From: a virus
Length of the DNA: 64,000 nt
Virus record (IMG/VR): IMGVR_UViG_3300037461_001289
Strand: one strand, 5' to 3'
Within the stretch, counting starts at the first letter, position 1. Each line of letters starts with the position of its first letter. The notes under the pieces were generated by a model, which saw nothing but the letters and a program-made list of their open reading frames with translations, made no database searches and was not told where the DNA came from. Below, one piece after another: positions 1 to 64,000 of this stretch. A program made the translations under genes and the position numbers.

Positions 1-1
1 G

Positions 2-574
2 TTTCACGCGACGTGGCTCCCCAAGACCGACTTCGCGACCGCGGCGCTGCCGCTGCCGGCGTACGACGTGATCGTATGCCTCGAGGTCCTCGAGCACGTC
101 GAGCCGCTCCACGCACTCCGCATGCTGCAGCGGATGCGCAGCCTCTTGCCGGTCGACGGCGTCGCGTTCGTCTCGACGCCGTGCTACGACGCGCACGTCG
201 GCGCCGCGGCCAACCACGTCAACGAGATGACGCACGCCGCGCTGCGCGGACTGCTCGGCCTCGCCGGGCTGCGCGTCGACGATGTCTGGGGGACGTTCGC
301 GTCGCAGAAGGACTATGTCGACCTCATCGAGCAGCACGTGCCGCGCGCGACGTGGGACCGGCTCGCGGCGTACTATGATTCGTCCGTGCTCGCGTGTGTG
401 CTCGCGCCGCTGTTCCCCGAGCGTGCGCGTAACTGCCTGTGGCGGCTCGGCCCCGCCGACGTGCTGACCGCGCCGGCCGACGCGGCGGCGTTCCTCGACC
501 CGAGCAGCTCGTCGAGCGCGCTGTGGGCCGCGCACGCGGCGCAGATCTACGACGAAGTAACACACGGATCATAA
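2..574 (+). CDS. Class I SAM-dependent methyltransferase, 5'-truncated by window edge
   Basis: Frame open from base 2; YDVIVCLEVLEHVEP and FVSTPCY motifs typical of Methyltransf_11/23-like proteins. Confidence 0.7.
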   Translation, partial: FHATWLPKTDFATAALPLPAYDVIVCLEVLEHVEPLHALRMLQRMRSLLPVDGVAFVSTPCYDAHVGAAANHVNEMTHAALRGLLGLAGLRVDDVWGTFASQKDYVDLIEQHVPRATWDRLAAYYDSSVLACVLAPLFPERARNCLWRLGPADVLTAPADAAAFLDPSSSSSALWAAHAAQIYDEVTHGS

Positions 575-588
575 CAGGGAGGACAGCG

Positions 589-966
589 ATGACACTGTAT
601 GAGCGCATCAAGAGTGGGTTCACAACGGCTGCGGTCGAAGCGCTAGACGATCTTATCACGTTAAGGTATGAGCGCGATCAAGCGGTTCAACTGGTCCACA
701 ACCGAAAGAAGTACGTGAGCTATGACAAGCTCCGTGTCGACTTGGAGAAGGTCGTCGCGTTGGCGCGCGCGAAGCCGTTGTTGAGCGTGGAGCAGATTAA
801 AAAGGAGTTGGAGAGTGAGCGCATCGTGTGGTACCAGGTTTGTTTGAGCTGCGTTGACCAGCTTGAGCTTCTGCCGAAGTTGCGCAAGTTGCACGGCTGC
901 GAGCTGAAGAAAGAAAAGCAGTACACGTGCGACATCAAGACGTGGGATGACGACAATGAGCTCTGA
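589..966 (+). CDS. Hypothetical protein, lower GC than neighbours
   Basis: SD GGAGG upstream of ATG 589; many A/T-ending codons. Confidence 0.6.
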   Translation: MTLYERIKSGFTTAAVEALDDLITLRYERDQAVQLVHNRKKYVSYDKLRVDLEKVVALARAKPLLSVEQIKKELESERIVWYQVCLSCVDQLELLPKLRKLHGCELKKEKQYTCDIKTWDDDNEL

Positions 967-1354
967 CCTGTTCAACGACGTGCACCAGCACTACCTCGAT
1001 CTCGGGTTCACCGAGCCCGATGCGACGCCGCGGCTGCTCGGGCCGTTGACCGCGTCGCAACGGTTGGCGTTCATGAAGGAGGAGCTGGATGAGTACGCCG
1101 ACGCGCTGCTGGCCGACGACATCGACGGGCAGGTCGACGCGCTGATCGATGAGGTCGTCGTCATCCTCGGAACGCTGTCGCTGATGGGTATGGGGCGAGC
1201 GTTTCCTGCCTGCTGGGACGAGGTCCTGCGGGCGAATCGCGCGAAGGTGCCGGGCGTCGGCAAACGCGGGATGGCGCAGGATTTGATAAAGCCCGACGGG
1301 TGGACGCCGCCGGACCACCTCACGATCTTGCGTCGGCACGGCTATGTCAAGTAG
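947..1354 (+). CDS. MazG/PRA-PH-like all-alpha nucleotide pyrophosphohydrolase
   Basis: EELDEY...DALIDEVVV...WDEVLRANRAK...DLIKPDGW pattern; nucleotide-metabolism context. Confidence 0.75.
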   Translation: MTTMSSDLFNDVHQHYLDLGFTEPDATPRLLGPLTASQRLAFMKEELDEYADALLADDIDGQVDALIDEVVVILGTLSLMGMGRAFPACWDEVLRANRAKVPGVGKRGMAQDLIKPDGWTPPDHLTILRRHGYVK

Positions 1355-3215
1355 GCCCACAGCAGTCGCGGCGCATGTCTTCGCCGGGGGGTTTAGCCTC
1401 GGCGTGCGCGACCGCTTCGACGTGCGCGCGCACCTCGAGACGTCGAGCTACGGTGGCGACACGTGTCGTCACAACTTCCCCGGCGTCGACGTGCGCGTCA
1501 GCCCGACGGGCGCGTGGCCGACTGACGACCTCGTCGGCGCCGACCTCGTGTTCAGCAATCCGCCGTGTGCGTTGTGGAGCAGCGCGGGCGCGCGCGGCGG
1601 CGTACGCAAGCGCGACTATGCCCTTGGCTACGACCCGCGCGACGGTCGCATCGCGCTCTTCCAACAGGCCTTTGGGCTCCTTGCGCGGCTGCGGCCGTGC
1701 GCGCTCGTCATCGAGAGCGTGCTGCAGTCGTGGGCACGCGGACGTCCGTTTCTCGATCCGCTCATCGCGGTGGCCGCCGCATGCGGCTACGGCTGCGACG
1801 TCGTCTTCCACGACGCCTACGACTGCGGCGCGCCGCAGCACCGCAAGCGTGTGGTCTACGTCTTCACACGTGTCGCCATCCCGTGGGCGCGGCCGGCCGT
1901 CTCCGGGCCGCGGACGGTCGGCGAAGCACTCGCCGGCGTCGACCCTGGTGACCGCCTTCAGCCGTTGCGGCCGTCGGAGGCCGAGTGCCTCGCGCGGACG
2001 CCGCCGGGCGGGAAGCTCAACGTCGCATACGACAGCATCTACGGTGACAGCCGGCTCGGCGAGCTGCGCCCGGGGCAGCGCGCGGGGAAGCCGAGCTTCC
2101 TTGACCTGCGGCTCGACCTCGCCAAGCCGGCGCCGACGTGCGTCGGCGGGTTCCACTACTACCACCCGACTGAGGCGCGGCATCTGACGATCCGTGAGAC
2201 GCAGGTGCTCTGCGGTTACCCGTCGACATACGAGTTCACCGACCGGCTCGACACGTGCTATCGTCAGATCGCCCAGGCGGTCATGCCGCCGGTCGGACGC
2301 TGGCTCGCGAACGTCATCGCCGACGCGCTCGACGCGAACGCGCCGCGCGGCACCGGCCTGCGCAGCTATGACCTCATCAACAACACGGCCGCGACGGTGA
2401 TCGCGGCGCCAACGCTTCACGAACAGGAGGGACCCGACATGACCAAGCTGGACCAGAACGTCGTCGACCGCGCGCTGCGTAAGGCCGTCGAGATGCGGCT
2501 GTGGCTGAACCACCGCAGCGCCGATGCTATCACCTACTTCTTGGGCAAGGCCGTCGACGCGTACGAGCGCGAGGCTCAGATGGGGTTCCGCGTGCTGCAG
2601 GACTACGACGAGCCCGAGGCGCCGTCTGCAGCCGTGTTGCCGTTCAACCCCGATCCGCCGACGGCCGCGGTGACGACGACGTTCACGCCGACCGTCGCTG
2701 CGCCGCTGTCTGCGCGCGTCGCCGCGCCGCCGCCCGCGCGCGTCGCTGCGCCGCCACCGACTGCGCCGCAGCCAGCGCCGCCGCCCGCCCGCGTCGTCGT
2801 GTCACCCCCGGCTGCGCCGCAGCCAGCGCTGCCGCCCGCGCGCGTCGCCGCGCCGCCGGCGTGGCCTGTCGCCGCCCCACCGGCGCCGGTGGCGTCGCCC
2901 GTCGAGGCCGCGCCTGCGAAGCCGCCCACGAAGCCGGCGCCGGAGCTGCCTGAGGTCTCCGCCGAGCTCGTCGAGTACTTCCGCCCGAAGGACGCGGCCG
3001 GCGCGACCAAGCCACGCGCGGCGGCCGAGCTGATCCGTACGATGCTTCAGATCGCCGACGAGGCGACGGGCACGTGTGCGTACACCGACCTCGAGATCGC
3101 GGCGACGGCGCGGGCCGCGTACCCCGACCTCGGCCCGCTCGTCTACAAGTACCCGGGCGAGGCGCGTTACCGGCTCAAGAAGCAGGGCCTCAACCCGCCG
3201 CCGCCACGCGTGTGA
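1344..3215 (+). CDS. DNA cytosine-5 methyltransferase with long Pro/Ala-rich C-terminal extension
   Basis: Motif I HVFAGGFS, catalytic NPPC, IESV (ENV variant), PQHRKRV, RHLTIRETQVLCGYP, QIAQAV. Confidence 0.85.
   Translation: MSSRPTAVAAHVFAGGFSLGVRDRFDVRAHLETSSYGGDTCRHNFPGVDVRVSPTGAWPTDDLVGADLVFSNPPCALWSSAGARGGVRKRDYALGYDPRDGRIALFQQAFGLLARLRPCALVIESVLQSWARGRPFLDPLIAVAAACGYGCDVVFHDAYDCGAPQHRKRVVYVFTRVAIPWARPAVSGPRTVGEALAGVDPGDRLQPLRPSEAECLARTPPGGKLNVAYDSIYGDSRLGELRPGQRAGKPSFLDLRLDLAKPAPTCVGGFHYYHPTEARHLTIRETQVLCGYPSTYEFTDRLDTCYRQIAQAVMPPVGRWLANVIADALDANAPRGTGLRSYDLINNTAATVIAAPTLHEQEGPDMTKLDQNVVDRALRKAVEMRLWLNHRSADAITYFLGKAVDAYEREAQMGFRVLQDYDEPEAPSAAVLPFNPDPPTAAVTTTFTPTVAAPLSARVAAPPPARVAAPPPTAPQPAPPPARVVVSPPAAPQPALPPARVAAPPAWPVAAPPAPVASPVEAAPAKPPTKPAPELPEVSAELVEYFRPKDAAGATKPRAAAELIRTMLQIADEATGTCAYTDLEIAATARAAYPDLGPLVYKYPGEARYRLKKQGLNPPPPRV
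2439..3215 (+). CDS. Probable in-frame nested protein (MTKLDQ...) translated from an internal start
   Basis: Strong SD CAGGAGG just upstream of in-frame ATG 2439, right after MTase motif X. Confidence 0.5.
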   Translation: MTKLDQNVVDRALRKAVEMRLWLNHRSADAITYFLGKAVDAYEREAQMGFRVLQDYDEPEAPSAAVLPFNPDPPTAAVTTTFTPTVAAPLSARVAAPPPARVAAPPPTAPQPAPPPARVVVSPPAAPQPALPPARVAAPPAWPVAAPPAPVASPVEAAPAKPPTKPAPELPEVSAELVEYFRPKDAAGATKPRAAAELIRTMLQIADEATGTCAYTDLEIAATARAAYPDLGPLVYKYPGEARYRLKKQGLNPPPPRV

Positions 3216-3270
3216 AACGCTTCAACAGCGTATTTTTTTGTTTACACCACACGCGCGGCGGGCGTAACGT
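3212..3270 (+). promoter_or_regulatory. Terminator/promoter cassette: small hairpin + T7 tract, then sigma70-like promoter
   Basis: ACGCT-loop-AGCGT then ATTTTTTT; TTTACA (3241-3246)-18-TAACGT (3265-3270); 33/35 identical to 63115-63149. Confidence 0.75.
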
Positions 3271-3311
3271 TAGCGAGCGACGGTCGAGGTACGACGGACA
3301 ACGAACGGAGG

Positions 3312-3932
3312 ATGACAGTGATGACAACGACTGCGGCAGCGGTGAAGATCAACAAGCATACGGACACCATCGAGCGGGAGGTCATCCTGTGCGGCACGCG
3401 CGACATCATGTTCGACCGGTACGCCGGCGACAACGACACGAAGCTGGAGCCGTGGCAGAAGCTCTACCTCGAACCCGGGGACAGTCGGGTTATTGGACTG
3501 CCGGCGGCGAACATCATGTCTGCGCTTTCGGCCCACAACACGAATTCGTTTCCGAAGCGCCTGCGGGACAAGCGCAAGTTCAAGGACATCTGCAACGCCT
3601 GCCTGTCGTTCGTTGAGATCGACCCACAGTTCATCCCGTTCCTGCGCGACGGGAAGCCCATCGTCTTCGGCAAGTTCAACAAGGACCACGACGCGACGAG
3701 CGGGACCTATGTGACGTACAACGTCGCGCGGCTCGACAAGGGCATCCCGAATCCGAAGGTGCGACCCGTGCTGCCGTTGCCCTGGGCGCTCACGTTCAAG
3801 CTGACCATCTACCCGAATAAGGAGATCCAAGAGCAGGAGATCATCAATCTATTCGAGGACGGCGGGCGCGCGGTGGGGCTCGGCACGTTCCGCGGGCTGT
3901 ACGGCAAGTTCATCGTCGAGAAGTGGGCCTAA
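3312..3932 (+). CDS. Stand-alone RAMP/Cas7-like protein (Vipr-like candidate RNA-guided effector)
   Basis: About 205 aa; N-terminal strand EVILCGTRDIMF, LPAANI, RPVLPLPWALTFKLTI and C-terminal Gly-rich loop GLGTFRGLYGKFIV; followed directly by GGY-NN arrays; start may be GTG 3318 or ATG 3321. Confidence 0.7.
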   Translation: MTVMTTTAAAVKINKHTDTIEREVILCGTRDIMFDRYAGDNDTKLEPWQKLYLEPGDSRVIGLPAANIMSALSAHNTNSFPKRLRDKRKFKDICNACLSFVEIDPQFIPFLRDGKPIVFGKFNKDHDATSGTYVTYNVARLDKGIPNPKVRPVLPLPWALTFKLTIYPNKEIQEQEIINLFEDGGRAVGLGTFRGLYGKFIVEKWA

Positions 3933-3939
3933 ACGATGC

Positions 3940-4024
3940 GGCCTGGCCCGGCGCGGCGCGGTTGGGCGGTGCCCGGCCGGGCGCGGCCTGGCCCGGCGCG
4001 GCGCGGCTCGGCACGGCGAGGCAA
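3940..4024 (+). ncRNA. GGY-NN pentamer array 1 (17 units), putative guide RNA
   Basis: GGCCT GGCCC GGCGC GGCGC GGTTG GGCGG TGCCC GGCCG GGCGC GGCCT GGCCC GGCGC GGCGC GGCTC GGCAC GGCGA GGCAA; 16/17 units start GGY; ncRNA role is inferred. Confidence 0.75.
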
Positions 4025-4075
4025 GGGCTGTCCATGACCGTTGAGATTGAACGTCTGAGCGGTCAGCCATTATGC

Positions 4076-4185
4076 GGCGGGGTACGGCGAGGCACGGCGA
4101 GGTCGAGCACGGCAAGGCGCGGCGCGGTCGGGCCCGGCGAGGCGAGGTCGGGCGTGGCGGGGTAGGGCCGGGCGCGGCGAGGCAA
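4076..4185 (+). ncRNA. GGY-NN pentamer array 2 (22 units), putative guide RNA
   Basis: Exact 5-nt period, 21/22 units start GGY (one AGCAC); same ATGC lead-in and GGCGA GGCAA GGG end as array 1. Confidence 0.75.
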
Positions 4186-4213
4186 GGGTTATTTAGACGA
4201 CGCGGAGGATGTC

Positions 4214-5134
4214 ATGACGTCCAAGCGGTTGTGGGTCCTCGAAGGCCCCGACGGCGGCGGGAAGTCGACGCTCGCCGTCGATCTGGCGGCGCGGACCGGG
4301 GCGGACGTCGTCCACTGCGGGCCGTTCCCCCAGGTCCACCACGGCCTGGGGCGGCTGTACGTCGAGGCGATGTTGCCCGCGCTCTTGGGTCACCGCGACG
4401 TCATCCTGGACCGCTCGTGGCTGTCGGAGCCGGTCTACGCCGCGGCGCGGCGACACCAGCCGTCACGGCTCACCGCCGTCGACCTCAGGATGCTCGAGCG
4501 CGTCGCGGCGCGCTGTCAGACGACGGTGGTGCGGTGCCTGCCGCCGCTCGCGACGTGCGCGACGGCCTACGCGGCGCGCAAGGACCTTGAGTACCTCAAG
4601 AGCGCTGACGAGCTGGCCGAGGTCTGGGGGCTGTACGCCGTCGGGCTGCGGACCGGGCTGCCGACCGTCGACTACGACTTCACGGCCGAGGGCCCGCTTG
4701 TCCCGGGGCTGGTCACCGCGACGACGGCTGCCCACCAGCTCGGCACCGCGAGCGCCGGCTACCTCGATGCCCCGGTGCTCCTCGTCGGCGAGGCGTTCGC
4801 GGCACATAAGGAGCAGGACCCGCTCCACCAGGCGCCCTTCGTCAGCTTCGGGGCCGGCGGCTGCGCGCAGTGGTTGACGGCGCAGCTCGAGCGCGCCGGC
4901 GTCCCCGAGCGCCAGCTGCTGTGGGTCAACGCCGACCAGAACCTCGCTGCGGTGCTCTTCAACGCGCGGCCCAAGGTCGTCGTCGCGCTCGGTGAGGCCG
5001 CGGCGATGGCGGTCGCGGCGGCAGTTCCGGCGGGCGTCGCGGTGGCCTGCGTCGCGCATCCGCAGCACGCGAAGCGGTTTCACCACCGCGCGTCGTATGA
5101 GCTGATCACGGTGCTCAAGGAGGCGTTGTCATGA
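4214..5134 (+). CDS. Thymidylate/dNMP kinase fused to a UDG-superfamily-like domain
   Basis: P-loop LEGPDGGGKST and DRSWLSEPVY; C-terminal LLVGEAF...WVNA...VVALGEAA...HPQH. Confidence 0.75.
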   Translation: MTSKRLWVLEGPDGGGKSTLAVDLAARTGADVVHCGPFPQVHHGLGRLYVEAMLPALLGHRDVILDRSWLSEPVYAAARRHQPSRLTAVDLRMLERVAARCQTTVVRCLPPLATCATAYAARKDLEYLKSADELAEVWGLYAVGLRTGLPTVDYDFTAEGPLVPGLVTATTAAHQLGTASAGYLDAPVLLVGEAFAAHKEQDPLHQAPFVSFGAGGCAQWLTAQLERAGVPERQLLWVNADQNLAAVLFNARPKVVVALGEAAAMAVAAAVPAGVAVACVAHPQHAKRFHHRASYELITVLKEALS

Positions 5135-5964
5135 GCGTCTGCGGGGTCCAACCTGGCGACCCGGCCTCGGCCGGCGAACTGGCCTGGCGACGGGCGTTGC
5201 ACCGCGTCATCACCGAGGGCGCGACGGTCGCCCCGCGCGGGCAGACGACCTACGAGCTGCTGGCGCACACCGTGTCGTGCGACCTCGCCCGCGCCGTCGT
5301 GACGTCGCCGGCGCGGAAGCTCAACTACAAGTTCATGTGCGCTGAGGCGCTGTGGATCCTCGACGGGCTGAACACCTTGGCGCCGCTGACGCGCTTCGTC
5401 GCACGGATGAAGGACTTCAGCGACGACGGCGAGACGTTGGCCGGCGCCTACGGCCCGCGGCTCGTGCCGCAGCTGCCGTATGTCGTCAACGCGCTCGTCC
5501 GGGACCGCGAGACGCGGCAGGCGGTCGCGTCGATCTGGACCCCGTCGCCGGCGCCGTCGAAGGACGTTCCATGCACGTTGGCCGTGACGTTCAGCGTGCG
5601 GAACGGGCTGCTCTACCAGCACGTGATGATGCGCTCGAGCGATCTGTGGTTGGGGATCCCGTACGACCTCTTCAGCTTCTCGTGCTGGGGCGTCTACGTC
5701 GCGTGCGCGTTCAACTCACGGCTCGCGGCGGCGAGGTATGACGGGCCCATCGGCCTCGGGGCGCTGACCGTGACCGCGTCGTCGAGCCACCTGTACCACC
5801 GCGACCTCGCCGCGGCCCAGGCGGTGCTGCAGACGACGCCGGCGGCGCCCGTCGCGCCCTGCCCCGATGAGCTGGTACGCACCGGCGCTTGGAAGGCGAT
5901 CCGCGCTGACCTGATCGAGCAGCGCGAAGGACATCCGGCGTTGGCATGGCAGGTCGTGCCGTGA
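5131..5964 (+). CDS. Thymidylate synthase-family enzyme, Asp-type (putative dCMP hydroxymethylase/methylase)
   Basis: GAYGPRL, TRQAV, catalytic VPCT, MRSSDLWLGIPYD (Asp where ThyA has Asn). Confidence 0.8.
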   Translation: MSVCGVQPGDPASAGELAWRRALHRVITEGATVAPRGQTTYELLAHTVSCDLARAVVTSPARKLNYKFMCAEALWILDGLNTLAPLTRFVARMKDFSDDGETLAGAYGPRLVPQLPYVVNALVRDRETRQAVASIWTPSPAPSKDVPCTLAVTFSVRNGLLYQHVMMRSSDLWLGIPYDLFSFSCWGVYVACAFNSRLAAARYDGPIGLGALTVTASSSHLYHRDLAAAQAVLQTTPAAPVAPCPDELVRTGAWKAIRADLIEQREGHPALAWQVVP

Positions 5965-6458
5965 GCCCCACCTACGTCGTCGCCTCCGACCAGGAGCGCC
6001 GCACGCCACCGTGGCTGTACCGCGCGTGCTGCGACCTCCTCGGGGTAGCGGTGTGTCGGCTCGACGCGTTCGCGTGGGGCGAGAACGCGCTGTGTGAGCG
6101 CTACTACAGCGAGCTCGACGACGGGCTCGCGCAACCTTGGCTTGATCGTAGCTTTGCAAATCCGCCTTTCAAGCTGATGGCGCGGGTCGTCGACAAGGCC
6201 GTCGCGGAGCTGCGGGTCAACGGGGTCAGGTCAGCGCTCGTCGGGCCGGCGGGCTGCAGCCAGGTCTGGTTTCATCGTTTGTGGCCGTACGCGACGGTCT
6301 ACCTGCCCGACCAACGCCTCGTCTACCTCGACCACGACGGGCGGCCGACGCGCGGCGCGATGCAGGACAGCGCGGTGTACATCGTCAACAACTTGCAGCC
6401 GCGCGAACGTCCGGAGGTCTTCGTGCTGCACGTCGACGACTGGTTGGAGACGGCGTGA
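5961..6458 (+). CDS. Phage Dam-like DNA N6-adenine methyltransferase
   Basis: RRTPPWLY, LDAFA, GLAQPW, FANPPF; GTGA overlap with previous stop. Confidence 0.8.
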   Translation: MSPTYVVASDQERRTPPWLYRACCDLLGVAVCRLDAFAWGENALCERYYSELDDGLAQPWLDRSFANPPFKLMARVVDKAVAELRVNGVRSALVGPAGCSQVWFHRLWPYATVYLPDQRLVYLDHDGRPTRGAMQDSAVYIVNNLQPRERPEVFVLHVDDWLETA

Positions 6459-6769
6459 TGCCGCACGAGGGGTCGAAGGCGAAGCGCGTGCTCGACCAGG
6501 TGCGGGCGCTGCTCGGCGTGTCGACGGCCGGGCCGGCGTGCCTGACGTGCGGGGCTGTGACGCCGTGTCAGGTATGCGGTGGCAAGCAGGTGCGCGCGGA
6601 GAACCTCATCCGCGCGCTGCGCGAGGTGCTACGCGAGACCCCGGGCGACGGGCTCGGCCCGGGCTGGGGGCGGGAAAACCAGCAGCTGGAGGAGCAGCGG
6701 GCGGGGACGTTCGCGGCGACGACGTTGGCGTTGAGCGGCCGGAAGTTCAGCGGAAACGAGAGTGATTGA
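6458..6769 (+). CDS. Hypothetical protein with CxxC...CxxC zinc ribbon
   Basis: CLTC and CQVC; TGATG coupling at both ends. Confidence 0.6.
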   Translation: MPHEGSKAKRVLDQVRALLGVSTAGPACLTCGAVTPCQVCGGKQVRAENLIRALREVLRETPGDGLGPGWGRENQQLEEQRAGTFAATTLALSGRKFSGNESD

Positions 6770-7203
6770 TGAGACCGACGCGAAATGAGTGGCTGCTCGA
6801 CATGGCCGCGCTGGTCGCGCGGCGGTCGACCTGCGCCCGGCGCAGCGTCGGCTGCGTGCTCGTCGACGTCCGCGGACACGTATTGTCCACTGGCTACAAT
6901 GGCCGGCCGCGGGGCTTCGCCCACTGCAACGAGGGCGCGCCGTGCCCCGGCGTCGGCGCGCCGACGGGGTCCGACCTCGATCTGTGCGAGTCGGTCCACG
7001 CGGAGCAAAATGCGCTCTTGCAGTGCCGCGACGTCGAGTTGATCGAGGTCTGCTACGTGACCGTCTCGCCGTGCCTGACGTGCGTCAAGCTGCTGCTCAA
7101 CACGTCGTGTCGGCGGGTCGTCGCGGCGGCGCCGTACGCGCACGAGGCCGCCGCCCGCGAGCTGTGGACGCGCGGTGGACGCCGTTGGGAGGTGCCGACG
7201 TGA
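6769..7203 (+). CDS. dCMP deaminase
   Basis: STCARRSVGCVL, GYNG, HAEQNA and SPCLTC zinc ligands. Confidence 0.92.
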   Translation: MRPTRNEWLLDMAALVARRSTCARRSVGCVLVDVRGHVLSTGYNGRPRGFAHCNEGAPCPGVGAPTGSDLDLCESVHAEQNALLQCRDVELIEVCYVTVSPCLTCVKLLLNTSCRRVVAAAPYAHEAAARELWTRGGRRWEVPT

Positions 7204-7823
7204 CGAAGCGGCCGGGGGCAAGGCGTCAGAAGATCGTTGAAAGGTGCCCTAGCTGGCTGGAGCCGGTCGAGCCCGTCACACCGTTTGTGACGAGCGTCGG
7301 GCAGGCGCGGACGGTCCTGGCGACGTTGTCGGCGCATATCGGCGATGCCCTCGAGCAGCGTGACGCCCTGCTCGACTACTTGGCGGCGCACGGTTCAGCG
7401 CCAGCCAAGCGTGAGCGGCTGCCGGGGCCGCCGTACGCGGCGGAGCAGGTTACGACGCGGCGGTCGCGGGTCTGCAAGCTGCGCATCGGCGCGAAAGGCG
7501 CGCCGGGGTACGTCAGCTGCCACCTGTTCCTGGGGTTCTATCCCGACGGGCGGCTCGGCGAGCTGTTCGTGCAGCTCGGGCGCGAGCACCGCAGCGACCT
7601 CGCTGGTGGCGGGTTCCACTGGGGCGCGAAGATGGCGTCGCTCGCGCTGCAGCACGGCGCTACGGTCGAGTCGGTGCTGCGCCAGATGCGCTACGACCGC
7701 GACGCCTCGGGCGGACGGCCGCACGGTGCTGACGGGCCGCTCAAGACGTTGACCGGGGTGACATCGTTGACCGACTACCTCGGGTTGGTGATCGAGCGGG
7801 TGCTGGCGGAGTCGAAGGCGTGA
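7200..7823 (+). CDS. TSCPD-domain protein (class II ribonucleotide reductase C-terminal-like)
   Basis: GFYPDGRLGELFV...SLALQHGATVESVL...VTSLTDYLG; GTGA coupling. Confidence 0.65.
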   Translation: MTKRPGARRQKIVERCPSWLEPVEPVTPFVTSVGQARTVLATLSAHIGDALEQRDALLDYLAAHGSAPAKRERLPGPPYAAEQVTTRRSRVCKLRIGAKGAPGYVSCHLFLGFYPDGRLGELFVQLGREHRSDLAGGGFHWGAKMASLALQHGATVESVLRQMRYDRDASGGRPHGADGPLKTLTGVTSLTDYLGLVIERVLAESKA

Positions 7824-8170
7824 CAGATACTCGATTGTCGCGCGGCCGAGGAGCCGAGGACATGACCGACGGTATCGACAACCTGGAAACGATGGTCGCG
7901 CGGCTGACCGCCGAGAACGCGCGGCTGCGCGCAGAGGTGGAGTCGCTGCGGTCGGAACTTGGACATAACGCCAAACTGCTGACCGCCGACCTCGCCCGCG
8001 TGACGGCAGATCGGGATGCGCTGGTGGTGGCGCTCGACGCGGCGGCTCGCTCGCTGGAATGGATCGCGAGTTACGGCATCCGTGACGAAGATCCCGAGTC
8101 GCTACGGCAGTACACGGCCAACCGAGCGTGTGTGGCTCGTGCCGTGGCGGGTGCCAAGGTGGGCCAGTGA
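7820..8170 (+). CDS. Coiled-coil hypothetical protein
   Basis: Heptad pattern LTAENARLRAEVESL; coupled to neighbours. Confidence 0.6.
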   Translation: MTDTRLSRGRGAEDMTDGIDNLETMVARLTAENARLRAEVESLRSELGHNAKLLTADLARVTADRDALVVALDAAARSLEWIASYGIRDEDPESLRQYTANRACVARAVAGAKVGQ

Positions 8171-8559
8171 CCATCACGCGAGATAAGCTAGTCGAGGCTC
8201 TGCGGCTCCACCGGGCGCCACTCGTCGAGGCCGACGAGTGGCGCCCCCTGGCCGACCATGTTCTCGAACTGGCCGCGCACGGCATGCTGGAACAAGAACC
8301 GCCGGACGTTCCCGCCAGCCCCGAGACGACCGGGCACTCCTGGCACAGCATCGGCGACGGCTACCTCGAATCTATCTGGCGGTTGCGGCGGTGCCTCGCC
8401 ATCATGCGCTCCAACTTGCGCGCACCTGACTCGTGGAATGAAATGCGGCTCCATCAAAAAAGGGTGGCATGGCATGCCTTCACGGCAACAAAGAAGCAAT
8501 ACGTCAACCCGAAGAATTACGAACTGGTCCTGCGGCCGAAGAAGCGCAACGTGAGGTAG
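8167..8559 (+). CDS. Hypothetical protein
   Basis: GTG 8167 overlaps previous stop; open frame. Confidence 0.55.
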   Translation: MTITRDKLVEALRLHRAPLVEADEWRPLADHVLELAAHGMLEQEPPDVPASPETTGHSWHSIGDGYLESIWRLRRCLAIMRSNLRAPDSWNEMRLHQKRVAWHAFTATKKQYVNPKNYELVLRPKKRNVR

Positions 8560-8561
8560 CT

Positions 8562-8756
8562 ATGCTGCTCTGGTGCGAGTCGTGCAACGCCGAAGTTACT
8601 CCGAGACCGTGCGCGCTGTGCAACGGTTGGTGAGATAAGTGGTACTGCCCGCACTGCGCTCACGAGATCGGCACGCCGAACGAAGACGTCCGGTTCCCCG
8701 AGGGGCGCGAGTCTGGGTGGGTCCGGCGCACCGACGGGGACACCGACGGCAAGTAG
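8562..8756 (+). pseudogene. Triple-CxxC zinc-ribbon ORF interrupted by in-frame TGA (8631-8633)
   Basis: MLLWCESC...CALCNGW*DKWYCPHC...DGK*. Confidence 0.45.
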
Positions 8757-8802
8757 CAGAACAAATGGCTGTTTGTCCGACGAGGGGTAGCGAAAAGACG
8801 TG

Positions 8803-8840
8803 TGATTACGCGTACTTAGGCACGTAACTACGCGTAATCA
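8803..8840. repeat. Inverted repeat, candidate tyrosine-recombinase (lox/dif-like) site
   Basis: TGATTACGCGTACTTA-GGCACG-TAACTACGCGTAATCA: 16-bp arms with one mismatch, 6-bp asymmetric core, about 95 bp upstream of the recombinase. Confidence 0.6.
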
Positions 8841-8875
8841 TTAGACTTTCCGGCTTTTCGCCGGCGGCGTTGTTC

Positions 8876-8891
8876 TATAATACGCGCGTAT
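8876..8891 (+). promoter_or_regulatory. -10 element TATAAT overlapping palindrome ATACGCGCGTAT upstream of recombinase
   Basis: Perfect TATAAT 8876-8881; no clear -35; palindrome resembles the IR arm core TACGCG. Confidence 0.45.
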
Positions 8892-8934
8892 GATACGATG
8901 GCTCGACATGCCGCGATGGAAAGGGCGTAACACG

Positions 8935-9873
8935 GTGAGCACCGCGCTCGTACGACGCGACGACGCGCGACCGCCGACGGGGCTTGCGTTGCCGCCGCGA
9001 CAGCTCGCAGCGGCGCAGCGCTATCTCGCTGCGGCCCGCGCGCCAAACACACATCTGGCGCGCCGGGCTGATTGGCGCGTGTTCACGGCGTGGTGCGACG
9101 CCAACGCGCGGCCAGCGCTGCCGGCCGGGGTCGACACCGTCTTCTCGTTCCTGCTCGATCAGGTCGACATGCACGCGAAGAAGCCGGCGACGCTGGCGCG
9201 TTACTTGACGTCCATCGCGACGGCGCACGGCGGTGCTGGGCTGCCTGACCCGACCAAGGAGAAGCGGATCGCTGAGCTGATGGACGGGGTCCGGCGAGTA
9301 CGCGGGACGCGGCAGCGGCTCGCGGCACCGGTGACCCACGAGGTGCTCACGGCTGTGAAGCCGCATTGCGACTTGCGCGATTGGGCGGTCGTGTGCTTCG
9401 GGCAGGCGCTTGCAGCGCGGCGGTCGGAGCTGTGCGCCCTTGACGTGGCCGACCTCAAGTTCGAGGCGCAGGGCGTCGCGGTCACGTTCCGCCGGTCGAA
9501 GACCGATCAAGAGGGCAAGGGCGCGGTGATCGGGGTGCGTCGGCTGCCCGGGTCGCCGCTGTGCCCGGTCGCGGCGCTCGAGGCGTACCTGCAGGGGCGC
9601 GCCAGCGGGCCGGTGTTCCGCGGGACGCGGGCGGCGCACCTGACGCCGATGGAGGTCCACCGCACGGTCAAGCGGGTCGTGGCGGCGGCCGGGTACGACC
9701 CGGCGCTGTACTCCGGCCACAGCCTGCGGGCGGGGTACGTCACCGACGCCCGCCGCGCGGGTCAGTCGTGGACAGCGATCATGGGGCATACGCGGCACAG
9801 CGACCTCAAGACGGTGAAGGGGTACGCGCGCTATGACGTCGATCCATTCGCCACCGCGCCCAAAGAGGCATAG
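8935..9873 (+). CDS. Tyrosine recombinase, Cre-like with N-terminal SAM-like domain
   Basis: Catalytic residues ARRSEL (R), SKTD (K), GHSLRAG (HxxR), HTRH, VKGY (Y); GTG start after GGAAAGGG. Confidence 0.9.
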   Translation: MSTALVRRDDARPPTGLALPPRQLAAAQRYLAAARAPNTHLARRADWRVFTAWCDANARPALPAGVDTVFSFLLDQVDMHAKKPATLARYLTSIATAHGGAGLPDPTKEKRIAELMDGVRRVRGTRQRLAAPVTHEVLTAVKPHCDLRDWAVVCFGQALAARRSELCALDVADLKFEAQGVAVTFRRSKTDQEGKGAVIGVRRLPGSPLCPVAALEAYLQGRASGPVFRGTRAAHLTPMEVHRTVKRVVAAAGYDPALYSGHSLRAGYVTDARRAGQSWTAIMGHTRHSDLKTVKGYARYDVDPFATAPKEA

Positions 9874-9883
9874 AATGCGAGCC

Positions 9884-10093
9884 ATGCCGACGAAACGCGC
9901 CCCGAAGTCAGCACCGCTGCTGCCCACCTACGAGGAGGCGGCGCTGTACTTCGGTGCGCCGAGCGACGACGATCTGTGCCTGGTCATCGCCTTGAACGCC
10001 TACCGCGACCGCACTGGGCGTGACATCGAGGAATTCAAGGCCGGGATGCAGCTGTTGTGGGCGCACAGCGCCAAGGCCGAGGTCGGTGCATGA
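9884..10093 (+). CDS. Small hypothetical protein
   Basis: ATG 9884; ATGA-coupled to next gene. Confidence 0.5.
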   Translation: MPTKRAPKSAPLLPTYEEAALYFGAPSDDDLCLVIALNAYRDRTGRDIEEFKAGMQLLWAHSAKAEVGA

Positions 10094-10377
10094 GCGAGAA
10101 ACGGACTGCGGAGGGGCAATTCGTGCGGCGCGGGTGGCGGAAGCACCCGCCGCTGCCGTCGCCCGGCGACGCCGGCGACAAGCTGCTGTTGTGCTCAGGG
10201 CGGCGCATGATGCCGGTGTTCGTGGTCGACGGCCGCGTCAACGCTGTTGGCACGTCGCCGGAGTGCCGGCGCCTGATCGGGTTGTCGGTCGCGGCGTTGC
10301 ACGCCTACGCCGCCGGCCGGGGCTGGAAGGTCGTGGCGGCGCCGGCGCGGACCAACGTACTGCCGGAGGGGCTCTGA
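10090..10377 (+). CDS. Small hypothetical protein
   Basis: Coupled at both ends. Confidence 0.55.
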   Translation: MSEKRTAEGQFVRRGWRKHPPLPSPGDAGDKLLLCSGRRMMPVFVVDGRVNAVGTSPECRRLIGLSVAALHAYAAGRGWKVVAAPARTNVLPEGL

Positions 10378-10526
10378 TGTGGGTCGTCCTGGGGGTGTTC
10401 CTGCTCGTGTCGTTTGCCGTGACCGCGCTGGCGGGGTTGAGCGGGTGGTTGGAGCAACGCCGCGCCGACCGTCTGCGCGACCGCTTCGGGCACGTGCACT
10501 TCCCCGACGATCCGGTGCGCCCATGA
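10377..10526 (+). CDS. Small membrane protein
   Basis: MWVVLGVFLLVSFAVTALAGL hydrophobic segment; coupled at both ends. Confidence 0.55.
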   Translation: MWVVLGVFLLVSFAVTALAGLSGWLEQRRADRLRDRFGHVHFPDDPVRP

Positions 10527-10828
10527 CGAGGCGGGTGATTACACACCGCGTCGTCTCCGCGCCGGTCGTCGCGCTGCCTGAGGCGCTCGCGGGGCTGCGC
10601 GATCAGCACGGTACGCTCGGCCTGATCGGGTTCCTGGCGCAGTTGGAGCAGCAGGACGCCGACCGGCGCCGGCGCTGCCTCGAGCCGACGCCGGCGGCCG
10701 ACGCGGCGCAGATGGCCGACGCCCTGTGGGCGTTGTGGGCGTTCCTGGCGCAGGCGTGCCGGCGGCACGAGCCCGCCTGTCGCGCGCCGACGCGCCCCGA
10801 GGTCGACGTGGTCGGGAGGCTGTCATGA
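10523..10828 (+). CDS. Hypothetical protein
   Basis: ATGA coupling; open frame. Confidence 0.5.
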   Translation: MTRRVITHRVVSAPVVALPEALAGLRDQHGTLGLIGFLAQLEQQDADRRRRCLEPTPAADAAQMADALWALWAFLAQACRRHEPACRAPTRPEVDVVGRLS

Positions 10829-11115
10829 GCTGGCGCAAGTGGGTATACGACCGGCTGCCGACCAAGCTGACCGACTCGGTCGAGTACGACGTCGGCGCGC
10901 TCGTCGGCGACGACGCCCGGGCGCACCGGCTGTCGTGGTTGACCCTGTGGCACGCTTCGCTCGCGAGCCTGTTCGCGTCGCTGCTGGCGCGGCAGCTCGA
11001 GGCGCTGCGGCAGCACGGGGTGCAGCCGAGCGTCCGCCGCGCCGTCGCGACGCGGCTGACCGACGCGATCCGCTTTTCCGTCGGCGCCGGTCGGCCGACG
11101 GCCGTACGCAACTGA
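10825..11115 (+). CDS. Hypothetical protein
   Basis: GGGAGG SD plus ATGA overlap. Confidence 0.55.
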   Translation: MSWRKWVYDRLPTKLTDSVEYDVGALVGDDARAHRLSWLTLWHASLASLFASLLARQLEALRQHGVQPSVRRAVATRLTDAIRFSVGAGRPTAVRN

Positions 11116-11127
11116 CAGGAGGGAACC

Positions 11128-11769
11128 ATGATCGAGCTTGCCGCCCCTGACCTCGCCTGGATGGCGCGGGTCCATCGCCCGGACGAGGGCGTTCACAGCC
11201 CCACGCAGCTGCTTGAGACCCGCAACGAGCAAGGCCACGTCTTCATCCCCGAGCCCCACGGCCTGTGCGTCCGCGGCGACGTCGCCTGCGTCCACCGGGG
11301 CCTGCTGCCCGGCGTGCCGGCCGCGCCCGATGCCGCCTTGGCCACGTGGGCGGTGCAGACGTTCTTTGAGACCGCGGGGCTCCAGCCGGTGCGGCTGCTG
11401 ACGCTCGACGGCCTGCAACGGTGGGTCCGCGATGCGCCGGCGCCGTTGGTGTCGATCTGCACGACGTGCGGCGGCGACGGCATCGATCCGAACGGCAAGC
11501 CCGACGACGAGGGCCGGCGCGAGGCGTGCCCGACGTGCCACGGTGAGCCGCGCCACGTCGACGAGTCCGGCGCCTACGTCGAGGTCGGGCCGATCAAGGT
11601 CGTGCTCAGCGCGCTGCGGCCGTTCCTGAAGCACCTCGGTGGCGCGAACGTCGCGTTGGCGACCGCGCCCCGGGTCGGCGTGCCGGGGGCGTGGGACCTG
11701 CACGTGCGGGACGCTGATGTCGCAGCGGGGAAAGACGGGGCGTGGCGGGTGACGCTGCTGGGGTTCTAG
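11128..11769 (+). CDS. Protein with DnaJ-type zinc-finger repeats
   Basis: CTTCGGDG and CPTCHGE; SD CAGGAGG; last gene before strand switch. Confidence 0.6.
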   Translation: MIELAAPDLAWMARVHRPDEGVHSPTQLLETRNEQGHVFIPEPHGLCVRGDVACVHRGLLPGVPAAPDAALATWAVQTFFETAGLQPVRLLTLDGLQRWVRDAPAPLVSICTTCGGDGIDPNGKPDDEGRREACPTCHGEPRHVDESGAYVEVGPIKVVLSALRPFLKHLGGANVALATAPRVGVPGAWDLHVRDADVAAGKDGAWRVTLLGF

Positions 11770-12827
11770 GCGTACCAGTTGACCCAGTAGTCGGCCTGCT
11801 CGGTGCTGACGATGTCCAGTTGCAACGGACGTAGCAGGCCGCCCGAGACGAATTCAGGGATGTTCTGCGAGCCCAGATGCGGCGAAATGCCAGTTGCCGC
11901 AACCGTCATCCACCCCGGTCCCGGGGTCACTCCATTGAGGAAGACTGCGAGCGAGGTCGGCGAGTCGTTGGTGGCGGTGATCACGCCTGAGTAGCCAAAG
12001 CGCCGCGCGCCGACCGGGATCAAGAAGGTTCCGGTGCCCGCGGGGGCGATAGCTATCGGGCCGTCTTCGAGGATCGGCGTCTCATGATCCACCTCCCCCA
12101 CCGTCAGGTACGGCGTGAGGACGAGCGCCGCTAGGTTCACGCCGCCGGCGGTGAACCGCAGCCGGTACACGTTGCAGCCGACCGCGCGTGCCGTCGGGAA
12201 CGCGAACGCCTCGCCGATGGCGCCGAGCCACTGCTCGGTGACCGCCGTCGTGGCGCCGCCGTCGCGCGATTGGTCGATGAAGAGGGTGCCGGCCTGGTCT
12301 ATCGAGCCGACGAGGTTGAGCTTGTCGTACGGCCCCCAGGTCGTCCAGGCGCCGGTGTACGTCGCGGCGGCCAGCAGCGCCAGCGGCGGGACGTTGCCGT
12401 TGTCGAGGTACTCGCGGGTCCTACAGTCCGTCGGCGAAAAAAAAAGCTGAGTGCTCAGCAGGAAGGTGGCCTGCGCGCCCGCGCCGTTGACGTACCGCAC
12501 CCGGCCGAACCGCATGCGCCGGGGCACCGGGCCGCTGTCGTAGAGCACGCCCGCGAGCGCCGAGCCGGCGGCCTCGGTGGCGTGCTGTGTGATGCCGTTC
12601 ATGCTCCAATCGATGTGCACGCCGCCGACCGCCGAGGCCACATTCGAGAGCGACTGCACGCGGATCTCGTTGTACGCCGACCAATCCTCGAAGAGGCCGG
12701 TGTACGTGGCACCGCCGGCGAGGGTGACGGCCGTCGAGTTTTCCGGCGACGCCGCGACGGGGCCGGCGTACAGGATGCCGTTGACGACGGGGAACCCCTG
12801 AGTGTTGAAACCGAGCGGCAGAGCCAT
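11766..12827 (-). CDS. Putative virion protein of three tandem beta-sandwich domains
   Basis: Internal repeat GGATYTGLFEDW...HIDWSMNG / AAATYTGAWTTW...FIDQSRDG; strand-rich, Gly/Thr-rich. Confidence 0.5.
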   Translation of the reverse strand: MALPLGFNTQGFPVVNGILYAGPVAASPENSTAVTLAGGATYTGLFEDWSAYNEIRVQSLSNVASAVGGVHIDWSMNGITQHATEAAGSALAGVLYDSGPVPRRMRFGRVRYVNGAGAQATFLLSTQLFFSPTDCRTREYLDNGNVPPLALLAAATYTGAWTTWGPYDKLNLVGSIDQAGTLFIDQSRDGGATTAVTEQWLGAIGEAFAFPTARAVGCNVYRLRFTAGGVNLAALVLTPYLTVGEVDHETPILEDGPIAIAPAGTGTFLIPVGARRFGYSGVITATNDSPTSLAVFLNGVTPGPGWMTVAATGISPHLGSQNIPEFVSGGLLRPLQLDIVSTEQADYWVNWYA

Positions 12828-12835
12828 AGATCACC

Positions 12836-13768
12836 TCACTCCAAAGCGTTGTCGCGGCGGGCCGCCGCGAGGTCAAACCACGGGTGTGACTCGTATTGTA
12901 CCCGGTTTTCCCGGGCTGCGGCGGGCTCATCGGGGTCGGGGTACTTGCACTCAAAGCCGGTGTACTGGCATTCCCGGTCAAGCCGCCCGCAGACGCGCGG
13001 GTCGAAGGCGACCAGCTCGGCCGGCGTCCACGGCTCGTTCGCACGGAGCCGCTCCGCGGTCCGGCGGGCCGCCGCCAGCGCCCCGACGATGTGCAGGCAG
13101 CGCGGGTGGGGCGCGGTGCGCGCGCCGTGGTCGTGGCCGACCACTGCGACGTCCTCGTGGCGGACGAAGCGCACCCCGGCGAGCCGCAGGCGCAGCGTGA
13201 AGTCGACGTCCCCGCCGCTAGCACCGTCGAAGCGCTCGTCCCAACCGTTCAGCTCGTCGGCCACGGCGCGCGGGTAGGCGCAGATGCCGCCGATGATCTC
13301 CTCGGCCCCGAGTGGACCGAGCGGCTGCGGCCCGTAGGCCACGCTGGCGTCGGTCTGGCTCAGCACCGCGGCGGGGTACAGCCCGGCGACGGCCAGCTGC
13401 GCCGTCCGCCACAGGGCGCGCGGGCTCAGCTCGTAGCAGTCGTCGAGCCCGACGACCACGTCGCCGCGGGCGTAGACGAGGCCGGTGTTGCGGGCGGCGT
13501 TGGGGGCGAAGGCGCCTTGGCGCGTCCAGGGCGTCGCGCGCGGACGGAGGCAGCGGACGCCGCCGAGCGTGTGCCGACAGGCGTGCGCGACCTCGCGGCG
13601 CGGCAGCGGGTTGTCCCGGTCGACGATGACGACCTCGTAGTCGATGAACGGGTGGCCGGCGTCGTCGGTCTGCGCCGCCAGGCTCTCCGCGAGGAGGTCA
13701 TATTGCCCAAGCGGGCCGCGCGTCAGCGGGTAGAGCCCCCGGCTGGTGATGTAGAGCAGGGTCAACAT
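12836..13768 (-). CDS. GT2-like glycosyltransferase
   Basis: YEVVIVD, ARNTGLVYARGDVVVGLDD, GWDERFDGASGGDVDF. Confidence 0.8.
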   Translation of the reverse strand: MLTLLYITSRGLYPLTRGPLGQYDLLAESLAAQTDDAGHPFIDYEVVIVDRDNPLPRREVAHACRHTLGGVRCLRPRATPWTRQGAFAPNAARNTGLVYARGDVVVGLDDCYELSPRALWRTAQLAVAGLYPAAVLSQTDASVAYGPQPLGPLGAEEIIGGICAYPRAVADELNGWDERFDGASGGDVDFTLRLRLAGVRFVRHEDVAVVGHDHGARTAPHPRCLHIVGALAAARRTAERLRANEPWTPAELVAFDPRVCGRLDRECQYTGFECKYPDPDEPAAARENRVQYESHPWFDLAAARRDNALE

Positions 13769-14850
13769 GTTAGCCCCTTGGCCCGGCGGACCGCGTCCAC
13801 GATGGCGAGCAGCTCCAACATACGTGCGTCCCAGGTGTGGAGCTTGCCCAGCTCGGCCGCTGCGTGACGCAGCGCGGGCCACCGAGGGCTGTCTGGCGTC
13901 GCCAGGATAGCGTCGACGTGCGCCTGCAGCTCCGCCCAGGTCGTCCACAGCAGGCAGTTGACGCCGTCCACGAGTCCGAGCCCCTCGCAGTCGGGGAACC
14001 GCTCGACGAGGCACAGCGACCCCGAGCACAGCATGCGGATCAGCCGGTCGCTCGTGTAGCGCGCGATGTTGTTGTCGATGCTGATCGACAAGGCCGCGCG
14101 GGCGGAGCTGTAGACGGCGGCCTCAGCGGTCAGGTGGACATTGCCGTGCCCGCTGCCGTTCAGCCCCCAGTTTTGCCCAAACACCCCGAACCGGTCACCG
14201 TACTTGGCGGCCATGGCGGCGGCGATGGCCTTGCGCATCACGTAGCGCCCGGGGACCTCCCAGTTGTTGGCGAGGAAGACGACGTCCGGGCCGCCCGGGG
14301 TAGGGGGCAGCGGGTGGAAGAGGTGGTCGTCGGCGCCGGCCTCAAGAAACCCCGGCCGGACCACGCCGAGCTGCGCGTACTCGGCCTGATGCTGCGTCTC
14401 CGCCGTCAAGCTGGCGTCGATGACCGCGCCGAGCTGCTTGAACCAATCGCGGTGGGCCGAGCGCGGCGGCCAGTGCATGTCACCGTCCCACTGGACGATG
14501 ACGGCGTTAGGGGCGAGGACCGGGCGAATGCGCGCGACGTAGTCGGCGGTCAGCTCGCACGCGCCTTGCACTTGCATGAAGACGAGCGTGGCGTTGATGC
14601 GCCCGCCCTCACACACGATCTGATCGGTGAGCGCCCCGGGGAACGGCAGGCAGGCGACGTGGTCGATCTGCGTGTAGGCCGTGGCGATGGTGCCGAAGGC
14701 CCGCGGCAAGGAGTTGGTGATGTCGGCGCGCGGGTAGAGCGCGACGTGCAGCACGCGCTCGGTCCGGCGTGGGGTAGCGGCCAGGGGCAGACACCCCGGT
14801 GCGGGCGTCAGCAACCAAGGCCAGCTGGCGCTAGCGCGGCGCTCGATCAT
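13762..14850 (-). CDS. CgeB-like (GT-B) glycosyltransferase
   Basis: DVVFLAN...FGVFGQNW...YSSARAALSI...YTSDRLIRMLCSGSLCL. Confidence 0.75.
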   Translation of the reverse strand: MIERRASASWPWLLTPAPGCLPLAATPRRTERVLHVALYPRADITNSLPRAFGTIATAYTQIDHVACLPFPGALTDQIVCEGGRINATLVFMQVQGACELTADYVARIRPVLAPNAVIVQWDGDMHWPPRSAHRDWFKQLGAVIDASLTAETQHQAEYAQLGVVRPGFLEAGADDHLFHPLPPTPGGPDVVFLANNWEVPGRYVMRKAIAAAMAAKYGDRFGVFGQNWGLNGSGHGNVHLTAEAAVYSSARAALSISIDNNIARYTSDRLIRMLCSGSLCLVERFPDCEGLGLVDGVNCLLWTTWAELQAHVDAILATPDSPRWPALRHAAAELGKLHTWDARMLELLAIVDAVRRAKGLTC

Positions 14851-15509
14851 CGACAGTCCTCGGGCGTGATCGTCACCCACGGGCGCGGATCGGCGGGCCA
14901 GCCGTAGTAGATGACGTGGTTGATGACCGGCACCGCGTCCGGCGGGATCAGCTCGCGGCGCACGAGGAAGGCGTTGAAGTGATGCACGTGCGCCAGCACG
15001 TAGTCGTGGGCCTCACCGAGCAGGCGAAAGGCCGCCACAGTCGCACCGAAGTACGCGGTGTTGGCGAACACGAAGCCCGGGTCGTAGTGGATGGCCAGCG
15101 CCGGCTCGGCCGGGTGGGCGTTGTTGACCTCGCAGACGATGACCCGCGGCGCGTAAGTGCGCAGCAACGCCCGCAGCACGTACCAATCGAAGCCGTCGAT
15201 GTCGAGGCTGAGGAGATCGAACTCGCCCGGCGTGTTGTACTTGGCGAGGATGTCGCCGACGTTCTCCGCCGTGATCCGCGCCTGGTTGACGTCGCCGGCG
15301 TAGGCCGCGTCGAACCGCGCGCCGTGCCAACCGGCCTCAAGGAAGAGGCGGGTGTTCGACAGCGCGGTGCCATCGCCCGCGCCGATGTCGACGAGGTGAC
15401 GGTTGGTCGTGCCGATGGCGGCGAAGATCGCCTCGAGAATGCCCTCCTCACCGGTCTGGCTGTAGACGCGGCGCGCGGTGTTGCCCAGCGTGTCGACCCA
15501 AGTCGTCAT
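14847..15509 (-). CDS. FkbM-like methyltransferase
   Basis: YSQTGEEGIL, VDIGAGDG, LSLDIDGFD, VIVCEVN. Confidence 0.75.
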   Translation of the reverse strand: MTTWVDTLGNTARRVYSQTGEEGILEAIFAAIGTTNRHLVDIGAGDGTALSNTRLFLEAGWHGARFDAAYAGDVNQARITAENVGDILAKYNTPGEFDLLSLDIDGFDWYVLRALLRTYAPRVIVCEVNNAHPAEPALAIHYDPGFVFANTAYFGATVAAFRLLGEAHDYVLAHVHHFNAFLVRRELIPPDAVPVINHVIYYGWPADPRPWVTITPEDCR

Positions 15510-16177
15510 AGGACCCCCAGCTCCTTCAAGACCTCGCAGACCAGCGTCGTGTCCCCGATGTGTACCCCGCCGTCGCTCAGCTCGCAGATCAGCATGCCCT
15601 CGTCGTTGGCGTACTTGGCGTGCACGTCCACGAACAGCAGCCCGCGCGCGACGCACCCGCGCGCGAGGTAGTGGTTGATCAGGCGCGTGTAGTAGGCCCG
15701 CTCGGCGTCACCGCCGGCCGGCGGTACGTTGAGCTGCGACGGCGGCCACTGGATCCCCCAGGAGCGCTCATACGGCGCCGGTGGCGGGACGCTGAGGACA
15801 CCGGTCCGCGCGCCGCGGGTGTCGAGCGCCGCCACGCGGTTGACGTAGTTGGCCACCATGACGGGGACATAGACCTCGGCCGTGGTGCGGTCGTGGTCGA
15901 GCTGCGGCTTGAGGAAGCAGCGCACGTCGCCCTCGCCGCACGAGACGATGACCACGTCCGTCGGCCCGAGCGCGGTGTCACGGACCGCGTCTTGCAGCAG
16001 CGTGTCGTCGACGTGCTCGGTGTCCGCCTCGCTCAGCGCGTAGATCAGCTCGCGGTCCTTGCGCGTGCGCCCCGAGGCGATCCGGCGCATCGTGATCGGA
16101 CCGAGCGCGTGGGGCACCGTCCACGGCACGCCGCGGAACGTGTAGACCGCGTGACTGTCGCCGTAGGTGTGGATCAC
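15506..16177 (-). CDS. SGNH/GDSL-like hydrolase or acyltransferase
   Basis: N-terminal YGDSH block I, GEGD block III, terminal DGGVH. Confidence 0.6.
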   Translation of the reverse strand: MIHTYGDSHAVYTFRGVPWTVPHALGPITMRRIASGRTRKDRELIYALSEADTEHVDDTLLQDAVRDTALGPTDVVIVSCGEGDVRCFLKPQLDHDRTTAEVYVPVMVANYVNRVAALDTRGARTGVLSVPPPAPYERSWGIQWPPSQLNVPPAGGDAERAYYTRLINHYLARGCVARGLLFVDVHAKYANDEGMLICELSDGGVHIGDTTLVCEVLKELGVL

Positions 16178-16770
16178 GGTCGGACCGTCCAGCGCAGGCA
16201 CAGGCTCGGGTAGGCGTGCGGGCTCGGCTCGTCGACGCCGGGCGCGAAGCCGTGCGCCTGGACGAGCGTATCGAGCGAGTGCCGGTTGTAGCTCATCAGG
16301 TGGAACCCCTCGGGCGTGTTGCGCGGGCCGAGCAGGTGGCGCAGCAGCACGAGGTCTTGCGTCGCGATGAACTGCCGCAGCGTCGTGTCGTGGTCCGGCA
16401 CCGACAGGCGCAGCACGCCGCTCGGTTGCAGCACGCGCCGAACCTCGTCGAGCGCGCGATGCGCGTCGGCGAGTGCCAGATGCTCGAAAGACTGCCGCGC
16501 GAGCAGCTCGTCGACCGTCCCGTCGCGCGCCGGGAGGCACGTCCACGCACCGTAGGCGTCGCACACGTACTCCGCCGCCTCGGCGCCGGCCGCGAAGCTG
16601 GCCAGCGTGTCGTGGTCGCGGTGGCGACCGTAGTAGTCATCGCTCGTCGTCGCGTAGCGGGCCACGAGGTCAGGGCGCTCGGCGGCGAGCCACACGCGCG
16701 GGCGCGGCAGATCCACGTTGACCCACCCGTCGGTCAAGTACACCGTGCCGCTGGCCAGGTGGAGCTTCAT
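16174..16770 (-). CDS. Class I SAM methyltransferase (type 11-like)
   Basis: KLHLASG...WVNVD, QSFEHL, VLQPSGVLRLSVPD. Confidence 0.75.
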   Translation of the reverse strand: MKLHLASGTVYLTDGWVNVDLPRPRVWLAAERPDLVARYATTSDDYYGRHRDHDTLASFAAGAEAAEYVCDAYGAWTCLPARDGTVDELLARQSFEHLALADAHRALDEVRRVLQPSGVLRLSVPDHDTTLRQFIATQDLVLLRHLLGPRNTPEGFHLMSYNRHSLDTLVQAHGFAPGVDEPSPHAYPSLCLRWTVRP

Positions 16771-17480
16771 GGCAGCGCGACCACCTTGGTGCTGGCGGTG
16801 ATGGCCCCGTAGACGGCGGCCGAGTAGCGGCTGGCCCCGGCCATGGTCGGCTCGACCGCGGTATGTGTCAGCCGCCCCAGCTCCAACGCGCAGGCGAGCC
16901 AATCGGCCTCGGACCACCCGCTGCGCGCGTGCTGCGCGTGGTAGCACAGGATCTGCGTCGGGCAGTAGAGTGGCACGCCGGCCTTGAGCGCGACGTAGGG
17001 CACCCAGTAGTCCCACCACGGCTTGCCAAGGCACAGGAAGGTGCTGTCGTACAGCGGCACGAGCCGCGGGTGGACGGCGAACGCACTGATGCCGCACGGC
17101 TCGATGACCTGGACGCCGGGGCTCGTGCAGTTGTACTGCAGCAGGTACGGCATCCCGGCTGCCGCGAGCGCCGCGAGACCTTCGATCTGCCCCGGCGTGG
17201 CCTGCACGCGCAGGTCCGCGTTGATGACGAGCGCAGTGCCGTGCCGCGCGATCCACTCGAAGAAGGCGTTGAGCCGCACGTACGGGCGGCCGAATGGCAC
17301 CTCGGCCGTCGCCTCAGTCGCCACGACCTCGACGCCCGGATAGGCATCGGTGAGCGCCGCGACCTCGCTCGGGTGGTTGAGCGACACCGGCACAAGGCCC
17401 GCCGCGCGCCAGGTGTCGAGGTAGGCGCGCTGCGCGGGGACGCGGGCCGGGTCCGGCGCGATGGAGGTGAGCGCGATCAC
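16767..17480 (-). CDS. Putative GT-A-like glycosyltransferase
   Basis: LVINAD (DxD-like) and LGKPWWDYW; sits within glycan cluster. Confidence 0.45.
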   Translation of the reverse strand: MIALTSIAPDPARVPAQRAYLDTWRAAGLVPVSLNHPSEVAALTDAYPGVEVVATEATAEVPFGRPYVRLNAFFEWIARHGTALVINADLRVQATPGQIEGLAALAAAGMPYLLQYNCTSPGVQVIEPCGISAFAVHPRLVPLYDSTFLCLGKPWWDYWVPYVALKAGVPLYCPTQILCYHAQHARSGWSEADWLACALELGRLTHTAVEPTMAGASRYSAAVYGAITASTKVVALP

Positions 17481-18013
17481 TTCACGCCCTCGAGGTACAG
17501 CGTCACGTGCCACGAGGACGCGGCGCAGTCGTTGAGCGCCGCGACCGCCGGATAGGCTGCCAGCGCCCACGGCCGTACTTGCGCGAAGCCCGCCGCCCGC
17601 AGGAGCGCGGTGAGCGTGGCGGCGGTGAAGCACTGCTTGTGCGCCATCCACGGGCTGTCGGTGGACTTGGTGTCGCCGTACAGGTAGGCGTTCCAATCGT
17701 GCGCGCTGTAGCCCTTGGAGTAGGCTCGGTGGTAGATGCCGTCGAGGTCGATGGTGGCGAGCGTAAGCACGCCGCCCGGCCGCAGGGCGCGGTGGAGGTG
17801 CGCGAACACGCCGGGCAGGAGGTCCGGGGCGATGTGCTCGATCACGTGGCTGCTGTAGACCCACGCCAGCGCGTTGTCGGGCAACGACCCGAGGTCGCGC
17901 GTCACGTCGAGCACCGCGTCGACGCCCGGCCCAGCGACCGCGTCGACGTTGACGCAGCCGGCCAGGCGCTTGCCGCCGCAACCGAGGTGCAGGCTGGCGC
18001 CGTCCCAGCTCAT
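17477..18013 (-). CDS. Class I SAM methyltransferase (type 11-like)
   Basis: LHLGCGG...VNVD, YSSHVIEH, LRPGGVL. Confidence 0.8.
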   Translation of the reverse strand: MSWDGASLHLGCGGKRLAGCVNVDAVAGPGVDAVLDVTRDLGSLPDNALAWVYSSHVIEHIAPDLLPGVFAHLHRALRPGGVLTLATIDLDGIYHRAYSKGYSAHDWNAYLYGDTKSTDSPWMAHKQCFTAATLTALLRAAGFAQVRPWALAAYPAVAALNDCAASSWHVTLYLEGVK

Positions 18014-18759
18014 CGCAGCACGCCCCCGCAGCGCTCGGCGTCCGCGCGGTGGTACTCGCCGCTGCCGAGCGGAAAGCGCCGGCCAAACAGCTCGCTGGTC
18101 GTGTACTCGCGGCGGTTCTTTTCTTTCAGTGCGTCCTGGCATTCGTGATCGTGTACCTGCAAGTCCGCAGCGCAGTGGATCGTCCAACCGAGCCGCCAGA
18201 TCGAGATCCCGGCCTCGGTGTCGGCCGCGTAGGTCGCATGCGTATTACCCCAGAACGCGGTGCCAGCCGGGTCGCCGAGGAAGCGCGCCACCGCCTGGAG
18301 CGTCGCGCGGCGCACGAGCCCCTGGTTGAGGTACGGCAGCCCGGCCCACGTCTCGAAGCCGAAGCTGCGCGTGCCAGCGGCGTCGCGGTGGTGATCGCTG
18401 GCCCACGACACCGCGCCGATGTCCGGGTTGCCGTCCATGAGCAAGACCGCCGTCGCCAGCGCGTGCGGGGTGACGAACTCGAGGTCGTCGTTGTGCGTGC
18501 CGATATAGCGCGCGTCGTCGGCTACCGCCCGCGCGAACCCGCGGTTGAAGTTGGGCACCGCACCGCTGAGATCGCCCGGGAGGCAGATGCAGTCCGGCTG
18601 CGCGGCGAGGTACGCCTGCGTGCCGTCGGTGCTGCCGCCGTCCACGGCGATGATCTCGTACGTCAGCGGGCCGGCGGCCAGCCGGATCGCTTCTACGCAC
18701 TTGGTGAGCAGCGGCAGGCGGTTGTAGGTGCCGAACACGACGGCGGCGTCAAGCGTCAT
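18010..18759 (-). CDS. GT2 glycosyltransferase
   Basis: GTYNR, EIIAVDGGSTDGT, NRG, HNDD. Confidence 0.85.
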   Translation of the reverse strand: MTLDAAVVFGTYNRLPLLTKCVEAIRLAAGPLTYEIIAVDGGSTDGTQAYLAAQPDCICLPGDLSGAVPNFNRGFARAVADDARYIGTHNDDLEFVTPHALATAVLLMDGNPDIGAVSWASDHHRDAAGTRSFGFETWAGLPYLNQGLVRRATLQAVARFLGDPAGTAFWGNTHATYAADTEAGISIWRLGWTIHCAADLQVHDHECQDALKEKNRREYTTSELFGRRFPLGSGEYHRADAERCGGVLR

Positions 18760-18849
18760 CAGGGACCTCGCTGAACCACCAATCGACTGCGCGCCGCAGC
18801 GCGACGAGCGGCGCGAAGAGGACCAGCAGGCACAGGAAGAAGATCAGCG

Positions 18850-19113
18850 TCACGGCTTCGTCTTGCCCAGCTCGGCCGCCAGCGCGGCGTCAAACTCCGC
18901 TTGCGCCGCCGCGTCGAGCGTCGCGTCGGCCTCGTCGCGCGCCGCCTTGATCCAATCGGCGTGGCGCGCGTCGATGGCCACCTGCACCCGCGCGCGCAGC
19001 TCTTCGAGCGTTGGCGGCTCCGCGCCGTTGACGGCGTCGGCGATGACGCCGACCACCGCCTTGATCGCCTCGGCGCCCCAGGTCGCGATCTGCAAGATCG
19101 TCATGGCGGTCAC
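18850..19113 (-). CDS. Small amphipathic protein (possible lysis/membrane role)
   Basis: ATGA coupling; amphipathic N-terminal helix. Confidence 0.45.
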   Translation of the reverse strand: MTAMTILQIATWGAEAIKAVVGVIADAVNGAEPPTLEELRARVQVAIDARHADWIKAARDEADATLDAAAQAEFDAALAAELGKTKP

Positions 19114-19517
19114 CTGACACCCTTACCGTACGACGGCGACCACGTCAGCGGCGAGGTCGGCTCTGGCGCGGGCGGCTGCGCCGGCGGCGTCTCGATCACC
19201 GACGTGCCGTAGGACGCCGCATACGTTGGCCCCGACGAACGCGTGCGCGCGGTCGCCGCAGCGGCTGCCGTCTGCGCCGCGATGCTGCCCGTTGCGACTG
19301 ACGACGGCGGGTGCGGCTGGCATGAATCCAGGTACGGCAGCCCGCTGGCCGCGCCGTCGGTCTCGGCCAGCCGGTAGGCTGCCTCCTCGCCGAGCACCGC
19401 GATGGCGTGCGCCGGCCCGAGCGCGGCGCCCACGGTGAAGCGCGTCATCAGAAACGCCTGGAACCCGCCGTCCCGGTTGAGCACCGTCCACGCGATCACC
19501 CGTCGTTCTCCGCTCAC
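19110..19517 (-). CDS. Hypothetical protein with Pro/Ala-rich tail
   Basis: Coupled at both ends. Confidence 0.5.
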   Translation of the reverse strand: MSGERRVIAWTVLNRDGGFQAFLMTRFTVGAALGPAHAIAVLGEEAAYRLAETDGAASGLPYLDSCQPHPPSSVATGSIAAQTAAAAATARTRSSGPTYAASYGTSVIETPPAQPPAPEPTSPLTWSPSYGKGVR

Positions 19518-20050
19518 TTGCCACCTCCGGTCAGTGCTGCCTTGAGCGCGGTGTAGGCCGCGACGCAGTCGGTATACGTGCGCGACGCCTGCGCCGTCAC
19601 GGCCACGAGCTTCGCCTCCCAGCCGGCCGCCTTCATGCCGGCCTCGATGTCCTCAACCAGGTCTAGCACCGCGAGCAGCGCCGCGTACACCGCGCCGATG
19701 GCCAGGTTGACCCGCTTCGCCGGGCCGGTGATCGTTGCGAGGCGCGTCTCGTAGCGCGCCTCGCTAGCCGCCACGACGCCCTTGCACGGCTCCGCGAGCG
19801 TCGCCGATGGCTGGCTCGCCATGGTGGCCACGCAGCCCGCCAGCTTCAGCTCGGCCCCGCGCCGCTGACCTTCGCTCTTGGCCACGTCGAGCATGGCCGC
19901 GCGCACGTCACGCTTGACCGCGACCTCGGTGCGCAGCGTGATCTTGACGATCCGGTCGACCTCGCGCCGCGCGACGCGCGGCGGATCGCTGCACGCCATG
20001 AGCCCAGCGGCGCAGAGCAGGAACAAACAGGCCACGATCAGATACCGCAT
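19514..20050 (-). CDS. Predicted lipoprotein, helical
   Basis: Signal MRYLIVACLFLLCAAGLMAC; SD GGAGG. Confidence 0.6.
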   Translation of the reverse strand: MRYLIVACLFLLCAAGLMACSDPPRVARREVDRIVKITLRTEVAVKRDVRAAMLDVAKSEGQRRGAELKLAGCVATMASQPSATLAEPCKGVVAASEARYETRLATITGPAKRVNLAIGAVYAALLAVLDLVEDIEAGMKAAGWEAKLVAVTAQASRTYTDCVAAYTALKAALTGGGK

Positions 20051-20274
20051 GCACGACCTCCTTGAAAACCCCGCTTTTCGTCTCGTCCCGCGACCTTACG
20101 CGCGCCCATCGTACGCTCTCCGCGGAACCGTGTGCGACTTTCTTTACCTCAGCTGCAATCTGCTACCTACCCCGTCGCTCGTCGACCTCCGCTGCGATAC
20201 GCGGAAGGGGAGAACAGCGCAGCAGCAAACTCGGCCAACGCGCCAGCGCATGACCTCGTTGAACCGTGCGCCAG

Positions 20275-20580
20275 TCACGTCGCTTGCCCGAAAAGGCAGG
20301 ACAACTCGCGGGCCTTCTTCCGCGCCTTCTTCATCTCGTTCTTGGTCCAGTACCGCTCGACGATGTAGAAGGTCATCCGGCCTGGCTTGCCGCTCCTGTG
20401 GACGCGGAGCTTGAGGACGTAGTACGAGCCGACGGCAGCCTTGGCGAACTCGGCCGGGGGCAAGTCCTCGCGGTTCAGGTCGCCCATGAATTCGGTCCCG
20501 TCGTTCGTGTATGTGCCCCGCACCCACAACCCGTGCGGGTGAACCTCCTCGACCCAACCACGCCAGATATGAAGCGCCAT
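20275..20580 (-). CDS. Hypothetical accessory protein
   Basis: SD GGAGA before ATG; Lys-rich C-terminus. Confidence 0.55.
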   Translation of the reverse strand: MALHIWRGWVEEVHPHGLWVRGTYTNDGTEFMGDLNREDLPPAEFAKAAVGSYYVLKLRVHRSGKPGRMTFYIVERYWTKNEMKKARKKARELSCLFGQAT

Positions 20581-20623
20581 CAGTCTCCCACCTTGCCTAC
20601 ACGTCTGGAACTTGAGTAGCGGG

Positions 20624-21142
20624 TCACGCGATGCGCTCCAGTGGCAGCGAGAACAGCCGCCGCCACTTCTCCCATGCCGCCGTGACCGCGCCCGTTCCGG
20701 GGTACAGGTCGCACATCTCGTCGGTCGGGCAGGCGCCGACCATCTCGAAGGCCCACATGCAGACCTTCTCGGGCTTCGCCCCGCACAGCCCCCGCTTGAG
20801 GGTGATCGGGCACTCGACCCAATCGCGCATCACCACGCGCCCCGCCACAACGGGCTTGCGGGCCGCCTTCACCACGACGGGCTCCCAGGCGTAGGCCACC
20901 GACACATTGCGCTTGAAGGCGGCGAATGACTTGACCCACGCCATCAAGCGTGCCTCGGGCGGGATTAGGGGAAGCACCACGCGCAGGCCAGGGACGGACG
21001 TGTGCAGCACCCACCCGGCGTAGTCGCGCTCCAGGCGGGCGACCAGCTCGGCGTGGTCTACCTCTCCGGCGTAGTCGGGATGCTCCGCGTACAGGTGCGC
21101 GCAGCCGGGATAGGGTGGGTCGGCGTAGCCGATGCGCGTCAT
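20624..21142 (-). CDS. Minimal DPPY-type N6A/N4C DNA methyltransferase (beta order)
   Basis: YADPPY at N-terminus, DLYPGTG SAM motif near C-terminus. Confidence 0.7.
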   Translation of the reverse strand: MTRIGYADPPYPGCAHLYAEHPDYAGEVDHAELVARLERDYAGWVLHTSVPGLRVVLPLIPPEARLMAWVKSFAAFKRNVSVAYAWEPVVVKAARKPVVAGRVVMRDWVECPITLKRGLCGAKPEKVCMWAFEMVGACPTDEMCDLYPGTGAVTAAWEKWRRLFSLPLERIA

Positions 21143-21297
21143 TTGCCCACACGCACGGAACTTGAGAACCGGAAAAAGACCCGGTTGGCCTCCTCTACCG
21201 TGCGGACCTTGTACCAATGCCGCAGCCCGCGGGTGAGGTAGCCCCCGCAACAGTCGTGGTACGACCGACGGACCTTCTTCGCCTGGCGAACCTTCAT
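21139..21297 (-). CDS. 52-aa basic hypothetical protein (not in ORF track)
   Basis: MKVRQAKKVRR...VRVGK*, ATGA-coupled to the MTase. Confidence 0.45.
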   Translation of the reverse strand: MKVRQAKKVRRSYHDCCGGYLTRGLRHWYKVRTVEEANRVFFRFSSSVRVGK

Positions 21298-21335
21298 GGC
21301 CGCACCTTTTGGCTACTTGGGGCCTTCAGTGCGGT

Positions 21336-24300
21336 CTACAGGTTCGCATAGAAGGCCGCACACATTGCCTCGGTGATAGCCCGCGAGGTCAACACCACGT
21401 AGGCTATCTGCACCTCGCTGGAAAGCGCGGCAGCGTTGCCAGATCCGATGGTGAGTCTGGAGTTTGCCGCATCTGCCAGCGATCCCGGGAAAGGTGCGCT
21501 GACGGTGGTTGCCTCGCTCGTCAGCGATAGTGTAACCGCCGGCCCGGCTGCGCCAACGAAAGAGAGGGCGTTGGCGTGCCAATCGGTGTCACCGATGACG
21601 AACCCGGTCAGATAGTCGTTCGCTAGGCCCCCACTGGTGCAGTATACGGCCAGCTCGCCGGCCGGTAAATTGCGCGCTCGCAGCAGCCACACAATTCCGG
21701 CCCCACCAAGTTCCTTTGCGACAATGCGTGAGTTGTTCGTCATCGCGGCCGTTCGCCGCATGAGTAGGAACACACCAAATGATCCGGTGAGATCGGTAAT
21801 CGAACCATACGCTTCGTTGCCAGCACCAATATCGAAGCGTTCTGGCCCGGCGCCGGCTATCATCTGGATTCCAAGTTTACCGGTGAGATCCACCCCGGCG
21901 GCCCCAAGAACTACGGCTTGGAGCGGGGCGTTGACGGGAGCCAGATCCGGCGCCAGCCCGAGCGAGTCAACCATGTTTCCCGGCGCGACCTCGTCGGCGC
22001 GATAGATCGCGAGGATGTCGGCGGTAGTCCAGGCGTCCGGTGAGCCGCACGCGCGAATGAATCCTTCCGCGGTGTAGGGGAGTGAGGAAAAGCAGATGCC
22101 AGCCTGTTCTAGCGCAGTGGCAATGTTGGCAGCCGTGGGCACAATCGGCAGCACGTGATCAGTTTCAACCAGAATGTCAGCATGAATACGCTGCGAGCCG
22201 TGCGAGTATGCCTCGTTTGGCTCCGCGTTGAGCGGTAGCGTAGGCATGTGCTGCACGAACTCTGAAAATTCGTTGTTGGAGATCACCCCGGTTGCGATGT
22301 AGTGGACCGTGGGTTCACAGATGATTACGGGGTGGGCGTTGTTGAGCACTACCCTGACGATCAATGTGCCGGCTGGCGTTGCCGCGGTGGCCACCGTGGC
22401 TCCGTAGCGGAGCGTCCACCACTCTCCGTCTCCCGTGATGCTGGGGGCCAACGGGATAGCTCCATTGCCAGTGTCGAACATATTGGTTCCACCCGGATCT
22501 AGAGCAGCGTCAAGCAACCGTACCCCCACGTCGTAAGGCCCCGACGGACAGCGAACCATTGCGGCGTAGGCCAGGCGATCCCCCACCGCCACCGCCTGGG
22601 CTTCATAAACTAGATAACAGGTGTCTGCCCCGGCTATTGAGGACTCAATCTTGAACGCAGTAGTGCCGCCCCACGGGTCTAGCTGTCCTGTGGTTACGGT
22701 GATGGTCCCGCCGCTCGCCGGGACTGCGGTAACGCGATTCTGGAATCTAGCCACTGCTGGGGCTGCCGAGCGAACTTCTCCGTCGTGCTGTGCCGATAGC
22801 CGACGCCCAAACATCCCCACCTGTCTTTGATTGGAGGGGAGTTCTGTTGCGGCAGCGGGTAGAGTTGCCTGCCTGTGCGTCATCGGGCCAGTACACCCGA
22901 AGCAATCCTCTACTAGCACTGCCTCCGGTGGAGCTGTCACCGGCTCCACGATGATTGTTGCCGGTGTTCCTGGTGCGTCGGCAACCTCAACCCCCTTCAG
23001 TACACCCTGGAATCCGTTGTCGCAATTGCTGTAGCGGATATGCACTCCGCTATCGGTCGCGTGCGTCCCGTCGCTCTCGACGATGAGGTTGTCAACGTAC
23101 AGGGCGTTACCGTTTCCGCCGCAAGTGTAGTCTATGTGGCCGTACACCGCGTTACAGTCATGCACCTCCACCCCCGCGCTGTCGGTACACAGGATCCCGG
23201 CGGCGCGCTGCCCTGCACTAAAGCCATGTGGCGCGTACCCTGCTCCAGCCGCATACCACGGTCCGATGCCGTAGAAGTAGCACCCCGAGAAGAGGATTTT
23301 CCATCCGCCGCGGATCTCAACCGCCGGCCCCATTCCCGGGGGTGCGCTGGGCGCTGGATTCAGCAGGCTGGCATTGATGTGTAGATAGCAAGACTCAAAC
23401 GTCATTCCCGAACATGCGTCATTCGCCGGAACGATGACTCTTCCGGGCGGCACTCCCAGACACACCGACCTATAGGCGTATCCCAGATCGAGATTTTCAA
23501 ACCGAGCTGTCACACCAGACGGGTCAGTGATCCAAATTACCGGGTTGTCGGCATCCTGCGCGTAGCCCGGGGCCGCTGGAGTGCCACCGTTGATCCTGGC
23601 GATAGGTTTGCGCCAGAACCACTCAGCCGCCGGACCATGCCCAATCATTCTCAGAGGGCGGGTTTGCAGCCACCCGTTTAGGGTTGGGTTCGCCCCTCCG
23701 GGGTATCCCGGGGTGCCGAACGATGGGCATCCCACACCCATCAGGCGCAGCCCTTGCCCCGCTACCCACCCACCCATGTAGCTGGAGTCGGCAACGTGGA
23801 CCGTGCCGCCAGTTAGCGGCAGCGCCGCGACAGCGGCGATCACGGTGGCTTTCGCGGTCGCCCACGTCAGTCCGTCAGAAACATCACTGCCACCCGGTTT
23901 GACGTACAATTCAACGCCCGAATTACCTACCCCTCGCGCGCTCCCGGCCCATCCCGTGAACGTCACTACGCCCGCCCCGACAAACGCCCCCGGCCCGTCG
24001 AAACGCACCAGGATGTTGCTTGGCACGGTGTAGTCCGTCGCCACCGAGCATTGTCCGTCGATCCGCACGGTGACGGACTCAGCCGGGAACGACGCCGCAC
24101 AGAGCACGAGCGCCGGCCGGTCGTTGGTCACGTTGTCGAGCTTGCCGCCCCACCAACCGAGGTCCACGGCACCGGAGTAGCGGCGCTTCCACTTCCACGC
24201 GGCATTCGAGGAGTTGAAGATGAGCGCGTTGTCCGTCGTCTCGGTGTTGGGGCACTTGTCGAACGTCCCGCCGCCCTTGTCGCCGGCCGTGGCCGACCCC

Positions 24301-24455
24301 GCCACCGACACACACGGATTGACCGAAGGGTCCAGTAAGGCCAAGTGGGCGACCAGCTCGGCGTTGAGGGCTGACGACCCGGTGTCGTCGTCGACCACCA
24401 AGTTAGGCGACAGCGCGTTGCCACCCGGGGCGGCGTAGATCGATTTGATAGTCAT
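21336..24455 (-). CDS. Large spike/receptor-binding protein (beta-helix, carbohydrate-binding and LamG-like regions)
   Basis: 1039 aa; ELYVKPGGSDVSDGLTWATAKATV beta-helix entry motif; C-terminal concanavalin-like strand pattern; lower GC. Confidence 0.65.
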   Translation of the reverse strand: MTIKSIYAAPGGNALSPNLVVDDDTGSSALNAELVAHLALLDPSVNPCVSVAGSATAGDKGGGTFDKCPNTETTDNALIFNSSNAAWKWKRRYSGAVDLGWWGGKLDNVTNDRPALVLCAASFPAESVTVRIDGQCSVATDYTVPSNILVRFDGPGAFVGAGVVTFTGWAGSARGVGNSGVELYVKPGGSDVSDGLTWATAKATVIAAVAALPLTGGTVHVADSSYMGGWVAGQGLRLMGVGCPSFGTPGYPGGANPTLNGWLQTRPLRMIGHGPAAEWFWRKPIARINGGTPAAPGYAQDADNPVIWITDPSGVTARFENLDLGYAYRSVCLGVPPGRVIVPANDACSGMTFESCYLHINASLLNPAPSAPPGMGPAVEIRGGWKILFSGCYFYGIGPWYAAGAGYAPHGFSAGQRAAGILCTDSAGVEVHDCNAVYGHIDYTCGGNGNALYVDNLIVESDGTHATDSGVHIRYSNCDNGFQGVLKGVEVADAPGTPATIIVEPVTAPPEAVLVEDCFGCTGPMTHRQATLPAAATELPSNQRQVGMFGRRLSAQHDGEVRSAAPAVARFQNRVTAVPASGGTITVTTGQLDPWGGTTAFKIESSIAGADTCYLVYEAQAVAVGDRLAYAAMVRCPSGPYDVGVRLLDAALDPGGTNMFDTGNGAIPLAPSITGDGEWWTLRYGATVATAATPAGTLIVRVVLNNAHPVIICEPTVHYIATGVISNNEFSEFVQHMPTLPLNAEPNEAYSHGSQRIHADILVETDHVLPIVPTAANIATALEQAGICFSSLPYTAEGFIRACGSPDAWTTADILAIYRADEVAPGNMVDSLGLAPDLAPVNAPLQAVVLGAAGVDLTGKLGIQMIAGAGPERFDIGAGNEAYGSITDLTGSFGVFLLMRRTAAMTNNSRIVAKELGGAGIVWLLRARNLPAGELAVYCTSGGLANDYLTGFVIGDTDWHANALSFVGAAGPAVTLSLTSEATTVSAPFPGSLADAANSRLTIGSGNAAALSSEVQIAYVVLTSRAITEAMCAAFYANL

Positions 24456-24465
24456 CCAAGTCCTC

Positions 24466-24777
24466 CTAGCGGGGCCAACCGCTGATCACGACGTCAAGCC
24501 CGTCGACCTGGCGCGGCACGGCCGCCGCGTCCTCGGCCACGAACTTCGTGCCCGGCCGCACCCCGAGCGCCGCGCCCGCGGGCAGGTCAAGCCGATGCGC
24601 CACGGCGTCGATCCGCGCCGCCCGGATGAAGTCCGTCAATCGTTCGAGAGCGATGCGGAGCTTGCCCTCGTTCAACGTCGTGCCGAGCCGGCGCGGTGGC
24701 GCCGCGAACACGTCGCTCGCCGCGAGCAGGATGCCCCCGAGCACCCCGCCGCCGAGCAGCCACTTGCCGAGCCTCAC
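24466..24777 (-). CDS. Small N-anchored membrane protein
   Basis: GTG start, RLGKWLLGGGVLGGILLAAS. Confidence 0.55.
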   Translation of the reverse strand: MRLGKWLLGGGVLGGILLAASDVFAAPPRRLGTTLNEGKLRIALERLTDFIRAARIDAVAHRLDLPAGAALGVRPGTKFVAEDAAAVPRQVDGLDVVISGWPR

Positions 24778-24845
24778 GCGCGCACCTTGCGCCGGCGCCA
24801 GACGCCGGTCGTCAGCTGCACGTACTCGTATCCGGGTCGGTTCAT
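24774..24845 (-). CDS. 23-aa translationally coupled mini-ORF
   Basis: MNRPGYEYVQLTTGVWRRRKVRA; ATGA overlap upstream, GTGA overlap downstream. Confidence 0.45.
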   Translation of the reverse strand: MNRPGYEYVQLTTGVWRRRKVRA

Positions 24846-25678
24846 GGGATCTGTACCACGCTGCCCTGCGTGGCCTTTCGGTAGTGAACGTCAAGGCTGA
24901 GCAGCCCCAGGTTTGCCGCCGCCGTCCCCGGTGGGACCGCCTTATTGGTGCTGTACGTGTCGCCGAGGTCGGTGCCCGTGCGGGTGACGTTCACGAGCAG
25001 GATGCTGCTGCCCTTGTACCCGACCGGAGGCACGATGTTGGCAAACGACACTATCTTATCTTTCCACTCGTCGCCCGCCACGATGGGAGTCAGGATCGGG
25101 CCGAACGCCGTCCACCCGATAGCCGCCGGGATCGCCGTGCCGGCGACCGCCCAGGCGTACGCGCCGGTGAAGCGGACATTCAGCGGCGGAGCGGCCGGCG
25201 CGACCATCGGCACGACGTGCAGGTGCGGCACCACGATAGTCCCGCTGATGTCTACGCCGTGCGGAACCTGAAACCGCATAGAAAGCGAGTCGTTCTGGTC
25301 GTGCCGGAAGAAGTACATCGAGAACGTCGTGTCGCGGAACACCTCGTAGGTCAGCGCCGCGTTGGCCGTGCCCTGCGAGACGTCGCCCTGCACGTCGTCC
25401 CAGCGGCCGACGAGGTCGGCGATCCAGTACATCGCCGTCCCGGCCGCCGCGATGACCTCGAGCCCATCGGCGACATAGGCTCCGGAGGTCAGCGTGTATG
25501 TATCGTTGACGCTGATCACGAACACGCGCTCACCCGCGCTGAAGCCGCTGGCGTCGAGCGCCGCGAGCGCGACGAGGTCCGCAACCGGGCCGACCGCGCC
25601 CGCGTCGTCGTCTTCGACCGCCAGCGCCGGCGTGAGCGCCGTACCACCACTGACCGCAACGACACGCTTATGGGTCAT
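24842..25678 (-). CDS. Putative minor virion/spike adaptor protein
   Basis: N-terminus resembles that of the 1039-aa spike; beta-rich C-terminal domain. Confidence 0.55.
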   Translation of the reverse strand: MTHKRVVAVSGGTALTPALAVEDDDAGAVGPVADLVALAALDASGFSAGERVFVISVNDTYTLTSGAYVADGLEVIAAAGTAMYWIADLVGRWDDVQGDVSQGTANAALTYEVFRDTTFSMYFFRHDQNDSLSMRFQVPHGVDISGTIVVPHLHVVPMVAPAAPPLNVRFTGAYAWAVAGTAIPAAIGWTAFGPILTPIVAGDEWKDKIVSFANIVPPVGYKGSSILLVNVTRTGTDLGDTYSTNKAVPPGTAAANLGLLSLDVHYRKATQGSVVQIP

Positions 25679-25681
25679 CGA

Positions 25682-26098
25682 CTACTTGCCCCGCCGCGTG
25701 GTCGTCGACTTAGTCGCCGGCTTGGCCGCCGCACGCCGCTTCAACGGCTTCGGCGCCTCGACCACGACCGGCTCCGACAGCGGCGCGGCGACCAGCACTC
25801 GCGACGGCTCCGGAGCGGGCGCCAACACCGGCTCGGACACCGCGGCCACGACCGGCGGAGACAGCGTGACGGGCGCCGACCGCACCGGCGCCGGACGCGC
25901 CGTCACCGGCGTGTAGTCTACGTCGGGCGGCAGCCCGCTGGCCCAGCCGTCGGCCTCGGCCGCCGCGCACGTGGCCTGCGGTACGCCGAGCGCGCGTGTG
26001 TCAACGGTCACCGGGTAGCCCAGCCCGCGCCCGCGGGCGAATGCCTGGTACACGCCGGCGTGGTAGTTGACGGTCCACCAGAGGTCGATCATGCTCAT
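25682..26098 (-). CDS. Pro/Ala-rich protein with basic tail
   Basis: Open frame in operon; KPLKRRAAAKP...RRGK. Confidence 0.55.
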   Translation of the reverse strand: MSMIDLWWTVNYHAGVYQAFARGRGLGYPVTVDTRALGVPQATCAAAEADGWASGLPPDVDYTPVTARPAPVRSAPVTLSPPVVAAVSEPVLAPAPEPSRVLVAAPLSEPVVVEAPKPLKRRAAAKPATKSTTTRRGK

Positions 26099-26101
26099 CT
26101 C

Positions 26102-27328
26102 CTAGCTCGCCGCCGCCGCGCGCAGCGCCTTGCGCAGCGCCGCGTCGAGGCCCTTCAGCTTGCCCTTGCGGAACGACTGCTCCAGCGCGGTGCTGGCGTC
26201 GTGCGCCGTGTCGTAGTCCTGCCCGCCGCCCATCAGCTTGTACTCGTGCAGCTCGTGCAGCGTGCACAGCTTGCGCTCGGGGTCGAACACCTCCTCGGCG
26301 ATCCAGACCTCGCGCGGCGGGATGAAATCTGGATAGACGCGGTGATGCCCGCCCATGGTCCAGTCCCCATACAGCTTGCGTACCTTGTGGCTGTCGACGA
26401 GGTAGACGCGCAACCGGCCGCTGCGGTGCAGCAGCTTGAGCCGCGGCGCCTTGAGCCCCTTCGCGCGCTTGGGCACCGCGACGGCCTCGAGGCGGTCGTA
26501 GTAGTGCGAATCTTCCTTGAGGTGGTCCTTGGCGATCTCCGCCGCCGCCTTCTTCACCGGCAGCTGCTTACGCGCGATCTTCTTGATCGTCGTCGCGTGC
26601 TCCAGCTCCTCGGCCGTGCCCTTGGCAAGCTGCGCGGGGTCGAAGCGGCGCTTACCGCCGCGGCGCCCAAGCACGACCTTATACGGGATCGTCGCGCGCG
26701 CCCAGCGCGCGAACGCTGCGCTCGACGGTTCGCGGTGCTCCTCAATGAAGTCACCGTTGTCATTCAGCACGACGACGTAGACCGGCGTCACACCGGTCGC
26801 GTCGCCATCATCGTGGACGATCTCGTAATAACGACCGTCATCGCCGTCGGCGATCCACGCCGACGTGCTGGCATCGTACGAAAAACCGAGCTTCATAAGC
26901 TGCTTAGCCGTCAACCGCGACTTGCTCATCACCACACCCCCACCACCGCGCGCACCGGACCCGCGACCGCCGCGCCGCTTACCGCCAAGTCGCCACGCCG
27001 CCGCGAGCGCCTCCGCGCGCGTCTGGAACGGCCCGCGCGTTAGGCCCGTCTCCCACTGGACAGCCCGGTAGCCGACGGTCTCGCTGCCGCTGATCTGCCA
27101 CCCGACGGGCGGTACCTGCCCCGGCTTGAGCCGCTCGACACCGGCGATGATCGAAGCGGCGTCGAACTTCATCCGCAGCGGCAGCTGCAGCTGCCGTGGC
27201 TTCCTCACAGGCCGACCAAGCGGCAGGGTGAGCTGCGTCGGCCGCTTCACACGTGGTTTGCCGCCGCGCGACCGTGTCTGCGCCCTGAGCACCTTGAGCG
27301 CCTTGTCGAGCCGGTCTTCAAAGCTCAT
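26102..27328 (-). CDS. Modular protein with DUF5661-like and zincin-like segments
   Basis: QLAKGTAEELEH...IAKDHLKEDSHYYDRL; C-terminal LHELHE...AHDAS; basic GGKRR linkers; SD GGGAG before ATG 27328. Confidence 0.6.
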   Translation of the reverse strand: MSFEDRLDKALKVLRAQTRSRGGKPRVKRPTQLTLPLGRPVRKPRQLQLPLRMKFDAASIIAGVERLKPGQVPPVGWQISGSETVGYRAVQWETGLTRGPFQTRAEALAAAWRLGGKRRGGRGSGARGGGGVVMSKSRLTAKQLMKLGFSYDASTSAWIADGDDGRYYEIVHDDGDATGVTPVYVVVLNDNGDFIEEHREPSSAAFARWARATIPYKVVLGRRGGKRRFDPAQLAKGTAEELEHATTIKKIARKQLPVKKAAAEIAKDHLKEDSHYYDRLEAVAVPKRAKGLKAPRLKLLHRSGRLRVYLVDSHKVRKLYGDWTMGGHHRVYPDFIPPREVWIAEEVFDPERKLCTLHELHEYKLMGGGQDYDTAHDASTALEQSFRKGKLKGLDAALRKALRAAAAS

Positions 27329-27338
27329 CGTCGTCTCC

Positions 27339-27488
27339 CTACCCAAACGGTCCCGGCGGCGGCAGCCCCGGCGTGATCCACATGAGGAGCAGGATGGCCA
27401 GCTTCTTCGGTGAGCCGCGCGGCTTGACCCGCGCCGGACCGACGAGCCGAATCACGTCACGCTCCAGCGCTTTGATCTTCGTCTTCAC
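27339..27488 (-). CDS. 49-aa hypothetical protein (not in ORF track)
   Basis: GTG start overlapping previous TGA; hydrophobic LAILLLMWI segment. Confidence 0.4.
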   Translation of the reverse strand: MKTKIKALERDVIRLVGPARVKPRGSPKKLAILLLMWITPGLPPPGPFG

Positions 27489-27694
27489 CGACGCGCCCGC
27501 GTTGCCTTTAGCGCCTCGGACTTCGTCCCAAACGGCCCCACGCGACTACCAGTTGGTGAATACGCGACCCAACCGCGACCGCGGCTGCCGACGATGTACC
27601 ACCCGCGCGACGGCAACTTGCCCGACCGACGCTTCTTAGTGGTCTCGAGTAACTGCTGCAGCTGCACCTCAAATTTCGTCCCGAAGTTGCTCAC
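27485..27694 (-). CDS. Small basic protein
   Basis: GTGA coupling; GWVAYSPTGSRVGPFGTKSEA. Confidence 0.5.
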   Translation of the reverse strand: MSNFGTKFEVQLQQLLETTKKRRSGKLPSRGWYIVGSRGRGWVAYSPTGSRVGPFGTKSEALKATRARR

Positions 27695-29319
27695 GCGAAC
27701 TCCTTGGCCCCCACTTCGTGATCGTCGCTGAACTTGTCGAGCACCGCGAGCGTGACGTTGGCCCAATCGAGCACCGTCGTCAGCCCCGGGTCCTTCTTCC
27801 AATCCTTGACCGACGGCTTCGCCTTGAGCCGCGCGTCGAGCAGCGGCAGCACCTCGACCCCGTACAGCAAGATCGCCAACGCTTGCAAGAAGTGTAACGA
27901 CTGCTGCGGTGGCACCATCGGCGCGGTGCCATAGGCGAACAACTCCTCACGCAGTAGCGCGGTCAACGCCTTCGCGAGTGGACCGTCGAGCGCCGCCTCG
28001 GTCAACCCGAGCTGCCCGAACACGCGGGCCTGATCACCCTTGGCGGCTTTGGCGACCTTGCGCACCTGCCCCAACCGCAGCGCCGCGACCTCTTCATTGG
28101 TCGCGTTGTTGAGCCACGTCGCGAACGCCTTGGCGTCCAGCTTGCCGACCGCGCCCATCAGCTGCCCCTGCGCCGCGTCGACCACCCCGGCCGCCGTGCC
28201 GCCGCTGAACGCGGTCACCAGCGCCTTGGTCACCCCGCGCTGGACCTGGCCCATGACGTCGAGCCACCGCGGCATCCCCTTGTAGACGAGGTTCGCCGTC
28301 CGCCCGTGCGCCGGCTTGTCCACGGCGCCGACCACGACCCGCGCCTCCGGCGCCACGACGAGCGCCAGGCGCCTGACGACCCGCCCGCCCTCGCGGTGCC
28401 ACCACCGCGCGTCAAGCTCGGCCTTGGCCAGCACCCGCCACTCGCCCTTGACGTGCGGGTCCATGAGGCGGACCTTGTCGCCCGCGAGCGCGGTCGCGAC
28501 GACCCAGTGCCCCGCCTTGCCCGGCTGCGTCCAGCTGTCGACCACGAGCAGCACCGGCAGGTCCCGCGCCAGGAACGGCGCGAGCGCGTCGACCCCGCGC
28601 ATCACGAAGACGCTGGCGTGGCAGCCCAGCGCCACCGCCGCCTTGACGAGCCCCGACGGCCGCACGCCCAGCACCGGCACGTTGCCGGCCAGCACCGCGA
28701 CCTCGTCCTCAGTGACCTCGATGCCGTGGTGCGCGAGCACCGCGCGCAGCGCCGCGGGGCCGCAGGTCCACGGCGTGCTCTGCGCTGTGCCGACCACCTG
28801 CCCGACCGCGACGTCGTCGCGCAGCGCCGCGTAGACATAGATGGCGCGGCCATCGACCTCAAACGACGGTGGGAGGATCTCACGGGCGCGCTTGGCCCGG
28901 AACGACGTGTGGAACAGGAAGGTCAGCGCGTCCGGCTCGTAGCGGTGCCCGGCCGGCGCCGCGTCGTTGCGCACGAGCAGGTTGGCCAGCGCCTCGATCT
29001 GCCGGGTGATGGCGAACGGCACGCCGCCGACCTCGGTCTCGGCGAGCACGCGCGTCTTGAGGTAGAGCATCTGCGCGCCCGTCTTGTACCCGCTCGGCAG
29101 CAGCTCCGCCGCGCGCTCCGCGCGGAACGGGGTATAGAAGCTGAACGTCGCATAGCGGCGCTTGGTCCGCGGATCGACCGTGTACGTGACCCCGACCGCC
29201 GCGAGGTCGTTGCGCGCGAGGCGGTCGGTGAAGAGGTCGATGGCCCGCTGCACGTCGGGCGGCACGGCCTCCGCCCCGATCTGCGCCCCGTGATACCGCT
29301 GCCGTCGCCGTCGTGACAT
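27691..29319 (-). CDS. Polyprotein-like protein with C39-family cysteine peptidase domain
   Basis: QSTPWTCGPAAL (Cys), GHWVV (His), LMDP (Asp); tandem ~80-aa duplication N-terminal to it; SD GGGAG. Confidence 0.75.
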   Translation of the reverse strand: MSRRRRQRYHGAQIGAEAVPPDVQRAIDLFTDRLARNDLAAVGVTYTVDPRTKRRYATFSFYTPFRAERAAELLPSGYKTGAQMLYLKTRVLAETEVGGVPFAITRQIEALANLLVRNDAAPAGHRYEPDALTFLFHTSFRAKRAREILPPSFEVDGRAIYVYAALRDDVAVGQVVGTAQSTPWTCGPAALRAVLAHHGIEVTEDEVAVLAGNVPVLGVRPSGLVKAAVALGCHASVFVMRGVDALAPFLARDLPVLLVVDSWTQPGKAGHWVVATALAGDKVRLMDPHVKGEWRVLAKAELDARWWHREGGRVVRRLALVVAPEARVVVGAVDKPAHGRTANLVYKGMPRWLDVMGQVQRGVTKALVTAFSGGTAAGVVDAAQGQLMGAVGKLDAKAFATWLNNATNEEVAALRLGQVRKVAKAAKGDQARVFGQLGLTEAALDGPLAKALTALLREELFAYGTAPMVPPQQSLHFLQALAILLYGVEVLPLLDARLKAKPSVKDWKKDPGLTTVLDWANVTLAVLDKFSDDHEVGAKEFA

Positions 29320-29327
29320 GGGTCTCC

Positions 29328-29927
29328 CTACTTGCCGAGGATGGCCGCGAGCTGCGCCTCGGTCACCCGATTCGGCCACCCCTTGATCTGGTAGCTGTAC
29401 GTCGCGCCGTCGGCCTTGACGTCCTCGACGAGCCCGCCCTGCCCGTTGCGGTACAGCACGATGCCGCGCGGGTACGCCGGCCCCGCCGGCTGCCCGATCT
29501 GCTCCGCGAGGAGCTGCTTCAGCTCGGCCTCGGGCTTGGTCACGGTGAAGTTGGGGATGAGCGCGCCCGCGTCGATCTCAACAGTTGACACCCACGCCCC
29601 GTTGAGCCACACGGTGCTCTTGATCACTGCCTTCTTGCCTGCGATCTCCGCCGCGAGCCCGACCGGGTAGCACGGCGCCGGCCGCTTCGCCGCCTCGACC
29701 TCGACCGCCTTGCGCTTCGTGATCTCCGCGTCGAGCTTCGCCTTCAGCGCCGCCTTCTTGGCCGCGTCCTTCTCGGCCGCGAACTCGGCCAGCGTCACCT
29801 TGAACGTCTCGTCACCTGCGCTCATCTCGGTCCTCCCTGTTTGGGACGACGCCTCGCGGCGGGTGGCGAACCAGTAGGCCGCGCCACACCCCGCCGCGAA
29901 GGCGCCGACTGTCAGCAACTTGCCCAT
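29328..29927 (-). CDS. N-anchored membrane protein with coiled coil
   Basis: MGKLLTVGAFAAGCGAAYWFAT. Confidence 0.6.
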   Translation of the reverse strand: MGKLLTVGAFAAGCGAAYWFATRREASSQTGRTEMSAGDETFKVTLAEFAAEKDAAKKAALKAKLDAEITKRKAVEVEAAKRPAPCYPVGLAAEIAGKKAVIKSTVWLNGAWVSTVEIDAGALIPNFTVTKPEAELKQLLAEQIGQPAGPAYPRGIVLYRNGQGGLVEDVKADGATYSYQIKGWPNRVTEAQLAAILGK

Positions 29928-29933
29928 GTCGAG

Positions 29934-30149
29934 CTACCGCCGGCCACGCCGACGGGTGCGCGCCGCCTTCTTCGCCGCGCGGACGCGGATGTTGTGCTTG
30001 CGCGCGCGGGTGCGCGCCGCCTTCTTGGCCGCGCGGACGCGCTTCGGCGCCTTGCGCTTGGCCTTGCTGCGCCGACGCTTCGGCTTCGCGCTATGCTTGG
30101 TGAGCTTCTCAGCCGCTGCGGTGATCTTCTCGAGGCTCGGCATCTCCAT
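29934..30149 (-). CDS. Protamine/H1-like basic DNA-condensing protein
   Basis: Very K/R/A rich; RVRAAKKAARTR repeated twice. Confidence 0.65.
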   Translation of the reverse strand: MEMPSLEKITAAAEKLTKHSAKPKRRRSKAKRKAPKRVRAAKKAARTRARKHNIRVRAAKKAARTRRRGRR

Positions 30150-30161
30150 GACACGTCTCCT

Positions 30162-30587
30162 TTACTTGCTATACAGACTGGTCTCAGCCACCGTCACCGG
30201 CTGGCCACTCACGACCAAGTCCGTCAGGTAGCCCCATGAACCCTTTTCCGGCAGCGGCGTGACGATCCCACCCGCGCCGTACGCCACTGGCTCGTAGTAG
30301 ATCATCTCCTTGACCGTCACCGTCTTGCCCTCGACCGCAATATCGGGCGTCACGCCCGGCTCCTCCGGGTTGCGGATGATGACCTGCTGCCCCGGCTTGT
30401 ACTTCGGCCGCGGGTCCAACTCGGCCGGCGGCACCGCCACGCCCGACCACTTCGGGCGCACGCCCCGCCGCACCTTGACCGACGTCGTCACGATGCCGCG
30501 CACCGCCGGCTGTGCCGTGGCCCGCGCCGCCCAGGCGAGCGCTACCAGACCCCCGAGCGCGCCGACGATGAATGGACCCTTGCCCAT
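30162..30587 (-). CDS. N-anchored membrane protein
   Basis: MGKGPFIVGALGGLVALAWAAR. Confidence 0.6.
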   Translation of the reverse strand: MGKGPFIVGALGGLVALAWAARATAQPAVRGIVTTSVKVRRGVRPKWSGVAVPPAELDPRPKYKPGQQVIIRNPEEPGVTPDIAVEGKTVTVKEMIYYEPVAYGAGGIVTPLPEKGSWGYLTDLVVSGQPVTVAETSLYSK

Positions 30588-30590
30588 GGC

Positions 30591-31487
30591 TCACCCCTGA
30601 TACGTGATGGCGTTCTCGCCCTGGATGCCGTCGTCAGGGAACGACTCGTCGCCAGAAAACGCCGCCGCCAACTCCTCGTCGCCGTAGTAGTCACCTTGAT
30701 CGAGGTAGCTCTCGCTGTAGTACGCGCCGCCGTACGGGTTCTGGTAGCCCTGCGGCAGCCCGTAGCCGTACGGCTGGCCCGCCTGCATCCCGTAGGGGTA
30801 GCCCGGCTGACCGTAGACCGGCTGGCCCATCGGCGCCACCGGAGCGTAGCCCTGGAGCTGCATCTGCTGCATGGTCTGTGCGAACTGCTGGCGGTTCTGT
30901 GCCGGCACCCGCTGCATCGCCTGCGCGACGTTCTGCTGCGTCACCGGGCGCTGCCCCGACGGCTTACGCTGCTGCGGCTGCCCCGGCTTACGCTGCTGCC
31001 CCGGCCGGCGCTTGGCCTGCTGGCTCTTCTGGAACGCCCGCGCCTCGGCCTCGCTGTTGAACGACTTCTTGGTGCCATCAGGCAGCTTCACGACGTACTT
31101 CTTCTTACCAACGACCGCCGCGATCACGCCCAGCTCGGCCTTGGCCTCGTTGCGCGCGTCGTTGATCGTCGTCAACATGTCGTGTGCGCTCTGCTTGGCC
31201 TTGTCGCCGGCCTTGGCCGCGTCCGCGATCTGCTTGATCTGCGCGACGGCCTCGGGGCTGCCGGCCTTGCCGGCCTCGACGAGCTGGATCCCCTTCTCGA
31301 GCGCGTCGCCCGCGCCGGGAACGTAGGCGTTGACCGCCTCCTTGAGCGCGCCACTCTTCGCCGCGCCGGTGAAGACCGCCTTGATCCCGCGGCCGATCTT
31401 CTTCCAGAAGCTGCCCCACGACCCGACCAGCACCTCATCGATGCCACCGAACTCCACGTCTGCCTCTGCCTTGGTGTACGCGGTCAT
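30591..31487 (-). CDS. Putative virion protein with Gln/Pro/Tyr low-complexity region and acidic tail
   Basis: ADVEFGG N-terminal motif, helical AG(D/S) module, PGQ repeats. Confidence 0.6.
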   Translation of the reverse strand: MTAYTKAEADVEFGGIDEVLVGSWGSFWKKIGRGIKAVFTGAAKSGALKEAVNAYVPGAGDALEKGIQLVEAGKAGSPEAVAQIKQIADAAKAGDKAKQSAHDMLTTINDARNEAKAELGVIAAVVGKKKYVVKLPDGTKKSFNSEAEARAFQKSQQAKRRPGQQRKPGQPQQRKPSGQRPVTQQNVAQAMQRVPAQNRQQFAQTMQQMQLQGYAPVAPMGQPVYGQPGYPYGMQAGQPYGYGLPQGYQNPYGGAYYSESYLDQGDYYGDEELAAAFSGDESFPDDGIQGENAITYQG

Positions 31488-31493
31488 TTCCCT

Positions 31494-31760
31494 TTACCTC
31501 GTGAGTTCGTGCTCGCCGAGCACGACGGCGTTGCCGCTAGGAAAGCGCACGCCGTAGCGACAACCGCTCGGCGCAGTAGCGAGACATTCCACCTTGCCCC
31601 ACCGCCGCTGCGGCAGGCTGAAGACGTAGTCCCCCTGATAGTGGCCCGGCGGCCGCTGCGGTGCCGCCCCGACCTTGGCCGCCAGCTGCTTGGTCGCCCG
31701 CCGCGCGCCGAGCACGTAGGCCCCGGCGAGCAGTCCGAAGAGGATGCAGAAGAGGGGCAT
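31494..31760 (-). CDS. Small N-anchored membrane protein
   Basis: MPLFCILFGLLAGAYVLG. Confidence 0.55.
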   Translation of the reverse strand: MPLFCILFGLLAGAYVLGARRATKQLAAKVGAAPQRPPGHYQGDYVFSLPQRRWGKVECLATAPSGCRYGVRFPSGNAVVLGEHELTR

Positions 31761-31764
31761 CGGC

Positions 31765-32157
31765 CTAGCCCTTCAGCGCATCACGATACGCCGACGCCGC
31801 CGCGATGAGCCGCGCGCCACTGCCGCCAGCTGCCCGCCGACGCCGCTTGCCACCAAGAGGGTAGCCCTCAGGCGCATGCCCGCCAGTCTTGTTCTTGGTC
31901 AGCGTCTCGTGCGCGGCCTTCCAACAGACATACTTCATCGCGTCGCGCACGATCTGCGGGACCTTGCGATAGTCGATCTCAGTCCGGTCGTCGGCAAGGA
32001 ACAACGGCTGACTGTCAAGCATCTCACCAACCTCGCTCAGCTTGAACGTATACTCGCCGAGCTCGTCGGATTCCGCCGCCATCTCCACGAAGTACTCACC
32101 TGCGTGCTGCGCCTGCTGTACGAGTACTACCAGATCCTCTGAGGTCAAGGTCGTCAT
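31765..32157 (-). CDS. Acidic protein with basic GGKRRRR tail
   Basis: SD AGGGAG before ATG 32157. Confidence 0.55.
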   Translation of the reverse strand: MTTLTSEDLVVLVQQAQHAGEYFVEMAAESDELGEYTFKLSEVGEMLDSQPLFLADDRTEIDYRKVPQIVRDAMKYVCWKAAHETLTKNKTGGHAPEGYPLGGKRRRRAAGGSGARLIAAASAYRDALKG

Positions 32158-32167
32158 CGCTATCTCC

Positions 32168-32833
32168 CTATGCCTTCGGTGGCTCAGCCGGCGGCTCGAG
32201 CGGCTCGGGCGGCTTCGGCGGCTCAACCGGCGGCCCCGCGGCCTGGCCCGGCCACTTCAGCGTGCCGAATGAGTTGTGCGGCTGCGTCACCGAAGTGCGC
32301 TCGAGGACCGCCTCGAGGAAGCCGGCGAGCCCGTCGCGCACGCCCTTCTTTTTCAGCGCAGTGATGAGCGACGGCAGCACGATGACGAACACCAGGTAAC
32401 GCCAGTTGTCGCGCAGCCACGCACGCCACGTCGCCGACGGCGCGGGCTGCGAGGCCGGGGCGACCACGACCGGCGCCACCGGGGCGGCCGGGGCGACGAC
32501 AACAACCGGAGCGACCGGAGCGACCGGGGCGGAGGCTGGCGCGCTCGCCGGGGCCGCCACGACCTTCGCGGGCGTCAGCAGCGCCGCGTGCGCCAGCGCC
32601 TTTGTCGACGCGACCACCTTGACCGTCGCCTTCGCCGGCATCACCTTCACCGGCGCCGCCTTCGCGGCCTTCGCCACCTTCAGCACCCTCGCCGGCTGCG
32701 AGGCAGGCCGCGACGCCTGCCCGTGCGCCGTCAGCGACCACACGAGCAGACAGACGAACACGAACCCACTGATCACGACCGCGCTGGTGATCGCAGCCCA
32801 CGCATCAATTCCCTGGATCTTGCGCATCGTCAT
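32168..32833 (-). CDS. Two-TM membrane protein with Ala/Pro/Lys-rich linker
   Basis: Hydrophobic segments near residues 12-33 and 145-160. Confidence 0.6.
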   Translation of the reverse strand: MTMRKIQGIDAWAAITSAVVISGFVFVCLLVWSLTAHGQASRPASQPARVLKVAKAAKAAPVKVMPAKATVKVVASTKALAHAALLTPAKVVAAPASAPASAPVAPVAPVVVVAPAAPVAPVVVAPASQPAPSATWRAWLRDNWRYLVFVIVLPSLITALKKKGVRDGLAGFLEAVLERTSVTQPHNSFGTLKWPGQAAGPPVEPPKPPEPLEPPAEPPKA

Positions 32834-32839
32834 CGCCTC

Positions 32840-33178
32840 CTAGCGGCACCCGCCGATGGGCGTCGGTGTTCCTGAGTCATCGTTTGGCGGCACCTTGAAT
32901 CGACCTGACTGCTCGCGCCGCTCCTGGCACCGTGCCTCAACCGCCTGGAGGCGGCCGTCGACCTCGCCGACGTGCTCGACCAACCCGTCGATCCGCGTCC
33001 CGAGGTCGGCGTGCTCCTGCCGGTCGAGCCGGCACTCCTCGGCGAGCACCACGAGGTTCAACTTGAACTCGGCCATGCGGCTCCCGAGCCGCCACACCGC
33101 GCCGATGCCGGCGATCAGCGCCGCCGACACGATGCTGGCGATGGCGACGAGGATGGCGAGGGCTGCGGTGTTCATCAC
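32840..33178 (-). CDS. TM plus coiled-coil protein (holin/spanin-like topology)
   Basis: Hydrophobic N-terminus followed by heptads. Confidence 0.55.
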   Translation of the reverse strand: MMNTAALAILVAIASIVSAALIAGIGAVWRLGSRMAEFKLNLVVLAEECRLDRQEHADLGTRIDGLVEHVGEVDGRLQAVEARCQERREQSGRFKVPPNDDSGTPTPIGGCR

Positions 33179-33987
33179 GCACCCGCCTTGAGCGACTGCT
33201 CAACTGCCAACCACAGCGGAACGCGAGCAGCAACATGGAGCGCAACGCCGAGCGCGGCAGCGGCTTGCGCCGGCTTCTTCGTTGCAAGCGCCGACGCCTT
33301 GACCACGGCCTCGAAGGTGCCCGGGGTCTTGGTCAGCCCGCTCGATAGGTTGGGGCCGCCCTGGTTGTGGCCGAAGTAGACCGCCGCCCACAGGGCCGGG
33401 CCGACAAGCGCTGCCTTGCTCGCCCGCGAATAGAAGGCGCGCCACTCCGGCATCATCTTCTGGAGTGACTTCAGCGGATCGAAGCGCTCAGCCAGCGACA
33501 GATCACGCGGGTACTTGCGGATGATCTGACACAGCCCGGCGGCCCACGCATTCGGCTGACCGTTCGTGCCGTCCGGCAGCGGCTGCCCCGCGCGCCAGTA
33601 GCCGACCTTCTTCGGTGGCGTACCAACACCGTTGGGGTAGTAGTTGTATATCCCCGCGTCCCCGCCGCTCTCGATCTCGACCATCGCCGCCGCGAGCGCC
33701 CACGGGAATGACCCGCATGTCTGCTTGATCAGCGCAGCGACGTTGTACGTGCGGAAGTTCTGTAGCACCTCGTCGGCGATCCCCATGCGCGCCACCCTCA
33801 CGGCGACCTTGCGCGCCGCCTCGTCAACCACTTGCACCAACGTCGGCGGCGGGGTCGTCATCATCTTGCCCGCCGTGTCGTAAACCGACTCGACGACGCC
33901 CTCGAGCACGCCACGCCCCCGCGTCGCCAGGTACAGCGCGCCCGCGCCGACCGCCAGCCCCCCGCCGATGAGCAAGCCGCGATTCAT
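33175..33987 (-). CDS. Membrane-anchored lytic transglycosylase-like protein
   Basis: N-terminal Gly-rich TM; LAAAMVEIESGG, GLCQI, YFGHNQG. Confidence 0.7.
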   Translation of the reverse strand: MNRGLLIGGGLAVGAGALYLATRGRGVLEGVVESVYDTAGKMMTTPPPTLVQVVDEAARKVAVRVARMGIADEVLQNFRTYNVAALIKQTCGSFPWALAAAMVEIESGGDAGIYNYYPNGVGTPPKKVGYWRAGQPLPDGTNGQPNAWAAGLCQIIRKYPRDLSLAERFDPLKSLQKMMPEWRAFYSRASKAALVGPALWAAVYFGHNQGGPNLSSGLTKTPGTFEAVVKASALATKKPAQAAAALGVALHVAARVPLWLAVEQSLKAGA

Positions 33988-34514
33988 GCGATCCCGTTGG
34001 CCTGGCGCAGCGCCGCGATGTTGAACGCCACGTCACGCCGGTACGCGGAGTCGCCGTTGTACAGCAGGATCGCCTTCGTCCAATCGCCGTCGACCTTCTT
34101 GAGCAGCTCGACGAGCAGCTTGGCCGCCATCCGCGCCTGCGCGCGCACGTCAAACAGCTTCGTCAGCGGCACGCCGGCCTTGAACGCCTTGCCGCTGCCG
34201 ACGAGGTGGTACGGATTGAGTTGCATAAACCCAAACGGCCGCCACTGCTCGGCGGTGAACATCTCGCCCCACGTCATGCTCGATCCGGGGATCCGCTTGT
34301 CCTTGTTGCGCGCGTAGCTGTTCGCGTACGTCTTGTTGTTGCCCCCGTGCTTCTTGCCGGTTGACAACACGGTGAACTGCGTCTCACGCCGCCCGATGCC
34401 GTAGAGCACCTCGGGCGGGATGCCGTACTCCTTCGACGCCTCGTCAATCGCCTTGCGGATGTCCGCGGGCGGCTCTTTCCAATCGGCGGGGAACACAACG
34501 ATGGCGGGGAACAT
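33984..34514 (-). CDS. SLT-family lytic transglycosylase
   Basis: SKEYGIPPEVLYGIGRRET, FGFMQL, AAKLL, WTKAILLYNG. Confidence 0.8.
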   Translation of the reverse strand: MFPAIVVFPADWKEPPADIRKAIDEASKEYGIPPEVLYGIGRRETQFTVLSTGKKHGGNNKTYANSYARNKDKRIPGSSMTWGEMFTAEQWRPFGFMQLNPYHLVGSGKAFKAGVPLTKLFDVRAQARMAAKLLVELLKKVDGDWTKAILLYNGDSAYRRDVAFNIAALRQANGIA

Positions 34515-34517
34515 GCG

Positions 34518-35120
34518 TTACCTCCTCAGTGCCAACAGCGCCACGACCGCGGCCCCCGCCAACACGACCCCGCCGGTCAACCCGATCCCGCTGAGAAACC
34601 CACCGGCCAGCGCGCCAGCCCCAGCGCCCGCCGCGCGCACTACCTTGCCCGCTGCCTCGCCGAGCGTCTTGGGCAGCTCGACGATGGCATCGCTCACCGC
34701 GGTCCACGCCTGCTCGGCCTTGTCAAGCAACGTCACCCACTGATCGGTGACCGCGACGTCGGTGCCGATCATGAGCAGGCGCTGCGCCGCGCCCTTGATC
34801 TGCCCGTACAGCTCCGGCTCGACCGGCCGCGCGCCGTAGGTGGGCAGGCGCGTGTCCAGCTCGTACAGGATGCGCCCTGCGACCGCCTTGTCGTCCGCGG
34901 TGATCGTCGGGCCGGTCAGGTAGCCCGCACCGCTGAAGGAGCCCTTCTTCGCACCGTCCGCCATCTTCCCCACCGCGACCGCGAGCGGGCGCAGCGCCTC
35001 GAGCGCCTGGCGCAGCTTGTCGGCGCGCACGCCCTGCCCCGGACCAGGCTTCGGGAAGGCGTTGGTGAACTTCACCGCGCGGTCGAGCGCGCGCTGCGCC
35101 AGCTCTTGAACGGTCGCCAT
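34518..35120 (-). CDS. C-anchored membrane protein
   Basis: C-terminal GLTGGVVLAGAAVVALLALRR. Confidence 0.6.
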   Translation of the reverse strand: MATVQELAQRALDRAVKFTNAFPKPGPGQGVRADKLRQALEALRPLAVAVGKMADGAKKGSFSGAGYLTGPTITADDKAVAGRILYELDTRLPTYGARPVEPELYGQIKGAAQRLLMIGTDVAVTDQWVTLLDKAEQAWTAVSDAIVELPKTLGEAAGKVVRAAGAGAGALAGGFLSGIGLTGGVVLAGAAVVALLALRR

Positions 35121-35123
35121 CGG

Positions 35124-36338
35124 CTACTCCTTCTTGCTCTTCTTCTTGGGTGCCGGCGCCGGCGGCTCGGGCGTAGGCTCGGGCGTCGGCTCCGGCGCCA
35201 CGACCGGCTCGGCCGGCTTCGCCGTCGCCGCCTGCGCCTCGGCGTCGGCCTTGAGCGCCGCCGCCACCGCCGCCCACTGCTGCGCCTGCGCCTCGGCCAC
35301 CGCTGCCTGCTCGGCCGGCGTCGATGCCACAGCGGCCGGCGCGGACTCCGCGGGCCTCGTCGTCGAAGCGGCAGCAGCAGCGGCCGGCGCGCTCGCCGGC
35401 GCCCCACCGCCCTTGAGCTTCTCCATCATCTCGATCTGACCTTGCCACCACTCCATGAAGTTCGCCCGCTCGGCGTCGGTCAGCTTCGACAGGATCTCCA
35501 TAAACCGGCCTTCGTCCTTAGCCAGCGACTCGAAGGTCATCATCAGCTGCTTGGCGCCCGGCGAGGTCGCGTCGCGCACGTCGAGCCCGCCCCACTTGCG
35601 TGCCACCGCCAAGCCGACCGTCTTGACCGTGTCGACCAGCTCGCGCTTCGTCTCGCGCTCGATCTTCAGCGACTCGCGCTGCTGCTCGCGGTCCAGCTCG
35701 GCGATCTTCGCCTTGCGCACGACCTCCTCGTTCTCCCGCCGCTCCTTGCGGTCCAGCAACGACTGCTCGTGCATGTCGCGGATCTGCTCCCGCATGCACT
35801 GCATCATCGTCACACTACCCGTCATGAGGTCGCAGAAGTTGTCCTCGAAGCGGTCGAGCTTGCCCATGACGAGCTGGAGCACGCCGGCCTCGTTGGCCGG
35901 CAGCGAGTCGATGTTCCGCTCCGCCGTCTGCCCGACCTTGATCCAGAAGAAGCACCCCGACTCGCTCTCGCTCGGGTCGTCCTCGTAGTAGGCGTGCGCG
36001 CCAAACTGCTGCGTCGACCCGCCCAGCCCGGCGGCGTAGTTCTCCGCCTTCGCCCACAGCGCGTGCGCCATCTCCGGCGCCGCCTCGGCGTCGCGCTGGT
36101 CCGGCGCCAACGCCTTGAGCTGGATCGTCCCGAGCTTGTCCCCGAGCCGCCGCCCCGGCGTGACGTGCCGCAGGTAGACGACGAGCGGACGGGCGTCGGT
36201 GTGCAACGCGAACGCCTCGCGCAACCACTCGATCAGCCGCTCACCATCCCGCCCGGTCAACGCGACTCCGTTGCCAGCACGGACCCGCCCGAGGTCCGTG
36301 ATCGTCGCCGCCCGCTCCGTTGTCAGTAGCTTGCCCAT
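35124..36338 (-). CDS. Coiled-coil protein with Ala/Pro-rich tail
   Basis: SD GGAGA before ATG 36338; long charged helix in the middle. Confidence 0.65.
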   Translation of the reverse strand: MGKLLTTERAATITDLGRVRAGNGVALTGRDGERLIEWLREAFALHTDARPLVVYLRHVTPGRRLGDKLGTIQLKALAPDQRDAEAAPEMAHALWAKAENYAAGLGGSTQQFGAHAYYEDDPSESESGCFFWIKVGQTAERNIDSLPANEAGVLQLVMGKLDRFEDNFCDLMTGSVTMMQCMREQIRDMHEQSLLDRKERRENEEVVRKAKIAELDREQQRESLKIERETKRELVDTVKTVGLAVARKWGGLDVRDATSPGAKQLMMTFESLAKDEGRFMEILSKLTDAERANFMEWWQGQIEMMEKLKGGGAPASAPAAAAAASTTRPAESAPAAVASTPAEQAAVAEAQAQQWAAVAAALKADAEAQAATAKPAEPVVAPEPTPEPTPEPPAPAPKKKSKKE

Positions 36339-36377
36339 GTCGTTGTCTCCCCTGTTTGAGCTGCGCATCGTCGTTGA

Positions 36378-37088
36378 CTACCTCCGTGGTACCTTGAACG
36401 ACGCCGCGGTTATAAACCCGGCGCCCTTGAGCGTAGCCTTCAGCTGCGTTGCCGCCGCGATGAGCGCAGCACGCTTATCCTTCACGCGCTTACGCTCGGC
36501 CTGCGTACGCACCTGGGCGCGTAGCGGGCTCGACAGACCACCGCGACCGCGCGTGCGCGCCTTACCACCGCGCTTCGGTTCCATTGTATCCTCGTCGATC
36601 TCGTTGCCGTCGTAGTCGGTGATGACGTAGCCGACCGAGGCACCCTGTTCGTTCGCCCACTGCTGCGCCTCGCGTCGAACGTCGTTGACCGCGACCGACC
36701 GCCGCGATGCACTGATGCTGCCCGTCGCCTCACCACCGTCGTCATCGAGCAACGAGTAGCGATACTTGACGAAGCGTGCCGACCCCTTCGGCGCTTGCTC
36801 GCCACCAACGGTTGACGACCAATGCTTTTGCGCCACGCGCCATGCACCCGCGGCCGTGCTTGCGACGGGGCGGATAGTACCGGTGTCTGGTGTCGCGCGC
36901 CCGTTCTTGTCGATCTTGTACACGTTGCCGCCCGAGACATACAAGCTCACAGCCCAGCCCTTGACACCGATCCACTCCGCGAGCTCGTACTTCCACGCAC
37001 CGGGGCCATCGAGCTTGAGCTCATAGCCGTGCGAGCTGCCCTTGACTTCAAATCTCTTCCATTGCGCGAGTGACGCGAGCTTCTTCAT
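36378..37088 (-). CDS. Modular hypothetical protein with basic tail
   Basis: SD GGAGG; segments joined by TVGG and KRGGKAR linkers. Confidence 0.6.
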   Translation of the reverse strand: MKKLASLAQWKRFEVKGSSHGYELKLDGPGAWKYELAEWIGVKGWAVSLYVSGGNVYKIDKNGRATPDTGTIRPVASTAAGAWRVAQKHWSSTVGGEQAPKGSARFVKYRYSLLDDDGGEATGSISASRRSVAVNDVRREAQQWANEQGASVGYVITDYDGNEIDEDTMEPKRGGKARTRGRGGLSSPLRAQVRTQAERKRVKDKRAALIAAATQLKATLKGAGFITAASFKVPRR

Positions 37089-37092
37089 CGCC

Positions 37093-37647
37093 CTACCTCC
37101 GCCGCGCGTCGTTGACCGCGTCCACCGTCTGCGCCACGTCGGCCACCACCGCGCCGGTCGAGGTGTATGACGGCGTGAAAACCCATTGGCCGATCTTCCA
37201 GAGCAGGATGCCGCCGCCGCCGAGGCCGAGCGCGACGGCCCACCACGGCCAGCCCTTCTTGACCGTGACCGGCGCGGCCTGTGCGACCGGCGCCGCGCTC
37301 TGCTGCGCCTGCTGCCCCAGCTCGCTCTGCAGCCCCGCGCGCCACGCGGTGAGGCGCTGCTGCCACTGGCGGATCTCCGCGTCCGTCTTGTCGATCTCAA
37401 ACGGCAGCCGCTCCAATGAGAAGTAGCGGCCGAGCCAGGCGCCGTACCAGCGGCGCCACGCATCAAGGAACTCGTGCCTGATCGTACCGACGCCGCCCTC
37501 GACGATGGCCGCGACGCCGTTGCACTCCGCGGCGAGCAGCCGCGCCTGCGTCAACACGTCCGCGCGGGTCACGCCTTGCGGCGGCGTCACGCTCGGCTCG
37601 TATGGTTGCTCGGTGTAGTCGGCTTCGAGCGGCTCGGCGGTGGGCAT
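37093..37647 (-). CDS. Membrane protein
   Basis: WPWWAVALGLGGGGILLW TM segment. Confidence 0.6.
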   Translation of the reverse strand: MPTAEPLEADYTEQPYEPSVTPPQGVTRADVLTQARLLAAECNGVAAIVEGGVGTIRHEFLDAWRRWYGAWLGRYFSLERLPFEIDKTDAEIRQWQQRLTAWRAGLQSELGQQAQQSAAPVAQAAPVTVKKGWPWWAVALGLGGGGILLWKIGQWVFTPSYTSTGAVVADVAQTVDAVNDARRR

Positions 37648-37657
37648 CGATCAACTC

Positions 37658-38560
37658 CTAGAGGGCAAGCTCGAAGATCAAATTGTAGTCGGCCGACCCA
37701 GCCGCCATGCGGTTGACCACGCGGATCGTCTGCGCGTCGGACCCGATGGGCCAATCCGGCGTCGGGTACGCCACCGCCTGGTACAGCGCTTCTGCCGGCC
37801 CGTAAGCGCTGTCGCGCATCTCAACGTCGAGCTGCGTATTGTTGGCCACCGCCGTCGCGCGGAAGCTCTTGGCAAACATCGGGATGAACCACGCATCATC
37901 GCCGAAGGCGGCCAGCGCATGCCGCGCCAACGTCCGCTGCGGCTGCCGCCCGTGAGCGACGGCGCCGGTCGCCAACGACGCGGCGACGCGATACTGCGGC
38001 GGCGGTATCGAGATCGCGTGCCCCCCGGGGATGGTACGGTAGACCACGTGCAACTGCAGACGCGTGATCGCCAGCGAAAACTGCACCCCGCGCATGTAGT
38101 CGATCTCGGTCAGCATCGCAACGCCGCCGATACCGAGGTCCAGAATCGCCACGACCTCAGTCGGCGAATTGAGCGCTTCGCCGGTAGGCGGCGGTCCGGT
38201 AAGATCCCCGAGCACGATGGTCACGACATGCGGCTCCTCATCCTTCGTCGCGACGTCGATAAGTGTGACCGCCGCCGCGCGCTCCACCGGCACGTCAAGC
38301 GCCGTCCGCGGCCAAAACTGATTACCCCCGGGGCCGACCACCTGCGCGGGCGCCTCCTGCAGCGTCAGCAACGCATTGCCTTGGAGCTTCGCCCCCTCCT
38401 TGAAGATGCTCGAACCGCCCTCGTCGTGGTAGTCGCCGTATTGGTCCGTGTACCCGCTCATGTCGCCCGCTCCGCCGTCAGCGCCCGGGGCGCCGTAGTA
38501 GTAGTTAACCTCGTTGACGCACCCGAACCCGCACAGACACACTGCCAGTAACCAGCGCAT
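37658..38560 (-). CDS. Two-beta-sandwich (double jelly-roll-like) protein with possible lipoprotein signal
   Basis: SD GGAGG, MRWLLAVCLCGFGC; then two strand-rich halves ending YNLIFELAL; fold is inferred. Confidence 0.5.
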   Translation of the reverse strand: MRWLLAVCLCGFGCVNEVNYYYGAPGADGGAGDMSGYTDQYGDYHDEGGSSIFKEGAKLQGNALLTLQEAPAQVVGPGGNQFWPRTALDVPVERAAAVTLIDVATKDEEPHVVTIVLGDLTGPPPTGEALNSPTEVVAILDLGIGGVAMLTEIDYMRGVQFSLAITRLQLHVVYRTIPGGHAISIPPPQYRVAASLATGAVAHGRQPQRTLARHALAAFGDDAWFIPMFAKSFRATAVANNTQLDVEMRDSAYGPAEALYQAVAYPTPDWPIGSDAQTIRVVNRMAAGSADYNLIFELAL

Positions 38561-38618
38561 GCGCACCTCCCTGTACGGAGCATCATACACGCGCCGACCG
38601 CAGCTGTACACCTCGACC

Positions 38619-39863
38619 TCATTGCGCTCCGACCGTGCCCTCACCCGGGAACGGCCCGTCCTCGCCGCCCTCCGGCATCCCCTCGTCCTCATCCTCGCTC
38701 TGCGACTGCGCGATCTCCTCAGGAAACTCGCCGATGGCGTACTGCGGAGCGCCCTCGGGGAAGTCACTGTCGGTCAGCCCCTCGTCTTCGTAGTAGGTGC
38801 CGTCGTCGTCATCGAACCCTTCGCCCGCGCCGTTGTCCTCCTCGGGCGCGAGGAAGTCGTCCGGCCCGAGGTCCCCGCCGTACCCACCGCCGCCACCACC
38901 GTCGCCGGGCATCATCGGCATCATCCCGTAGGGGTTGCTCTGCAGCCACGGGTTGTAAGGCATCTGTGGTAACGGCTGCGGCTGCGGCGTCAGCACCGCG
39001 GTCAGCGGCGTCCGCGGCACGAGCGTGGTCACGATGGGCCGCGCTGCCGCCAACGACGGCCGCGCCATCGTCATCGAACTCGGCGCGGCGACGGTCGTCG
39101 GCTTGACCGTCGTCGTCAGCGGCGCCACCACACCACTCGGCGCGGGGCGCGTCGGCAACGTCGGCGCCGCAGTCGAGACGCGCGGCCCCATGACCCCACC
39201 CGGCGCCGCCGCGGTCCCGCGCCGCGAACCGGACTTGGGCGACGGTAGCGCCGGACGCCGCGGTGCCGGCCGGCGTACAACAACGCGCCGAGCCGGCGAT
39301 CTCGCCGGCAGCGCCCCGCCCTCGACCGCGACGCGCGAGGCGACCACCGACGGCGGCGGTAGGTTGCGCGCCACGAGCTTCGCGACGCTGTTGATCATCC
39401 CGAGCGCCTTGGCCGCCGCCGGATCACCCGCCTCCGCACACTCGCGGATGCGTTCGAGCTGCTGCACCGAGACGTCGTCGCCGGCCTGCGCCGCCTGGAC
39501 CAAGTGGTAGGCCGCGTCCGCCGTCGCCGTCGTCCACTCACCGAACCACGGCGCGATCACGATGCCGTCGCGCTTGACCTGCTCAGCAAGCTGCCGCTTG
39601 ACCTCCTCGCCTGCGATGTGCTGGCACAGCTTGACGAAGCGCGCCGGATCCGACGGATTCCGCCACGCCCCGACGTCGACCCCGGCCGGCGCGGTCGCGA
39701 GCAGCCGCTTGCGCACCGCCTGCGCCGTCTGGATCACCCACGGCCGGTCGACGCGGACCTCGACGGTCCCGAGCTGGCCGTCGGGCGTACGCAGCTCGAC
39801 GGTCGCGTAGTAGTAGTCGTCGTCTTGCGACCACTCGACGTGCTGCGCGAGATCGAGGCTCAT
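38619..39863 (-). CDS. Putative virion protein with helical AGD module, Pro/Thr linker and acidic tail
   Basis: LVQAAQAGDD...AEAGDP; ends EGTVGAQ. Confidence 0.6.
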   Translation of the reverse strand: MSLDLAQHVEWSQDDDYYYATVELRTPDGQLGTVEVRVDRPWVIQTAQAVRKRLLATAPAGVDVGAWRNPSDPARFVKLCQHIAGEEVKRQLAEQVKRDGIVIAPWFGEWTTATADAAYHLVQAAQAGDDVSVQQLERIRECAEAGDPAAAKALGMINSVAKLVARNLPPPSVVASRVAVEGGALPARSPARRVVVRRPAPRRPALPSPKSGSRRGTAAAPGGVMGPRVSTAAPTLPTRPAPSGVVAPLTTTVKPTTVAAPSSMTMARPSLAAARPIVTTLVPRTPLTAVLTPQPQPLPQMPYNPWLQSNPYGMMPMMPGDGGGGGGYGGDLGPDDFLAPEEDNGAGEGFDDDDGTYYEDEGLTDSDFPEGAPQYAIGEFPEEIAQSQSEDEDEGMPEGGEDGPFPGEGTVGAQ

Positions 39864-40574
39864 CTAGGTCCCCGCGTCGGCGAACTCGACGTCCCCAGGC
39901 ACCCCCGACGGGTACGCCGCCGCCGCGTCGTCCTGCTCCGCCTCGACCTGCTCCGCCGCCATCGCCTCGCTGGTCTCGGTCGCCGGCTCCGACGCATTGA
40001 CCGCGTCCGGCAGCTTCAGCTTTTCGATCAACGCCTCGTAGCCCTCGGCCTGCGCCTCGAGCTGGCTCCGCATGTCGTCGGCGATGGTACGATTCTCGAG
40101 CATCTTCTCGACCGCCGCCAGCTGGTCCTCGACCTGCGCCAGCTCGACGTCGTGCGCCGTCTTGAGCGCGGCCACGCGCTGCCGCGCCTGCGACATGAGC
40201 TTGCCCTTCTGCGCCCGCTCAATCGACGTGCGCTTGAGCGACGCGATCTGCGCCTGCTGCTTCTTGATCGTCGCCGCCTGCGCGCTCGACGCCCCACGCC
40301 CACCCGGCAGCAACGGCGACGCCCGCCGCCGCGACACCACGAACTGCGACGGCTTCGGCAGCCCCTTGAGGATGAGCTTAGCGACGGCATCGAAGTTACG
40401 CTTGATCCCCACGATCTGCTCATTGCCCGCCTTCCCCGCGAGCGTAATATTGAGCAGCTCCTTCTTCGCCTTCGCGTCGCCGCTACCGGCGCGCACGAGG
40501 TAGTCATACGCCATGTCCCAGACCGGCATCGACCACGGCTGCCGGAGCCACGTTGCGCTGATGGTGACTTTCAT
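39864..40574 (-). CDS. Coiled-coil putative virion protein
   Basis: AGSGD...KAGN module then heptads. Confidence 0.6.
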   Translation of the reverse strand: MKVTISATWLRQPWSMPVWDMAYDYLVRAGSGDAKAKKELLNITLAGKAGNEQIVGIKRNFDAVAKLILKGLPKPSQFVVSRRRASPLLPGGRGASSAQAATIKKQQAQIASLKRTSIERAQKGKLMSQARQRVAALKTAHDVELAQVEDQLAAVEKMLENRTIADDMRSQLEAQAEGYEALIEKLKLPDAVNASEPATETSEAMAAEQVEAEQDDAAAAYPSGVPGDVEFADAGT

Positions 40575-40607
40575 GTGCCTGTCCCTTCCCTTGCCGGCGC
40601 CGCCGGC

Positions 40608-41213
40608 TCAGCCGATGTAGCGGTCCTCAAGCTCGATGTCCTCGGACATGCCCGGCCCGCTGCGAAAGTAGCCGTCGCCCCCGCCACCGTAGTTGAACGG
40701 CCCGAAGCCGAACGGCAGCAGCGGGACGCCGCCCGGGAAGCCCCCCGGGAACTGCCCGACCTCGTATTCGTACTCGACCTCGCCCGGCAGCGGCTCGCCG
40801 ACGGCCGACGGCCACGATGGCGGGTTGTACATCGGCGCGAACCCCAGCTCGGCGTCGGCCTGCATCTCCTCGAAGACGAACGGGTCGACGCCGTAGTTCC
40901 AGATCGACTGATAGCCCCACGGCAACATCGGCACCGCGCCAGGGAACCCGCCGTTGAGCCCGACCACCGCCGTGCGCCGCAGCTGCAGCAGCACGCTCGG
41001 CGGCGGCTGCCCCGCAGCGGCGAGACGGATGATCGCCGAGAAGTAGCGCCACGCCTCGACGGCCAACTTGTGCCCGCGCCGCGCCTGCGCCTCGACCTCG
41101 TCGAGCTGGCCCCGCGCACCGGTGTCGCCGTCGAGCGCGGCGAGCGCCAGCGCGTGCGCGAGGTCCGCCGTTGCGGTCGTCCAGGGAAACTTGAACCACG
41201 GGACCGTGACCAT
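40608..41213 (-). CDS. Putative virion protein, Gly/Pro/aromatic-rich tail
   Basis: ALDGD...RRGH module; GQFPGGFPGG. Confidence 0.6.
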   Translation of the reverse strand: MVTVPWFKFPWTTATADLAHALALAALDGDTGARGQLDEVEAQARRGHKLAVEAWRYFSAIIRLAAAGQPPPSVLLQLRRTAVVGLNGGFPGAVPMLPWGYQSIWNYGVDPFVFEEMQADAELGFAPMYNPPSWPSAVGEPLPGEVEYEYEVGQFPGGFPGGVPLLPFGFGPFNYGGGGDGYFRSGPGMSEDIELEDRYIG

Positions 41214-41222
41214 CGCCGCCTC

Positions 41223-42014
41223 CTAGAAGATGCCGTTCAGCCGCGCATACGCGGCCGTCGTCTCGGGGAACTTCTTGCGCTGCGCCGCGTCCGCGGCCCA
41301 CCCGCGTAGGCCCCCGAGCCCCGCGCGCCGACACACACCGAGCAGCCCTGACAACGTCGCCGGCTGGCCCTCGATCTCCTGTCCGATCAGGTCCTCGTGA
41401 TGCCGCACGAGCACGCGCCCGTGCAACTTCGCCAGCGCCGTCAGCGCTTCGTACTGCTCCGCCGGGTCTGCCAGGAACGCCGCCTCGCTCCGCCCGTCGG
41501 CCCACGTCCCCGTCCAACCCAAACGCCCGTCGCGCAGCGCCTTGCGCGCGTCCAGCATCCACCCAGCGTCAGCCAGCTCGCGCGCGGTCAGCGCGTAGCA
41601 GCCGAGCCGCCCATCCGGCGCCACGGCCGACGGGCGCGCAACCCGCGACCGCTGCACGTAGGTCGTCCAGCTGGCGGTGTCGACGTCGCGCAGCGGCGAC
41701 GGATACGTGATCTGCAACGTCACGCCCGCGGCGTCAGCGAACGCCTCGGCCGCCGCGAGCACCGCGGCCTCGTCGCGCAGCGCCACCGCCAGCGAAGCGT
41801 GCCCGTGCCGCGCAGCCTTGACCGCCGCATCCCGCAACTCCGCCGCCGTCGCCTGGTGCTGACGAACCGCGAGCACCGCGCGCAGCACGTCGACCGGCAC
41901 CGGCTGCGCGCCGACCCGCACCGTCGTCGGCGCCCGCAGCCCCAGCCAGGTCGCGAAGGCCGTCGCTGCGCCCACGGCGACCGCGATCCCCACGATGACG
42001 ACCGGCGGCATCAC
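41223..42014 (-). CDS. Membrane-anchored lysozyme-fold-like protein
   Basis: N-terminal TM; LGCYAL, FLADPAEQ, TLSGLLGVCRRAGLGG pattern. Confidence 0.45.
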   Translation of the reverse strand: MMPPVVIVGIAVAVGAATAFATWLGLRAPTTVRVGAQPVPVDVLRAVLAVRQHQATAAELRDAAVKAARHGHASLAVALRDEAAVLAAAEAFADAAGVTLQITYPSPLRDVDTASWTTYVQRSRVARPSAVAPDGRLGCYALTARELADAGWMLDARKALRDGRLGWTGTWADGRSEAAFLADPAEQYEALTALAKLHGRVLVRHHEDLIGQEIEGQPATLSGLLGVCRRAGLGGLRGWAADAAQRKKFPETTAAYARLNGIF

Positions 42015-42721
42015 TCACCGCTCCCGCGCGTCCAGGTCCACGAACCGTTGCTGAGGCGCGTCCACCGGCTGCGCGCCGGATCGTAGCCCTTGTTGCGGAT
42101 CAGGCGCGCCACGCCGATCAGATACGCCGCCCGTGCGTCGCCGCGCTCGGCGCGCTGCCGTAGCGCTTCGAGCTGCGACAACGCCAGCTCGTTCCCGAGC
42201 AGCGCCGCGCCGACCGCGTTCGTCATGCCATTGACGACGACCCACGGCACCCCGGGCACCGGGATGTAGCCGTCGGGCTCGTCTTGGTTCATACCGAGCA
42301 CGCGCGACGGGTCCTCAATCGTCCCGTCGCTGCGCAGCGTCAGCACGTGGTAGAGCAAGAGACGACCGACATCTGGATCGTCTACCTCGGCGAACTTCTT
42401 GGTGCACCGCGCGCCCGGGTCGACGCCGCTGACGCGGTACTCAGCGGCGAGCCACGCCGCGAGCGACTTACAGTCGGCGACGCCTTCGCTCAGCGCTTCA
42501 GCTACATCGAGCCATTCATCCACGAGTCCCGATTGCGAGCCGCGACCTGAATGGTAGTAGCGCACGCCGCTGTCGTAGAGGCGCGGCGTGTCGGGGTGCT
42601 CACGCAGGTAGTCGACATCTTGCTGCGTCAACGCCTCGAGCCAACGGTCGAGCGCGCGCTCGCTGGCCTCGCGGGAGTACGACTCGGTGAAGATGCGAGT
42701 GCGGAGCTGGGCGGGCCTCAC
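42011..42721 (-). CDS. Transglutaminase-like (papain-fold) protein
   Basis: GVADCKSLAAW (Cys), LYHVL (His), IEDPS (Asp). Confidence 0.7.
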   Translation of the reverse strand: MRPAQLRTRIFTESYSREASERALDRWLEALTQQDVDYLREHPDTPRLYDSGVRYYHSGRGSQSGLVDEWLDVAEALSEGVADCKSLAAWLAAEYRVSGVDPGARCTKKFAEVDDPDVGRLLLYHVLTLRSDGTIEDPSRVLGMNQDEPDGYIPVPGVPWVVVNGMTNAVGAALLGNELALSQLEALRQRAERGDARAAYLIGVARLIRNKGYDPARSRWTRLSNGSWTWTRGSGE

Positions 42722-42730
42722 GCGCGGCCT

Positions 42731-42793
42731 CCAGAAAAAGCTTCGGCCCGACGATCACGGACAGGGGGGTGAACCGTAATCGTCGGGCCGAAG
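42731..42793 (-). terminator. Intrinsic terminator after the putative major capsid gene
   Basis: 15-bp perfect stem CTTCGGCCCGACGAT/ATCGTCGGGCCGAAG followed on the - strand by CTTTTT. Confidence 0.75.
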
Positions 42794-42852
42794 GTCATGC
42801 AGTGTCCTCGGCCGCTATCAAGTAGCGGCGTGGGCGAAGCGTTGCGTCGGTC

Positions 42853-43392
42853 TTAGGACCGGCGATAGCTGCGGACCTTGAGGACGAGCGACAGCACGCG
42901 CGGGGTGGTGGCCGCAGCGGCGTTCGTGAAGCCGACCTGGATGATCTGGCCGCGCTGCACGGTCGTGAAGCGGACGAAGCGGTTCTGCACGCCAACGGCG
43001 AAGATCGCCGCCGGGATCGCCGCCGCGCCGAGGAACATGTTGGTGTCCCCGACGAAGAAGCTGGTGATGTTGAACGTGCCGGCCACGGCCTCAATCGTCA
43101 TGAGGTCGATGACCTGGTACGGGGTGTTGCAAGTCGCCTGCGCAGTGCCAGCGACGCCGCCGGCATACGTGGCCGCGTTGGTGGGAAGGTTCACGAAGTA
43201 GGTGAACATCCCCTTGGCCTTCGCGGCGCCAGCGGGGACGTAACCACGGGCGCGCCGACGCACGGCCCCGAGGGCCGCGTCAACCGCATCCGCGCCAGCG
43301 GCGTAGGTCAACGCCTCGCCACCGGCCTCGTACTCAGCGCCAAACTCCACGTCCGCGCCCACATCAACGTCAACGCCGAATTCCACTGCCAT
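42853..43392 (-). CDS. Candidate major capsid protein (single jelly-roll-like) with acidic propeptide
   Basis: Second gene of late operon, followed by terminator; ~35-aa acidic leader then ~140-aa all-beta region; fold inferred. Confidence 0.45.
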   Translation of the reverse strand: MAVEFGVDVDVGADVEFGAEYEAGGEALTYAAGADAVDAALGAVRRRARGYVPAGAAKAKGMFTYFVNLPTNAATYAGGVAGTAQATCNTPYQVIDLMTIEAVAGTFNITSFFVGDTNMFLGAAAIPAAIFAVGVQNRFVRFTTVQRGQIIQVGFTNAAAATTPRVLSLVLKVRSYRRS

Positions 43393-43506
43393 GTGCCTGT
43401 TCCTTTTTTTCGTCAACCCCGCACCAGCTCATCTGATGACTCGCCAGCTTGGGGCGTCCGGTTGAGTCTTGCGCTGGGCCGACCCCAGCGACGCACCATG
43501 CGTCGA

Positions 43507-44082
43507 CTAGGCGCCCGACGCCTCGCGCACCATCTGCTCCAGCTGCGCCGCCGTGAGGGGCTGCGGGGCCGCGCCGATGGTGACGTACTGCGACGGCAGG
43601 TTCTGGTCGGTGAAGCCGACCCGGTAGCCCGCCAGCGGCGCCTCGACGAGCGCGATGTTCTTGCTCGCCGCGTACGCCTTGATCTCCACGACCTTGCTCG
43701 GAGGGAGGAGCGCCATCTGCGTCGGCTGCCCCGCCTTCGCGCGCATCGTCATGCCCAGCTGGCGGCCGAGATCGCCACCGTAGCTGCCGAGGAGGCCAGC
43801 CGCCATGTTGCCCGCATGGGTGCCGTAGTCGTCGAGGTAGCCCGACGCCGCGGCGCCCGCACCGACGCCGCCGGCCAGCAGCATGAGGGGCACGCCACCG
43901 ATCTGCACGTGGCCCGACCCGTCCTTGGCCAGCCGCCCCTCGAGGAGCCCGAGGGCCAGCGGAGCCGCGAACGCCTCGCCGGCCTTGGTCAGCTCGGCGA
44001 TGGTCGTCTTGTGCTCCTCGATGAACTTCTTCGCCCGATTGGCGAGCTGCCGAGCCTGCTCCAGCGTCATGTCGTGTGCCAT
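43507..44082 (-). CDS. First late gene, membrane-associated
   Basis: SD AGGAG; hydrophobic LMLLAGGVGAGAAA segment. Confidence 0.6.
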   Translation of the reverse strand: MAHDMTLEQARQLANRAKKFIEEHKTTIAELTKAGEAFAAPLALGLLEGRLAKDGSGHVQIGGVPLMLLAGGVGAGAAASGYLDDYGTHAGNMAAGLLGSYGGDLGRQLGMTMRAKAGQPTQMALLPPSKVVEIKAYAASKNIALVEAPLAGYRVGFTDQNLPSQYVTIGAAPQPLTAAQLEQMVREASGA

Positions 44083-44166
44083 GCGATCTGTCTCCTGCGC
44101 TCGCGCGCTTTAGGCCCCGCTCATCGGGGCGCTTGTTTGTGATCATCATGCAACCGTATGTGAAGG

Positions 44167-44198
44167 CTTGTACACGAGAAACGAGGGCCGTAAAAAAA
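44167..44198 (-). promoter_or_regulatory. Candidate late-operon promoter
   Basis: On - strand T-tract/TTTACG-16-TACAAG, like the + strand promoter family. Confidence 0.4.
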
Positions 44199-44246
44199 GT
44201 CGACTCATGTTTTTCCAAGCACAGTTCTATGATATAAGATGTCGTC

Positions 44247-44744
44247 ATGCCACGTGCGCCACGTCACGCCCATCCAGACCATAATGACCCCTCGACTTGG
44301 CTACGACGCGGCGAGGTCGGCAAGTTGCTCGGGATCCCGCGCACCTCGGTGCGCTATCTCGAAGGCAACGGCGCACTACACCCGATCCGAGATCGGTACG
44401 GCGATTACCTGTACGATCCGGACGAAGTCCACGCATACGCCATGACCCACCCGCGACGGGGCGCAAAGGTCTATGACGAGGGCGACTTGGCCTGCGAGGC
44501 CTTCAAGCTGTTCGAGGAGGGCAAGACCCGCGTGCAGGTCGTCATCGCGCTGCGCATCACCTGCGAACGCGCCGACGCGCTCTGGACTGAGTGGCAGCGC
44601 GGCGACTTCGAGGACGCGGTCAAGGCCCGCCACCGCGCCCAGCTGCAGGCGCAGCTCGAGCAGGAGGCCAAGGCACGCGACCAGAGGCGCCAGAGGTCGC
44701 TTGAGACGCTCCGCAAGCTGCAGGTCAAGGCAACTCGCGGCTAG
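44247..44744 (+). CDS. MerR/excisionase-type HTH regulator
   Basis: WLRRGEVGKLLGIPRTSVRYLEGNGALHP; second HTH-like segment; divergent from late operon. Confidence 0.7.
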   Translation: MPRAPRHAHPDHNDPSTWLRRGEVGKLLGIPRTSVRYLEGNGALHPIRDRYGDYLYDPDEVHAYAMTHPRRGAKVYDEGDLACEAFKLFEEGKTRVQVVIALRITCERADALWTEWQRGDFEDAVKARHRAQLQAQLEQEAKARDQRRQRSLETLRKLQVKATRG

Positions 44745-44861
44745 CGGGCGTGGGCGCGTCTAGGGCGCACTCAACGTGCCTCGCGCCATGTCCTTGTACT
44801 ACAGTCTCGCACTACACCTAGTGCTACGCCTCGCAACGCACGTTTCGCGCGCCTTCGTACG

Positions 44862-45070
44862 TGTCCCAACGGCCCAACCTGTCCCGACGAGTGCTAATTA
44901 GTCTCCTCTAAAAAGGGTTCCTGCAGCAAGAACCCTCTGAAACCCTAGGACACTTTGACGATCTCGATGGGACACGTTGGGACACTATACCTAAACTATA
45001 GTAATACAAAGACTATTTGGTTGTCCCAACGGTTGGGACATTGGAAAATAGGTTGGGACAGGTTGGGACA
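44862..45070. repeat. GTTGGGACA iteron cluster, putative replication origin
   Basis: Six copies (44862 rev, 44976, 45022 rev, 45032, 45052, 45062) in an AT-richer non-coding gap upstream of the primase. Confidence 0.65.
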
Positions 45071-45204
45071 GTTTCGTAGGTGCAAAGAGAAGCTAGCGCA
45101 TACAGCAACGTAGTGCGCCCGGCGCGTTTGTAGTACGTAGACGCTTCTTGCTCCTAGCTAGTACGTAGTGTCTTGCAGCATGCGCCGACGAAAAATGATG
45201 TACG

Positions 45205-45239
45205 TTTTTTGTTTACATCACGGTTGCCGCGCGTAGAGT
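45205..45239 (+). promoter_or_regulatory. Sigma70-like promoter for primase
   Basis: TTTTTTG-TTTACA (45212)-16-TAGAGT (45234). Confidence 0.6.
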
Positions 45240-45420
45240 CGGTCCTTAACGATGACTCGCCCCACCCGCACCGGCTCTGCGTTCAACGGCGCTCCGTACC
45301 TCCGGGCGGCGGCTGACGTTCGGCGGCGGGGCGCCTTCAGCAAGCGCGGGGGCGAGTCACCGTTATCTTAAGCCAACGTCTGCGCTCGTCTGCTGACCGG
45401 GCGCGGCTAGGAGGTAAATC

Positions 45421-47601
45421 TTGTCAGAGCAAGGGCCGGGGAACGGCGACGCGACGCCTGTCAACACGGGACGTCCAGAGAGCGTTGTCGAGGCTTTGCA
45501 CTACTATGCGGCGCGTGGTTGGACGGCGATTCCGATCATCAGCCGTGGTAAGAAGGCCGCGGTAGTCGGCTGGCAACGACGCGTCGTGGCTGATGCACGG
45601 CCTGAAGAATTTACCGGGCGCAACATCGGGCTCGCGCTCGGTGCGCCGAGCGGCAATCTTGTCGACGTCGATCTTGACTGCGCCGAGGCCGTCGTCGTGG
45701 CTCGGTACCTACTACCGCCGACAGGGATGATTCACGGGCGCGCCGGGCGGCGCGGGTCACATCGCTGGTATGTCGTCGCTGATGCGCCACACACAACGCG
45801 TTATCGAAGTCCGTTGCCCGACGGTGGCACGCTCGTTGAGCTACGTGGGACCGGTGGGCAGACGGTCGTGCCGCCGAGTATACACCCATCGGGTGAAATA
45901 CTTGAGTGGGCTGACTGGCCGCTCGAGCCGTCACAGCCGGCGCTCGCCGAGCTGCGCCTCGCAGTCGCAGACGTCGCGGTCGCTGCGCTGCTTGCACGTC
46001 AGCACCCTGGTGATGGGTCGCGACATGACTTTGCACTTGCGCTTGCTGGTACGTTAGCACACCTTCGGTATCCGTTTGAGCACGCCGAGATCTTAGTTGA
46101 AGCTGTCAGCGAGGCGGCTGGCGATGCGAATGCGCGTGATCGCCGTCAGTGCGTCGTCGACACATATCGTAAGTTTGAAAACGGTGAGGAGGTGGTCGGC
46201 GCGCCGACCCTCGCGGCGCTGGTCGGCGGAAACGCCGTCGTTGACAAGGTCCGCGCGTGGCTCGCTGGCCGCGTCACCGTGGCCGCCAACGCTGGTTTCC
46301 AAGGCCAGCTGACCGACCGTCTTGGCGACTACGCGCGATTCTTGCAGTACACGCCGCGCGGCCAGCTGAGTCTGACCGCGGCCAACGCTACGCTGATCCT
46401 GGTCCACGACCACGAGTTCGGCGGGCCGCCGCGTGACGACTTCGGCGCGCAGGCGGGCGTGAGCGCGTCGCTTGGGTTCGACGAACTCGAGCAGCAGGAG
46501 GTCTGGCTTCGTCAGCCGCCCGATGGCGTCGGCCTTGTCGTACCGGCGGGCGCGTTCGCCGATCACCATGAGGTCTATGTCCAAGCCTGGTTGCAACGCG
46601 CGACTGGGCTTGACTTTTCAAAGGTGATCGGAGCTGCGGTGCGCGCCGCAGCGCGTGAGCGCAACTTCAACCCGGTCGTCGACTACCTCGAGAGCCTCGG
46701 GTGGGACGGCGTCGAGCGCCTGTCTGGTTGGCTGACGACGTATCTTGGCGCGCCGGCGTCGGCGATCAATAAGGCCATCGGGCGCTGGTGGTTGATCAGT
46801 GCCGTCGCACGGGCCTATCGGCCCGGCTGTCGGGTCGACCACATGATCGTGCTCGAGGGGCCGCAGGGCAAGAAGAAGTCAACCGCATTGCAGATCCTCG
46901 CCGGGCGGTGGTACAGCGCCGGGCCCGAGAAGATCGGTGATAAAGACGGGATGCAGAGCCTACGCGGAAAGTGGATCGTTGAGATGGCTGAGCTCGACGC
47001 GATCCGTGGCCGTGAGCTATCGACGATCAAGAAGTTCATCACCGATCCGAGTGACATGTATCGTCCGAGCTACGGACGTCGTAACATCACCGCTGCGCGG
47101 CGCTGCGTCTTCGCGGGCACGACAAACGAGGAGACGTATCTTCATGACGTCACCGGTGGACGACGTTTTTGGCCGGTACGGACTGGTGTCATCGACGATA
47201 AAGCGCTCGCGCGCGACCGTGATCAGCTATTAGCTGAGGCGGTCGTCGCCTTCGAAGCCGGTGAGTCTTGGTGGCCGCTTGAGACCGATCAGATCTCACA
47301 GCTAAACGAGATTCAAGACGAGCGCTACGAGCTTGATGCGTGGGCTGACGCAATTTCGAACTTTCTCGATGGGAATATCGGTAGCGCGTTGGACAAACGT
47401 ATGGGGCCGAGCGTCGCGCGTCGTGAGCAGGTCACGGTTGACGATTTGTTGACGATGGCTCTTTCGATTGAGCGCGGTCGCTATAGCCGTGCTGACCAGA
47501 TGCGCGTCGTCTCGGTGTTGCGCAAGCTACGTTGGAAACGCGTTCGCATTGTGGTGAACGGGCAACGTGTTTGGATCTACCAACGACCGGCCGAGGCTTA
47601 A
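45421..47601 (+). CDS. Bifunctional primase-polymerase fused to VirE-like helicase
   Basis: N-terminal NIGL...VDVD, H, ELRG...VVPPSIH; C-terminal LEGPQGKKKST, WIVEMAELD, FAGTTN, GGRRFWP; SD AGGAGG, TTG start. Confidence 0.9.
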   Translation: MSEQGPGNGDATPVNTGRPESVVEALHYYAARGWTAIPIISRGKKAAVVGWQRRVVADARPEEFTGRNIGLALGAPSGNLVDVDLDCAEAVVVARYLLPPTGMIHGRAGRRGSHRWYVVADAPHTTRYRSPLPDGGTLVELRGTGGQTVVPPSIHPSGEILEWADWPLEPSQPALAELRLAVADVAVAALLARQHPGDGSRHDFALALAGTLAHLRYPFEHAEILVEAVSEAAGDANARDRRQCVVDTYRKFENGEEVVGAPTLAALVGGNAVVDKVRAWLAGRVTVAANAGFQGQLTDRLGDYARFLQYTPRGQLSLTAANATLILVHDHEFGGPPRDDFGAQAGVSASLGFDELEQQEVWLRQPPDGVGLVVPAGAFADHHEVYVQAWLQRATGLDFSKVIGAAVRAAARERNFNPVVDYLESLGWDGVERLSGWLTTYLGAPASAINKAIGRWWLISAVARAYRPGCRVDHMIVLEGPQGKKKSTALQILAGRWYSAGPEKIGDKDGMQSLRGKWIVEMAELDAIRGRELSTIKKFITDPSDMYRPSYGRRNITAARRCVFAGTTNEETYLHDVTGGRRFWPVRTGVIDDKALARDRDQLLAEAVVAFEAGESWWPLETDQISQLNEIQDERYELDAWADAISNFLDGNIGSALDKRMGPSVARREQVTVDDLLTMALSIERGRYSRADQMRVVSVLRKLRWKRVRIVVNGQRVWIYQRPAEA

Positions 47602-47604
47602 ACC

Positions 47605-48066
47605 ATGCTTACACGCGTGCCAATTCGCTTGCGTAAGACCTGCTCGTGTGGATCTGATGACGGCTACTACGTCAAGGTCAGTGGGCAGAATGTTGCATAC
47701 TGTGTCTGCGAGCGGGCGGCTGGGTATAACGTGCCGCGCGCGGAGACAGTTGAAGTGCCGCGCGTCGTCGGTTCGGAGCCAGGGGTCAAGCCGAATAAGC
47801 GTGTGCGCATCTTTGAACGTGATGGCAACGCCTGTGTTGAGTGCGGGCGTAGATCTGTCGACGGCGCAATTTTGAACGTTGCGCATCTTATAAGCTTAGC
47901 CGACGGCCACGCGCTTGGGATCTCAGAAGCTGAGCTGTTTGCCGACGAAAATCTCTACACTGCCTGCGAGATCTGCAATCTCGGGCGGGGTAGGCAGTCG
48001 GTTAGCCCGCAGATGTTTTTGCGGATCGTGCGTGCCCGTCAGTGTCGTGCGGCCGCCGAAAAATAG
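47605..48066 (+). CDS. HNH endonuclease
   Basis: IFERDGNACVECG, VAHL, ENLYTACEICN; lower GC. Confidence 0.8.
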   Translation: MLTRVPIRLRKTCSCGSDDGYYVKVSGQNVAYCVCERAAGYNVPRAETVEVPRVVGSEPGVKPNKRVRIFERDGNACVECGRRSVDGAILNVAHLISLADGHALGISEAELFADENLYTACEICNLGRGRQSVSPQMFLRIVRARQCRAAAEK

Positions 48067-48082
48067 TTGCAATGCATCTACG

Positions 48083-48119
48083 TTTTCTTGTTTACGCGTG
48101 TACGTTTACGCGGTAGCGT
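48083..48119 (+). promoter_or_regulatory. Sigma70-like promoter
   Basis: TTTTCTTG-TTTACG (48091)-17-TAGCGT (48114). Confidence 0.6.
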
Positions 48120-48126
48120 GCTAGCC

Positions 48127-48528
48127 ATGACGACCGAGACCGACTTCTGTCCGCCGCCTACGCTCGGCGCCTGCGCCGATGAGCTGTACCGGCTGCGCGA
48201 GGCACGCCTCGATGCGCAGAAGGTCGTCGATGCGCTCGCAGCGCGGGAGGCCAAGCTCCGCGACCACGTCATCGGCGAGCTCGAGCGACAGGGCGCGACG
48301 GCGGTGAGCGGCAAGCATGCCCGCGCGGGCGTGACGTTCACGCAGCTCGGCAAGGTCGCGGACTGGGATGCGTTCTACGCCCACGTCCGCGCGACGGGGG
48401 ACTTCTCGTTGATGCAGCGCCGCCTGAACGACGGCGCGTTGAGAGAACGATGGGATGCGAAGGAGACCGTGCCGGGGATCGTCCCGTTCGCGGTGCCGAA
48501 GATCAGCTTGACGAAGACGAAAGGGTAG
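48127..48528 (+). CDS. Conserved-looking phage replication-module coiled-coil protein
   Basis: Helical N-half, VADWDAFYAHV...LMQRRL; function unknown. Confidence 0.6.
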   Translation: MTTETDFCPPPTLGACADELYRLREARLDAQKVVDALAAREAKLRDHVIGELERQGATAVSGKHARAGVTFTQLGKVADWDAFYAHVRATGDFSLMQRRLNDGALRERWDAKETVPGIVPFAVPKISLTKTKG

Positions 48529-48532
48529 CACG

Positions 48533-48730
48533 ATGGCCAAGAAAGCGAAGAAGCCGGTGATGTTGGTGGTCGCGTCGAAGATCAAGGCCCTCGCGAAGGA
48601 GAAGGGGTACCGCATCGGCGGCGACGCGCTCGCGCGCCTGTCGATCAAGGTCGAGGACGTGCTCAACGACGCGACGACGAGCGCGCAGGGCGAGAAGCGG
48701 ATGACGATCAAGGACCGCGACATCAGCTAG
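48533..48730 (+). CDS. Bacterial histone-fold protein (Bd0055/HBb-like)
   Basis: LVVASKIKALAKEKG...DALARLSIKVEDVLNDATTSAQGEKRMTIKDRDI, with histone-fold RxTI..RD signature. Confidence 0.8.
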   Translation: MAKKAKKPVMLVVASKIKALAKEKGYRIGGDALARLSIKVEDVLNDATTSAQGEKRMTIKDRDIS

Positions 48731-48763
48731 CGTTGCCCGACGGGCGACGGACAGGGGACGACG

Positions 48764-49116
48764 ATGAGACGCCGTGAGGACGTGCCGGAGGAGGTCCAAA
48801 AGGAGATCGCTGCGTTGTACGCGAAGGGGAGATCGTACTTCGCCATCATGAAGAAGTTCAAGGCCCACAAGGTGACGACCACCGAGATCGTCAAGGCGCG
48901 CGACAAGTTCGGTCTGCCGCCCGGCATCCTACGGGTGCCGGGCGCGGTCACGCGTTGGCCCCGCGCAACGGGCACGGGACAGACGCGTTTGGCGCGGCCA
49001 TGCGGACGATGGCCGAGCAGCTCGTCGCGCTCGGGGTCTCGTCGGTGGTCATCGACCTCGATGCGGGGACGTACACGGTCAAGTCGCTGACCGAGGTCAG
49101 CGGCAAACTTGTGTAG
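48764..49116 (+). CDS. Small HTH-like protein, apparently frameshifted near 48920
   Basis: 0-frame ORF ends 49090 with an unnatural tail; -1 frame is open to 49116 and stops just before the next SD. Confidence 0.4.
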
Positions 49117-49129
49117 TCGGAGGTGATAG

Positions 49130-49945
49130 ATGACGACCAAGGAGCTGGCAACGACGAACAAGGGTGACACGGGCATGACGAGGTGGGAGGACGAGCTTGC
49201 GCGTCAAGCGGTCGAGGCCGCCGATCAAGAGGCGTCGACCGGGGGCGGGCAGTTCTTCAGCCTGCGCGGCGGGGTGCTGAAGCTCAACGGCGCTGTGCTG
49301 CCCGACAACCAGATGGCGGTCATCGTGCTCGACGCGCTGATCGAGAATGTCTTCTACGCTGGCCCGTTCGACCCGGACGACCCGCAGACGCCGGACTGCT
49401 ACGCCTTCGGGCACGATGAGAAGGCGCTGGCGCCGCACGCCGACGCGCTGAAGCCGCAGGCGGCGAGCTGCGGGGTGTGCCCGCACAACCAGTGGGGCTC
49501 GCTCGTCGTCGGCGGGCAGCAGCGGCGCGGCAAGGCCTGTCGCAATCGTCGCCGGCTCGGGCTCGTCCCGGCGGGCACCCTGCAAGGCCAGCACTTCGTG
49601 CCGTACACGTCGGCCGATGAGATCACCAGTGCGCCGCTCGCGTACCTCGCGCTGCCACCGACGAGCCTCGGGGGCTTCGCCACCTATGTCAAGCAGCTGG
49701 CCGGCGCGCTCAAGATCCCGCCGCGCGCGGCCTTCACGAAGGTCGCGGTCACGCCCGACGCGAAGTCGCAGTTCAAGGTCGCGTTCACCGCGCTCGGCCA
49801 GATACCGACAGGTCTCCTCACGGCCGTCATGCAGCGGGCGGAGGAGGTCAAGGCGGTGATCGACTTCCCGTACCAAGCCGGGGGTCGACCTGAGACAACG
49901 CCTGGAAGGGGCCCCGATGTCAAAGGCAAGAAGCGCAAGTACTAG
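49130..49945 (+). CDS. Putative single-stranded DNA-binding/annealing protein
   Basis: Between primase and polymerase; CGVCPHNQWGS...GKACRNRRRL Cys motif; SD GGAGG. Confidence 0.55.
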   Translation: MTTKELATTNKGDTGMTRWEDELARQAVEAADQEASTGGGQFFSLRGGVLKLNGAVLPDNQMAVIVLDALIENVFYAGPFDPDDPQTPDCYAFGHDEKALAPHADALKPQAASCGVCPHNQWGSLVVGGQQRRGKACRNRRRLGLVPAGTLQGQHFVPYTSADEITSAPLAYLALPPTSLGGFATYVKQLAGALKIPPRAAFTKVAVTPDAKSQFKVAFTALGQIPTGLLTAVMQRAEEVKAVIDFPYQAGGRPETTPGRGPDVKGKKRKY

Positions 49946-50171
49946 GCCGCTGCCGAAGCTGGCCGAGCTGTCGTGGACGTCGCTCAACGACTTCCTCCGG
50001 GACGCGACGGAGGTGGAGTGCGAGGCGCTCATCAAGACCGAGCGCGCGGGGCAGTTTCGTCCGCTCGTGCTCAACCGGATCGTGTGTCGGTTCTTGCGGA
50101 TGCACGGCGAGCGGCTGCGGCGTGAGCTGCTGTCGCCGCCGGTCGCGAAGAAGTCGCGCGCCACGCCGTGA
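49917..50171 (+). CDS. Small hypothetical protein
   Basis: Open frame in operon. Confidence 0.5.
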   Translation: MSKARSASTRPLPKLAELSWTSLNDFLRDATEVECEALIKTERAGQFRPLVLNRIVCRFLRMHGERLRRELLSPPVAKKSRATP

Positions 50172-50252
50172 TCGGGTTCCGCGGCGCGGCTGACACTCGG
50201 GGCCACCAGCGAGGGCGCGGTCTGGTGGCACCTTAAGGTCGGAGTGTGACGG

Positions 50253-52247
50253 ATGACGGACCTACTGACAGAGCTCAACGATGCTGTCGTCATCGACTTT
50301 GAAACGGACGGCATAAGGCAACGCCCGGAGTATCCGCCGGTCCCATGCGGCGTCGCGATCAAAAATGGTTCTCAGCCCGCGCGGTACTGGGCATGGGGAC
50401 ATCACGGGCACGAAAACCCCGATACGCTTGCCGACGGACTGCGGGCGTTACGCGAGGCGTGGAACAGCGGGCGTCCGTTACTTTTCCATAATGCGAAGTT
50501 CGACGTCGCGGTCGCGTGCGAGGGGCTCGGGTTGCCGATGCCGCCTTGGAGTCGCCTACACGACTCGTTGCCGATGCTCTTCCTCATCGACCCGCGCGCG
50601 ACGACCTACAGCCTGAAGCCGTCGTCGGAGGTGCTGCTCGGTTTGAAGCCCGAGGAGCGCGACGCCGTGGTCGACTGGCTGGTCGAGCGCCAGCCGGTCT
50701 CGGGTGTCAAGCTCTCGGCGACGCCGAAGGGTCAGCACTACGCCGGCGCCTACATCGCCTGGGCGCCACCGGCGCTCGTCGGGGCGTACTGCATCGGCGA
50801 CGTCGACCGGACACGGGCCCTCGCGCTGTGGGCGGCCCAGAGGCTCGTCGACCAAGGCATGGTCGAGGCGTATGACAGAGAGCGTCGCCTGCTACCGGTC
50901 ATCATGGACATGGAGCGGCGCGGGGTGCGCGTCGCCGTTGACCGGCTCGCCGACGACCTCGCGTCGGCCGAGACGACGTTCACCGAGCTCGACAGCTGGC
51001 TGCGCGACCGGCTTCAGATCGGTGACAGCGCGAACCTCGACTCCGGCGCGGAGCTGGCCGCGGCCTTGGTCAGCTGCGGGGCAGCGACGCCGGCGAGCCT
51101 TGGGGTCACCCCGAAGTCGGGCAAGCTGCAGACCAACAAGGCGGCCTTTGAGCGCGGGGTCACCGATCCGCAGCTCAAGGCGACGCTGCGCTACCGCGCT
51201 GCGCTGTCGACGGCGGTCAAGACGTTCATGGCGCCGTGGTACGCGACCGCGCAGACGGGCGGGCGGATCTACACGACGTGGAACAGTACGCGGACGTCAC
51301 ACAACGAAAACGACGCCGGTGCGCGGACCGGGCGGTTCAGCTCAAACCCGAATTTCCAAAATATACCTCGTGAGATCAAGCCGCTGTTCGCTTGCGTGGC
51401 GGAGCCGGGGTTGCCCGCGCCACCGTTCGCGTTGCCAGCGCTGCCGCAGATGCGCAGCTATGTGCTCCCCGAGGTCGGACACGTCCTCGTCGGCCGCGAC
51501 TTCGCGTCGCAGGAGCTACGTGTCATGGCGCACTTCGAGGACGGGCTCGTCGCCCAGGCCTATCGCGATCAACCCGACCTCGACCTGCACCAGTACGTGA
51601 CTGATACGCTCAACCAACGCGGCCACGTGATGACGCGGCGTCGGGCAAAATCTCTCCATTTTGCGGTCCTTTACGGCGTCGGCGTCGGGCACCTCGCCGA
51701 GCTGCTCGAGTGCTCGGTGATCGAGGCGCGGGCGGTGCTCGACGCCTACTATCACGAATTCCCCTCGGTCCGTGCGTTGAGCAATGACACGCGCCAGCGG
51801 TGGAGGCAAGGCCTGCCGGTCCGCACCTGGGGCGGTCGGGTCTACGCGCCGGAGCCGTCGCGGTTGGTCGACGGTCGTGTGCGTGGGTTCGAGTACAAGG
51901 CGCTGAACGTCATCGTGCAGGGGAGTTCAGCTGACCTGACGAAGGCGGCGATGATCGCCTATGCCGAGGTCGCCGGCGACGCACCGTTGATCTTGACTGT
52001 CCACGACGAACTCGTTGCGACCGCGCCGCTCGACAGCCACCTTGCGGCGATGGGGCGCTTACGCGACGCCATGAACGTTGATCGTTTGGACGTGCCGATG
52101 CGCAGCGATGGCTATGTCGGCGTCGACTGGGAGCACAAGACGCCGCTCAAGGATGGGCCGCCGACGTCGTCGGAGCCGCGCCCGCTTGATGGGCCGTATG
52201 TCAGGCCCGACGGTAAGTCTGAACACCAACCACCGTTGCCGAAGTGA
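50253..52247 (+). CDS. Family A DNA polymerase with 3'-5' exonuclease
   Basis: ExoI VIDFET, FHNAKFD; RTGRFSS; motif A DFASQELR, motif B RAKSLHFAVLYG, motif C TVHDE. Confidence 0.95.
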   Translation: MTDLLTELNDAVVIDFETDGIRQRPEYPPVPCGVAIKNGSQPARYWAWGHHGHENPDTLADGLRALREAWNSGRPLLFHNAKFDVAVACEGLGLPMPPWSRLHDSLPMLFLIDPRATTYSLKPSSEVLLGLKPEERDAVVDWLVERQPVSGVKLSATPKGQHYAGAYIAWAPPALVGAYCIGDVDRTRALALWAAQRLVDQGMVEAYDRERRLLPVIMDMERRGVRVAVDRLADDLASAETTFTELDSWLRDRLQIGDSANLDSGAELAAALVSCGAATPASLGVTPKSGKLQTNKAAFERGVTDPQLKATLRYRAALSTAVKTFMAPWYATAQTGGRIYTTWNSTRTSHNENDAGARTGRFSSNPNFQNIPREIKPLFACVAEPGLPAPPFALPALPQMRSYVLPEVGHVLVGRDFASQELRVMAHFEDGLVAQAYRDQPDLDLHQYVTDTLNQRGHVMTRRRAKSLHFAVLYGVGVGHLAELLECSVIEARAVLDAYYHEFPSVRALSNDTRQRWRQGLPVRTWGGRVYAPEPSRLVDGRVRGFEYKALNVIVQGSSADLTKAAMIAYAEVAGDAPLILTVHDELVATAPLDSHLAAMGRLRDAMNVDRLDVPMRSDGYVGVDWEHKTPLKDGPPTSSEPRPLDGPYVRPDGKSEHQPPLPK

Positions 52248-52251
52248 AGTT

Positions 52252-52692
52252 ATGCGTGTGATTCTTACTTGCTTGAAGTGCGGCTGTGACTATGAACGCG
52301 TAAGTAGTAGTCGGCACAAGTATTGTGCTGCGTGCTACGACGGCGCAATTAAAGCGAGTCAGCAAAAACTAAAGACTAATCGCGATTGGGTTAAGGCGCA
52401 TCCTGAGCGCGTCCGTGAACTTTCATTGCGTTATCACTACGGCATAACTTCACAGCAACTTGATGAAATGGCCGCAGTGCAGAACGGTCGTTGTGCTATC
52501 TGTGGCGCATCTCCTCGTGCTACATCTAAGCAGAATATGCGTTTGCACATCGATCACGACCACAAAACCAAACGCGTTCGTGGACTGCTTTGTTTTCACT
52601 GTAATCGAGGTCTTGGTAGCTTCGGTGATAACGTCGATGTTCTAAGATCAGCGATTGCGTATCTCAAGAAAGGTGGCCGAAATGCCGATTAA
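52252..52692 (+). CDS. Endonuclease VII-like HNH homing endonuclease
   Basis: QNGRCAICG, HIDHDH, VRGLLCFHCNRGLG; markedly lower GC. Confidence 0.9.
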   Translation: MRVILTCLKCGCDYERVSSSRHKYCAACYDGAIKASQQKLKTNRDWVKAHPERVRELSLRYHYGITSQQLDEMAAVQNGRCAICGASPRATSKQNMRLHIDHDHKTKRVRGLLCFHCNRGLGSFGDNVDVLRSAIAYLKKGGRNAD

Positions 52693-53374
52693 GGCCGTAC
52701 AGCGTTTTCAAGCGTGGAGCTATTCGCGTTTGTCAGACTACGAAGCATGTCCACGTCGAGCAAAGTATAAGCATCTTGATCGTCTCGTCGAACCGAGCGG
52801 CCCCGCGTTGCAACGCGGCAGCGACATCCATAAGGAGTGTGAAGGCTACGTCACCGGTCGGCTCACCGAGCTGCCCAAGTCGCTGGCACGGTTCCCCGAG
52901 GAGTTCGCCGCGCTGCGCGCGCGGAAGGACGTCGAGTGCGAGCGACAGCTCGCGGTCACCTCGAGTTGGCAGCCATGTGATTGGTTCGCGGCCAACGCGT
53001 GGCTGCGCGTCGTCGTCGATGCGACCTACGCCGGCGCGGCCGACGAGGCCGGGCGCGTGCTGTTGGACTACAAAACCGGGCGCGTCTATCCGGACAAGGT
53101 CGACCAACTTGATCTGTACGGCCTGATCGCCTTCGCCTACCATCCGGGGATCAAGCGCGTCGACTCCGCGTTTTGGTACCTCGACGCCGGCGAGGTCATC
53201 GCGCGCTCGCTCGTGGTGACCGAGCTCGACAAGCTGAAGAAGAAGTGGACGAAGCGCGTCGCGCCGCTGCTGGCCGACGAGCGGTTCGATCCGAAGCCGG
53301 GCGATCCTTGTCGCTGGTGCCATTTCGGGCAGGCCGGGAAGGCGAAGGGTGGCCCGGGCCTGTGTGAGCTGTAG
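52682..53374 (+). CDS. PD-(D/E)XK Cas4-like exonuclease
   Basis: WSYSRL...CP, RGSDIH, VVD, LLDYKTG, QLDLY, CRWC. Confidence 0.85.
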   Translation: MPIKAVQRFQAWSYSRLSDYEACPRRAKYKHLDRLVEPSGPALQRGSDIHKECEGYVTGRLTELPKSLARFPEEFAALRARKDVECERQLAVTSSWQPCDWFAANAWLRVVVDATYAGAADEAGRVLLDYKTGRVYPDKVDQLDLYGLIAFAYHPGIKRVDSAFWYLDAGEVIARSLVVTELDKLKKKWTKRVAPLLADERFDPKPGDPCRWCHFGQAGKAKGGPGLCEL

Positions 53375-53383
53375 GAGGGGACG

Positions 53384-53554
53384 ATGACTGGGACCATCGC
53401 GGAGCAGTTCAAGCGAGTATTTGAGTCGCGGGGGATCGACGATCTCGAGCGACCGAGCGAGACCGACGTCGAGGAGCTGCTCGACAACGACCTCGATGAC
53501 GATGACGCTGACGAGGACGACAACCTGTTCCCTGACGCCGACGACCTCGACTGA
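53384..53554 (+). CDS. 56-aa highly acidic protein (not in ORF track)
   Basis: SD GGAGGGG; DVEELLDNDLDDDDADEDDNLFPDADDLD; TGATG-coupled to next gene. Confidence 0.65.
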   Translation: MTGTIAEQFKRVFESRGIDDLERPSETDVEELLDNDLDDDDADEDDNLFPDADDLD

Positions 53555-53853
53555 TGCGTCCGCGTGAGTCGTCCATCGAGGCGTCGTTCGTCCATGTGCT
53601 CAAGCGGCACGGGCTGACGACGCTCAAGCTGAACGTAAGCGGGCAGCGCGGCTACCCTGACAGATTAGTCTTGCTCAGCGGCGGGCGTGCGGTGTTCGTC
53701 GAGCTGAAACGACCGGGCGGCAAGCTCCGCCCGCTACAGGAGCATGTCCATGGCCAACTCAAAGCGCTCGGGTTCCAGGTCGCGACCTTCGCCGACGCGG
53801 TCGAGGCCGTCGCCTGGGTTCGAAACCAACAAGATCGAAAGGTGACGCTGTGA
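53554..53853 (+). CDS. VRR-NUC domain nuclease
   Basis: ESSIE, GYPDRL, FVELKRPGG, LRPLQ. Confidence 0.9.
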   Translation: MRPRESSIEASFVHVLKRHGLTTLKLNVSGQRGYPDRLVLLSGGRAVFVELKRPGGKLRPLQEHVHGQLKALGFQVATFADAVEAVAWVRNQQDRKVTL

Positions 53854-54203
53854 GCGATCTACTTGACAAGGTGATCGAGGCCGTCGCGACCGCGGTCGTC
53901 GTGCGCGTCATCGGTCCCGATCCTGTGCCGACGGCGCCGCCAGCGTCGACCGTGGTCGAGGTCGTCGAGGCGCCGCGCCCGGGGTCGATGGGCGCGATGA
54001 TCGTTGAGCAGCAACGTCGGCTCGACCGCGTCGGCGCGCTCATGCGCGAAAACAAGGTCAACGAGCCGGAGTTCGCGGACCACTGCAACCGGATCATCCG
54101 CGAGCTGTACCAGCTCATGCACCTCGGCGGCGACTACTGGGACGAGGCCAAGTGGGAGATCAAGGCGGTACGCCGCCGCGCGGCGCGCAAGGCGAAGCGA
54201 TGA
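53850..54203 (+). CDS. Hypothetical protein
   Basis: GTGA coupling. Confidence 0.55.
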   Translation: MSDLLDKVIEAVATAVVVRVIGPDPVPTAPPASTVVEVVEAPRPGSMGAMIVEQQRRLDRVGALMRENKVNEPEFADHCNRIIRELYQLMHLGGDYWDEAKWEIKAVRRRAARKAKR

Positions 54204-54379
54204 CGTGCTTGTCGACATCGGAGTACGCACTGCTTACGCGACTCTTGAGTAAGCTTGCGCAAGCGCGGTTGTCGACATACGCGGTCGAGGACCCACTTGT
54301 TGTCGTGGCCATCACGGACTCATTTCGCGACGCGCTTGTCAGCATCATCGCGCGGCTGCTCAGGGAGGCACATTCGTGA
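54200..54379 (+). CDS. Small hypothetical protein
   Basis: ATGA/GTGA coupling. Confidence 0.45.
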   Translation: MTCLSTSEYALLTRLLSKLAQARLSTYAVEDPLVVVAITDSFRDALVSIIARLLREAHS

Positions 54380-54960
54380 TCGTTGACGCCCGGCAGGCGT
54401 GGCTTCGCGGCCTCGTTGCACAGCGGCTCGCGCATGAGGCGACGCGTGGCGCGGATGCGTTGGTCGCGCAGGCGTACGCGACAGCCATCGACCGCAATGG
54501 CAAGCTGCGCGTGCGGTTTCGGCGCGCGGTGCGGACGTGGCCGCACCACCCGGCGTGGTGGAAGCGCGCACATCACGATCCGATCACACTCGAGTGTTGG
54601 GGCGAGCAGCTGGCAACGCGGTCGAGAGAGCCGAGCTGCTATTGTTTTGGGCCGAAGTTGGTCATCGGCAAGCTTGACCGCGCGGAGCCAAAGGACGTGC
54701 GGTGGGTGGAGATGTATATGCACGATCATCGCGGCGACCTCCCATGCTGCATGTGTCCGAGCGACATCATCACGCGCTGCCTGACGCATTGGCATCTGTA
54801 CCACGCCGGCGCGGCCAACTGCTTTCGCTGCGTCGGCCACGCGGCGTCCGTCGGCCCGGGGCGGTGGTCGGTGTGCGGCCCGCTGTGGGAAGGGCGCAGA
54901 ACGCCGGGCTGGGCGTGGCCGACGCTTCCGCCACCGTCGCCATTGTTTGTGATCGGATGA
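54376..54960 (+). CDS. Cys/His/Trp-rich hypothetical protein
   Basis: Many Cys/His (CCMC, CFRC); coupled start. Confidence 0.5.
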   Translation: MIVDARQAWLRGLVAQRLAHEATRGADALVAQAYATAIDRNGKLRVRFRRAVRTWPHHPAWWKRAHHDPITLECWGEQLATRSREPSCYCFGPKLVIGKLDRAEPKDVRWVEMYMHDHRGDLPCCMCPSDIITRCLTHWHLYHAGAANCFRCVGHAASVGPGRWSVCGPLWEGRRTPGWAWPTLPPPSPLFVIG

Positions 54961-54969
54961 GGTGTTGAC

Positions 54970-55191
54970 ATGAAACGACACGTATGCTCGGAGTGTGGTT
55001 TCGACACCGACTGCCTTGCGGACGGCGCGCTGCGTGACTCCGCGGAAGCGTTTCTCGCGGCTGTACAACACGAGGCGGAGGGTGAGGTGCACCGGTTCCA
55101 CAGCAGTGGTCACACGCCGGAGTACTTCGCCGCACTCGGCGAGCTACGTGCGGCCGTAGTACGAGTCGAGGAGGAAGAACGATGCGGGTGA
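54970..55191 (+). CDS. Small zinc-ribbon protein
   Basis: CSECG; SD GAGGT. Confidence 0.5.
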   Translation: MKRHVCSECGFDTDCLADGALRDSAEAFLAAVQHEAEGEVHRFHSSGHTPEYFAALGELRAAVVRVEEEERCG

Positions 55192-55895
55192 TCGAGCCGT
55201 ACGTCGTCATCGAGACCGACCTCAGCGCGGCTGCGGTCATGCTCGCGACCGTCGAGCGTGCGGGGCGGACGTGCTACCAGAGCAGCTGGAAGAGCGGGCC
55301 CGGGTCCGCGCCGGGCTTCGCGGCGATGATCATCAAGCGCGGGCACGAGTCGGTGCTCGAGCACGTCAGCGTGACCGCGCGCTTCGTCGTCGACCGCGGC
55401 GTGAGCCATGAGTTGGTGCGGCACCGGTTGTGTGCGTTCAGTCAGGAGTCAACGCGCTTCTGCAACTACGCTGGCGACCGCTTCGGCGGCGAGGTCACGT
55501 TCATCCGCCCGCCGTGGGTCGATCTCGGACACTTGGCTGATCCGATGTCGTTGACCTGGGCTGCCGCGATGCGCGACGCGGAGGTCACGTATCTGCAGCT
55601 TCTCGAGCTTGGTTGGAAGCCGGAGCAGGCGCGGTCGGTGTTGCCAAACAGTCTCAAGACCGACATCGTCGTGACCGCGAACCTACGCGAGTGGCGGCAC
55701 ATCTTCCGGCTGCGGACCGCGGCGCCTGCGCACCCGCAGATGCGCCAGGTGATGGTGCCACTGCGCGAGCGGCTCGGCGTCGCGTTCGCGCCGGTGTTCA
55801 GTGATCTGCCGCCATCGGCCGCTGTGTCGTCGCGTGCGGAGGTGTGCGTCTGTGTACACGACGAGGTTCGGCTGGAGAAGGTCGGCGCGCCGTGA
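55182..55895 (+). CDS. thyX: FAD-dependent thymidylate synthase
   Basis: GHESVLEH, SHELVRHRLCAFSQESTRF (RHRx7S), ARSVLP, NLREWRH, AHPQMR. Confidence 0.95.
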   Translation: MRVIEPYVVIETDLSAAAVMLATVERAGRTCYQSSWKSGPGSAPGFAAMIIKRGHESVLEHVSVTARFVVDRGVSHELVRHRLCAFSQESTRFCNYAGDRFGGEVTFIRPPWVDLGHLADPMSLTWAAAMRDAEVTYLQLLELGWKPEQARSVLPNSLKTDIVVTANLREWRHIFRLRTAAPAHPQMRQVMVPLRERLGVAFAPVFSDLPPSAAVSSRAEVCVCVHDEVRLEKVGAP

Positions 55896-56128
55896 GGCAC
55901 GCGGCCAACACCCACGCCGTCGACCTCAACACTGGCGGGATCTGGTGCAAGATGCGCTACGTCGACGTGGTCGCGACGTCGTCGCGCTATCTGACGTGCA
56001 TACACTGTTGGAAGCGACTGCGGAACGCTGGGGTCGGCATCGATAACGAGTCTGTGCGGCGCGCGTGGCCGAAGGTCTACTTAGTCACGGGGCTACGGAT
56101 GGTGCGCAGATGGGGGGTCGTGCTATGA
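55892..56128 (+). CDS. Small hypothetical protein
   Basis: GTGA/ATGA coupling. Confidence 0.45.
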   Translation: MRHAANTHAVDLNTGGIWCKMRYVDVVATSSRYLTCIHCWKRLRNAGVGIDNESVRRAWPKVYLVTGLRMVRRWGVVL

Positions 56129-56367
56129 GCTGGCGTAAAGATCGTTTTTCTTTGGGGTCGCTTGGCACGCTGTGTGTGATTAGAAGCGGGCCAGGTCGTG
56201 ATGGGAACCTGTGGTGGACCTGGCAGTGGTGTTCTTCTTTTGAGGATGATCTGATGATGAGTGAGGAGTCGTATTCGACGCGGGTGAAGGCGCGCCGCGC
56301 GGCGGAGTCGGCCGTCGACGGACTACTTAAAGAGGCGCGACGCCGGCTGCGGATGGTGCGCGGATGA
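56125..56367 (+). CDS. Small hypothetical protein
   Basis: ATGA coupling both ends; lower GC. Confidence 0.5.
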   Translation: MSWRKDRFSLGSLGTLCVIRSGPGRDGNLWWTWQWCSSFEDDLMMSEESYSTRVKARRAAESAVDGLLKEARRRLRMVRG

Positions 56368-57752
56368 GGTTCACCCCGCACGAGTACCAGCAGCGCGGTG
56401 CGTCGTTTCTCGTTAGCCGCCCCGAGGCCGCGTTGCTGTACGAGCCCGGGCTCGGCAAGACGGCGGTCGTGTTGACGGCGTTCAACGCGTTACGCAGGGT
56501 CGGCGCCGTCCGCAAGGCGCTTGTCGTCGCGCCGTTACGCGTCGCGTACCTCGTGTGGTCGCAGGCCGGCGAGCTTGGCAAGTGGGATGACTTCCGCGGT
56601 CTACGGGTGTCGTTGCTGCACGGACCGAAGAAGGCCGAGGCGTTGGCCCAAGACGCCGACGTCTACGTGATCAACTATGACGGTCTCGCGTGGTTGACGG
56701 AGCCCGGTCGCCTCGCGGACCTCGTCAAGCGCGGCGTCGACCTCCTCGTGCTCGACGAGCTCTCGCGGCTGAAGCATCCCAAGACGCAACGCTTTCGCGC
56801 GTTGAAGCCATGGCTCGGGCGGTTCAAGCGGCGCTGGGGCCTTACCGGCACGCCTGTGTCAAACGGTTTGTTGGACCTCTTCGGTGAGATGTATTGTCTC
56901 GACCTCGGCGCGTCGCTCGGACGGTTCATCACGCACTACCGGCAGAAGTATTTCATCCCGACGGGGTTTGGAAACTACACGTGGGTCCCGCAGCACGACG
57001 CGGAGCCACGGATCTTCGCCGCCATCGCGCCGTTGGCGCAGTCGCTCAAGGCGACGGACGCGCTCGACCTCCCCGAGCTCGTCGAGCGCGATGTCTTCGT
57101 CGAGCTGCCGACCGAGGCGCGGCGCGTCTACGCTGAGCTCGAGCGTGAGCTGATCACGATCATCAGTGACACGACCGTGACCGCGGCCAACGCGGCCGTC
57201 GCGCTCGGCAAGTGCCTTCAGATCTGTGGCGGCGCGTTGTATCACGGCGACGAGTACGAGTGGTTGCCGGTGCACGAGGCGAAGCTCGACGCGGTCCGCG
57301 AGTTGGTCGACGAGCTCCAGGGTCAACCGTTGATCATCGCGTACGCGTATCAGCACGAGCTCGCGCGGTTGCGTGCGGTGTTTGGCGACGCGACGCCGGT
57401 GATCGGCGGCGGTGTGTCGATGCGCACGACGACGGCGACGGTCGACGCGTGGAACGCGGGCGAAGTTCCAATTCTGCTCGTCCATCCTGCGGCCTGCGGG
57501 CACGGGCTTAATCTCCAACGCGGCGGAAGTCATCTGTGTTGGTTCACGCTGTCATACGATCTCGAGCTCTACGATCAGCTGATCCGCCGTTTGTGGCGTC
57601 AGGGCAGCGGCGCGGCGCGCGTCATCGTCCATCGCCTTCTCGCGCGGGCGACGGTCGACCTCGCCGTGCGCGACGCGCTCGCGACGAAGCGCGGCGGGCA
57701 GGCCGCGTTGTTCGCGGCGCTCCGTCGTCACGGCGGCCTAAAAGCGGCGTAG
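56364..57752 (+). CDS. SNF2-family helicase
   Basis: EPGLGKT, VVAPL, LVLDELS, LTGTP, GHGLNLQ, QLIRRLWRQG. Confidence 0.93.
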   Translation: MRFTPHEYQQRGASFLVSRPEAALLYEPGLGKTAVVLTAFNALRRVGAVRKALVVAPLRVAYLVWSQAGELGKWDDFRGLRVSLLHGPKKAEALAQDADVYVINYDGLAWLTEPGRLADLVKRGVDLLVLDELSRLKHPKTQRFRALKPWLGRFKRRWGLTGTPVSNGLLDLFGEMYCLDLGASLGRFITHYRQKYFIPTGFGNYTWVPQHDAEPRIFAAIAPLAQSLKATDALDLPELVERDVFVELPTEARRVYAELERELITIISDTTVTAANAAVALGKCLQICGGALYHGDEYEWLPVHEAKLDAVRELVDELQGQPLIIAYAYQHELARLRAVFGDATPVIGGGVSMRTTTATVDAWNAGEVPILLVHPAACGHGLNLQRGGSHLCWFTLSYDLELYDQLIRRLWRQGSGAARVIVHRLLARATVDLAVRDALATKRGGQAALFAALRRHGGLKAA

Positions 57753-57783
57753 TTTCAGCGCCTTGCCGGGCCCTGAAAAAAGT

Positions 57784-57835
57784 CGCTTCAAACGTGCATT
57801 TTTGTGTGTACAAACGCCGCCGGCGGCATTATGAT
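57784..57835 (+). promoter_or_regulatory. Sigma70-like early promoter with CGCTTCAA box
   Basis: CGCTTCAA...ATTTTTG-TGTACA (57807)-17-TATGAT (57830). Confidence 0.7.
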
Positions 57836-57895
57836 GTTCTTGTAACGTTGAAGATCGACAGACGACGGACGCAGGACGACGAACGGAGGCCGACG

Positions 57896-58117
57896 ATGAC
57901 CAAGACCACGAAGACCGCTGAGACCAAGGCGACGTTCACGAAGTACGGCCGGGTGGGGACGGCGAGCGAGCTGTACAAGCGGGTCATCGCTGCGCTGCGA
58001 CTGACCAACGCCGAGGCGTGGAGCGCGGTGGCCTCGGCGCTCGGCATCGACGCCGCCGGCGGCGCCAACTACCCCGCGTGGTACCGCTGCCAGCTCAAGC
58101 GCGCGGGGGTGCGCTAG
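57896..58117 (+). CDS. Early protein, repeat-domain paralog 1
   Basis: YGRVGTASELYKR...YPAWYRCQLKRAG. Confidence 0.7.
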   Translation: MTKTTKTAETKATFTKYGRVGTASELYKRVIAALRLTNAEAWSAVASALGIDAAGGANYPAWYRCQLKRAGVR

Positions 58118-58368
58118 TGCAGCCGACCAAGGACGACGTCCGCGCGGCGATTGACCTCGCGCTGGAGGACGAGGTTAAGACGTCACCGACGGCCGTATGT
58201 GGGGTGCTTGCACTGCTCGGGTTCCAGGCGATGACCGGTGGTATGAGCGAGCGCCCGCGGCGTGAGGTGTTCGAGCTGGTGTGTAACGTGGCCGCGACGC
58301 ACTACGTCTACCGGATCCACGGGAACACGCGCTCCATCGAGTCGCGCGACCTTGAGGAGGTGCTGTGA
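58117..58368 (+). CDS. Hypothetical protein
   Basis: Coupled at both ends. Confidence 0.5.
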   Translation: MQPTKDDVRAAIDLALEDEVKTSPTAVCGVLALLGFQAMTGGMSERPRREVFELVCNVAATHYVYRIHGNTRSIESRDLEEVL

Positions 58369-59372
58369 TGGCAACCAAGCGAACGACGGCACAGAAGGTC
58401 ACGGGCATCACGGAGCGCATCGGTGGTGAGGTGTACGAGGGCTACAGCGGCCGGTGCATGTACGGCGCGCGGTGCTGGGGCATCACGTGCAAGGGCAGTG
58501 AGGTCAACGACATCATCGCCGCAGGCAAGCGTGCTAACCTCGGCCGTGTGTCGACCGACAACATGGGCCTCGACATGATCGTCTACTGGCCGGACGCTGA
58601 GTACAAGCCCGAGCCCGAGCCGGTCGTGCTGAGCGACGACGAGAAGGCGCAGCGCCTCGCGCGCATCAAGCTCGTCCACAACGCCCGGGAGCGGCTGCGC
58701 AAGGCCAAGCTGGCGCGCAAGACGCTCGGCGACGTCGCCGCGCAGATGCAGCGCATCGCCGTCGCGCAGGCGGCGCTCGACGCGCTCCTAGCGTCGCCGG
58801 AGACCGTCCCGGCCGCGCCGGAGACCGTCTCCGCGCCCGTGGTCGACGCGTCTATCGTCCCGGCGGTCGCGGCGCCTGTGGACGAGCCTACGACGTCGGA
58901 CGCGGCTGTCGCGGCCGCGTCCGCGGTACTGGAGAGCGGGGGGAGCCTCGAGGCGCAGCAGGAGGCCGCCTGTGCAGCAGCGGCCGAGGTGCTCGAGGGC
59001 GCGTGGGGCGCACTGACCGCGACCCCGGCCGCCCTCGCGGCCCCCGCGCCGGTGGTCGAGGCGCCACAGCCGAAGGCCAAGCGCGTGGTCAAGGCCGCGC
59101 AGCCGAAGCTCCCCACGTCGTCCTACGGCCGCGTCGGCACCGCCGCTGAGCTCTACCGCCGCAGTATCATGGAGGGGTACAGCGATGAGGGCTGCTTCAA
59201 CCGCGTCAAGCAGCAGCTCGGCGACAAGGCCGCGGGCAAGCCGACCTACGCCGCGTGGTACCGCAGCCAGCTGAAGAAGAACGGCAGCGTGCCGCCCGTC
59301 GTGGCGCCGGCGAAGCCCAAGACCACCCCCGGCGTCGCGGCTGCGTGCAACACCGGCGACAACGTGCACTGA
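58368..59372 (+). CDS. Early protein, repeat-domain paralog 2
   Basis: YGRVGTAAELYRR...YAAWYRSQLKKNG after Ala/Pro linker. Confidence 0.7.
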   Translation: MATKRTTAQKVTGITERIGGEVYEGYSGRCMYGARCWGITCKGSEVNDIIAAGKRANLGRVSTDNMGLDMIVYWPDAEYKPEPEPVVLSDDEKAQRLARIKLVHNARERLRKAKLARKTLGDVAAQMQRIAVAQAALDALLASPETVPAAPETVSAPVVDASIVPAVAAPVDEPTTSDAAVAAASAVLESGGSLEAQQEAACAAAAEVLEGAWGALTATPAALAAPAPVVEAPQPKAKRVVKAAQPKLPTSSYGRVGTAAELYRRSIMEGYSDEGCFNRVKQQLGDKAAGKPTYAAWYRSQLKKNGSVPPVVAPAKPKTTPGVAAACNTGDNVH

Positions 59373-59403
59373 CGACCAACGGACGACAGACAGGAGACGA
59401 CCC

Positions 59404-60516
59404 ATGCTGACCCATCACAGCAGCCAAGACTACGAGACCGCAGCCGCCGCCGCCGCCACCCACGCCCGCGCCAAGCTGGAGGAGATCATCGAGCACGGCC
59501 GGCAGCGCGCCGGCGCCGTCATCAACCAGGTCATGAGCCAGCAGCCGACCGACGAGCTGGTCCGCGCCCCGGCCATCACCTTCGCCCCCGACGCCGCCGC
59601 CAAGCTGGTCGCGCGCTTCGCCAACGGCGGCGACCACACCCGCGCCGTCCACCGCCACGCGCTGCAGCAGCTCGCCGGGCGGCTCAACGTGCCGTGGGGC
59701 TACCTCGAAACGCTCCTCGGGCAGGCCGAGTGGGGCAGCGAGCTCGCGGCCCACAACCTCAACGAGCTGCTGCGCAAGGCGGTGCCCGACGACACCCGCT
59801 ACCTGCTGCGCAGCGTCGGCGGCGAGGTCCGCGGCTGGCTGAGCGATCGCTACCGCCGTCTCGACAGCCGCCCCATCGTGGAGTCGTTCGCGCTCGCGTG
59901 TCAGCGCGTCGGCGCGGTGCCGTGCGAGGGCCACGCGCTCGAGACCAAGATCGCCATCAAGGCGATGCTGCCGACCGTGTACGAGCCTGTCAAGCACGAG
60001 GTCATGGCCTTCGGCGTCGTGCTCGAGAACAGCGACTTTGGCAACGGCGCGCTGACGCTGCGCTCCTTCATGCTCCGCCTGTGGTGCACCAACCTCGCCA
60101 TCTGCGACCGCAACGTGCGCGAGGTCCACCTCGGCGCGCGCCTCGCCGAGGACATCGCGTGGAGCGAGGAGACCTACCAGCTCGACACCAAGCGCATGGC
60201 CGCGATGGTCGGCGACGTCGTCCGCGGCCAGCTCGGCCCGGCGAAGGTCGACCAGCTGATGGCCGCGGTCCGCACCGCCAACGATACGCGCGTGGAACCC
60301 GAGAAGATCATCGCCAAGCTCGGCCGTACCGACCTCTCGAAGGCCGAGGCCGCGGCTGTGGTCGAGAAGTTCAACTCCCCCGACGTCGAGCTGCTGCCGC
60401 CCGGTCAGACCGCGTGGCGCCTGTCGAACGCCGTCAGCTGGCTCGCCGGGCAGACCGTCGACGAGGAGCGCCAGCTGGAGCTGCAGAAGGTCGCGGGCGC
60501 GCTCGCGGCGCACTAG
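59404..60516 (+). CDS. DUF932-like phage/plasmid protein
   Basis: VRGWLSDRYRRLD...ENSDFGNGAL...RLWCTN...HLG pattern. Confidence 0.65.
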   Translation: MLTHHSSQDYETAAAAAATHARAKLEEIIEHGRQRAGAVINQVMSQQPTDELVRAPAITFAPDAAAKLVARFANGGDHTRAVHRHALQQLAGRLNVPWGYLETLLGQAEWGSELAAHNLNELLRKAVPDDTRYLLRSVGGEVRGWLSDRYRRLDSRPIVESFALACQRVGAVPCEGHALETKIAIKAMLPTVYEPVKHEVMAFGVVLENSDFGNGALTLRSFMLRLWCTNLAICDRNVREVHLGARLAEDIAWSEETYQLDTKRMAAMVGDVVRGQLGPAKVDQLMAAVRTANDTRVEPEKIIAKLGRTDLSKAEAAAVVEKFNSPDVELLPPGQTAWRLSNAVSWLAGQTVDEERQLELQKVAGALAAH

Positions 60517-60527
60517 GCTCACAACCG

Positions 60528-60568
60528 CCACGGGCGCCGCGTCTCATGGGTCGGCGCGGCGCCCGTGG
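60528..60568 (+). terminator. 14-bp perfect GC hairpin without U-tract
   Basis: CCACGGGCGCCGCG / CGCGGCGCCCGTGG with 13-nt loop, right after the stop codon. Confidence 0.45.
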
Positions 60569-60589
60569 GCGTCTGACGGAGGTCGGGTG

Positions 60590-60769
60590 ATGGAACGTCA
60601 ACTTGGTGATGACGAGGCTGCGGTGGTCAGCATCGACCGGCAGATCCGCATCGCGGCCGAGGTGCTCGACACGCTGCTGCGCAACCTGCCGGGCGTCGAC
60701 CCGGCCGCGGCCAAGGCCTGCGCCAACAACCTCGCCGCGGGCTGGGGCGAGTATGGGGTGATGCCATGA
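60590..60769 (+). CDS. Small hypothetical protein
   Basis: SD GGAGG. Confidence 0.5.
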   Translation: MERQLGDDEAAVVSIDRQIRIAAEVLDTLLRNLPGVDPAAAKACANNLAAGWGEYGVMP

Positions 60770-61209
60770 CGACGACGCTTGCGACGTGCCGCTACTGCGG
60801 CGTGGTGTGCGCGGATGACGATACGGACACCGCGGTAGAGCTGCTCGCGGACCATCAGTTTCGTTCGCATCCAGAGTGTTTTTGCGGGTGCGGGCACGTC
60901 CGCGCGGAGCACATCGGAACGGCGCACTTCAGTGGCGCGTGCCGCCGCTGCGGGTGCACCGCGTTCATCTCACGGGCCGCGTCGGCGGCCGAGGTCCACG
61001 CGGTGCGGCACCCGCTGACGTGCGCCGAGCTCCAGGCGCGGCTCGACGACATCGGCGGCATCTTGAGCGTCGCCTGCGTCGCGCATGTGTGGAGCGTGGT
61101 CCTGACGCGCGACGAGGTCCCGGTCGCGACGGCGCGTGACGCCGACCTCGCCGGCGCGCTGCGGCGGGTGGTGACGATGTTCGACGAGGTCGCCGGTGCG
61201 CAAGGCTGA
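60766..61209 (+). CDS. Cys/His-rich hypothetical protein
   Basis: CRYC, CFCGCGH, CRRCGC. Confidence 0.5.
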   Translation: MTTTLATCRYCGVVCADDDTDTAVELLADHQFRSHPECFCGCGHVRAEHIGTAHFSGACRRCGCTAFISRAASAAEVHAVRHPLTCAELQARLDDIGGILSVACVAHVWSVVLTRDEVPVATARDADLAGALRRVVTMFDEVAGAQG

Positions 61210-61495
61210 GGCACAGGCGCTGCGCGACGAGGCCGAGGCGCGGGCAGCGGCCGCGCCGCAGCCGCGGTGCAGTGTGGTCGGCTGTGATGCGCCGGCGCAC
61301 CTGCCGTGTCACAGCTGTCACGTCGATCTGTGCGCCGGGCACGGGCGAACGCGGTTGCTGATCACGCACTGCGACGCGTGCGCGGCCCGCGACCACGGCT
61401 ACATCTTTTTCTCGCATACGGAGCTCGTTCGTGATAAGGTAGCGTCACCGTCGTCGCCGGCAGCGACGACCAGCGCAGACGATCAGGAGGACGAC

Positions 61496-61729
61496 ATGGC
61501 GACCAAGGCGAAGGGCGGCAAGGCGGAGACCTCGAAGTGGGGTCGTAAGGGCACGGCGTCGGAGGCGTACAAGCGCTGCATCATGGATCACAAGTACTCC
61601 AACGCTGAGTGCTACGAGAAGGTCAAGGCGATGCTCGGCCCGAAGAAGGCCGGCAAGCCCACCTACGCGGGCTGGTACCGGGCGAAGCTGAAGGCGGACG
61701 GCGTCAAGAACGTCCCGGCGAGCAAGTAG
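61496..61729 (+). CDS. Early protein, repeat-domain paralog 3
   Basis: SD CAGGAGG; WGRKGTASEAYKR...YAGWYRAKLKADG. Confidence 0.75.
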   Translation: MATKAKGGKAETSKWGRKGTASEAYKRCIMDHKYSNAECYEKVKAMLGPKKAGKPTYAGWYRAKLKADGVKNVPASK

Positions 61730-61736
61730 GCGCACG

Positions 61737-62516
61737 ATGTCGACCGGCGCCGATTGTGTGTTCTACGAGAAGCCGCGCGGGCAGTGGTGGTACAAGCTGC
61801 AGCGTTGGCCGTACGGCGAGAGCCCCGGGTATGACAAGAGCGGGCCGTTCGCCACGTACCGCGAGGCGGAGAAGCACCTCAGCGACAACGAGGCCAACCC
61901 GGGCGGGTGGAGCGTGCAGGCGTTGCCGGGGTGCAAGCACGACCTCGCGCGGTCGGAGAAGCTGGCTTATGCTGATGAGATCGCGTGGTCGTGCGACCGT
62001 TGTGGGGCGTCGGGCCCCGAGGTCGAGGCCGCGGCCAAGGCGCGGCAGGCGGCGCGGGCGCAGAAGCATGCCATCGGACCGGCGCCGGGGAGCCACGCGG
62101 CGCTGCTCCCCGGCGTCCTCGCCGACTACGAGCAACGGGCGCGTGCGGCGCGGCGCGGGGCGTCGCTCCAGCTGTCGCCGGCCGAGGTCGCTGAGCGCAA
62201 GCGACATCGGCGTGCAAGCAAGGCGCAGGCGCGGCGCAACGAGCGGATCCGCGTCGAGATCACCAACAAGGCGAAGGCCAAGCTGCCGCCGGTGCCGGTG
62301 ACGACGTTCACGCCGGCCAAGACGACGTGGGGCAAGCCGGGGTCGCAGGCCGAGGCGTACAAGCGCATCATCATGAGCGGCGTCGACGACGACCTCGAGG
62401 TCCACGAGCTCGTTGTCAAGGAGCTCGGGAAGGGCAAGGCGGGCCCGGTGGCGTACGCGCACTGGTACCGCAACTGGCTGTTGAAGCACGGGCACAAACC
62501 GCCGCGCGACAAATAA
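61737..62516 (+). CDS. Early protein, repeat-domain paralog 4
   Basis: WGKPGSQAEAYKR...YAHWYRNWLLKHG. Confidence 0.7.
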   Translation: MSTGADCVFYEKPRGQWWYKLQRWPYGESPGYDKSGPFATYREAEKHLSDNEANPGGWSVQALPGCKHDLARSEKLAYADEIAWSCDRCGASGPEVEAAAKARQAARAQKHAIGPAPGSHAALLPGVLADYEQRARAARRGASLQLSPAEVAERKRHRRASKAQARRNERIRVEITNKAKAKLPPVPVTTFTPAKTTWGKPGSQAEAYKRIIMSGVDDDLEVHELVVKELGKGKAGPVAYAHWYRNWLLKHGHKPPRDK

Positions 62517-62527
62517 GGAGGTTGACC

Positions 62528-63100
62528 ATGGGTTCAGCGACGAGACGTGAGGCGCGCGAGCGCGGCGACGCCAAGTGGTATCGAGCGGCGCGGGCGGCGG
62601 GGCACATAGTTCGCGAGACTCCGAGCGGGCAATACTGGGTTGAGCCGCAGCGGGGCGTCTTGATGGACTGGTCGACCGCGACGATGACCGCGGTCGCGCG
62701 TCATCAAGTTGGCATGCTGGCGCTGCAGTATGGGCTTACACCGGCGCAGATCGCTGAGCTGACCCGTGATTTTGTCGTGCGCACGACCAAGACTGGCTGG
62801 GGCGCCGGTGAAGCGCGGCGTCGGATGATCGCCGACGCTAAGCACTGGACTGCGCACCAGAAGGCGGCTGCGAAGCACACGCAGGCGCGCCTACCGTCCA
62901 TCAGCGCGGGCGCCTACGGCAGCCGTCCCGGGACGCAGGCGGCGGCGTACAAGACGGCCATCATGCGCGCGCCCAAGCTCAGCGACGAGGCGCTGCACAA
63001 GGCGGTCGGCGTCGCGCTTGGCGGGGCGAAGAAGGCGGGACCGCTGAGCTATGTCGGCTGGTACCGCAACTGGCTGACGAAGCGTGGTTACTTGAAGTAG
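62528..63100 (+). CDS. Early protein, repeat-domain paralog 5
   Basis: SD AAGGAGG; YGSRPGTQAAAYKT...YVGWYRNWLTKRG. Confidence 0.7.
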   Translation: MGSATRREARERGDAKWYRAARAAGHIVRETPSGQYWVEPQRGVLMDWSTATMTAVARHQVGMLALQYGLTPAQIAELTRDFVVRTTKTGWGAGEARRRMIADAKHWTAHQKAAAKHTQARLPSISAGAYGSRPGTQAAAYKTAIMRAPKLSDEALHKAVGVALGGAKKAGPLSYVGWYRNWLTKRGYLK

Positions 63101-63101
63101 G

Positions 63102-63172
63102 CGCGCTTCGTTTTGTGAAACGCTTCAAGCGCGTATTTTTTTGTTTACAAGCGCGGCGCGCCGGCGTACAAC
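63102..63172 (+). promoter_or_regulatory. Terminator/promoter cassette (near-copy of 3212-3246)
   Basis: CGCGCTT..AAGCGCG hairpin + T7; TTTACA (63144)-17-TACAAC (63167). Confidence 0.7.
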
Positions 63173-63241
63173 GGCGATACCCGGCGCGGTGACCGCGGTC
63201 GGCTGACGTCGATTGACGTTTGACAAACAGGGAGGTAGTCG

Positions 63242-63895
63242 ATGACCAAACAGGGGAAGTCGTCTTCGAGTAGCGCGCAGGCCACGAAAAAGTCCACCAC
63301 CAAGCCGGCGGCCAAGCCCGTCGTCGCAGCGCCGAAGCCGGCGCCGGCGGCCAAGCCCGTCGTCGCAGCACCGAAGCCGGCGCCGTCGAAGACCCCGGAG
63401 ATCACGCCGGTGCTGAGGCCGAAGCCGGGGTACCACTTCGTCGTGCAGCGCGGGGTGATGACGGAGGAGCGCGACGAGCCGACGGCGGCGCCGACGCCCG
63501 AGCTCAAGTACGGCGCGAAGCCGGCCCCGCCCGGGTCGGGGCCGGCGCGGTACTTCCCGCCCGTGGCGAAACCGGCAGCGCCTAAGGCGGCGCCCGTCGT
63601 TGCGAAGCCGGCGGCGCCTAAGGCGGCGCCTAAGGCGGCGCCCGTCGCGGCGAAGCCGGCCGCAGCGCCCAAGCCTGCCGAGACGTCCGCGTGGGGCCGC
63701 GTCGGGTCGGGCGCAGAGTGCTACAAGCGGATCTTGATGACGCCGGGCTCGACGCTGACCGAGGCGCAGGTCCACGCCGCGGTGAGCAAGGAAGTCGGCG
63801 CGGCGGGCGCGGGTCCGCTCGGGTATGTGAAGTGGTATCGCGCGTGGCTCATCAAGCACGGCCACAAGCCGACCTGTGGCAACGGCGGGGCGTAG
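63242..63895 (+). CDS. Early protein, H1-like AKP repeats plus repeat-domain paralog 6
   Basis: SD GGAGG; WGRVGSGAECYKR...YVKWYRAWLIKHG. Confidence 0.75.
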   Translation: MTKQGKSSSSSAQATKKSTTKPAAKPVVAAPKPAPAAKPVVAAPKPAPSKTPEITPVLRPKPGYHFVVQRGVMTEERDEPTAAPTPELKYGAKPAPPGSGPARYFPPVAKPAAPKAAPVVAKPAAPKAAPKAAPVAAKPAAAPKPAETSAWGRVGSGAECYKRILMTPGSTLTEAQVHAAVSKEVGAAGAGPLGYVKWYRAWLIKHGHKPTCGNGGA

Positions 63896-63897
63896 CC

Positions 63898-64000
63898 GTG
63901 GCGACCGATAGGAAGATCCGCGCGCTGCTGTCGCCGAAGATGGGCAAGGCGCTGCGCAGCGTCTCGGCGGCGCTCACGAAGGCGAAGGTGAGGTTCGCCT
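63898..64000 (+). CDS. Partial CDS running off the window
   Basis: GTG 63898, open to the end (ATDRKIRALL...KVRFA). Confidence 0.4.
   Translation, partial: MATDRKIRALLSPKMGKALRSVSAALTKAKVRFA

Follow-up and report, generated by a model that had tools for sequence, protein, structure and literature searches.

VIPR (Viral Interference Programmable Repeat) is a CRISPR-related system of RNA-guided DNA silencing described in preprints of 2026, which cover its discovery and one-base-skip code (bioRxiv 10.64898/2026.04.26.720920), its cryo-EM structure and R-loop triplex (bioRxiv 10.64898/2026.04.26.720927), and phage-satellite competition (10.64898/2026.10.15.759431). Seven types have been published, and the family has been proposed as an ancestor of the CRISPR RAMPs. 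The reference system is the type II system of Escherichia phage SUSP1 (PDB 36pp). Each Vipr protomer binds one GGY of the vrRNA, and the exposed NN bases pair with DNA, passing over every third base of it (xNN); this pairing has been shown experimentally (10.64898/2026.04.26.720920 and 10.64898/2026.04.26.720927), and NN alone programmes DNA targeting in the family (10.64898/2026.04.26.720920). R-loop formation runs from the 3′ end of the guide, and binding represses transcription. The vrRNAs of known systems are discrete RNAs of approximately 100 nt that co-purify with Vipr. Natural targets lie in competing phages, prophages, satellites and other VIPR loci, with the skipped base usually at the codon wobble position. 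The VIPR paper accepts targets with an NN match of at least 80%, and its own systems contained no self-targets (10.64898/2026.04.26.720920).

We analysed a stretch of 64,000 nucleotides of viral DNA (IMG/VR record IMGVR_UViG_3300037461_001289), referred to below as the window, whose sequence was found in DNA runs from wetland metagenomes and in no RNA run. With a probability of roughly 0.88, it carries a VIPR locus that consists of a stand-alone vipr gene and two vrRNA genes on the same strand, in a high-GC phage of a wetland metagenome. Like known VIPR systems, the locus encodes a small stand-alone RAMP with an RRM core, a thumb and a C-terminal glycine-rich loop, and has same-strand arrays of GGY/NN pentamers directly beside the gene. 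The NN bases are hypervariable, the 3′ end is constant, the system is phage-borne, and the window contains no self-target. It differs from characterised systems in lacking the conserved vap gene that is typical of them, and in belonging to a clade where position 3 of the unit is almost always C. As stand-alone vipr genes without vap are on record (10.64898/2026.04.26.720920), the absence of vap is compatible with VIPR membership.

The vipr gene, its product and its neighbours

The vipr gene (3312..3932, plus strand) was identified from its open reading frame and translation together with PDB and AlphaFold-DB matches, and encodes a 206-aa stand-alone Cas7-like RAMP, P0001. Its sole sequence match in the PDB was 36pp_D, the 'SUSP1 Vipr protein', with E 0.029 for the single sequence and 7.4e-5 for a profile of 30 sequences; the alignment spans the C-terminal 50 residues only. 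In SUSP1 Vipr the thumb residue R138 contacts G2, D177 contacts G1, and an aromatic residue and an arginine of the G-loop hold G2 and Y3 (10.64898/2026.04.26.720927). The invariant R151 of P0001 aligns to R138, and its G-loop GLGTFRG aligns to SUSP1 GVGDWRP. In this alignment P0001 retains the aromatic residue and the arginine, and has threonine in place of D177. The thumb of P0001 contains the invariant motif ARLDKGIPNPK-RP. Pfam returned nothing for P0001, and PHROGs returned a weak, unannotated family only.

An AlphaFold2 model of P0001 (pLDDT 88, pTM 0.83) was compared with known structures using Foldseek. The top matches in the PDB were Csm3/Cas7 RAMPs of type III systems (E 1.6e-5, probability 1.0). 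The five best AlphaFold-DB clusters, with E from 3e-9 to 9e-6, were X1U2U4, A0A0F9A1L0, A0A1F4YLN4, A0A661D0E2 and A0A2D6XG06, and the same five entries were the first non-CRISPR RAMP hits of the VIPR discovery paper (10.64898/2026.04.26.720920). Judged by sequence and predicted fold, P0001 is a Vipr protein. Since its similarity to SUSP1 Vipr is distant, the locus probably represents a VIPR type other than the type II of SUSP1.

The type III Cas7 proteins Csm3 and Cmr4 (6xn3_F, 9ash_F, 6ifn_E) share the RAMP fold of P0001, with a TM score of about 0.5. They also bind one protomer per RNA segment of fixed length, and the thumb flips bases out at regular intervals. In contrast to type III CRISPR systems, the period here is 5 nt and not 6, and nearby there is neither a repeat-spacer array nor any other cas gene, such as those for Cas10, Cas5, the small subunit or Cas6: no CRISPR repeat-spacer array was found in positions 1-10000, and the nearby genes encode enzymes of DNA modification and nucleotide metabolism. 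The VIPR guide is moreover non-contiguous, its target is double-stranded DNA, and the protein is without the CRISPR RAMP additions.

The gene upstream of vipr encodes a C5 cytosine methylase whose long repeat tail is rich in Ala/Pro, and an ORF for a P-loop, dNMP-kinase-like protein (4214-5134, plus strand) lies directly 3′ of the second array. The locus thus sits inside a module of DNA-modification and nucleotide genes (1344-3215 and 4214-6458), which also includes a thymidylate-synthase homologue and a Dam-type methylase. This module suggests a phage with modified DNA. A terminator-like hairpin with a T-run (3217..3240, plus strand; stem 3217-3231) follows the upstream methylase gene, and probably delimits the vipr-vrRNA unit on its 5′ side. 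A search for a consensus sigma-70 promoter found none; a weak candidate, TTTACA-18 nt-TAACGT at 3241-3270, was picked out by eye.

Two pentamer arrays and their constant 3′ ends

The intergenic stretch 3933-4213 holds two arrays of GGYNN pentamers in the same orientation as the genes on either side. Direct reading of positions 3400-4700 showed that the repeat tract of vrRNA 1 (3940..4024, plus strand) starts 8 nt past the vipr stop codon, and comprises 17 pentamers in strict register; 16 units carry GGC or GGT followed by two variable bases, and unit 7 (3970) has TGC instead. The repeat tract of vrRNA 2 (4076..4185, plus strand) comprises 22 pentamers, 21 of them with GGY, and its unit 7 (4106) has AGC. 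Recomputation gave exactly the NN strings listed in an earlier note on this DNA: CT CC GC GC TG GG CC CG GC CT CC GC GC TC AC GA AA for array 1, and GG AC GA AC GA CG AC AA GC GC CG CC GA GA CG GT GG AG CG GC GA AA for array 2. When a pattern of six GGYNN units with one mismatch allowed was run over the window, it gave 32 overlapping matches, compared to 0.05 expected from dinucleotide shuffles, and all 32 fell inside the two arrays. Tandem Repeats Finder reported period 5 and its multiples at the arrays. The folding energy of the arrays was no better than that of shuffled sequences. Array lengths of 17 and 22 units exceed the 9-16 units reported for guides of type II VIPR.

The only unit without GG is the seventh in both arrays (TGCCC at 3970 and AGCAC at 4106), and in array 2 the unit right after AGCAC is GGCAA, which resembles the terminal motif. 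The shared anomaly could mark an old junction of two fused guides, or could be coincidence. A contig of depth 3 in the probable source run links position 4017 to 4156 through 17 other letters; it could represent a fused variant with a shorter array, or the array of another phage at 80% likeness.

As the earlier note had observed, array 1 contains an internal duplication of 20 nt: positions 3940-3959 and 3985-4004 are identical, so that units 1-4 recur as units 10-13. We roughly estimate the chance that a GC-rich array of 17 units contains such an NN identity of 8 bases at about 0.03, and for this reason a block duplication is plausible. Expansion by slippage, which had also been proposed, would be an additional step of interpretation; the copies lie 45 nt apart, are not adjacent, and are followed by different units. 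Array 2 has internal repeats as well, with periods of 25 and 35 according to Tandem Repeats Finder.

Repeats of this kind, together with the one non-GG unit in each array (TGC and AGC), might be read as signs of a decaying or idle VIPR remnant, whose guides have drifted or duplicated internally and now match nothing; that no targets were found in the collections searched (see below) points the same way. Against this, 37 of the 39 units across both arrays are intact, the vipr ORF is full-length and has every residue that is invariant in its clade, and the target searches were of low sensitivity. The arrays were also identical in contigs of two wetland metagenome runs, with no variation seen between the samples. 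We regard a remnant as improbable.

Both arrays end in GGCGA GGCAA GGG (4015..4027 for vrRNA 1 and 4176..4188 for vrRNA 2, plus strand). Directly past 4188 come a ribosome-binding site and then the start of the next gene at 4214. The suggestion that this motif is a constant 3′ handle was borne out, both by its presence in the two arrays and across the clade, where the units at positions -2 and -3 are AA or GA in approximately 76-84% of 117 unique arrays, and AA or TA is frequent in the last unit. The two guides are separated by a spacer of 48 nt with lower GC (4028..4075, plus strand), whose last bases, ATGC, also close the 5′ flank of array 1. The spacer contains a hairpin at 4036-4064, 3′ of guide 1 only, with a minimum free energy of -24.8 kcal/mol and a modest z of -1.65; relatives have a hairpin between their arrays as well. 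A known RNA family or hammerhead was considered for the spacer and rejected, as an Rfam search of 3000-5500 gave no match at E≤10.

In the SUSP1 clade the guide ends in an invariable pseudoknot tail, whereas here the 3′ end consists of constant GGCRA units and GGG. A conserved, structured tail was looked for and not found; folding prediction gave no pseudoknot at the 3′ end and no structured tail for guide 2. A tentative proposal, which we think unlikely though worth stating, is that the constant units (GGCRA ... GGCAA GGG; two to four of them, bound by Vipr) cap the guide in place of a folded RNA tail. Because R-loop formation in SUSP1 begins at the 3′ end, they could serve as a nucleation handle. 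Should they pair as the remaining units do, a fixed xGAxAA motif would lie beside every target, a PAM-like constraint that is absent from the published VIPR systems. The clade would then form a VIPR variant with a structure of its own, whose guides are 17-22 units long here (clade median 17, up to 74) and which has no accessory gene.

Relatives of the locus in viral contigs

Relatives of P0001 were found on 79 viral contigs, at 54-78% identity. At about 63 of these 79 homologue loci, GGYNN arrays with 8 or more units accompany the gene on its own strand, on one side or both, no more than tens of bases away. A search for eight consecutive GGCNN units found at least 120 loci in viral contigs, which indicates that arrays of this type are widespread in phages; a protein matching the clade profile is encoded at 27 of 120 such pattern-found loci, among the matches listed. 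No family of neighbouring genes that might represent an accessory vap is common to more than 11 of 80 loci, and the families concerned are absent from the window. The conserved unit is therefore the vipr gene with its arrays.

A logo was built from 117 unique arrays adjoining homologous genes. The unit has G in 98%, G in 98% and C in 94% or T in 4% (C/T 98.5%), followed by the variable NN, and the interiors of the arrays use all 16 NN dinucleotides. Array length ranges from 8 to 74 units with a median of 17.

The conserved triplet with variable spacer bases recalls the RNA sites of the trp RNA-binding attenuation protein (TRAP). These comprise 11 (G/U)AG triplets set 2-3 nt apart, each read by one subunit of the homo-oligomer, and the spacers carry no information. 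The likeness is that the RNA carries a conserved triplet at intervals of 5 nt. By analogy, the arrays could serve only to bind the protein, which would thereby control its own mRNA or that of the downstream gene, with no target information in NN. The spacing would suit a multi-subunit protein that wraps RNA, the arrays lie between vipr and a gene whose ribosome-binding site comes right past array 2, and the failure to find targets in the collections searched would be expected. However, P0001 has the matches of a Vipr/RAMP protein and TRAP has an unrelated fold, and in the VIPR family it is NN alone that programmes DNA targeting, so that the two spacer bases would here be the programmable part. 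Among the relatives, NN is hypervariable while GGY is fixed; this pattern suits guides more than it suits a fixed operator. A TRAP-like wrap was dropped as the main reading when P0001 was recognised as a Vipr, and we judge it to have little chance of being correct.

The distribution of the arrays also bears on whether they act as DNA, independently of vipr, for example as G-quadruplex-prone (GGN3)n tracts, as a replication or packaging signal, or as a short coding sequence. The GG-N3 spacing would fit two-tetrad quadruplex motifs, and an ORF of 80 aa (3923-4165) overlaps the arrays. This explanation does not account for the tight same-strand linkage of arrays to the Vipr gene in about 60 independent contigs, nor for a folding energy equal to that of shuffles. 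Furthermore, a period of 5 is not divisible by 3 and the arrays vary between 8 and 74 units, and therefore no conserved protein is possible. Of the explanations considered, a function at the DNA level is the least probable by our estimate, and guide RNAs of a VIPR system remain our preferred reading.

Among the cultured phages of the collection, only Burkholderia phage vB_E436 (PQ789831.1) has a homologue of P0001. The homologue, vBE436_00039, shares 62% amino acid identity and is annotated as 'hypothetical protein'. Just upstream of this gene is an array of 14 units (L001:3838-3907) that ends in GGCGA GGCGA GGGCTGT, like the arrays of the window. Five of its 14 units have GGA, with a purine where the SUSP1 structure excludes purines. 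In some viral contigs the uninterrupted arrays are very long, with 142 units (L009:6301-7010) and 74 units (L143:3944-4313). Many contigs (L005, L034 and L108 among them) have abutting arrays with a one-base overlap and a frame shift, and these match the 'staggered' vrRNA arrays in fig. S18 of the VIPR paper (10.64898/2026.04.26.720920).

Decoding, target searches and the proposed mechanism

By analogy with characterised VIPR systems, the array stretch would be transcribed with vipr or just after it, and the vrRNAs are predicted to end near GGCAAGGG. One Vipr protomer would bind each GGY to form a helical filament along the RNA with NN exposed, and NN would pair with double-stranded DNA that carries the same dinucleotides with one skipped base between them (xNN). 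Guide 1 would cover some 45-51 bp of DNA, and guide 2 some 60-66 bp. The bound complex would repress transcription of a competing mobile element. Expression, processing, filament formation, one-base-skip reading and silencing at this locus are all extrapolated from the published work.

Since the locus has the protein and the arrays of a VIPR system, one-base-skip reading is expected here. Guide 1 would then decode to CTxCCxGCxGCxTGxGGxCCxCGxGCxCTxCCxGCxGCxTCxAC(xGAxAA), and guide 2 to the corresponding string of 20(+2) units. The earlier note had already proposed that NN pairs read a target with one base skipped. That proposal agrees with what has been demonstrated experimentally in the family; in the present data no target match rose above background. 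The pattern search suggested as a check was carried out, and no collection searched yielded xNN matches above background, in searches that could detect near-perfect targets only.

Within the window, the best scores of both guides at skips of 0-3 equalled those of 100 unit-shuffles, with no excess that would indicate a self-target. Exact seeds of 8 units from 476 unique arrays were compared with 201 fetched loci, and real and shuffled seeds gave the same result at each skip (15 and 16 matches at skip 0, 22 and 23 at skip 1, 3 and 2 at skip 2, and 17 and 14 at skip 3, respectively). The possibility that the guides are aimed at the VIPR loci of rivals was pursued in VIPR-bearing loci totalling 1.66 Mb, with mismatches allowed, and was rejected because the best scores equalled those of shuffles.

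IMG/VR was scanned with five seeds of 10 units and one of 8 units, and the best extension reached 29/44. For guide 2, units 1-10 gave one match that extended to 24/44 only, units 6-15 gave none, units 11-20 gave two identical matches of 29/44 that were out of the wobble frame, and units 13-20 gave 13 loci, the best at 29/40. Units 1-10 and 6-15 of guide 1 had no match in IMG/VR. In the JGI metagenomes, units 6-15 of guide 1 gave 13 matches. The best of these, in contig L213, scored 28/34 and was rejected as a target, as it lies off-frame inside a cellular PfkB kinase gene; by a rough estimate, a few matches of 27/30 are expected by chance in GC-rich DNA of the JGI volume. Seven of the 13 are one conserved intergenic stretch that scored 21-24/34. 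This stretch (L208:8894-8922, and also in L207, L209, L211, L214, L215 and L217) lies between two same-strand genes in seven contigs from soil or wetland metagenomes, with a GC content of about 56%, and matches units 6-15 exactly with little match beyond. ORFs overlapping it had no Pfam match, and it is probably a chance match multiplied by conservation.

Units 10-20 of guide 2, used as an 11-unit seed on 185,579 GTDB genomes, produced two matches whose extensions (9/22 and 8/22) were at chance level. When 401 Pseudomonadota genomes were searched with 3 mismatches or fewer allowed, guide 2 had no match and guide 1 had 4, compared to 1 for a reversed-pattern control. Peptides decoded from guide 2 on both strands found no match by tblastn in 50,697 records of cultured phages. 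Across the collections, no NN match of at least 80% was found in a convincing context; guide 2 reached 29/44 and 31/44 at best, and guide 1 reached 28/34. Collection scans depended on 8-11 units without mismatch and genome searches tolerated no more than 3 mismatches; most targets at 80-90% would therefore have been missed. Because the searches detect near-perfect targets only, the lack of targets neither confirms nor refutes the code for these two guides.

The locus adds a high-GC environmental phage member to VIPR. Its clade has many members in viral metagenomes, with 79 homologue loci from a single scan, and is marked by long guides, constant repeat-type 3′ ends and the lack of an accessory gene. 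The locus leaves the known mechanism of VIPR unchanged. The cultured phage vB_E436 could open this clade to study at the bench, and the targets of the guides would reveal what the phage competes with.

What the first reader, a model, noticed from the sequence alone, without database searches (positions are those of the whole stretch)
11766..44082. Complete 32-kb late operon lacking terminase, portal, HK97 capsid and tail: likely large tailless membrane-containing virus
The operon runs from its promoter to the convergent end inside the window, yet no terminase Walker motifs, portal, tape measure or tail tube/sheath are recognisable. Instead there are all-beta proteins (42853, 37658, 11766), at least nine Gly-rich single-pass membrane proteins, TM-anchored transglycosylases and a spike, features known from PRD1/PM2/sphaerolipovirus-type virions. 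The replication arm (PolA, primase-VirE, SNF2, VRR-NUC) is typical of tailed phages, so this would be an unusual chimera of more than 64 kb. No packaging ATPase was found in the late module.
Basis: inference. Interest (0 to 1): 0.78.

Follow-up and report, generated by a model that had tools for sequence, protein, structure and literature searches.

The report
Complete motor-less, tailless virus-like genome
This is the complete 64.8-kb genome of what looks like a bacterial virus with no tail, no terminase or other DNA-packaging motor and no known phage capsid gene, but with a jelly-roll protein like those of membrane-containing viruses; it would represent an undescribed virus group.

Summary
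An identical public contig joins the window's right end to its left end across 765 bases, so the genome is a closed unit of 64,765 bp. The window's own contig is 65,559 bp, which is that unit plus a 794-bp repeat. "Elsewhere on the contig" therefore does not exist.

Every called gene was scanned with Pfam or PHROGs. There is no terminase, portal, HK97 capsid, tail or FtsK-type ATPase. The late strand has no Walker A motif.

B, an adjacent transglutaminase-like cysteine enzyme and A recur in relatives of 30 to 68 kb (one contig of 79 kb carries B and the enzyme) and 44 to 70% GC. One relative is a complete 29.9-kb genome with terminal repeats and no P-loop protein at all.

About one third of the "late operon" is a glycosylation and methylation cluster, not structural genes.

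My reading is a new lineage of tailless, probably membrane-containing bacterial viruses without a packaging motor. The closest analogues are sphaerolipoviruses and portogloboviruses. The virion itself is inferred, not shown. This scan had already flagged gene B on this same window.

The parts
43507..44082 (-). First late gene: 191-aa Gly/Ala-rich membrane protein. A protein of about 190 aa always precedes gene B in relatives.
   Evidence: hydrophobic segment 61-79. 74% identical in the 68-kb relative. A 188-196-aa gene precedes B in every relative examined.
42853..43392 (-). Protein B, 179 aa: disordered acidic N-terminus, a helix (34-47), then an eight-strand single jelly-roll (60-179). Candidate major shell or penton protein.
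42731..42793 (-). Intrinsic terminator directly after gene B: a 20-bp stem followed by a U-run.
   Evidence: RNA fold of 42715-42860(-): -70 kcal/mol, z = -4.9, 0 of 200 shuffles fold as well.
42011..42721 (-). Transglutaminase-like (papain-fold) cysteine enzyme, always next to B. Candidate maturation protease or cross-linker.
   Evidence: Cys84, His125 and Asp137 are invariant in 26 diverse homologues. Some relatives carry PF01841. A weak PDB hit aligns the catalytic Cys motif of 4u65_E.
41223..42014 (-). 263-aa protein with an N-terminal membrane anchor, Ala-rich.
   Evidence: 66% identical in the relative. No family hit.
38619..41213 (-). Three consecutive paralogues (201, 236 and 414 aa). 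They share a domain of about 75 aa followed by Gly/Pro-rich, coiled-coil or acidic tails. Candidate scaffold or internal proteins.
   Evidence: Pairwise local alignments score 137 and 83. 47-66% identical in the relative. No family hit.
37658..38560 (-). Protein A, 300 aa: two tandem beta-sandwich (GOLD/jelly-roll-like) domains, about 59-199 and 205-300.
35124..36338 (-). 404-aa protein with a long charged helical middle part and an Ala/Pro/Glu-rich tail. Candidate scaffold or assembly protein.
   Evidence: Sequence. 64% identical in the relative. No hit in Pfam, PHROGs, GenBank phages or PDB.
33175..34514 (-). Lytic transglycosylase pair: a 176-aa SLT and a 270-aa membrane-anchored neighbour.
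   Evidence: PF01464 E 7e-9 and phrog_342 'internal virion protein with endolysin domain' E 6e-6. In the distant relative L011 both adjacent genes hit SLT. TM segment in 33175-33987.
29934..30149 (-). 71-aa protein with 44% Lys+Arg. Candidate DNA-condensing core protein.
   Evidence: Composition. Conserved in the relative: 70 aa, 43% K+R, 73% identical over 41 residues.
27691..29379 (-). 524-562-aa protein with a C39-type cysteine peptidase domain.
   Evidence: PF03412 E 3e-9, above the family cut-off. The homologue in the relative has the same domain.
21336..25678 (-). Two putative receptor-binding proteins (278 aa and 1039 aa) that share their first 45 residues or so, with a small signal/TM protein between them. 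The 1039-aa gene has lower GC (62%).
   Evidence: N-terminal alignment scores 83 over 45 residues. Weak tail-spike PHROG hit. GC profile. The 1039-aa gene was not in the gene set compared with the relative, which carries other large genes (458, 671, 504 aa) at its operon end.
11766..18759 (-). Glycosylation and methylation cluster: two GT2, one GT1-like, three SAM methyltransferases including an FkbM type, a GDSL/SGNH enzyme and two unknowns. It ends with a 353-aa beta-rich protein.
   Evidence: Pfam. 50-87% identical and syntenic in the relative, except the last gene.

Best explanation
The window is all but 765 bp of the closed 64,765-bp genome of a bacterial dsDNA virus that does not belong to the tailed phages.

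Shown:
- The genome is complete.
- It has a phage-type replication and nucleotide-metabolism arm.
- Its 32-kb opposite strand has no terminase, portal, HK97 capsid, tail gene or any P-loop ATPase.
- That strand starts with a conserved set: a Gly-rich membrane protein, a single jelly-roll protein (B) followed by its own strong terminator, and a transglutaminase-like cysteine enzyme.
- Further downstream are three paralogous scaffold-like proteins, a double beta-sandwich protein (A), two lytic transglycosylases, about ten small membrane proteins, a protamine-like basic protein, a C39 protease, two spike-like proteins with a common N-terminus, and a glycosylation cluster.

Inferred:
- B is the abundant shell or vertex protein of a tailless virion that also contains a membrane carrying the many small membrane proteins.
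- The cysteine proteases mature the virion proteins.
- The spikes bind the host, and the transglycosylases open the cell wall at entry.
- Virus-encoded enzymes glycosylate the virion surface.
- Because no packaging motor exists, the DNA is condensed by basic proteins and the membrane and shell assemble around it, as in the archaeal portoglobovirus SPV1, rather than being pumped into a preformed capsid.
For: Closure: the identical public contig L001 has 0 mismatches over 10,759 bp, continues 765 bp past window position 64000, and re-enters window 1-529 with 0 mismatches. The window's own contig is 65,559 bp, which is 64,765 + 794.

No hallmark gene in any called gene. Walker A motifs occur only in the kinase and SNF2. 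The one well-conserved unknown, 59404-60516, is DUF932-like and lies among early genes in tailed phages.

Lineage: the core of B, the transglutaminase-like gene and A recurs in a 67.9-kb relative with no terminase or portal family on record, in a 44% GC contig, and in IMG/VR record G001. A 79-kb contig carries B and the transglutaminase-like gene with a matching operon layout. G001 is 29,914 bp with an exact 97-bp terminal repeat. It has no TerL, HK97 capsid, portal or FtsK family hit and no Walker A in any real frame. A control phage record sharing only the transglutaminase-like gene does score for terminase.

Membrane-protein enrichment on the late strand. Precedent for a motor-less jelly-roll virus with a membrane: Portogloboviridae (PMC8459092).
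Against: No particle, lipid or expression data exist. The DNA is seen only in bulk wetland metagenomes.

Protein A matches no capsid protein across both domains. B and A are not detectably related to each other.

Only 2 of about 30 late proteins could be folded, so an HK97 fold or a novel capsid fold among the others is not excluded.

The Atlas labels B-like clusters 'Uroviricota', an automatic label.

G001 lacks recognisable homologues of the SLT and of the small basic protein by BLAST.
Confidence: 0.55

Rival explanations
1. It is a virus without a tail or motor, but not an icosahedral virus with an internal membrane. It could be enveloped, pleomorphic, spindle-shaped or filamentous. B would then be a spike, matrix or nucleocapsid protein rather than a shell protein.
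Against: B's layout (N-terminal helix plus jelly-roll) and its best matches are icosahedral vertex and shell proteins. Known pleomorphic and enveloped prokaryotic viruses are much smaller and simpler (established knowledge). SPV1 shows that an icosahedral shell is compatible with having no motor.
Confidence: 0.2
2. It is a non-virion mobile element, that is a plasmid or integrative element with a phage-like replication module. Its large operon would encode cell-envelope, adhesion or vesicle proteins, and it would spread by vesicles or another route rather than as a virus particle.
For: No capsid hallmark, no motor and many membrane proteins. Also a glycosylation cluster, an integrase and a lipoprotein. 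Membrane vesicles carrying plasmids are known in haloarchaea (recalled, not checked).
Against: No conjugation ATPase or relaxase was found. There are two spike-like proteins with a shared anchor, lytic transglycosylases with a virion-protein PHROG hit, and a highly conserved jelly-roll protein with a viral best match followed by its own terminator. No copy is integrated in 185,579 reference species. G001 has terminal repeats, as virus genomes do.
Confidence: 0.15
3. It is a tailed phage whose terminase, portal, capsid and tail genes have diverged beyond recognition by profile searches.
For: The replication genes are typical of tailed phages. Atlas clusters of B-like proteins are auto-labelled Uroviricota. 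Jelly-roll decoration proteins exist in tailed phages. Only two late proteins were folded.
Against: The large terminase is a P-loop ATPase, and the late strand has no Walker A motif. G001 has none in its whole complete genome. No Pfam or PHROGs hit in three related genomes, while a control phage scored. None of the few late proteins over 400 aa looks like a portal or terminase: they are low-complexity, coiled-coil, a protease or strongly basic. B, A and the transglutaminase-like protein have no match in 50,697 GenBank phage records.
Confidence: 0.08

Closest known systems
Sphaerolipoviridae (HHIV-2, HCIV-1, SH1) and Matsushitaviridae (P23-77): the vertical single jelly-roll viruses (Helvetiavirae)
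   Different: No A32/FtsK-type packaging ATPase. No adjacent pair of small and large capsid genes. No sequence similarity. The genome is two to four times larger and closes on itself, whereas sphaerolipoviruses have inverted terminal repeats with terminal proteins. The gene features are bacterial, and the host is probably not a halophile or thermophile.
Portogloboviridae (Sulfolobus polyhedral virus 1)
   Different: SPV1 is a 20-kb archaeal hyperthermophile virus with no replication genes. This genome is 65 kb with its own PolA, primase-helicase and nucleotide metabolism. There is no sequence similarity, and the resemblance is at the level of fold and architecture only.
PRD1/PM2-type double jelly-roll phages (Tectiviridae, Corticoviridae, Autolykiviridae)
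   Different: No double jelly-roll capsid protein was recognised (PM2 P2 only at TM about 0.2). No packaging ATPase. The genome is four to six times larger.
Tailed phages (Caudoviricetes)
   Same: The replication arm: family A polymerase, PrimPol-VapE, SNF2, exonuclease, ThyX, DUF932, HNH, integrase.
   Different: The whole morphogenesis module is missing. No terminase, portal, HK97 capsid or tail genes occur in a closed genome.

Membership tests
Caudoviricetes (tailed phages) | Large terminase subunit (P-loop ATPase plus nuclease) | tested here: not met
   No Pfam or PHROGs terminase hit in any called gene of the closed genome. No Walker A motif on the late strand. The lineage member G001 has no PF03354 or PF03237 hit, while a control phage record scored.
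Caudoviricetes (tailed phages) | HK97-fold major capsid protein | tested here: inconclusive
   No sequence-profile hit in the window (same calls). PF05065 is absent from G001. Only two late proteins were folded, and both are all-beta, not HK97. The others were not folded.
Caudoviricetes (tailed phages) | Portal protein and tail genes | tested here: inconclusive
   No profile hit. PF04860 is absent from G001. The only tail-related signals are a weak tail-spike hit (E 0.008) and an SLT. Folds of most late proteins are untested.
Helvetiavirae (Sphaerolipoviridae, Matsushitaviridae) | Vertical single jelly-roll capsid proteins (a small and a large one) plus a jelly-roll penton | tested here: inconclusive
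Helvetiavirae and Bamfordvirae (realm Varidnaviria) | FtsK/HerA (A32-type) genome-packaging ATPase | tested here: not met
   No P-loop protein other than the kinase, SNF2 and the primase-helicase in the closed genome. G001 has no PF01580 hit and no Walker A motif at all.
Bamfordvirae (PRD1, PM2 and related) | [quoted passage not shown] | tested here: inconclusive
   A has two beta-sandwich domains, but no double jelly-roll capsid protein aligns across both. PM2 P2 scores Foldseek E 4e-4 with TM 0.21-0.23.
Portogloboviridae | Circular dsDNA, single jelly-roll shell and penton proteins, no packaging ATPase, basic-protein nucleoprotein core, inner membrane | tested here: inconclusive
Any membrane-containing virus | Lipid in the virion | not testable with these tools
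   The only evidence is an enrichment of predicted membrane proteins on the late strand.

The most novel reading that the evidence does not exclude
This genome is a member of a widespread, previously unrecognised high-rank lineage of bacterial dsDNA viruses. The lineage has genomes of 30 to about 79 kb and hosts from 44 to 70% GC. It is defined by a single jelly-roll protein, an adjacent transglutaminase-like protease and a double beta-sandwich protein. It builds tailless, membrane-containing virions and encapsidates DNA without any packaging NTPase. This would be the first bacterial counterpart of the motor-less archaeal portogloboviruses, and it lies outside both Duplodnaviria and canonical Varidnaviria.
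Probability: 0.35. Interest if true: 0.9.

Novelty: new variant of a known kind. Interest (0 to 1): 0.8.

Why it matters
Almost all known bacterial dsDNA viruses above 20 kb are tailed phages that pump DNA into an HK97-fold capsid. The known tailless membrane phages are small (10-20 kb) and use an FtsK-type motor.

A closed 65-kb genome and a closed 30-kb relative with neither motor and no known capsid gene, but with a conserved jelly-roll protein, would do two things. It would extend the size range of tailless bacterial viruses several-fold. It would also show that encapsidation without a motor, so far seen in archaeal viruses, occurs in bacteria.

The structural core has no match in 50,697 GenBank phage records and only one lineage member was found in IMG/VR, so current catalogues largely miss it. 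The three marker families defined here (B, A and the adjacent cysteine enzyme) make the group searchable. Its biology could be tested once a host is found.

Tried and rejected
- **Own contig:** exact-string searches for the window ends in IMG/VR and JGI metagenome contigs found nothing. No whole genome is held for the window.
- **Close or integrated relatives:** single-protein and B-profile scans of IMG/VR found no relative. The B-profile scan of 185,579 reference genomes found none, so no host could be assigned.
- **GenBank phages:** tblastn of six late proteins, plus two from the distant relative L011, found no match.
- **PDB sequence searches:** profile and single-sequence searches for B, A, the 404-aa protein and the 1039-aa protein gave nothing significant.
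- **59404-60516 as a hidden capsid gene:** rejected. It is DUF932-like and lies among early genes in tailed phages that have their own capsid genes.
- **4214-5134 as a packaging ATPase:** rejected. It matches a thymidylate-kinase PHROG (E 9e-12) and sits next to thymidylate synthase.
- **B and A as diverged paralogues:** rejected (hhalign probability 0.2%). No hidden paralogue of either in the window or the relative.
- **The 67.9-kb relative:** it has no terminal overlap, and its ends fall inside the window's range. It adds nothing beyond the window's ends.
- **Loose Walker A pattern:** it returned mostly wrong-frame noise.
- **Terminator scan:** the consensus scan missed the terminator after B, which direct folding then found.
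- **Sequencing runs:** no RNA holder is listed and none of the listed runs is labelled as a virus-particle fraction.
- **AlphaFold DB and Atlas searches with both models:** no annotated family stood out.
- **Cluster look-up of NCBI-sourced transglutaminase-like relatives:** no names or accessions returned.
Full report
**Gene map**

The window has 68% GC. Calling genes by codon usage gives three blocks:
- a plus-strand arm at 1-11769;
- about 43 minus-strand genes from 44082 down to 11766;
- a plus-strand arm from 44247 to the window's end.

It diverges from the replication arm at 44082/44247. At its lower end it overlaps the convergent gene 11128-11769 by 4 nt.

**The genome is closed**

An identical public contig (L001) matches the window's last 10,759 bases with no mismatch. 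It runs on for 765 bases and then reads window 1-529, again with no mismatch. The bridged gene is one SAM methyltransferase: its two halves had hit the same PHROG family separately.

Independently, the window's own protein is recorded on a contig of 65,559 bp. That equals 64,765 bp plus a 794-bp end repeat, the usual signature of a circular or terminally redundant genome. The missing 765 bp hold only the end of a nucleotidyltransferase-like gene and the start of the methyltransferase.

**What is absent**

All called genes were scanned against Pfam or PHROGs, and the late genes from 20624 to 44082 against both. No terminase, portal, HK97 capsid, tail, tape-measure or FtsK-type family is hit.

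Canonical Walker A motifs in real frames occur only in a thymidylate-kinase-like gene (4214-5134) and in SNF2. The one strongly conserved gene of unknown function (59404-60516, phrog_1362, E 7e-41) is DUF932-like. In tailed phages that have their own capsid genes it lies among early genes.

**What the flanking arms encode**

PrimPol-VapE, family A polymerase, SNF2, a PD-(D/E)XK exonuclease, a weak VRR-NUC, ThyX, a ThyA-like enzyme, dCMP deaminase, a kinase, C5 and Dam-type methylases, an HNH endonuclease, a MerR-like regulator and a tyrosine recombinase. This is a phage-type replication and DNA-modification set.

**What the late strand encodes**

The recognisable domains are few:
- an SLT transglycosylase, which also hits an 'internal virion protein with endolysin domain' PHROG;
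- a C39 peptidase;
- a weak tail-spike hit on a 1039-aa protein;
- from 18759 down to 12836, two GT2 enzymes, a GT1-like enzyme, three methyltransferases and a GDSL enzyme.

So about a third of the 'late operon' is a glycan-building cluster.

The rest is dark, but with clear features:
- about ten proteins with single hydrophobic anchors, against 4 of 45 on the plus strand;
- three consecutive paralogues sharing a domain of about 75 residues;
- a 404-aa protein with a long charged helical middle part;
- a 71-aa protein with 44% Lys+Arg;
- two spike-like proteins sharing their first 45 residues or so.

**Protein B (42853-43392)**

It has 42 homologues, 32 of them at 60-94% identity. With that alignment AlphaFold2 gives a confident eight-strand sandwich for residues 60-179 (pLDDT 85-92), behind a disordered acidic leader and a helix.

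A 20-bp hairpin with a U-run lies directly after B (z = -4.9). This would make B and the membrane protein before it far more abundant than the downstream products.

**Protein A (37658-38560)**

**The gene after B (42011-42721)**

It has invariant Cys, His and Asp residues in 26 diverse homologues. Some relatives carry the transglutaminase-core domain PF01841. A weak PDB hit aligns the catalytic motif of a protein deposited as a 'putative cystine protease' (4u65_E); I recall this chain as LapG, which I did not check. Its constant position beside B suggests a maturation protease or cross-linker. This is an inference.

**The lineage**

- A 67.9-kb relative (70% GC), walked end to end, is syntenic with the window. 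It has no terminase, portal or capsid family on record.
- A 79-kb contig carries B and the transglutaminase-like gene with a matching operon layout over the 20 kb seen. A 16.8-kb contig has the same operon start.
- L011, at only 44% GC, has B-like, transglutaminase-like, two SLT, A-like and spike genes.
- IMG/VR record G001 (64% GC) has B-like, transglutaminase-like and A-like genes. It is 29,914 bp with an exact 97-bp terminal repeat. It has no TerL, HK97 capsid, portal or FtsK hit, and no Walker A motif in any real frame.
- A control record that shares only the transglutaminase-like gene does contain a terminase. The screen therefore works, and that gene alone is not diagnostic.
- B, A and the cysteine enzyme have no match in 50,697 GenBank phage records. 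No integrated copy exists in 185,579 reference species.

**Interpretation**

A closed genome with a phage-like replication arm, spike-like proteins, wall-degrading enzymes, proteases, a highly conserved jelly-roll protein with its own terminator, many membrane proteins and a protamine-like protein fits best as a tailless, membrane-containing virus.

It lacks any packaging NTPase, and so does a complete 30-kb relative. That excludes membership of the tailed phages. It also fails the defining ATPase feature of PRD1-type and sphaerolipovirus-type viruses.

The nearest functional precedent is the portoglobovirus SPV1. It has a circular genome, jelly-roll shell and penton proteins, an inner membrane and a core condensed by a basic protein. 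Glycosyl- and methyltransferases are its only enzymes with an assigned function.

The virion, its membrane, its symmetry and the assembly route are all inferred. The rivals, with my probabilities, are:
- a non-icosahedral virus form (0.2);
- a non-virion mobile element (0.15);
- a tailed phage diverged beyond recognition (0.08).

**Limits**

Only two structures could be predicted, so about 28 late proteins have unknown folds. No expression or particle data are available. The host is unknown.

Noticed in passing
window 64000 -> 1 (junction), L001:10759-11525: The genome closes. 765 bp are missing from the window, and the unit length is 64,765 bp. The truncated gene at 2-574 is the 3' part of a 291-aa SAM methyltransferase whose 5' part lies beyond position 64000.
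   Followed up: yes
window 42011-42721; L014/L015 (IMG/VR G002): The transglutaminase-like cysteine enzyme family is very large: at least 1,449 cluster representatives, many of only about 140 aa. It also occurs in an ordinary terminase-bearing phage contig of 37% GC, so it is shared beyond this lineage.
   Followed up: partly
window 43290-43392 (N-terminus of B) and 31440-31487 (N-terminus of the 298-aa protein): Both proteins start with an acidic leader containing a V-E-F-G(G) motif. B also has a conserved Y-A-A-G stretch. As I recall, C39 peptidases cut after Gly-Gly and LapG-type enzymes cut at di-alanine motifs, so these may be maturation sites. The cleavage specificities are from memory and were not tested.
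   Followed up: no
window 21336-24455: The 1039-aa spike-like gene has clearly lower GC (about 62%) than its surroundings. The 68-kb relative carries other large genes (458, 671, 504 aa) at the end of its operon. This looks like an exchangeable host-range cassette.
   Followed up: partly
window 59404-60516 and 58365-59372: A DUF932-like gene with extreme codon bias (GC3 0.96) follows a 335-aa protein whose N-terminus matches phrog_14658, in the early arm. Both are conserved in the relative. Their function is unknown.
   Followed up: partly
window 4214-7203 and 55182-55895: A dense nucleotide and DNA-modification set: kinase-like, ThyA-like, Dam-type methylase, dCMP deaminase and ThyX, plus a C5 methylase at 1344-3215. 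This suggests modified DNA.
   Followed up: no
window 20624-21142: A 172-aa late-strand protein with an N-terminal D-P-P-Y motif, typical of N6-adenine or N4-cytosine methyltransferases. It has no Pfam or PHROGs hit.
   Followed up: no
window 47605-48066: An HNH endonuclease gene lies just after the primase-helicase gene. The 79-kb relative has an HNH gene inserted right beside gene B, so homing endonucleases move within this lineage.
   Followed up: no
L011 (15.3-kb contig, 44% GC): A low-GC member of the lineage with the same core order and a 710-aa spike carrying a Phage_tail_beta domain. The group therefore spans very different hosts.
   Followed up: partly

What the first reader, a model, noticed from the sequence alone, without database searches (positions are those of the whole stretch)
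48533..48730. Virus-encoded bacterial histone in the replication operon
The 65-aa protein closely follows the Bdellovibrio Bd0055/HBb pattern as I recall it (LVVxSKxKxLxKEKG...LS...AxxxxRxTxxxRDI). Histones are rare in bacterial viruses. It sits under its own promoter (48091) between primase and polymerase, so it may coat replicating viral DNA, shield it from defences or compete with a host histone. It also hints at a histone-bearing host (e.g. Myxococcota or Bdellovibrionota).
Basis: partly seen in the sequence, partly recalled or inferred. Interest (0 to 1): 0.75.

Follow-up and report, generated by a model that had tools for sequence, protein, structure and literature searches.

The report
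Phage-borne miniature histone in replication operon
A 65-residue gene in the DNA-replication operon of an uncultured wetland phage-like element encodes a real bacterial-type miniature histone that probably binds and bends DNA, but such phage histones were already catalogued from metagenomes in 2024-2025 and none has been tested.

Summary
ORF 48533-48730 (+) is a real gene (GC3 0.98). It encodes a 7-kDa, pI 10 protein with an alpha3-truncated histone fold. It matches the solved bacterial histones HLp (E 6e-8; family profile 7.5e-22) and HBb/Bd0055 (profile 5.7e-19), and its AlphaFold model superposes on both at about 1 A. The RD clamp and most HBb DNA-contact residues are kept. The R/N pair that builds HLp-type tetramers is absent, so an HBb-like dimer is predicted.

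The gene is translationally coupled to the upstream gene. It lies between a Pam3 gp33-like gene and a Pam3 gp34-like gene (a probable zinc OB-fold SSB), upstream of PolA. This position is conserved in four related contigs (a fifth is likely) and absent in more distant relatives. Unrelated IMG/VR phages also place such histones beside SSB, recombinase and nuclease genes.

Not supported: a promoter of its own, and a histone-bearing host. The element's late genes are unrecognisable, so "virus" rests on the replication module.

The kind is known from Schwab 2024 and Liu 2025 (84 Bd0055-like proteins in Caudoviricetes). This scan also found a phage histone on other DNA before (e1-3274529). Verdict: new member of a known kind; function untested.

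The parts
48533..48730 (+). Histone gene: 65 aa, 7.06 kDa, pI 9.99, net charge +7. It has a Lys-rich N-terminal tail (residues 1-9) followed by an alpha3-truncated histone fold.
   Evidence: ORF and GC3 0.98. PDB sequence hits to HLp and HBb. AF2 model pLDDT 89 with Foldseek rmsd about 1 A to HLp and HBb. Charge and pI.
48520..48525 (+). AAAGGG Shine-Dalgarno-like box, 7 nt before the ATG and inside the end of the upstream gene. This indicates translational coupling.
   Evidence: Read directly from the sequence.
48127..48528 (+). Upstream gene, 133 aa, Pam3 gp33-like (DUF7307), function unknown. Its stop codon lies 4 nt before the histone start.
   Evidence: phrog_13900 at E 1.4e-11. ESM Atlas clusters with PF23984 DUF7307, almost all viral. 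Homologues in phages ctUtU524 and AXL3.
48067..48126 (+). 60-nt AT-richer spacer between the HNH gene and the gp33-like gene, with a direct repeat GTTTACGCG at 48090 and 48104. If it is regulatory, it serves the whole gp33-like/histone/SSB-like/PolA run, not the histone alone.
   Evidence: Sequence. The two exact copies are the only ones in the window, but the motif with one mismatch is not enriched. No sigma-70-type promoter was predicted.
48764..49116 (+). Small HTH-like gene downstream of the histone. It is one 121-aa ORF in relative L004 but is split over two reading frames here (48764-49090 and 48955-49116).
   Evidence: tblastn of the L004 protein matches frame 2 and then frame 1 of the window. 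Weak HTH hits.
49130..49945 (+). 271-aa Pam3 gp34-like protein, a probable zinc-containing OB-fold ssDNA-binding protein.
   Evidence: phrog_27714. Atlas PF23977 Pam3_Gp34. AF2 pLDDT 86. VIA-align: phiC31 gp3 Z 7.7, RB69 gp32 Z 5.4, T4 gp32 Z 4.9, plus many RPA/BRCA2 OB folds. Four conserved Cys: C90, C114, C117, C137. The Z values are middling, so this assignment is moderate.
45421..47601 (+). PrimPol + VapE-type primase-helicase, the first large gene of the rightward replication operon.
   Evidence: Pfam Prim-Pol 2.5e-17 and VapE-like 1.9e-74. PHROG helicase/primase families.
47605..48066 (+). HNH endonuclease. It is absent from relatives L003 and L005, which suggests a mobile insert.
   Evidence: Pfam HNH and PHROG HNH families. 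Synteny comparison.
50253..52247 (+). Family A DNA polymerase.
   Evidence: Pfam DNA_pol_A 6.5e-51. 40-42% identical to PolA of siphoviruses ctUtU524, PW916 and AXL3.
52655..53374 (+). PD-(D/E)XK (Cas4-like) nuclease of the replication/recombination module.
   Evidence: Pfam PDDEXK_1 2.7e-17.

Best explanation
The gene encodes a phage-borne alpha3-truncated histone of the bacterial HBb/HLp kind.

Shown here:
- The fold.
- The intramolecular R56-D63 'RD clamp' and the R-x-T motif of loop 2.
- The a1 contact residues S15, K16, K18 and K22.
- R62.
- A Lys-rich N-terminal tail and a net charge of +7.
- Co-directional, translationally coupled placement in the replication operon.
- Conservation of that placement in a phage lineage.

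Inferred:
- Two chains form the obligatory histone-fold homodimer.
- The dimer grips the sugar-phosphate backbone of double-stranded DNA without sequence preference, through the paired a1 N-termini and the L1/L2 loops. It then bends DNA as HBb does, or sheathes it.
- It lacks the Arg/Asn pair that builds the HLp/HTkC face-to-face tetramer, so it most likely works as a dimer and does not wrap DNA.
- It is made together with the primase-helicase, the gp32-like SSB candidate, PolA and the Cas4-like nuclease. I therefore propose it acts on the element's own replicating or recombining DNA as an architectural partner: SSB on single strands, histone on the duplex product. This is analogous to phage-encoded HU-type proteins such as SPO1 TF1.
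For: Fold and homology:
- Sequence hits to HLp and HBb.
- AF2 model and Foldseek superposition.
- AFDB clusters annotated as CBF/NF-Y/archaeal histone or DUF1931.

Residues:
- HBb S9, K10, K12, K16, D49, R51, T53, R57 and D58 align with window S15, K16, K18, K22, E54, R56, T58, R62 and D63. This uses the alignment and the residue roles in PMC11317129.
- K16, K18, K22, R27, R56, T58, R62 and D63 are among 22 positions invariant in nine relatives that are only 49-95% identical.
- HLp tetramer residues R49 and N53 correspond to S50 and E54, as in HBb (S45, D49).

Context:
- The order gp33-like, histone, gp34-like, PolA, PDDEXK is conserved in L003, L004, L005 and L029. The histone is 61-87% identical and its neighbours 55-89%.
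- A 64-aa gene of unchecked sequence sits one gene further upstream (a 124-aa gene intervenes) in a fifth contig.
- Independent IMG/VR phages place homologues between an exonuclease and Sak4 (L008) and between SSB and UvsX (L012/L013).
- The downstream gene looks like a gp32-type OB-fold protein.
Against: - No DNA-binding or oligomer data exist for this protein or for any phage alpha3 histone.
- No multimer prediction could be run here.
- HBb K52 of the loop-2 'KT' motif is Met here and Gln in relatives.
- The protein falls below every Pfam gathering threshold.
- dN/dS estimates (0.25-0.56 for the closest pairs, about 1 for distant ones) are unreliable. The gene is only 65 codons long and GC3 is 98%.
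- A replication role is inferred from gene neighbourhood only. Relatives that lack the histone (AXL3, ctUtU524, L030) keep the same module, so the gene is an accessory, not a core replication factor.
- No expression data: no RNA holder was listed.
Confidence: 0.55

Rival explanations
1. Counter-defence coat. The histone sheathes incoming or replicating element DNA, in the end-on coating mode proposed for Bd0055 by Hocher et al. 2023. This hides the DNA from restriction enzymes, CRISPR effectors or other nucleases.
For: The sheath mode is described for the homologue Bd0055 (PMC10627809). The protein has a very high positive charge and a Lys tail. The gene occupies a variable accessory slot that holds unrelated small ORFs in relatives, as anti-defence genes often do. 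The element also invests in DNA modification: ThyA-like hydroxymethylase, dNMP-kinase-like protein, dCMP deaminase, and Dam plus a large methyltransferase.
Against: The gene is not at the very start of an early operon, where anti-defence genes usually sit. It lies mid-operon, coupled to replication genes. Non-specific coating would also block the element's own polymerases unless it is regulated. No defence-related neighbour was found.
Confidence: 0.17
2. Host takeover. The protein binds the host nucleoid to compact it and shut off host transcription. If the host has its own histone, it may instead form poison heterodimers with it.
For: Phages are known to encode proteins that act on host nucleoid-associated proteins or the nucleoid, for example T4 MotB and LUZ24 gp4 (titles listed). 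Histone folds heterodimerise readily (general knowledge).
Against: The host is unknown. The nearest relatives of the replication module infect Xanthomonadales, which are not known to carry histones. The phage clade is not a recent copy of any cellular histone: the best cellular matches are 44-48% identical and the tree is unresolved. The recurrent neighbours are SSB, recombinase and nuclease genes, not host-shutoff genes.
Confidence: 0.13
3. A histone fold used as a protein-protein module rather than for DNA binding, as in TAFs, NF-Y or the DUF1931 pseudodimers. For example, it could act as an adaptor for the gp33-like or gp34-like neighbour.
For: Schwab et al. note that some prokaryotic histone-fold groups lack DNA-binding residues and may have other roles (PMC11390915). 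The gene is tightly coupled to two neighbours of unknown function.
Against: The DNA-contact residues and the RD clamp of HBb and HLp are conserved and invariant within the clade. pI 10 and the Lys-rich tail fit nucleic-acid binding.
Confidence: 0.06

Closest known systems
HBb / Bd0055 of Bdellovibrio bacteriovorus ('bacterial dimer' alpha3 histone; PDB 8CMP, 8FVX, 8FW7, 9EZZ, 9F0E)
   Same: - About 60-residue singlet with truncated a3 and the RD clamp.
- The same a1 motif, LVVxSKxKxLxKEKG.
- Ser and an acidic residue at the two positions where FtF histones carry Arg and Asn.
- 37-38% identity, rmsd 0.9-1.1 A.
   Different: - Encoded by a phage-like element inside a replication operon, not as a chromosomal major nucleoid protein.
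- Has a 9-residue Lys-rich N-terminal tail and is more basic (net +7 against +3).
- The loop-2 KT motif is MT.
- Pairwise sequence score is lower than to HLp.
- Does not group with HBb on the (unresolved) tree.
HLp of Leptospira perolatii (face-to-face alpha3 histone; PDB 9QT0-9QT2)
   Same: - Best single-sequence and profile hit (E 5.7e-8 and 7.5e-22).
- 39% identity, rmsd 1.0 A.
- Shares the A-S-K start of a1 and the GDA motif of a2.
   Different: The tetramer-interface residues R49, N53 and T61 are S50, E54 and R62 here. The DNA-wrapping tetramer is therefore not expected.
Bd0055-like and face-to-face viral histone-fold proteins of Caudoviricetes (BBVHFP / VFFHFP; Liu et al., hLife 2025, PMC13681535)
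   Same: - Same kind of object: singlet alpha3 histone-fold proteins encoded on metagenomic tailed-phage contigs.
- VFFHFPs also carry a Lys-rich N-terminal tail of 5-40 residues.
- Ten IMG/VR contigs held here carry relatives 36-44% identical.
   Different: - This contig is not in the IMG/VR copy searched.
- The protein combines a Lys tail (a VFFHFP trait) with a dimer-type interface (a BBVHFP trait).
- In the parts of that paper I read or word-searched I found no description of gene neighbourhoods. The conserved replication/recombination context reported here is additional.
'Phage histones' of Schwab et al. 2024 (A0A2E7QIQ9 type) / VTTHFP
   Same: An alpha3 histone fold on phage or prophage contigs.
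   Different: Those carry a long C-terminal tetramerisation helix and lack the RxTxxxD motif. This protein ends two residues after a3 and has R56-x-T58-xxxx-D63.
Phage-encoded HU-family proteins such as Bacillus phage SPO1 TF1 (functional analogue; from general knowledge, not tested here)
   Same: A small basic dimeric DNA-bending protein made by a phage that also modifies its pyrimidines. This element carries a ThyA-like pyrimidine hydroxymethylase homologue, a kinase-like protein and a dCMP deaminase, all shared with siphovirus ctUtU524.
   Different: The fold is unrelated (HU/IHF versus histone). No evidence here for preference for modified DNA.

Membership tests
alpha3-truncated histone family (Schwab et al. 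2024) | Histone fold (a1-L1-a2-L2-a3) with a3 cut to 3-4 residues and a2 shorter than in nucleosomal histones | tested here: met
   AF2 model pLDDT 89.2 with a1 14-23, a2 30-53 and a3 61-63. rmsd 0.9-1.1 A to HBb, HLp and HTkC.
alpha3-truncated histone family (Schwab et al. 2024) | Significant sequence homology to solved members | tested here: met
   phmmer: HLp 5.7e-8, HBb 2e-3. Family profile: HLp 7.5e-22, HBb 5.7e-19, HTkC 1.3e-15.
alpha3-truncated histone family (Schwab et al. 2024) | RxTxxxxD motif / intramolecular RD clamp stabilising loop 2 | tested here: met
   R56, T58 and D63 are present and invariant in the nine closest relatives.
alpha3-truncated histone family (Schwab et al. 2024) | Forms histone-fold dimers and binds dsDNA | not testable with these tools
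   No multimer prediction or wet assay is available here. Contact residues are conserved.
Bacterial dimer histones (HBb type) | Lacks the R48/N52 (HLp R49/N53) dimer-dimer residues of FtF histones | tested here: met
   Window has S50 and E54; HBb has S45 and D49 (criterion from PMC11390915).
Bacterial dimer histones (HBb type) | Conserved lysines on a1 (HMM K11, K13, K17) | tested here: met
   K16, K18 and K22 align with HBb K10, K12 and K16.
Bacterial dimer histones (HBb type) | Clusters by sequence with HBb (the category was defined by CLANS clustering) | tested here: inconclusive
   On a 61-column ML tree the window clade (support 98/96) sits in a weakly supported half away from both HBb and HLp. 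The pairwise score is higher to HLp than to HBb.
Face-to-face (FtF) histones (HLp, HTkC) | Conserved R49, N53 and R55 network that forms the face-to-face tetramer | tested here: not met
   Only R55 (window R56) is kept. R49 corresponds to S50 and N53 to E54. Not filed as FtF despite the best E-value.
'Phage histones' (Schwab 2024) / VTTHFP (Liu 2025) | C-terminal tetramerisation helix after the alpha3 fold, and absence of RxTxxxD | tested here: not met
   The protein ends at residue 65, two residues after a3, and it has the motif.
Pfam CBFD_NFYB_HMF (PF00808) / Histone (PF00125) / DUF1931 (PF09123) | Score above the curated gathering threshold | tested here: not met
   The window protein gets only PF00125 at E 0.1, 13.3 bits against a cut-off of 26.4. 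Among 42 relatives, 8, 8 and 5 give sub-threshold hits to the three families. The models under-reach for this subfamily; PDB profile and fold evidence decide.
Tailed phage (Caudoviricetes) as carrier | Recognisable HK97 capsid, portal, terminase and tail genes | tested here: inconclusive
   None was found by PHROGs, Pfam, tblastn or Atlas in the 18-44 kb late operon. The replication and nucleotide-metabolism genes are 40-50% identical to those of siphoviruses. A tyrosine integrase is present.

The most novel reading that the evidence does not exclude
The histone is a dedicated duplex-DNA partner of the phage replication/recombination machinery. It would be loaded on nascent dsDNA next to a gp32-like SSB, and perhaps be tuned to the element's own modified pyrimidine DNA, as TF1 is in SPO1. 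That would be the first histone with a direct role in viral DNA replication in bacteria. It would also explain why unrelated phages place alpha3 histone genes beside SSB, annealase, recombinase and nuclease genes.
Probability: 0.22. Interest if true: 0.7.

Novelty: new member of a known kind. Interest (0 to 1): 0.42.

Why it matters
Bacterial-type histones were recognised only in 2023-2025. Their DNA-binding mode is still disputed (sheath, bend or wrap), and phage-borne copies are known only as entries in metagenome catalogues.

This case adds three things:
- A well-defined lineage in which the gene is conserved: two near-complete genomes of 65-68 kb plus several fragments.
- A fixed position inside the replication operon next to an SSB-like gene.
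- Evidence that the same neighbourhood recurs in unrelated phages.

Together these give a concrete, testable hypothesis for what phage histones do. The 65-residue protein is easy to express for biochemistry. It does not change the picture of where histones occur, and no cultured host or phage is available.

Tried and rejected
- Pfam and PHROGs scans of the protein itself: no family at threshold.
- IMG/VR scan with the single protein: nothing. The 42-sequence alignment was too diverse for pattern search. A 9-sequence alignment worked.
- tblastn of three different alpha3 histones against 50,697 deposited phage genomes: no match at E <= 1. No isolated phage model was identified.
- No whole genome is held for the window. 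The MAG contig that carries an identical copy (GCA_025490955.1) is not held either.
- Host: no tRNA genes. A search with the gp34-like protein in 93 genomes of the phylum holding the nearest cellular histones found nothing. The host stays unknown.
- Expression: no RNA holder listed. Only wetland and sediment DNA runs hold the stretch.
- Promoter at 48091: not recovered by the sigma-70 scan. The local repeat GTTTACGCG x2 is not part of a window-wide motif. Repeat search in the operon gave nothing meaningful.
- dN/dS: computed, but judged unreliable because of 65 codons and GC3 of 98%.
- Phylogeny: most deep forks are unresolved with 61 columns, so no donor lineage can be named.
- Late-gene identification: PHROGs, Pfam, tblastn and Atlas gave only a C39 peptidase, a transglycosylase, a GT2 glycosyltransferase and a methyltransferase, with no virion hallmark.
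- Foldseek of the gp34-like model against PDB: no match. VIA-align gave middling OB-fold matches.
- The N-terminal 90 residues fused to a histone in relative P0006: no family found.
- Rejected: that the ORF is a chance frame in GC-rich DNA; that it is an FtF/HLp-type tetramer; that it is a Schwab-type 'phage histone'.

Full report
**Observation.** The ORF at 48533-48730 (+) exists as described and encodes 65 residues beginning MAKKAKKPVMLVVASKIKALAKEKG. In this 61-72% GC window its codon-position GC is 0.55/0.38/0.98. That is the pattern of a true coding frame, and the overlapping minus-strand ORFs lack it. The protein is 7.06 kDa, pI 9.99, with 15 K+R against 8 D+E.

**Identity.**
- phmmer against all PDB chains returns only three sequences, all bacterial histones. 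These are HLp of Leptospira perolatii (9QT0, E 5.7e-8) and two constructs of HBb/Bd0055 (8CMP, 8FVX, E about 2e-3).
- An exhaustive phmmer search of 1.84 billion cluster representatives finds only 55 relatives at E <= 1e-3, both singlets and doublets.
- A profile of 42 singlets hits HLp at 7.5e-22, HBb at 5.7e-19, HTkC at 1.3e-15 and HmvA at 3.6e-8. It then hits archaeal HMfA/B, NF-YB and H4.
- AlphaFold2 with that alignment gives pLDDT 89.2, with a1 14-23, a2 30-53 and a one-turn a3 at 61-63.
- Foldseek ranks HLp, HBb and HTkC first at rmsd 0.9-1.4 A, followed by eukaryotic H4. AFDB clusters and a few 'uncultured Caudovirales' proteins in BFVD share the fold.
- Pfam and PHROGs do not reach the protein.

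**Sub-type.** I used the residue roles published for HBb (PMC11317129) and HLp (PMC12701072).
- The window protein keeps the a1 contacts S15, K16, K18 and K22 (HBb S9, K10, K12, K16).
- It keeps the clamp and loop-2 residues E54, R56, T58, R62 and D63 (HBb D49, R51, T53, R57, D58).
- HBb K52 is Met here.
- The HLp tetramer residues R49 and N53 correspond to S50 and E54, as in HBb (S45, D49).
- Schwab et al. use exactly this absence to separate 'bacterial dimers' from face-to-face histones.
- All eight IMG/VR relatives examined also lack the pair, whereas the nearest cellular group has it.
- The tree (61 columns) is largely unresolved. The window plus three near relatives form a 98/96 clade that groups with neither HBb nor HLp.

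I therefore file it as an alpha3 histone with a predicted HBb-like dimeric mode. It is not an FtF histone. It is also not one of Schwab's 'phage histones', which have a C-terminal tetramerisation helix and no RxTxxxD motif.

**Context in the window.** The rightward operon reads as follows:
1. MerR-like regulator (44247)
2. PrimPol-VapE primase-helicase (45421-47601)
3. HNH endonuclease (47605-48066)
4. 133-aa gene (48127-48528)
5. histone (48533-48730)
6. small HTH-like gene split over two frames (48764-49116)
7. 271-aa gene (49130-49945)
8. 84-aa gene
9. PolA (50253-52247)
10. PD-(D/E)XK nuclease
11. ThyX
12. SNF2 helicase

The histone ATG is 4 nt after the stop of the 133-aa gene and 7 nt after an AAAGGG box. 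No sigma-70-type promoter is predicted at 48091 or elsewhere in the spacer. If that spacer is regulatory, it serves the upstream gene and everything after it.

The flanking genes are Pam3 gp33-like (DUF7307) and Pam3 gp34-like, both almost exclusively viral. I folded the gp34-like protein (pLDDT 86). Foldseek found nothing. VIA-align against 48,161 PDB representatives put phiC31 gp3 (Z 7.7), RB69 gp32 (5.4) and T4 gp32 (4.9) at the top, with BRCA2, RPA, CST and SSB OB folds below. Four Cys are conserved. It is probably a zinc OB-fold ssDNA-binding protein. The Z values are middling, so this is a moderate call.

**Conservation.**
- An identical copy lies on a 24-kb contig of a MAG and in two other assemblies.
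- Diverged relatives keep the order gp33-like, histone, gp34-like, PolA, PDDEXK. The histone is 87, 82, 61 and 63% identical in L003, L004, L005 and L029, and the neighbours are 55-89% identical.
- A fifth contig has a 64-aa gene after the gp33-like gene, with a 124-aa gene between it and the gp34-like gene. Its sequence could not be read, so its identity is unchecked.
- L029 comes from a 67.9-kb contig. It also shares the leftward late operon, so this is one lineage with at least two near-complete genomes.
- More distant relatives of the same module lack the histone. Stenotrophomonas siphovirus AXL3 has nothing in the slot. Siphoviridae sp. ctUtU524 and L030/L031 have unrelated 61- and 82-aa ORFs there.
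- The gene was therefore acquired once, into a variable slot, and then retained.

**Other phages.** A scan of IMG/VR with a 9-sequence alignment found ten viral contigs (21-190 kb) with homologues 36-44% identical. Where neighbours could be named, they are replication or recombination genes:
- L008: ERCC4 nuclease, exonuclease, histone, Sak4 annealase, primase, PolA.
- L012/L013: PolA, SSB, histone, UvsX-like recombinase.

Deposited phage genomes (50,697 records) gave no match to three different alpha3 histones.

**Is the carrier a virus?** The replication and nucleotide-metabolism genes are 40-50% identical to those of complete siphoviruses, and a tyrosine integrase is present. The 26-kb minus-strand late operon is a different matter. 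It yields only a C39 peptidase domain, a lytic transglycosylase and glycan enzymes. No capsid, portal, terminase or tail family was found by PHROGs, Pfam, tblastn or the ESM Atlas. 'Phage-like element' is safe; the virion type is unresolved.

**Host.** The host is unknown. There are no tRNAs, and the holders are wetland or sediment metagenomes. The closest cellular histones (44-48% identity) lie in small-genome MAGs of one phylum, with loci of 37-67% GC. No related prophage was found in 93 genomes of that phylum. The nearest phage relatives infect Xanthomonadales.

**Mechanism.** Shown: fold, conserved contact residues, charge, operon position and lineage conservation. Inferred: a homodimer binds the dsDNA backbone non-specifically and bends or sheathes it, acting on replicating or recombining element DNA alongside the SSB-like protein. 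I give this 0.55. Rivals are a protective coat against nucleases (0.17), action on the host nucleoid or a host histone (0.13) and a non-DNA adaptor role (0.06). dN/dS (0.25-0.56 in the closest pairs) is too noisy to use.

**Novelty.** Schwab et al. 2024 defined the alpha3 family and a 'phage histone' class. Liu et al. 2025 reported 84 Bd0055-like proteins and 289 non-redundant prokaryote-type histone-fold proteins in Caudoviricetes. These include Bd0055-like dimers and Lys-tailed face-to-face forms. This scan has also reported a phage-encoded histone-fold protein on other DNA (e1-3274529). The present gene is thus a new member of a known kind. The recurrent replication/recombination neighbourhood and the conserved slot are, as far as I could read, not yet described, and they give a testable lead.

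Noticed in passing
window 18000-44100 (minus strand): A late operon of about 26 kb and roughly 30 genes has no recognisable capsid, portal, terminase or tail gene by PHROGs, Pfam, tblastn or ESM Atlas. Only a C39 peptidase domain (27691-29379), a lytic transglycosylase (33984-34514) and glycan enzymes are identifiable. The operon is conserved (55-82% aa identity) in a second contig of 67.9 kb (L029). The replication module next to it is typical of siphoviruses. It could be a very divergent tailed phage or another virion type.
   Followed up: partly
window 4214-7203 and 55182-55895: A nucleotide-modification set. It comprises a kinase-like P-loop protein, a divergent ThyA-family enzyme (homologue annotated 'pyrimidine hmase' in siphovirus ctUtU524, 45% identity), a dCMP-deaminase homologue, a Dam-type and a 623-aa DNA methyltransferase, plus a separate ThyX. 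This suggests the element's DNA carries modified pyrimidines.
   Followed up: partly
window 48764-49116: The small HTH-like gene just after the histone is a single 121-aa ORF in relative L004. In the window it is split between two reading frames, as it is in the identical copies on other assemblies. It could be a frameshift, a pseudogene or programmed frameshifting.
   Followed up: partly
L010 9875-10171 and L011 (IMG/VR contigs of 187-190 kb): In two large viral contigs the histone ORF is preceded in the same frame by a Cys/His-rich stretch (CIPCPDGCGEPWCPDCQVHYADCDC). It may be a zinc-finger-histone fusion like the cellular ZZ histones.
   Followed up: no
P0006 (L006 498-965): A metagenomic relative (59% identity) carries the histone domain fused behind an unrecognised N-terminal domain of about 90 residues.
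   Followed up: partly
L027 4352-4864 (Stenotrophomonas phage AXL3, AXL3_44): In AXL3, which lacks the histone, the gp33-like protein itself carries an N-terminal extension of about 40 residues rich in Lys, Ala and Thr (reminiscent of H1 tails).
   Followed up: no
window 8890-9873: A tyrosine integrase/recombinase (phrog_216, phrog_1) is present with no flanking host DNA in the window. It may indicate a temperate or plasmid-prophage lifestyle.
   Followed up: no
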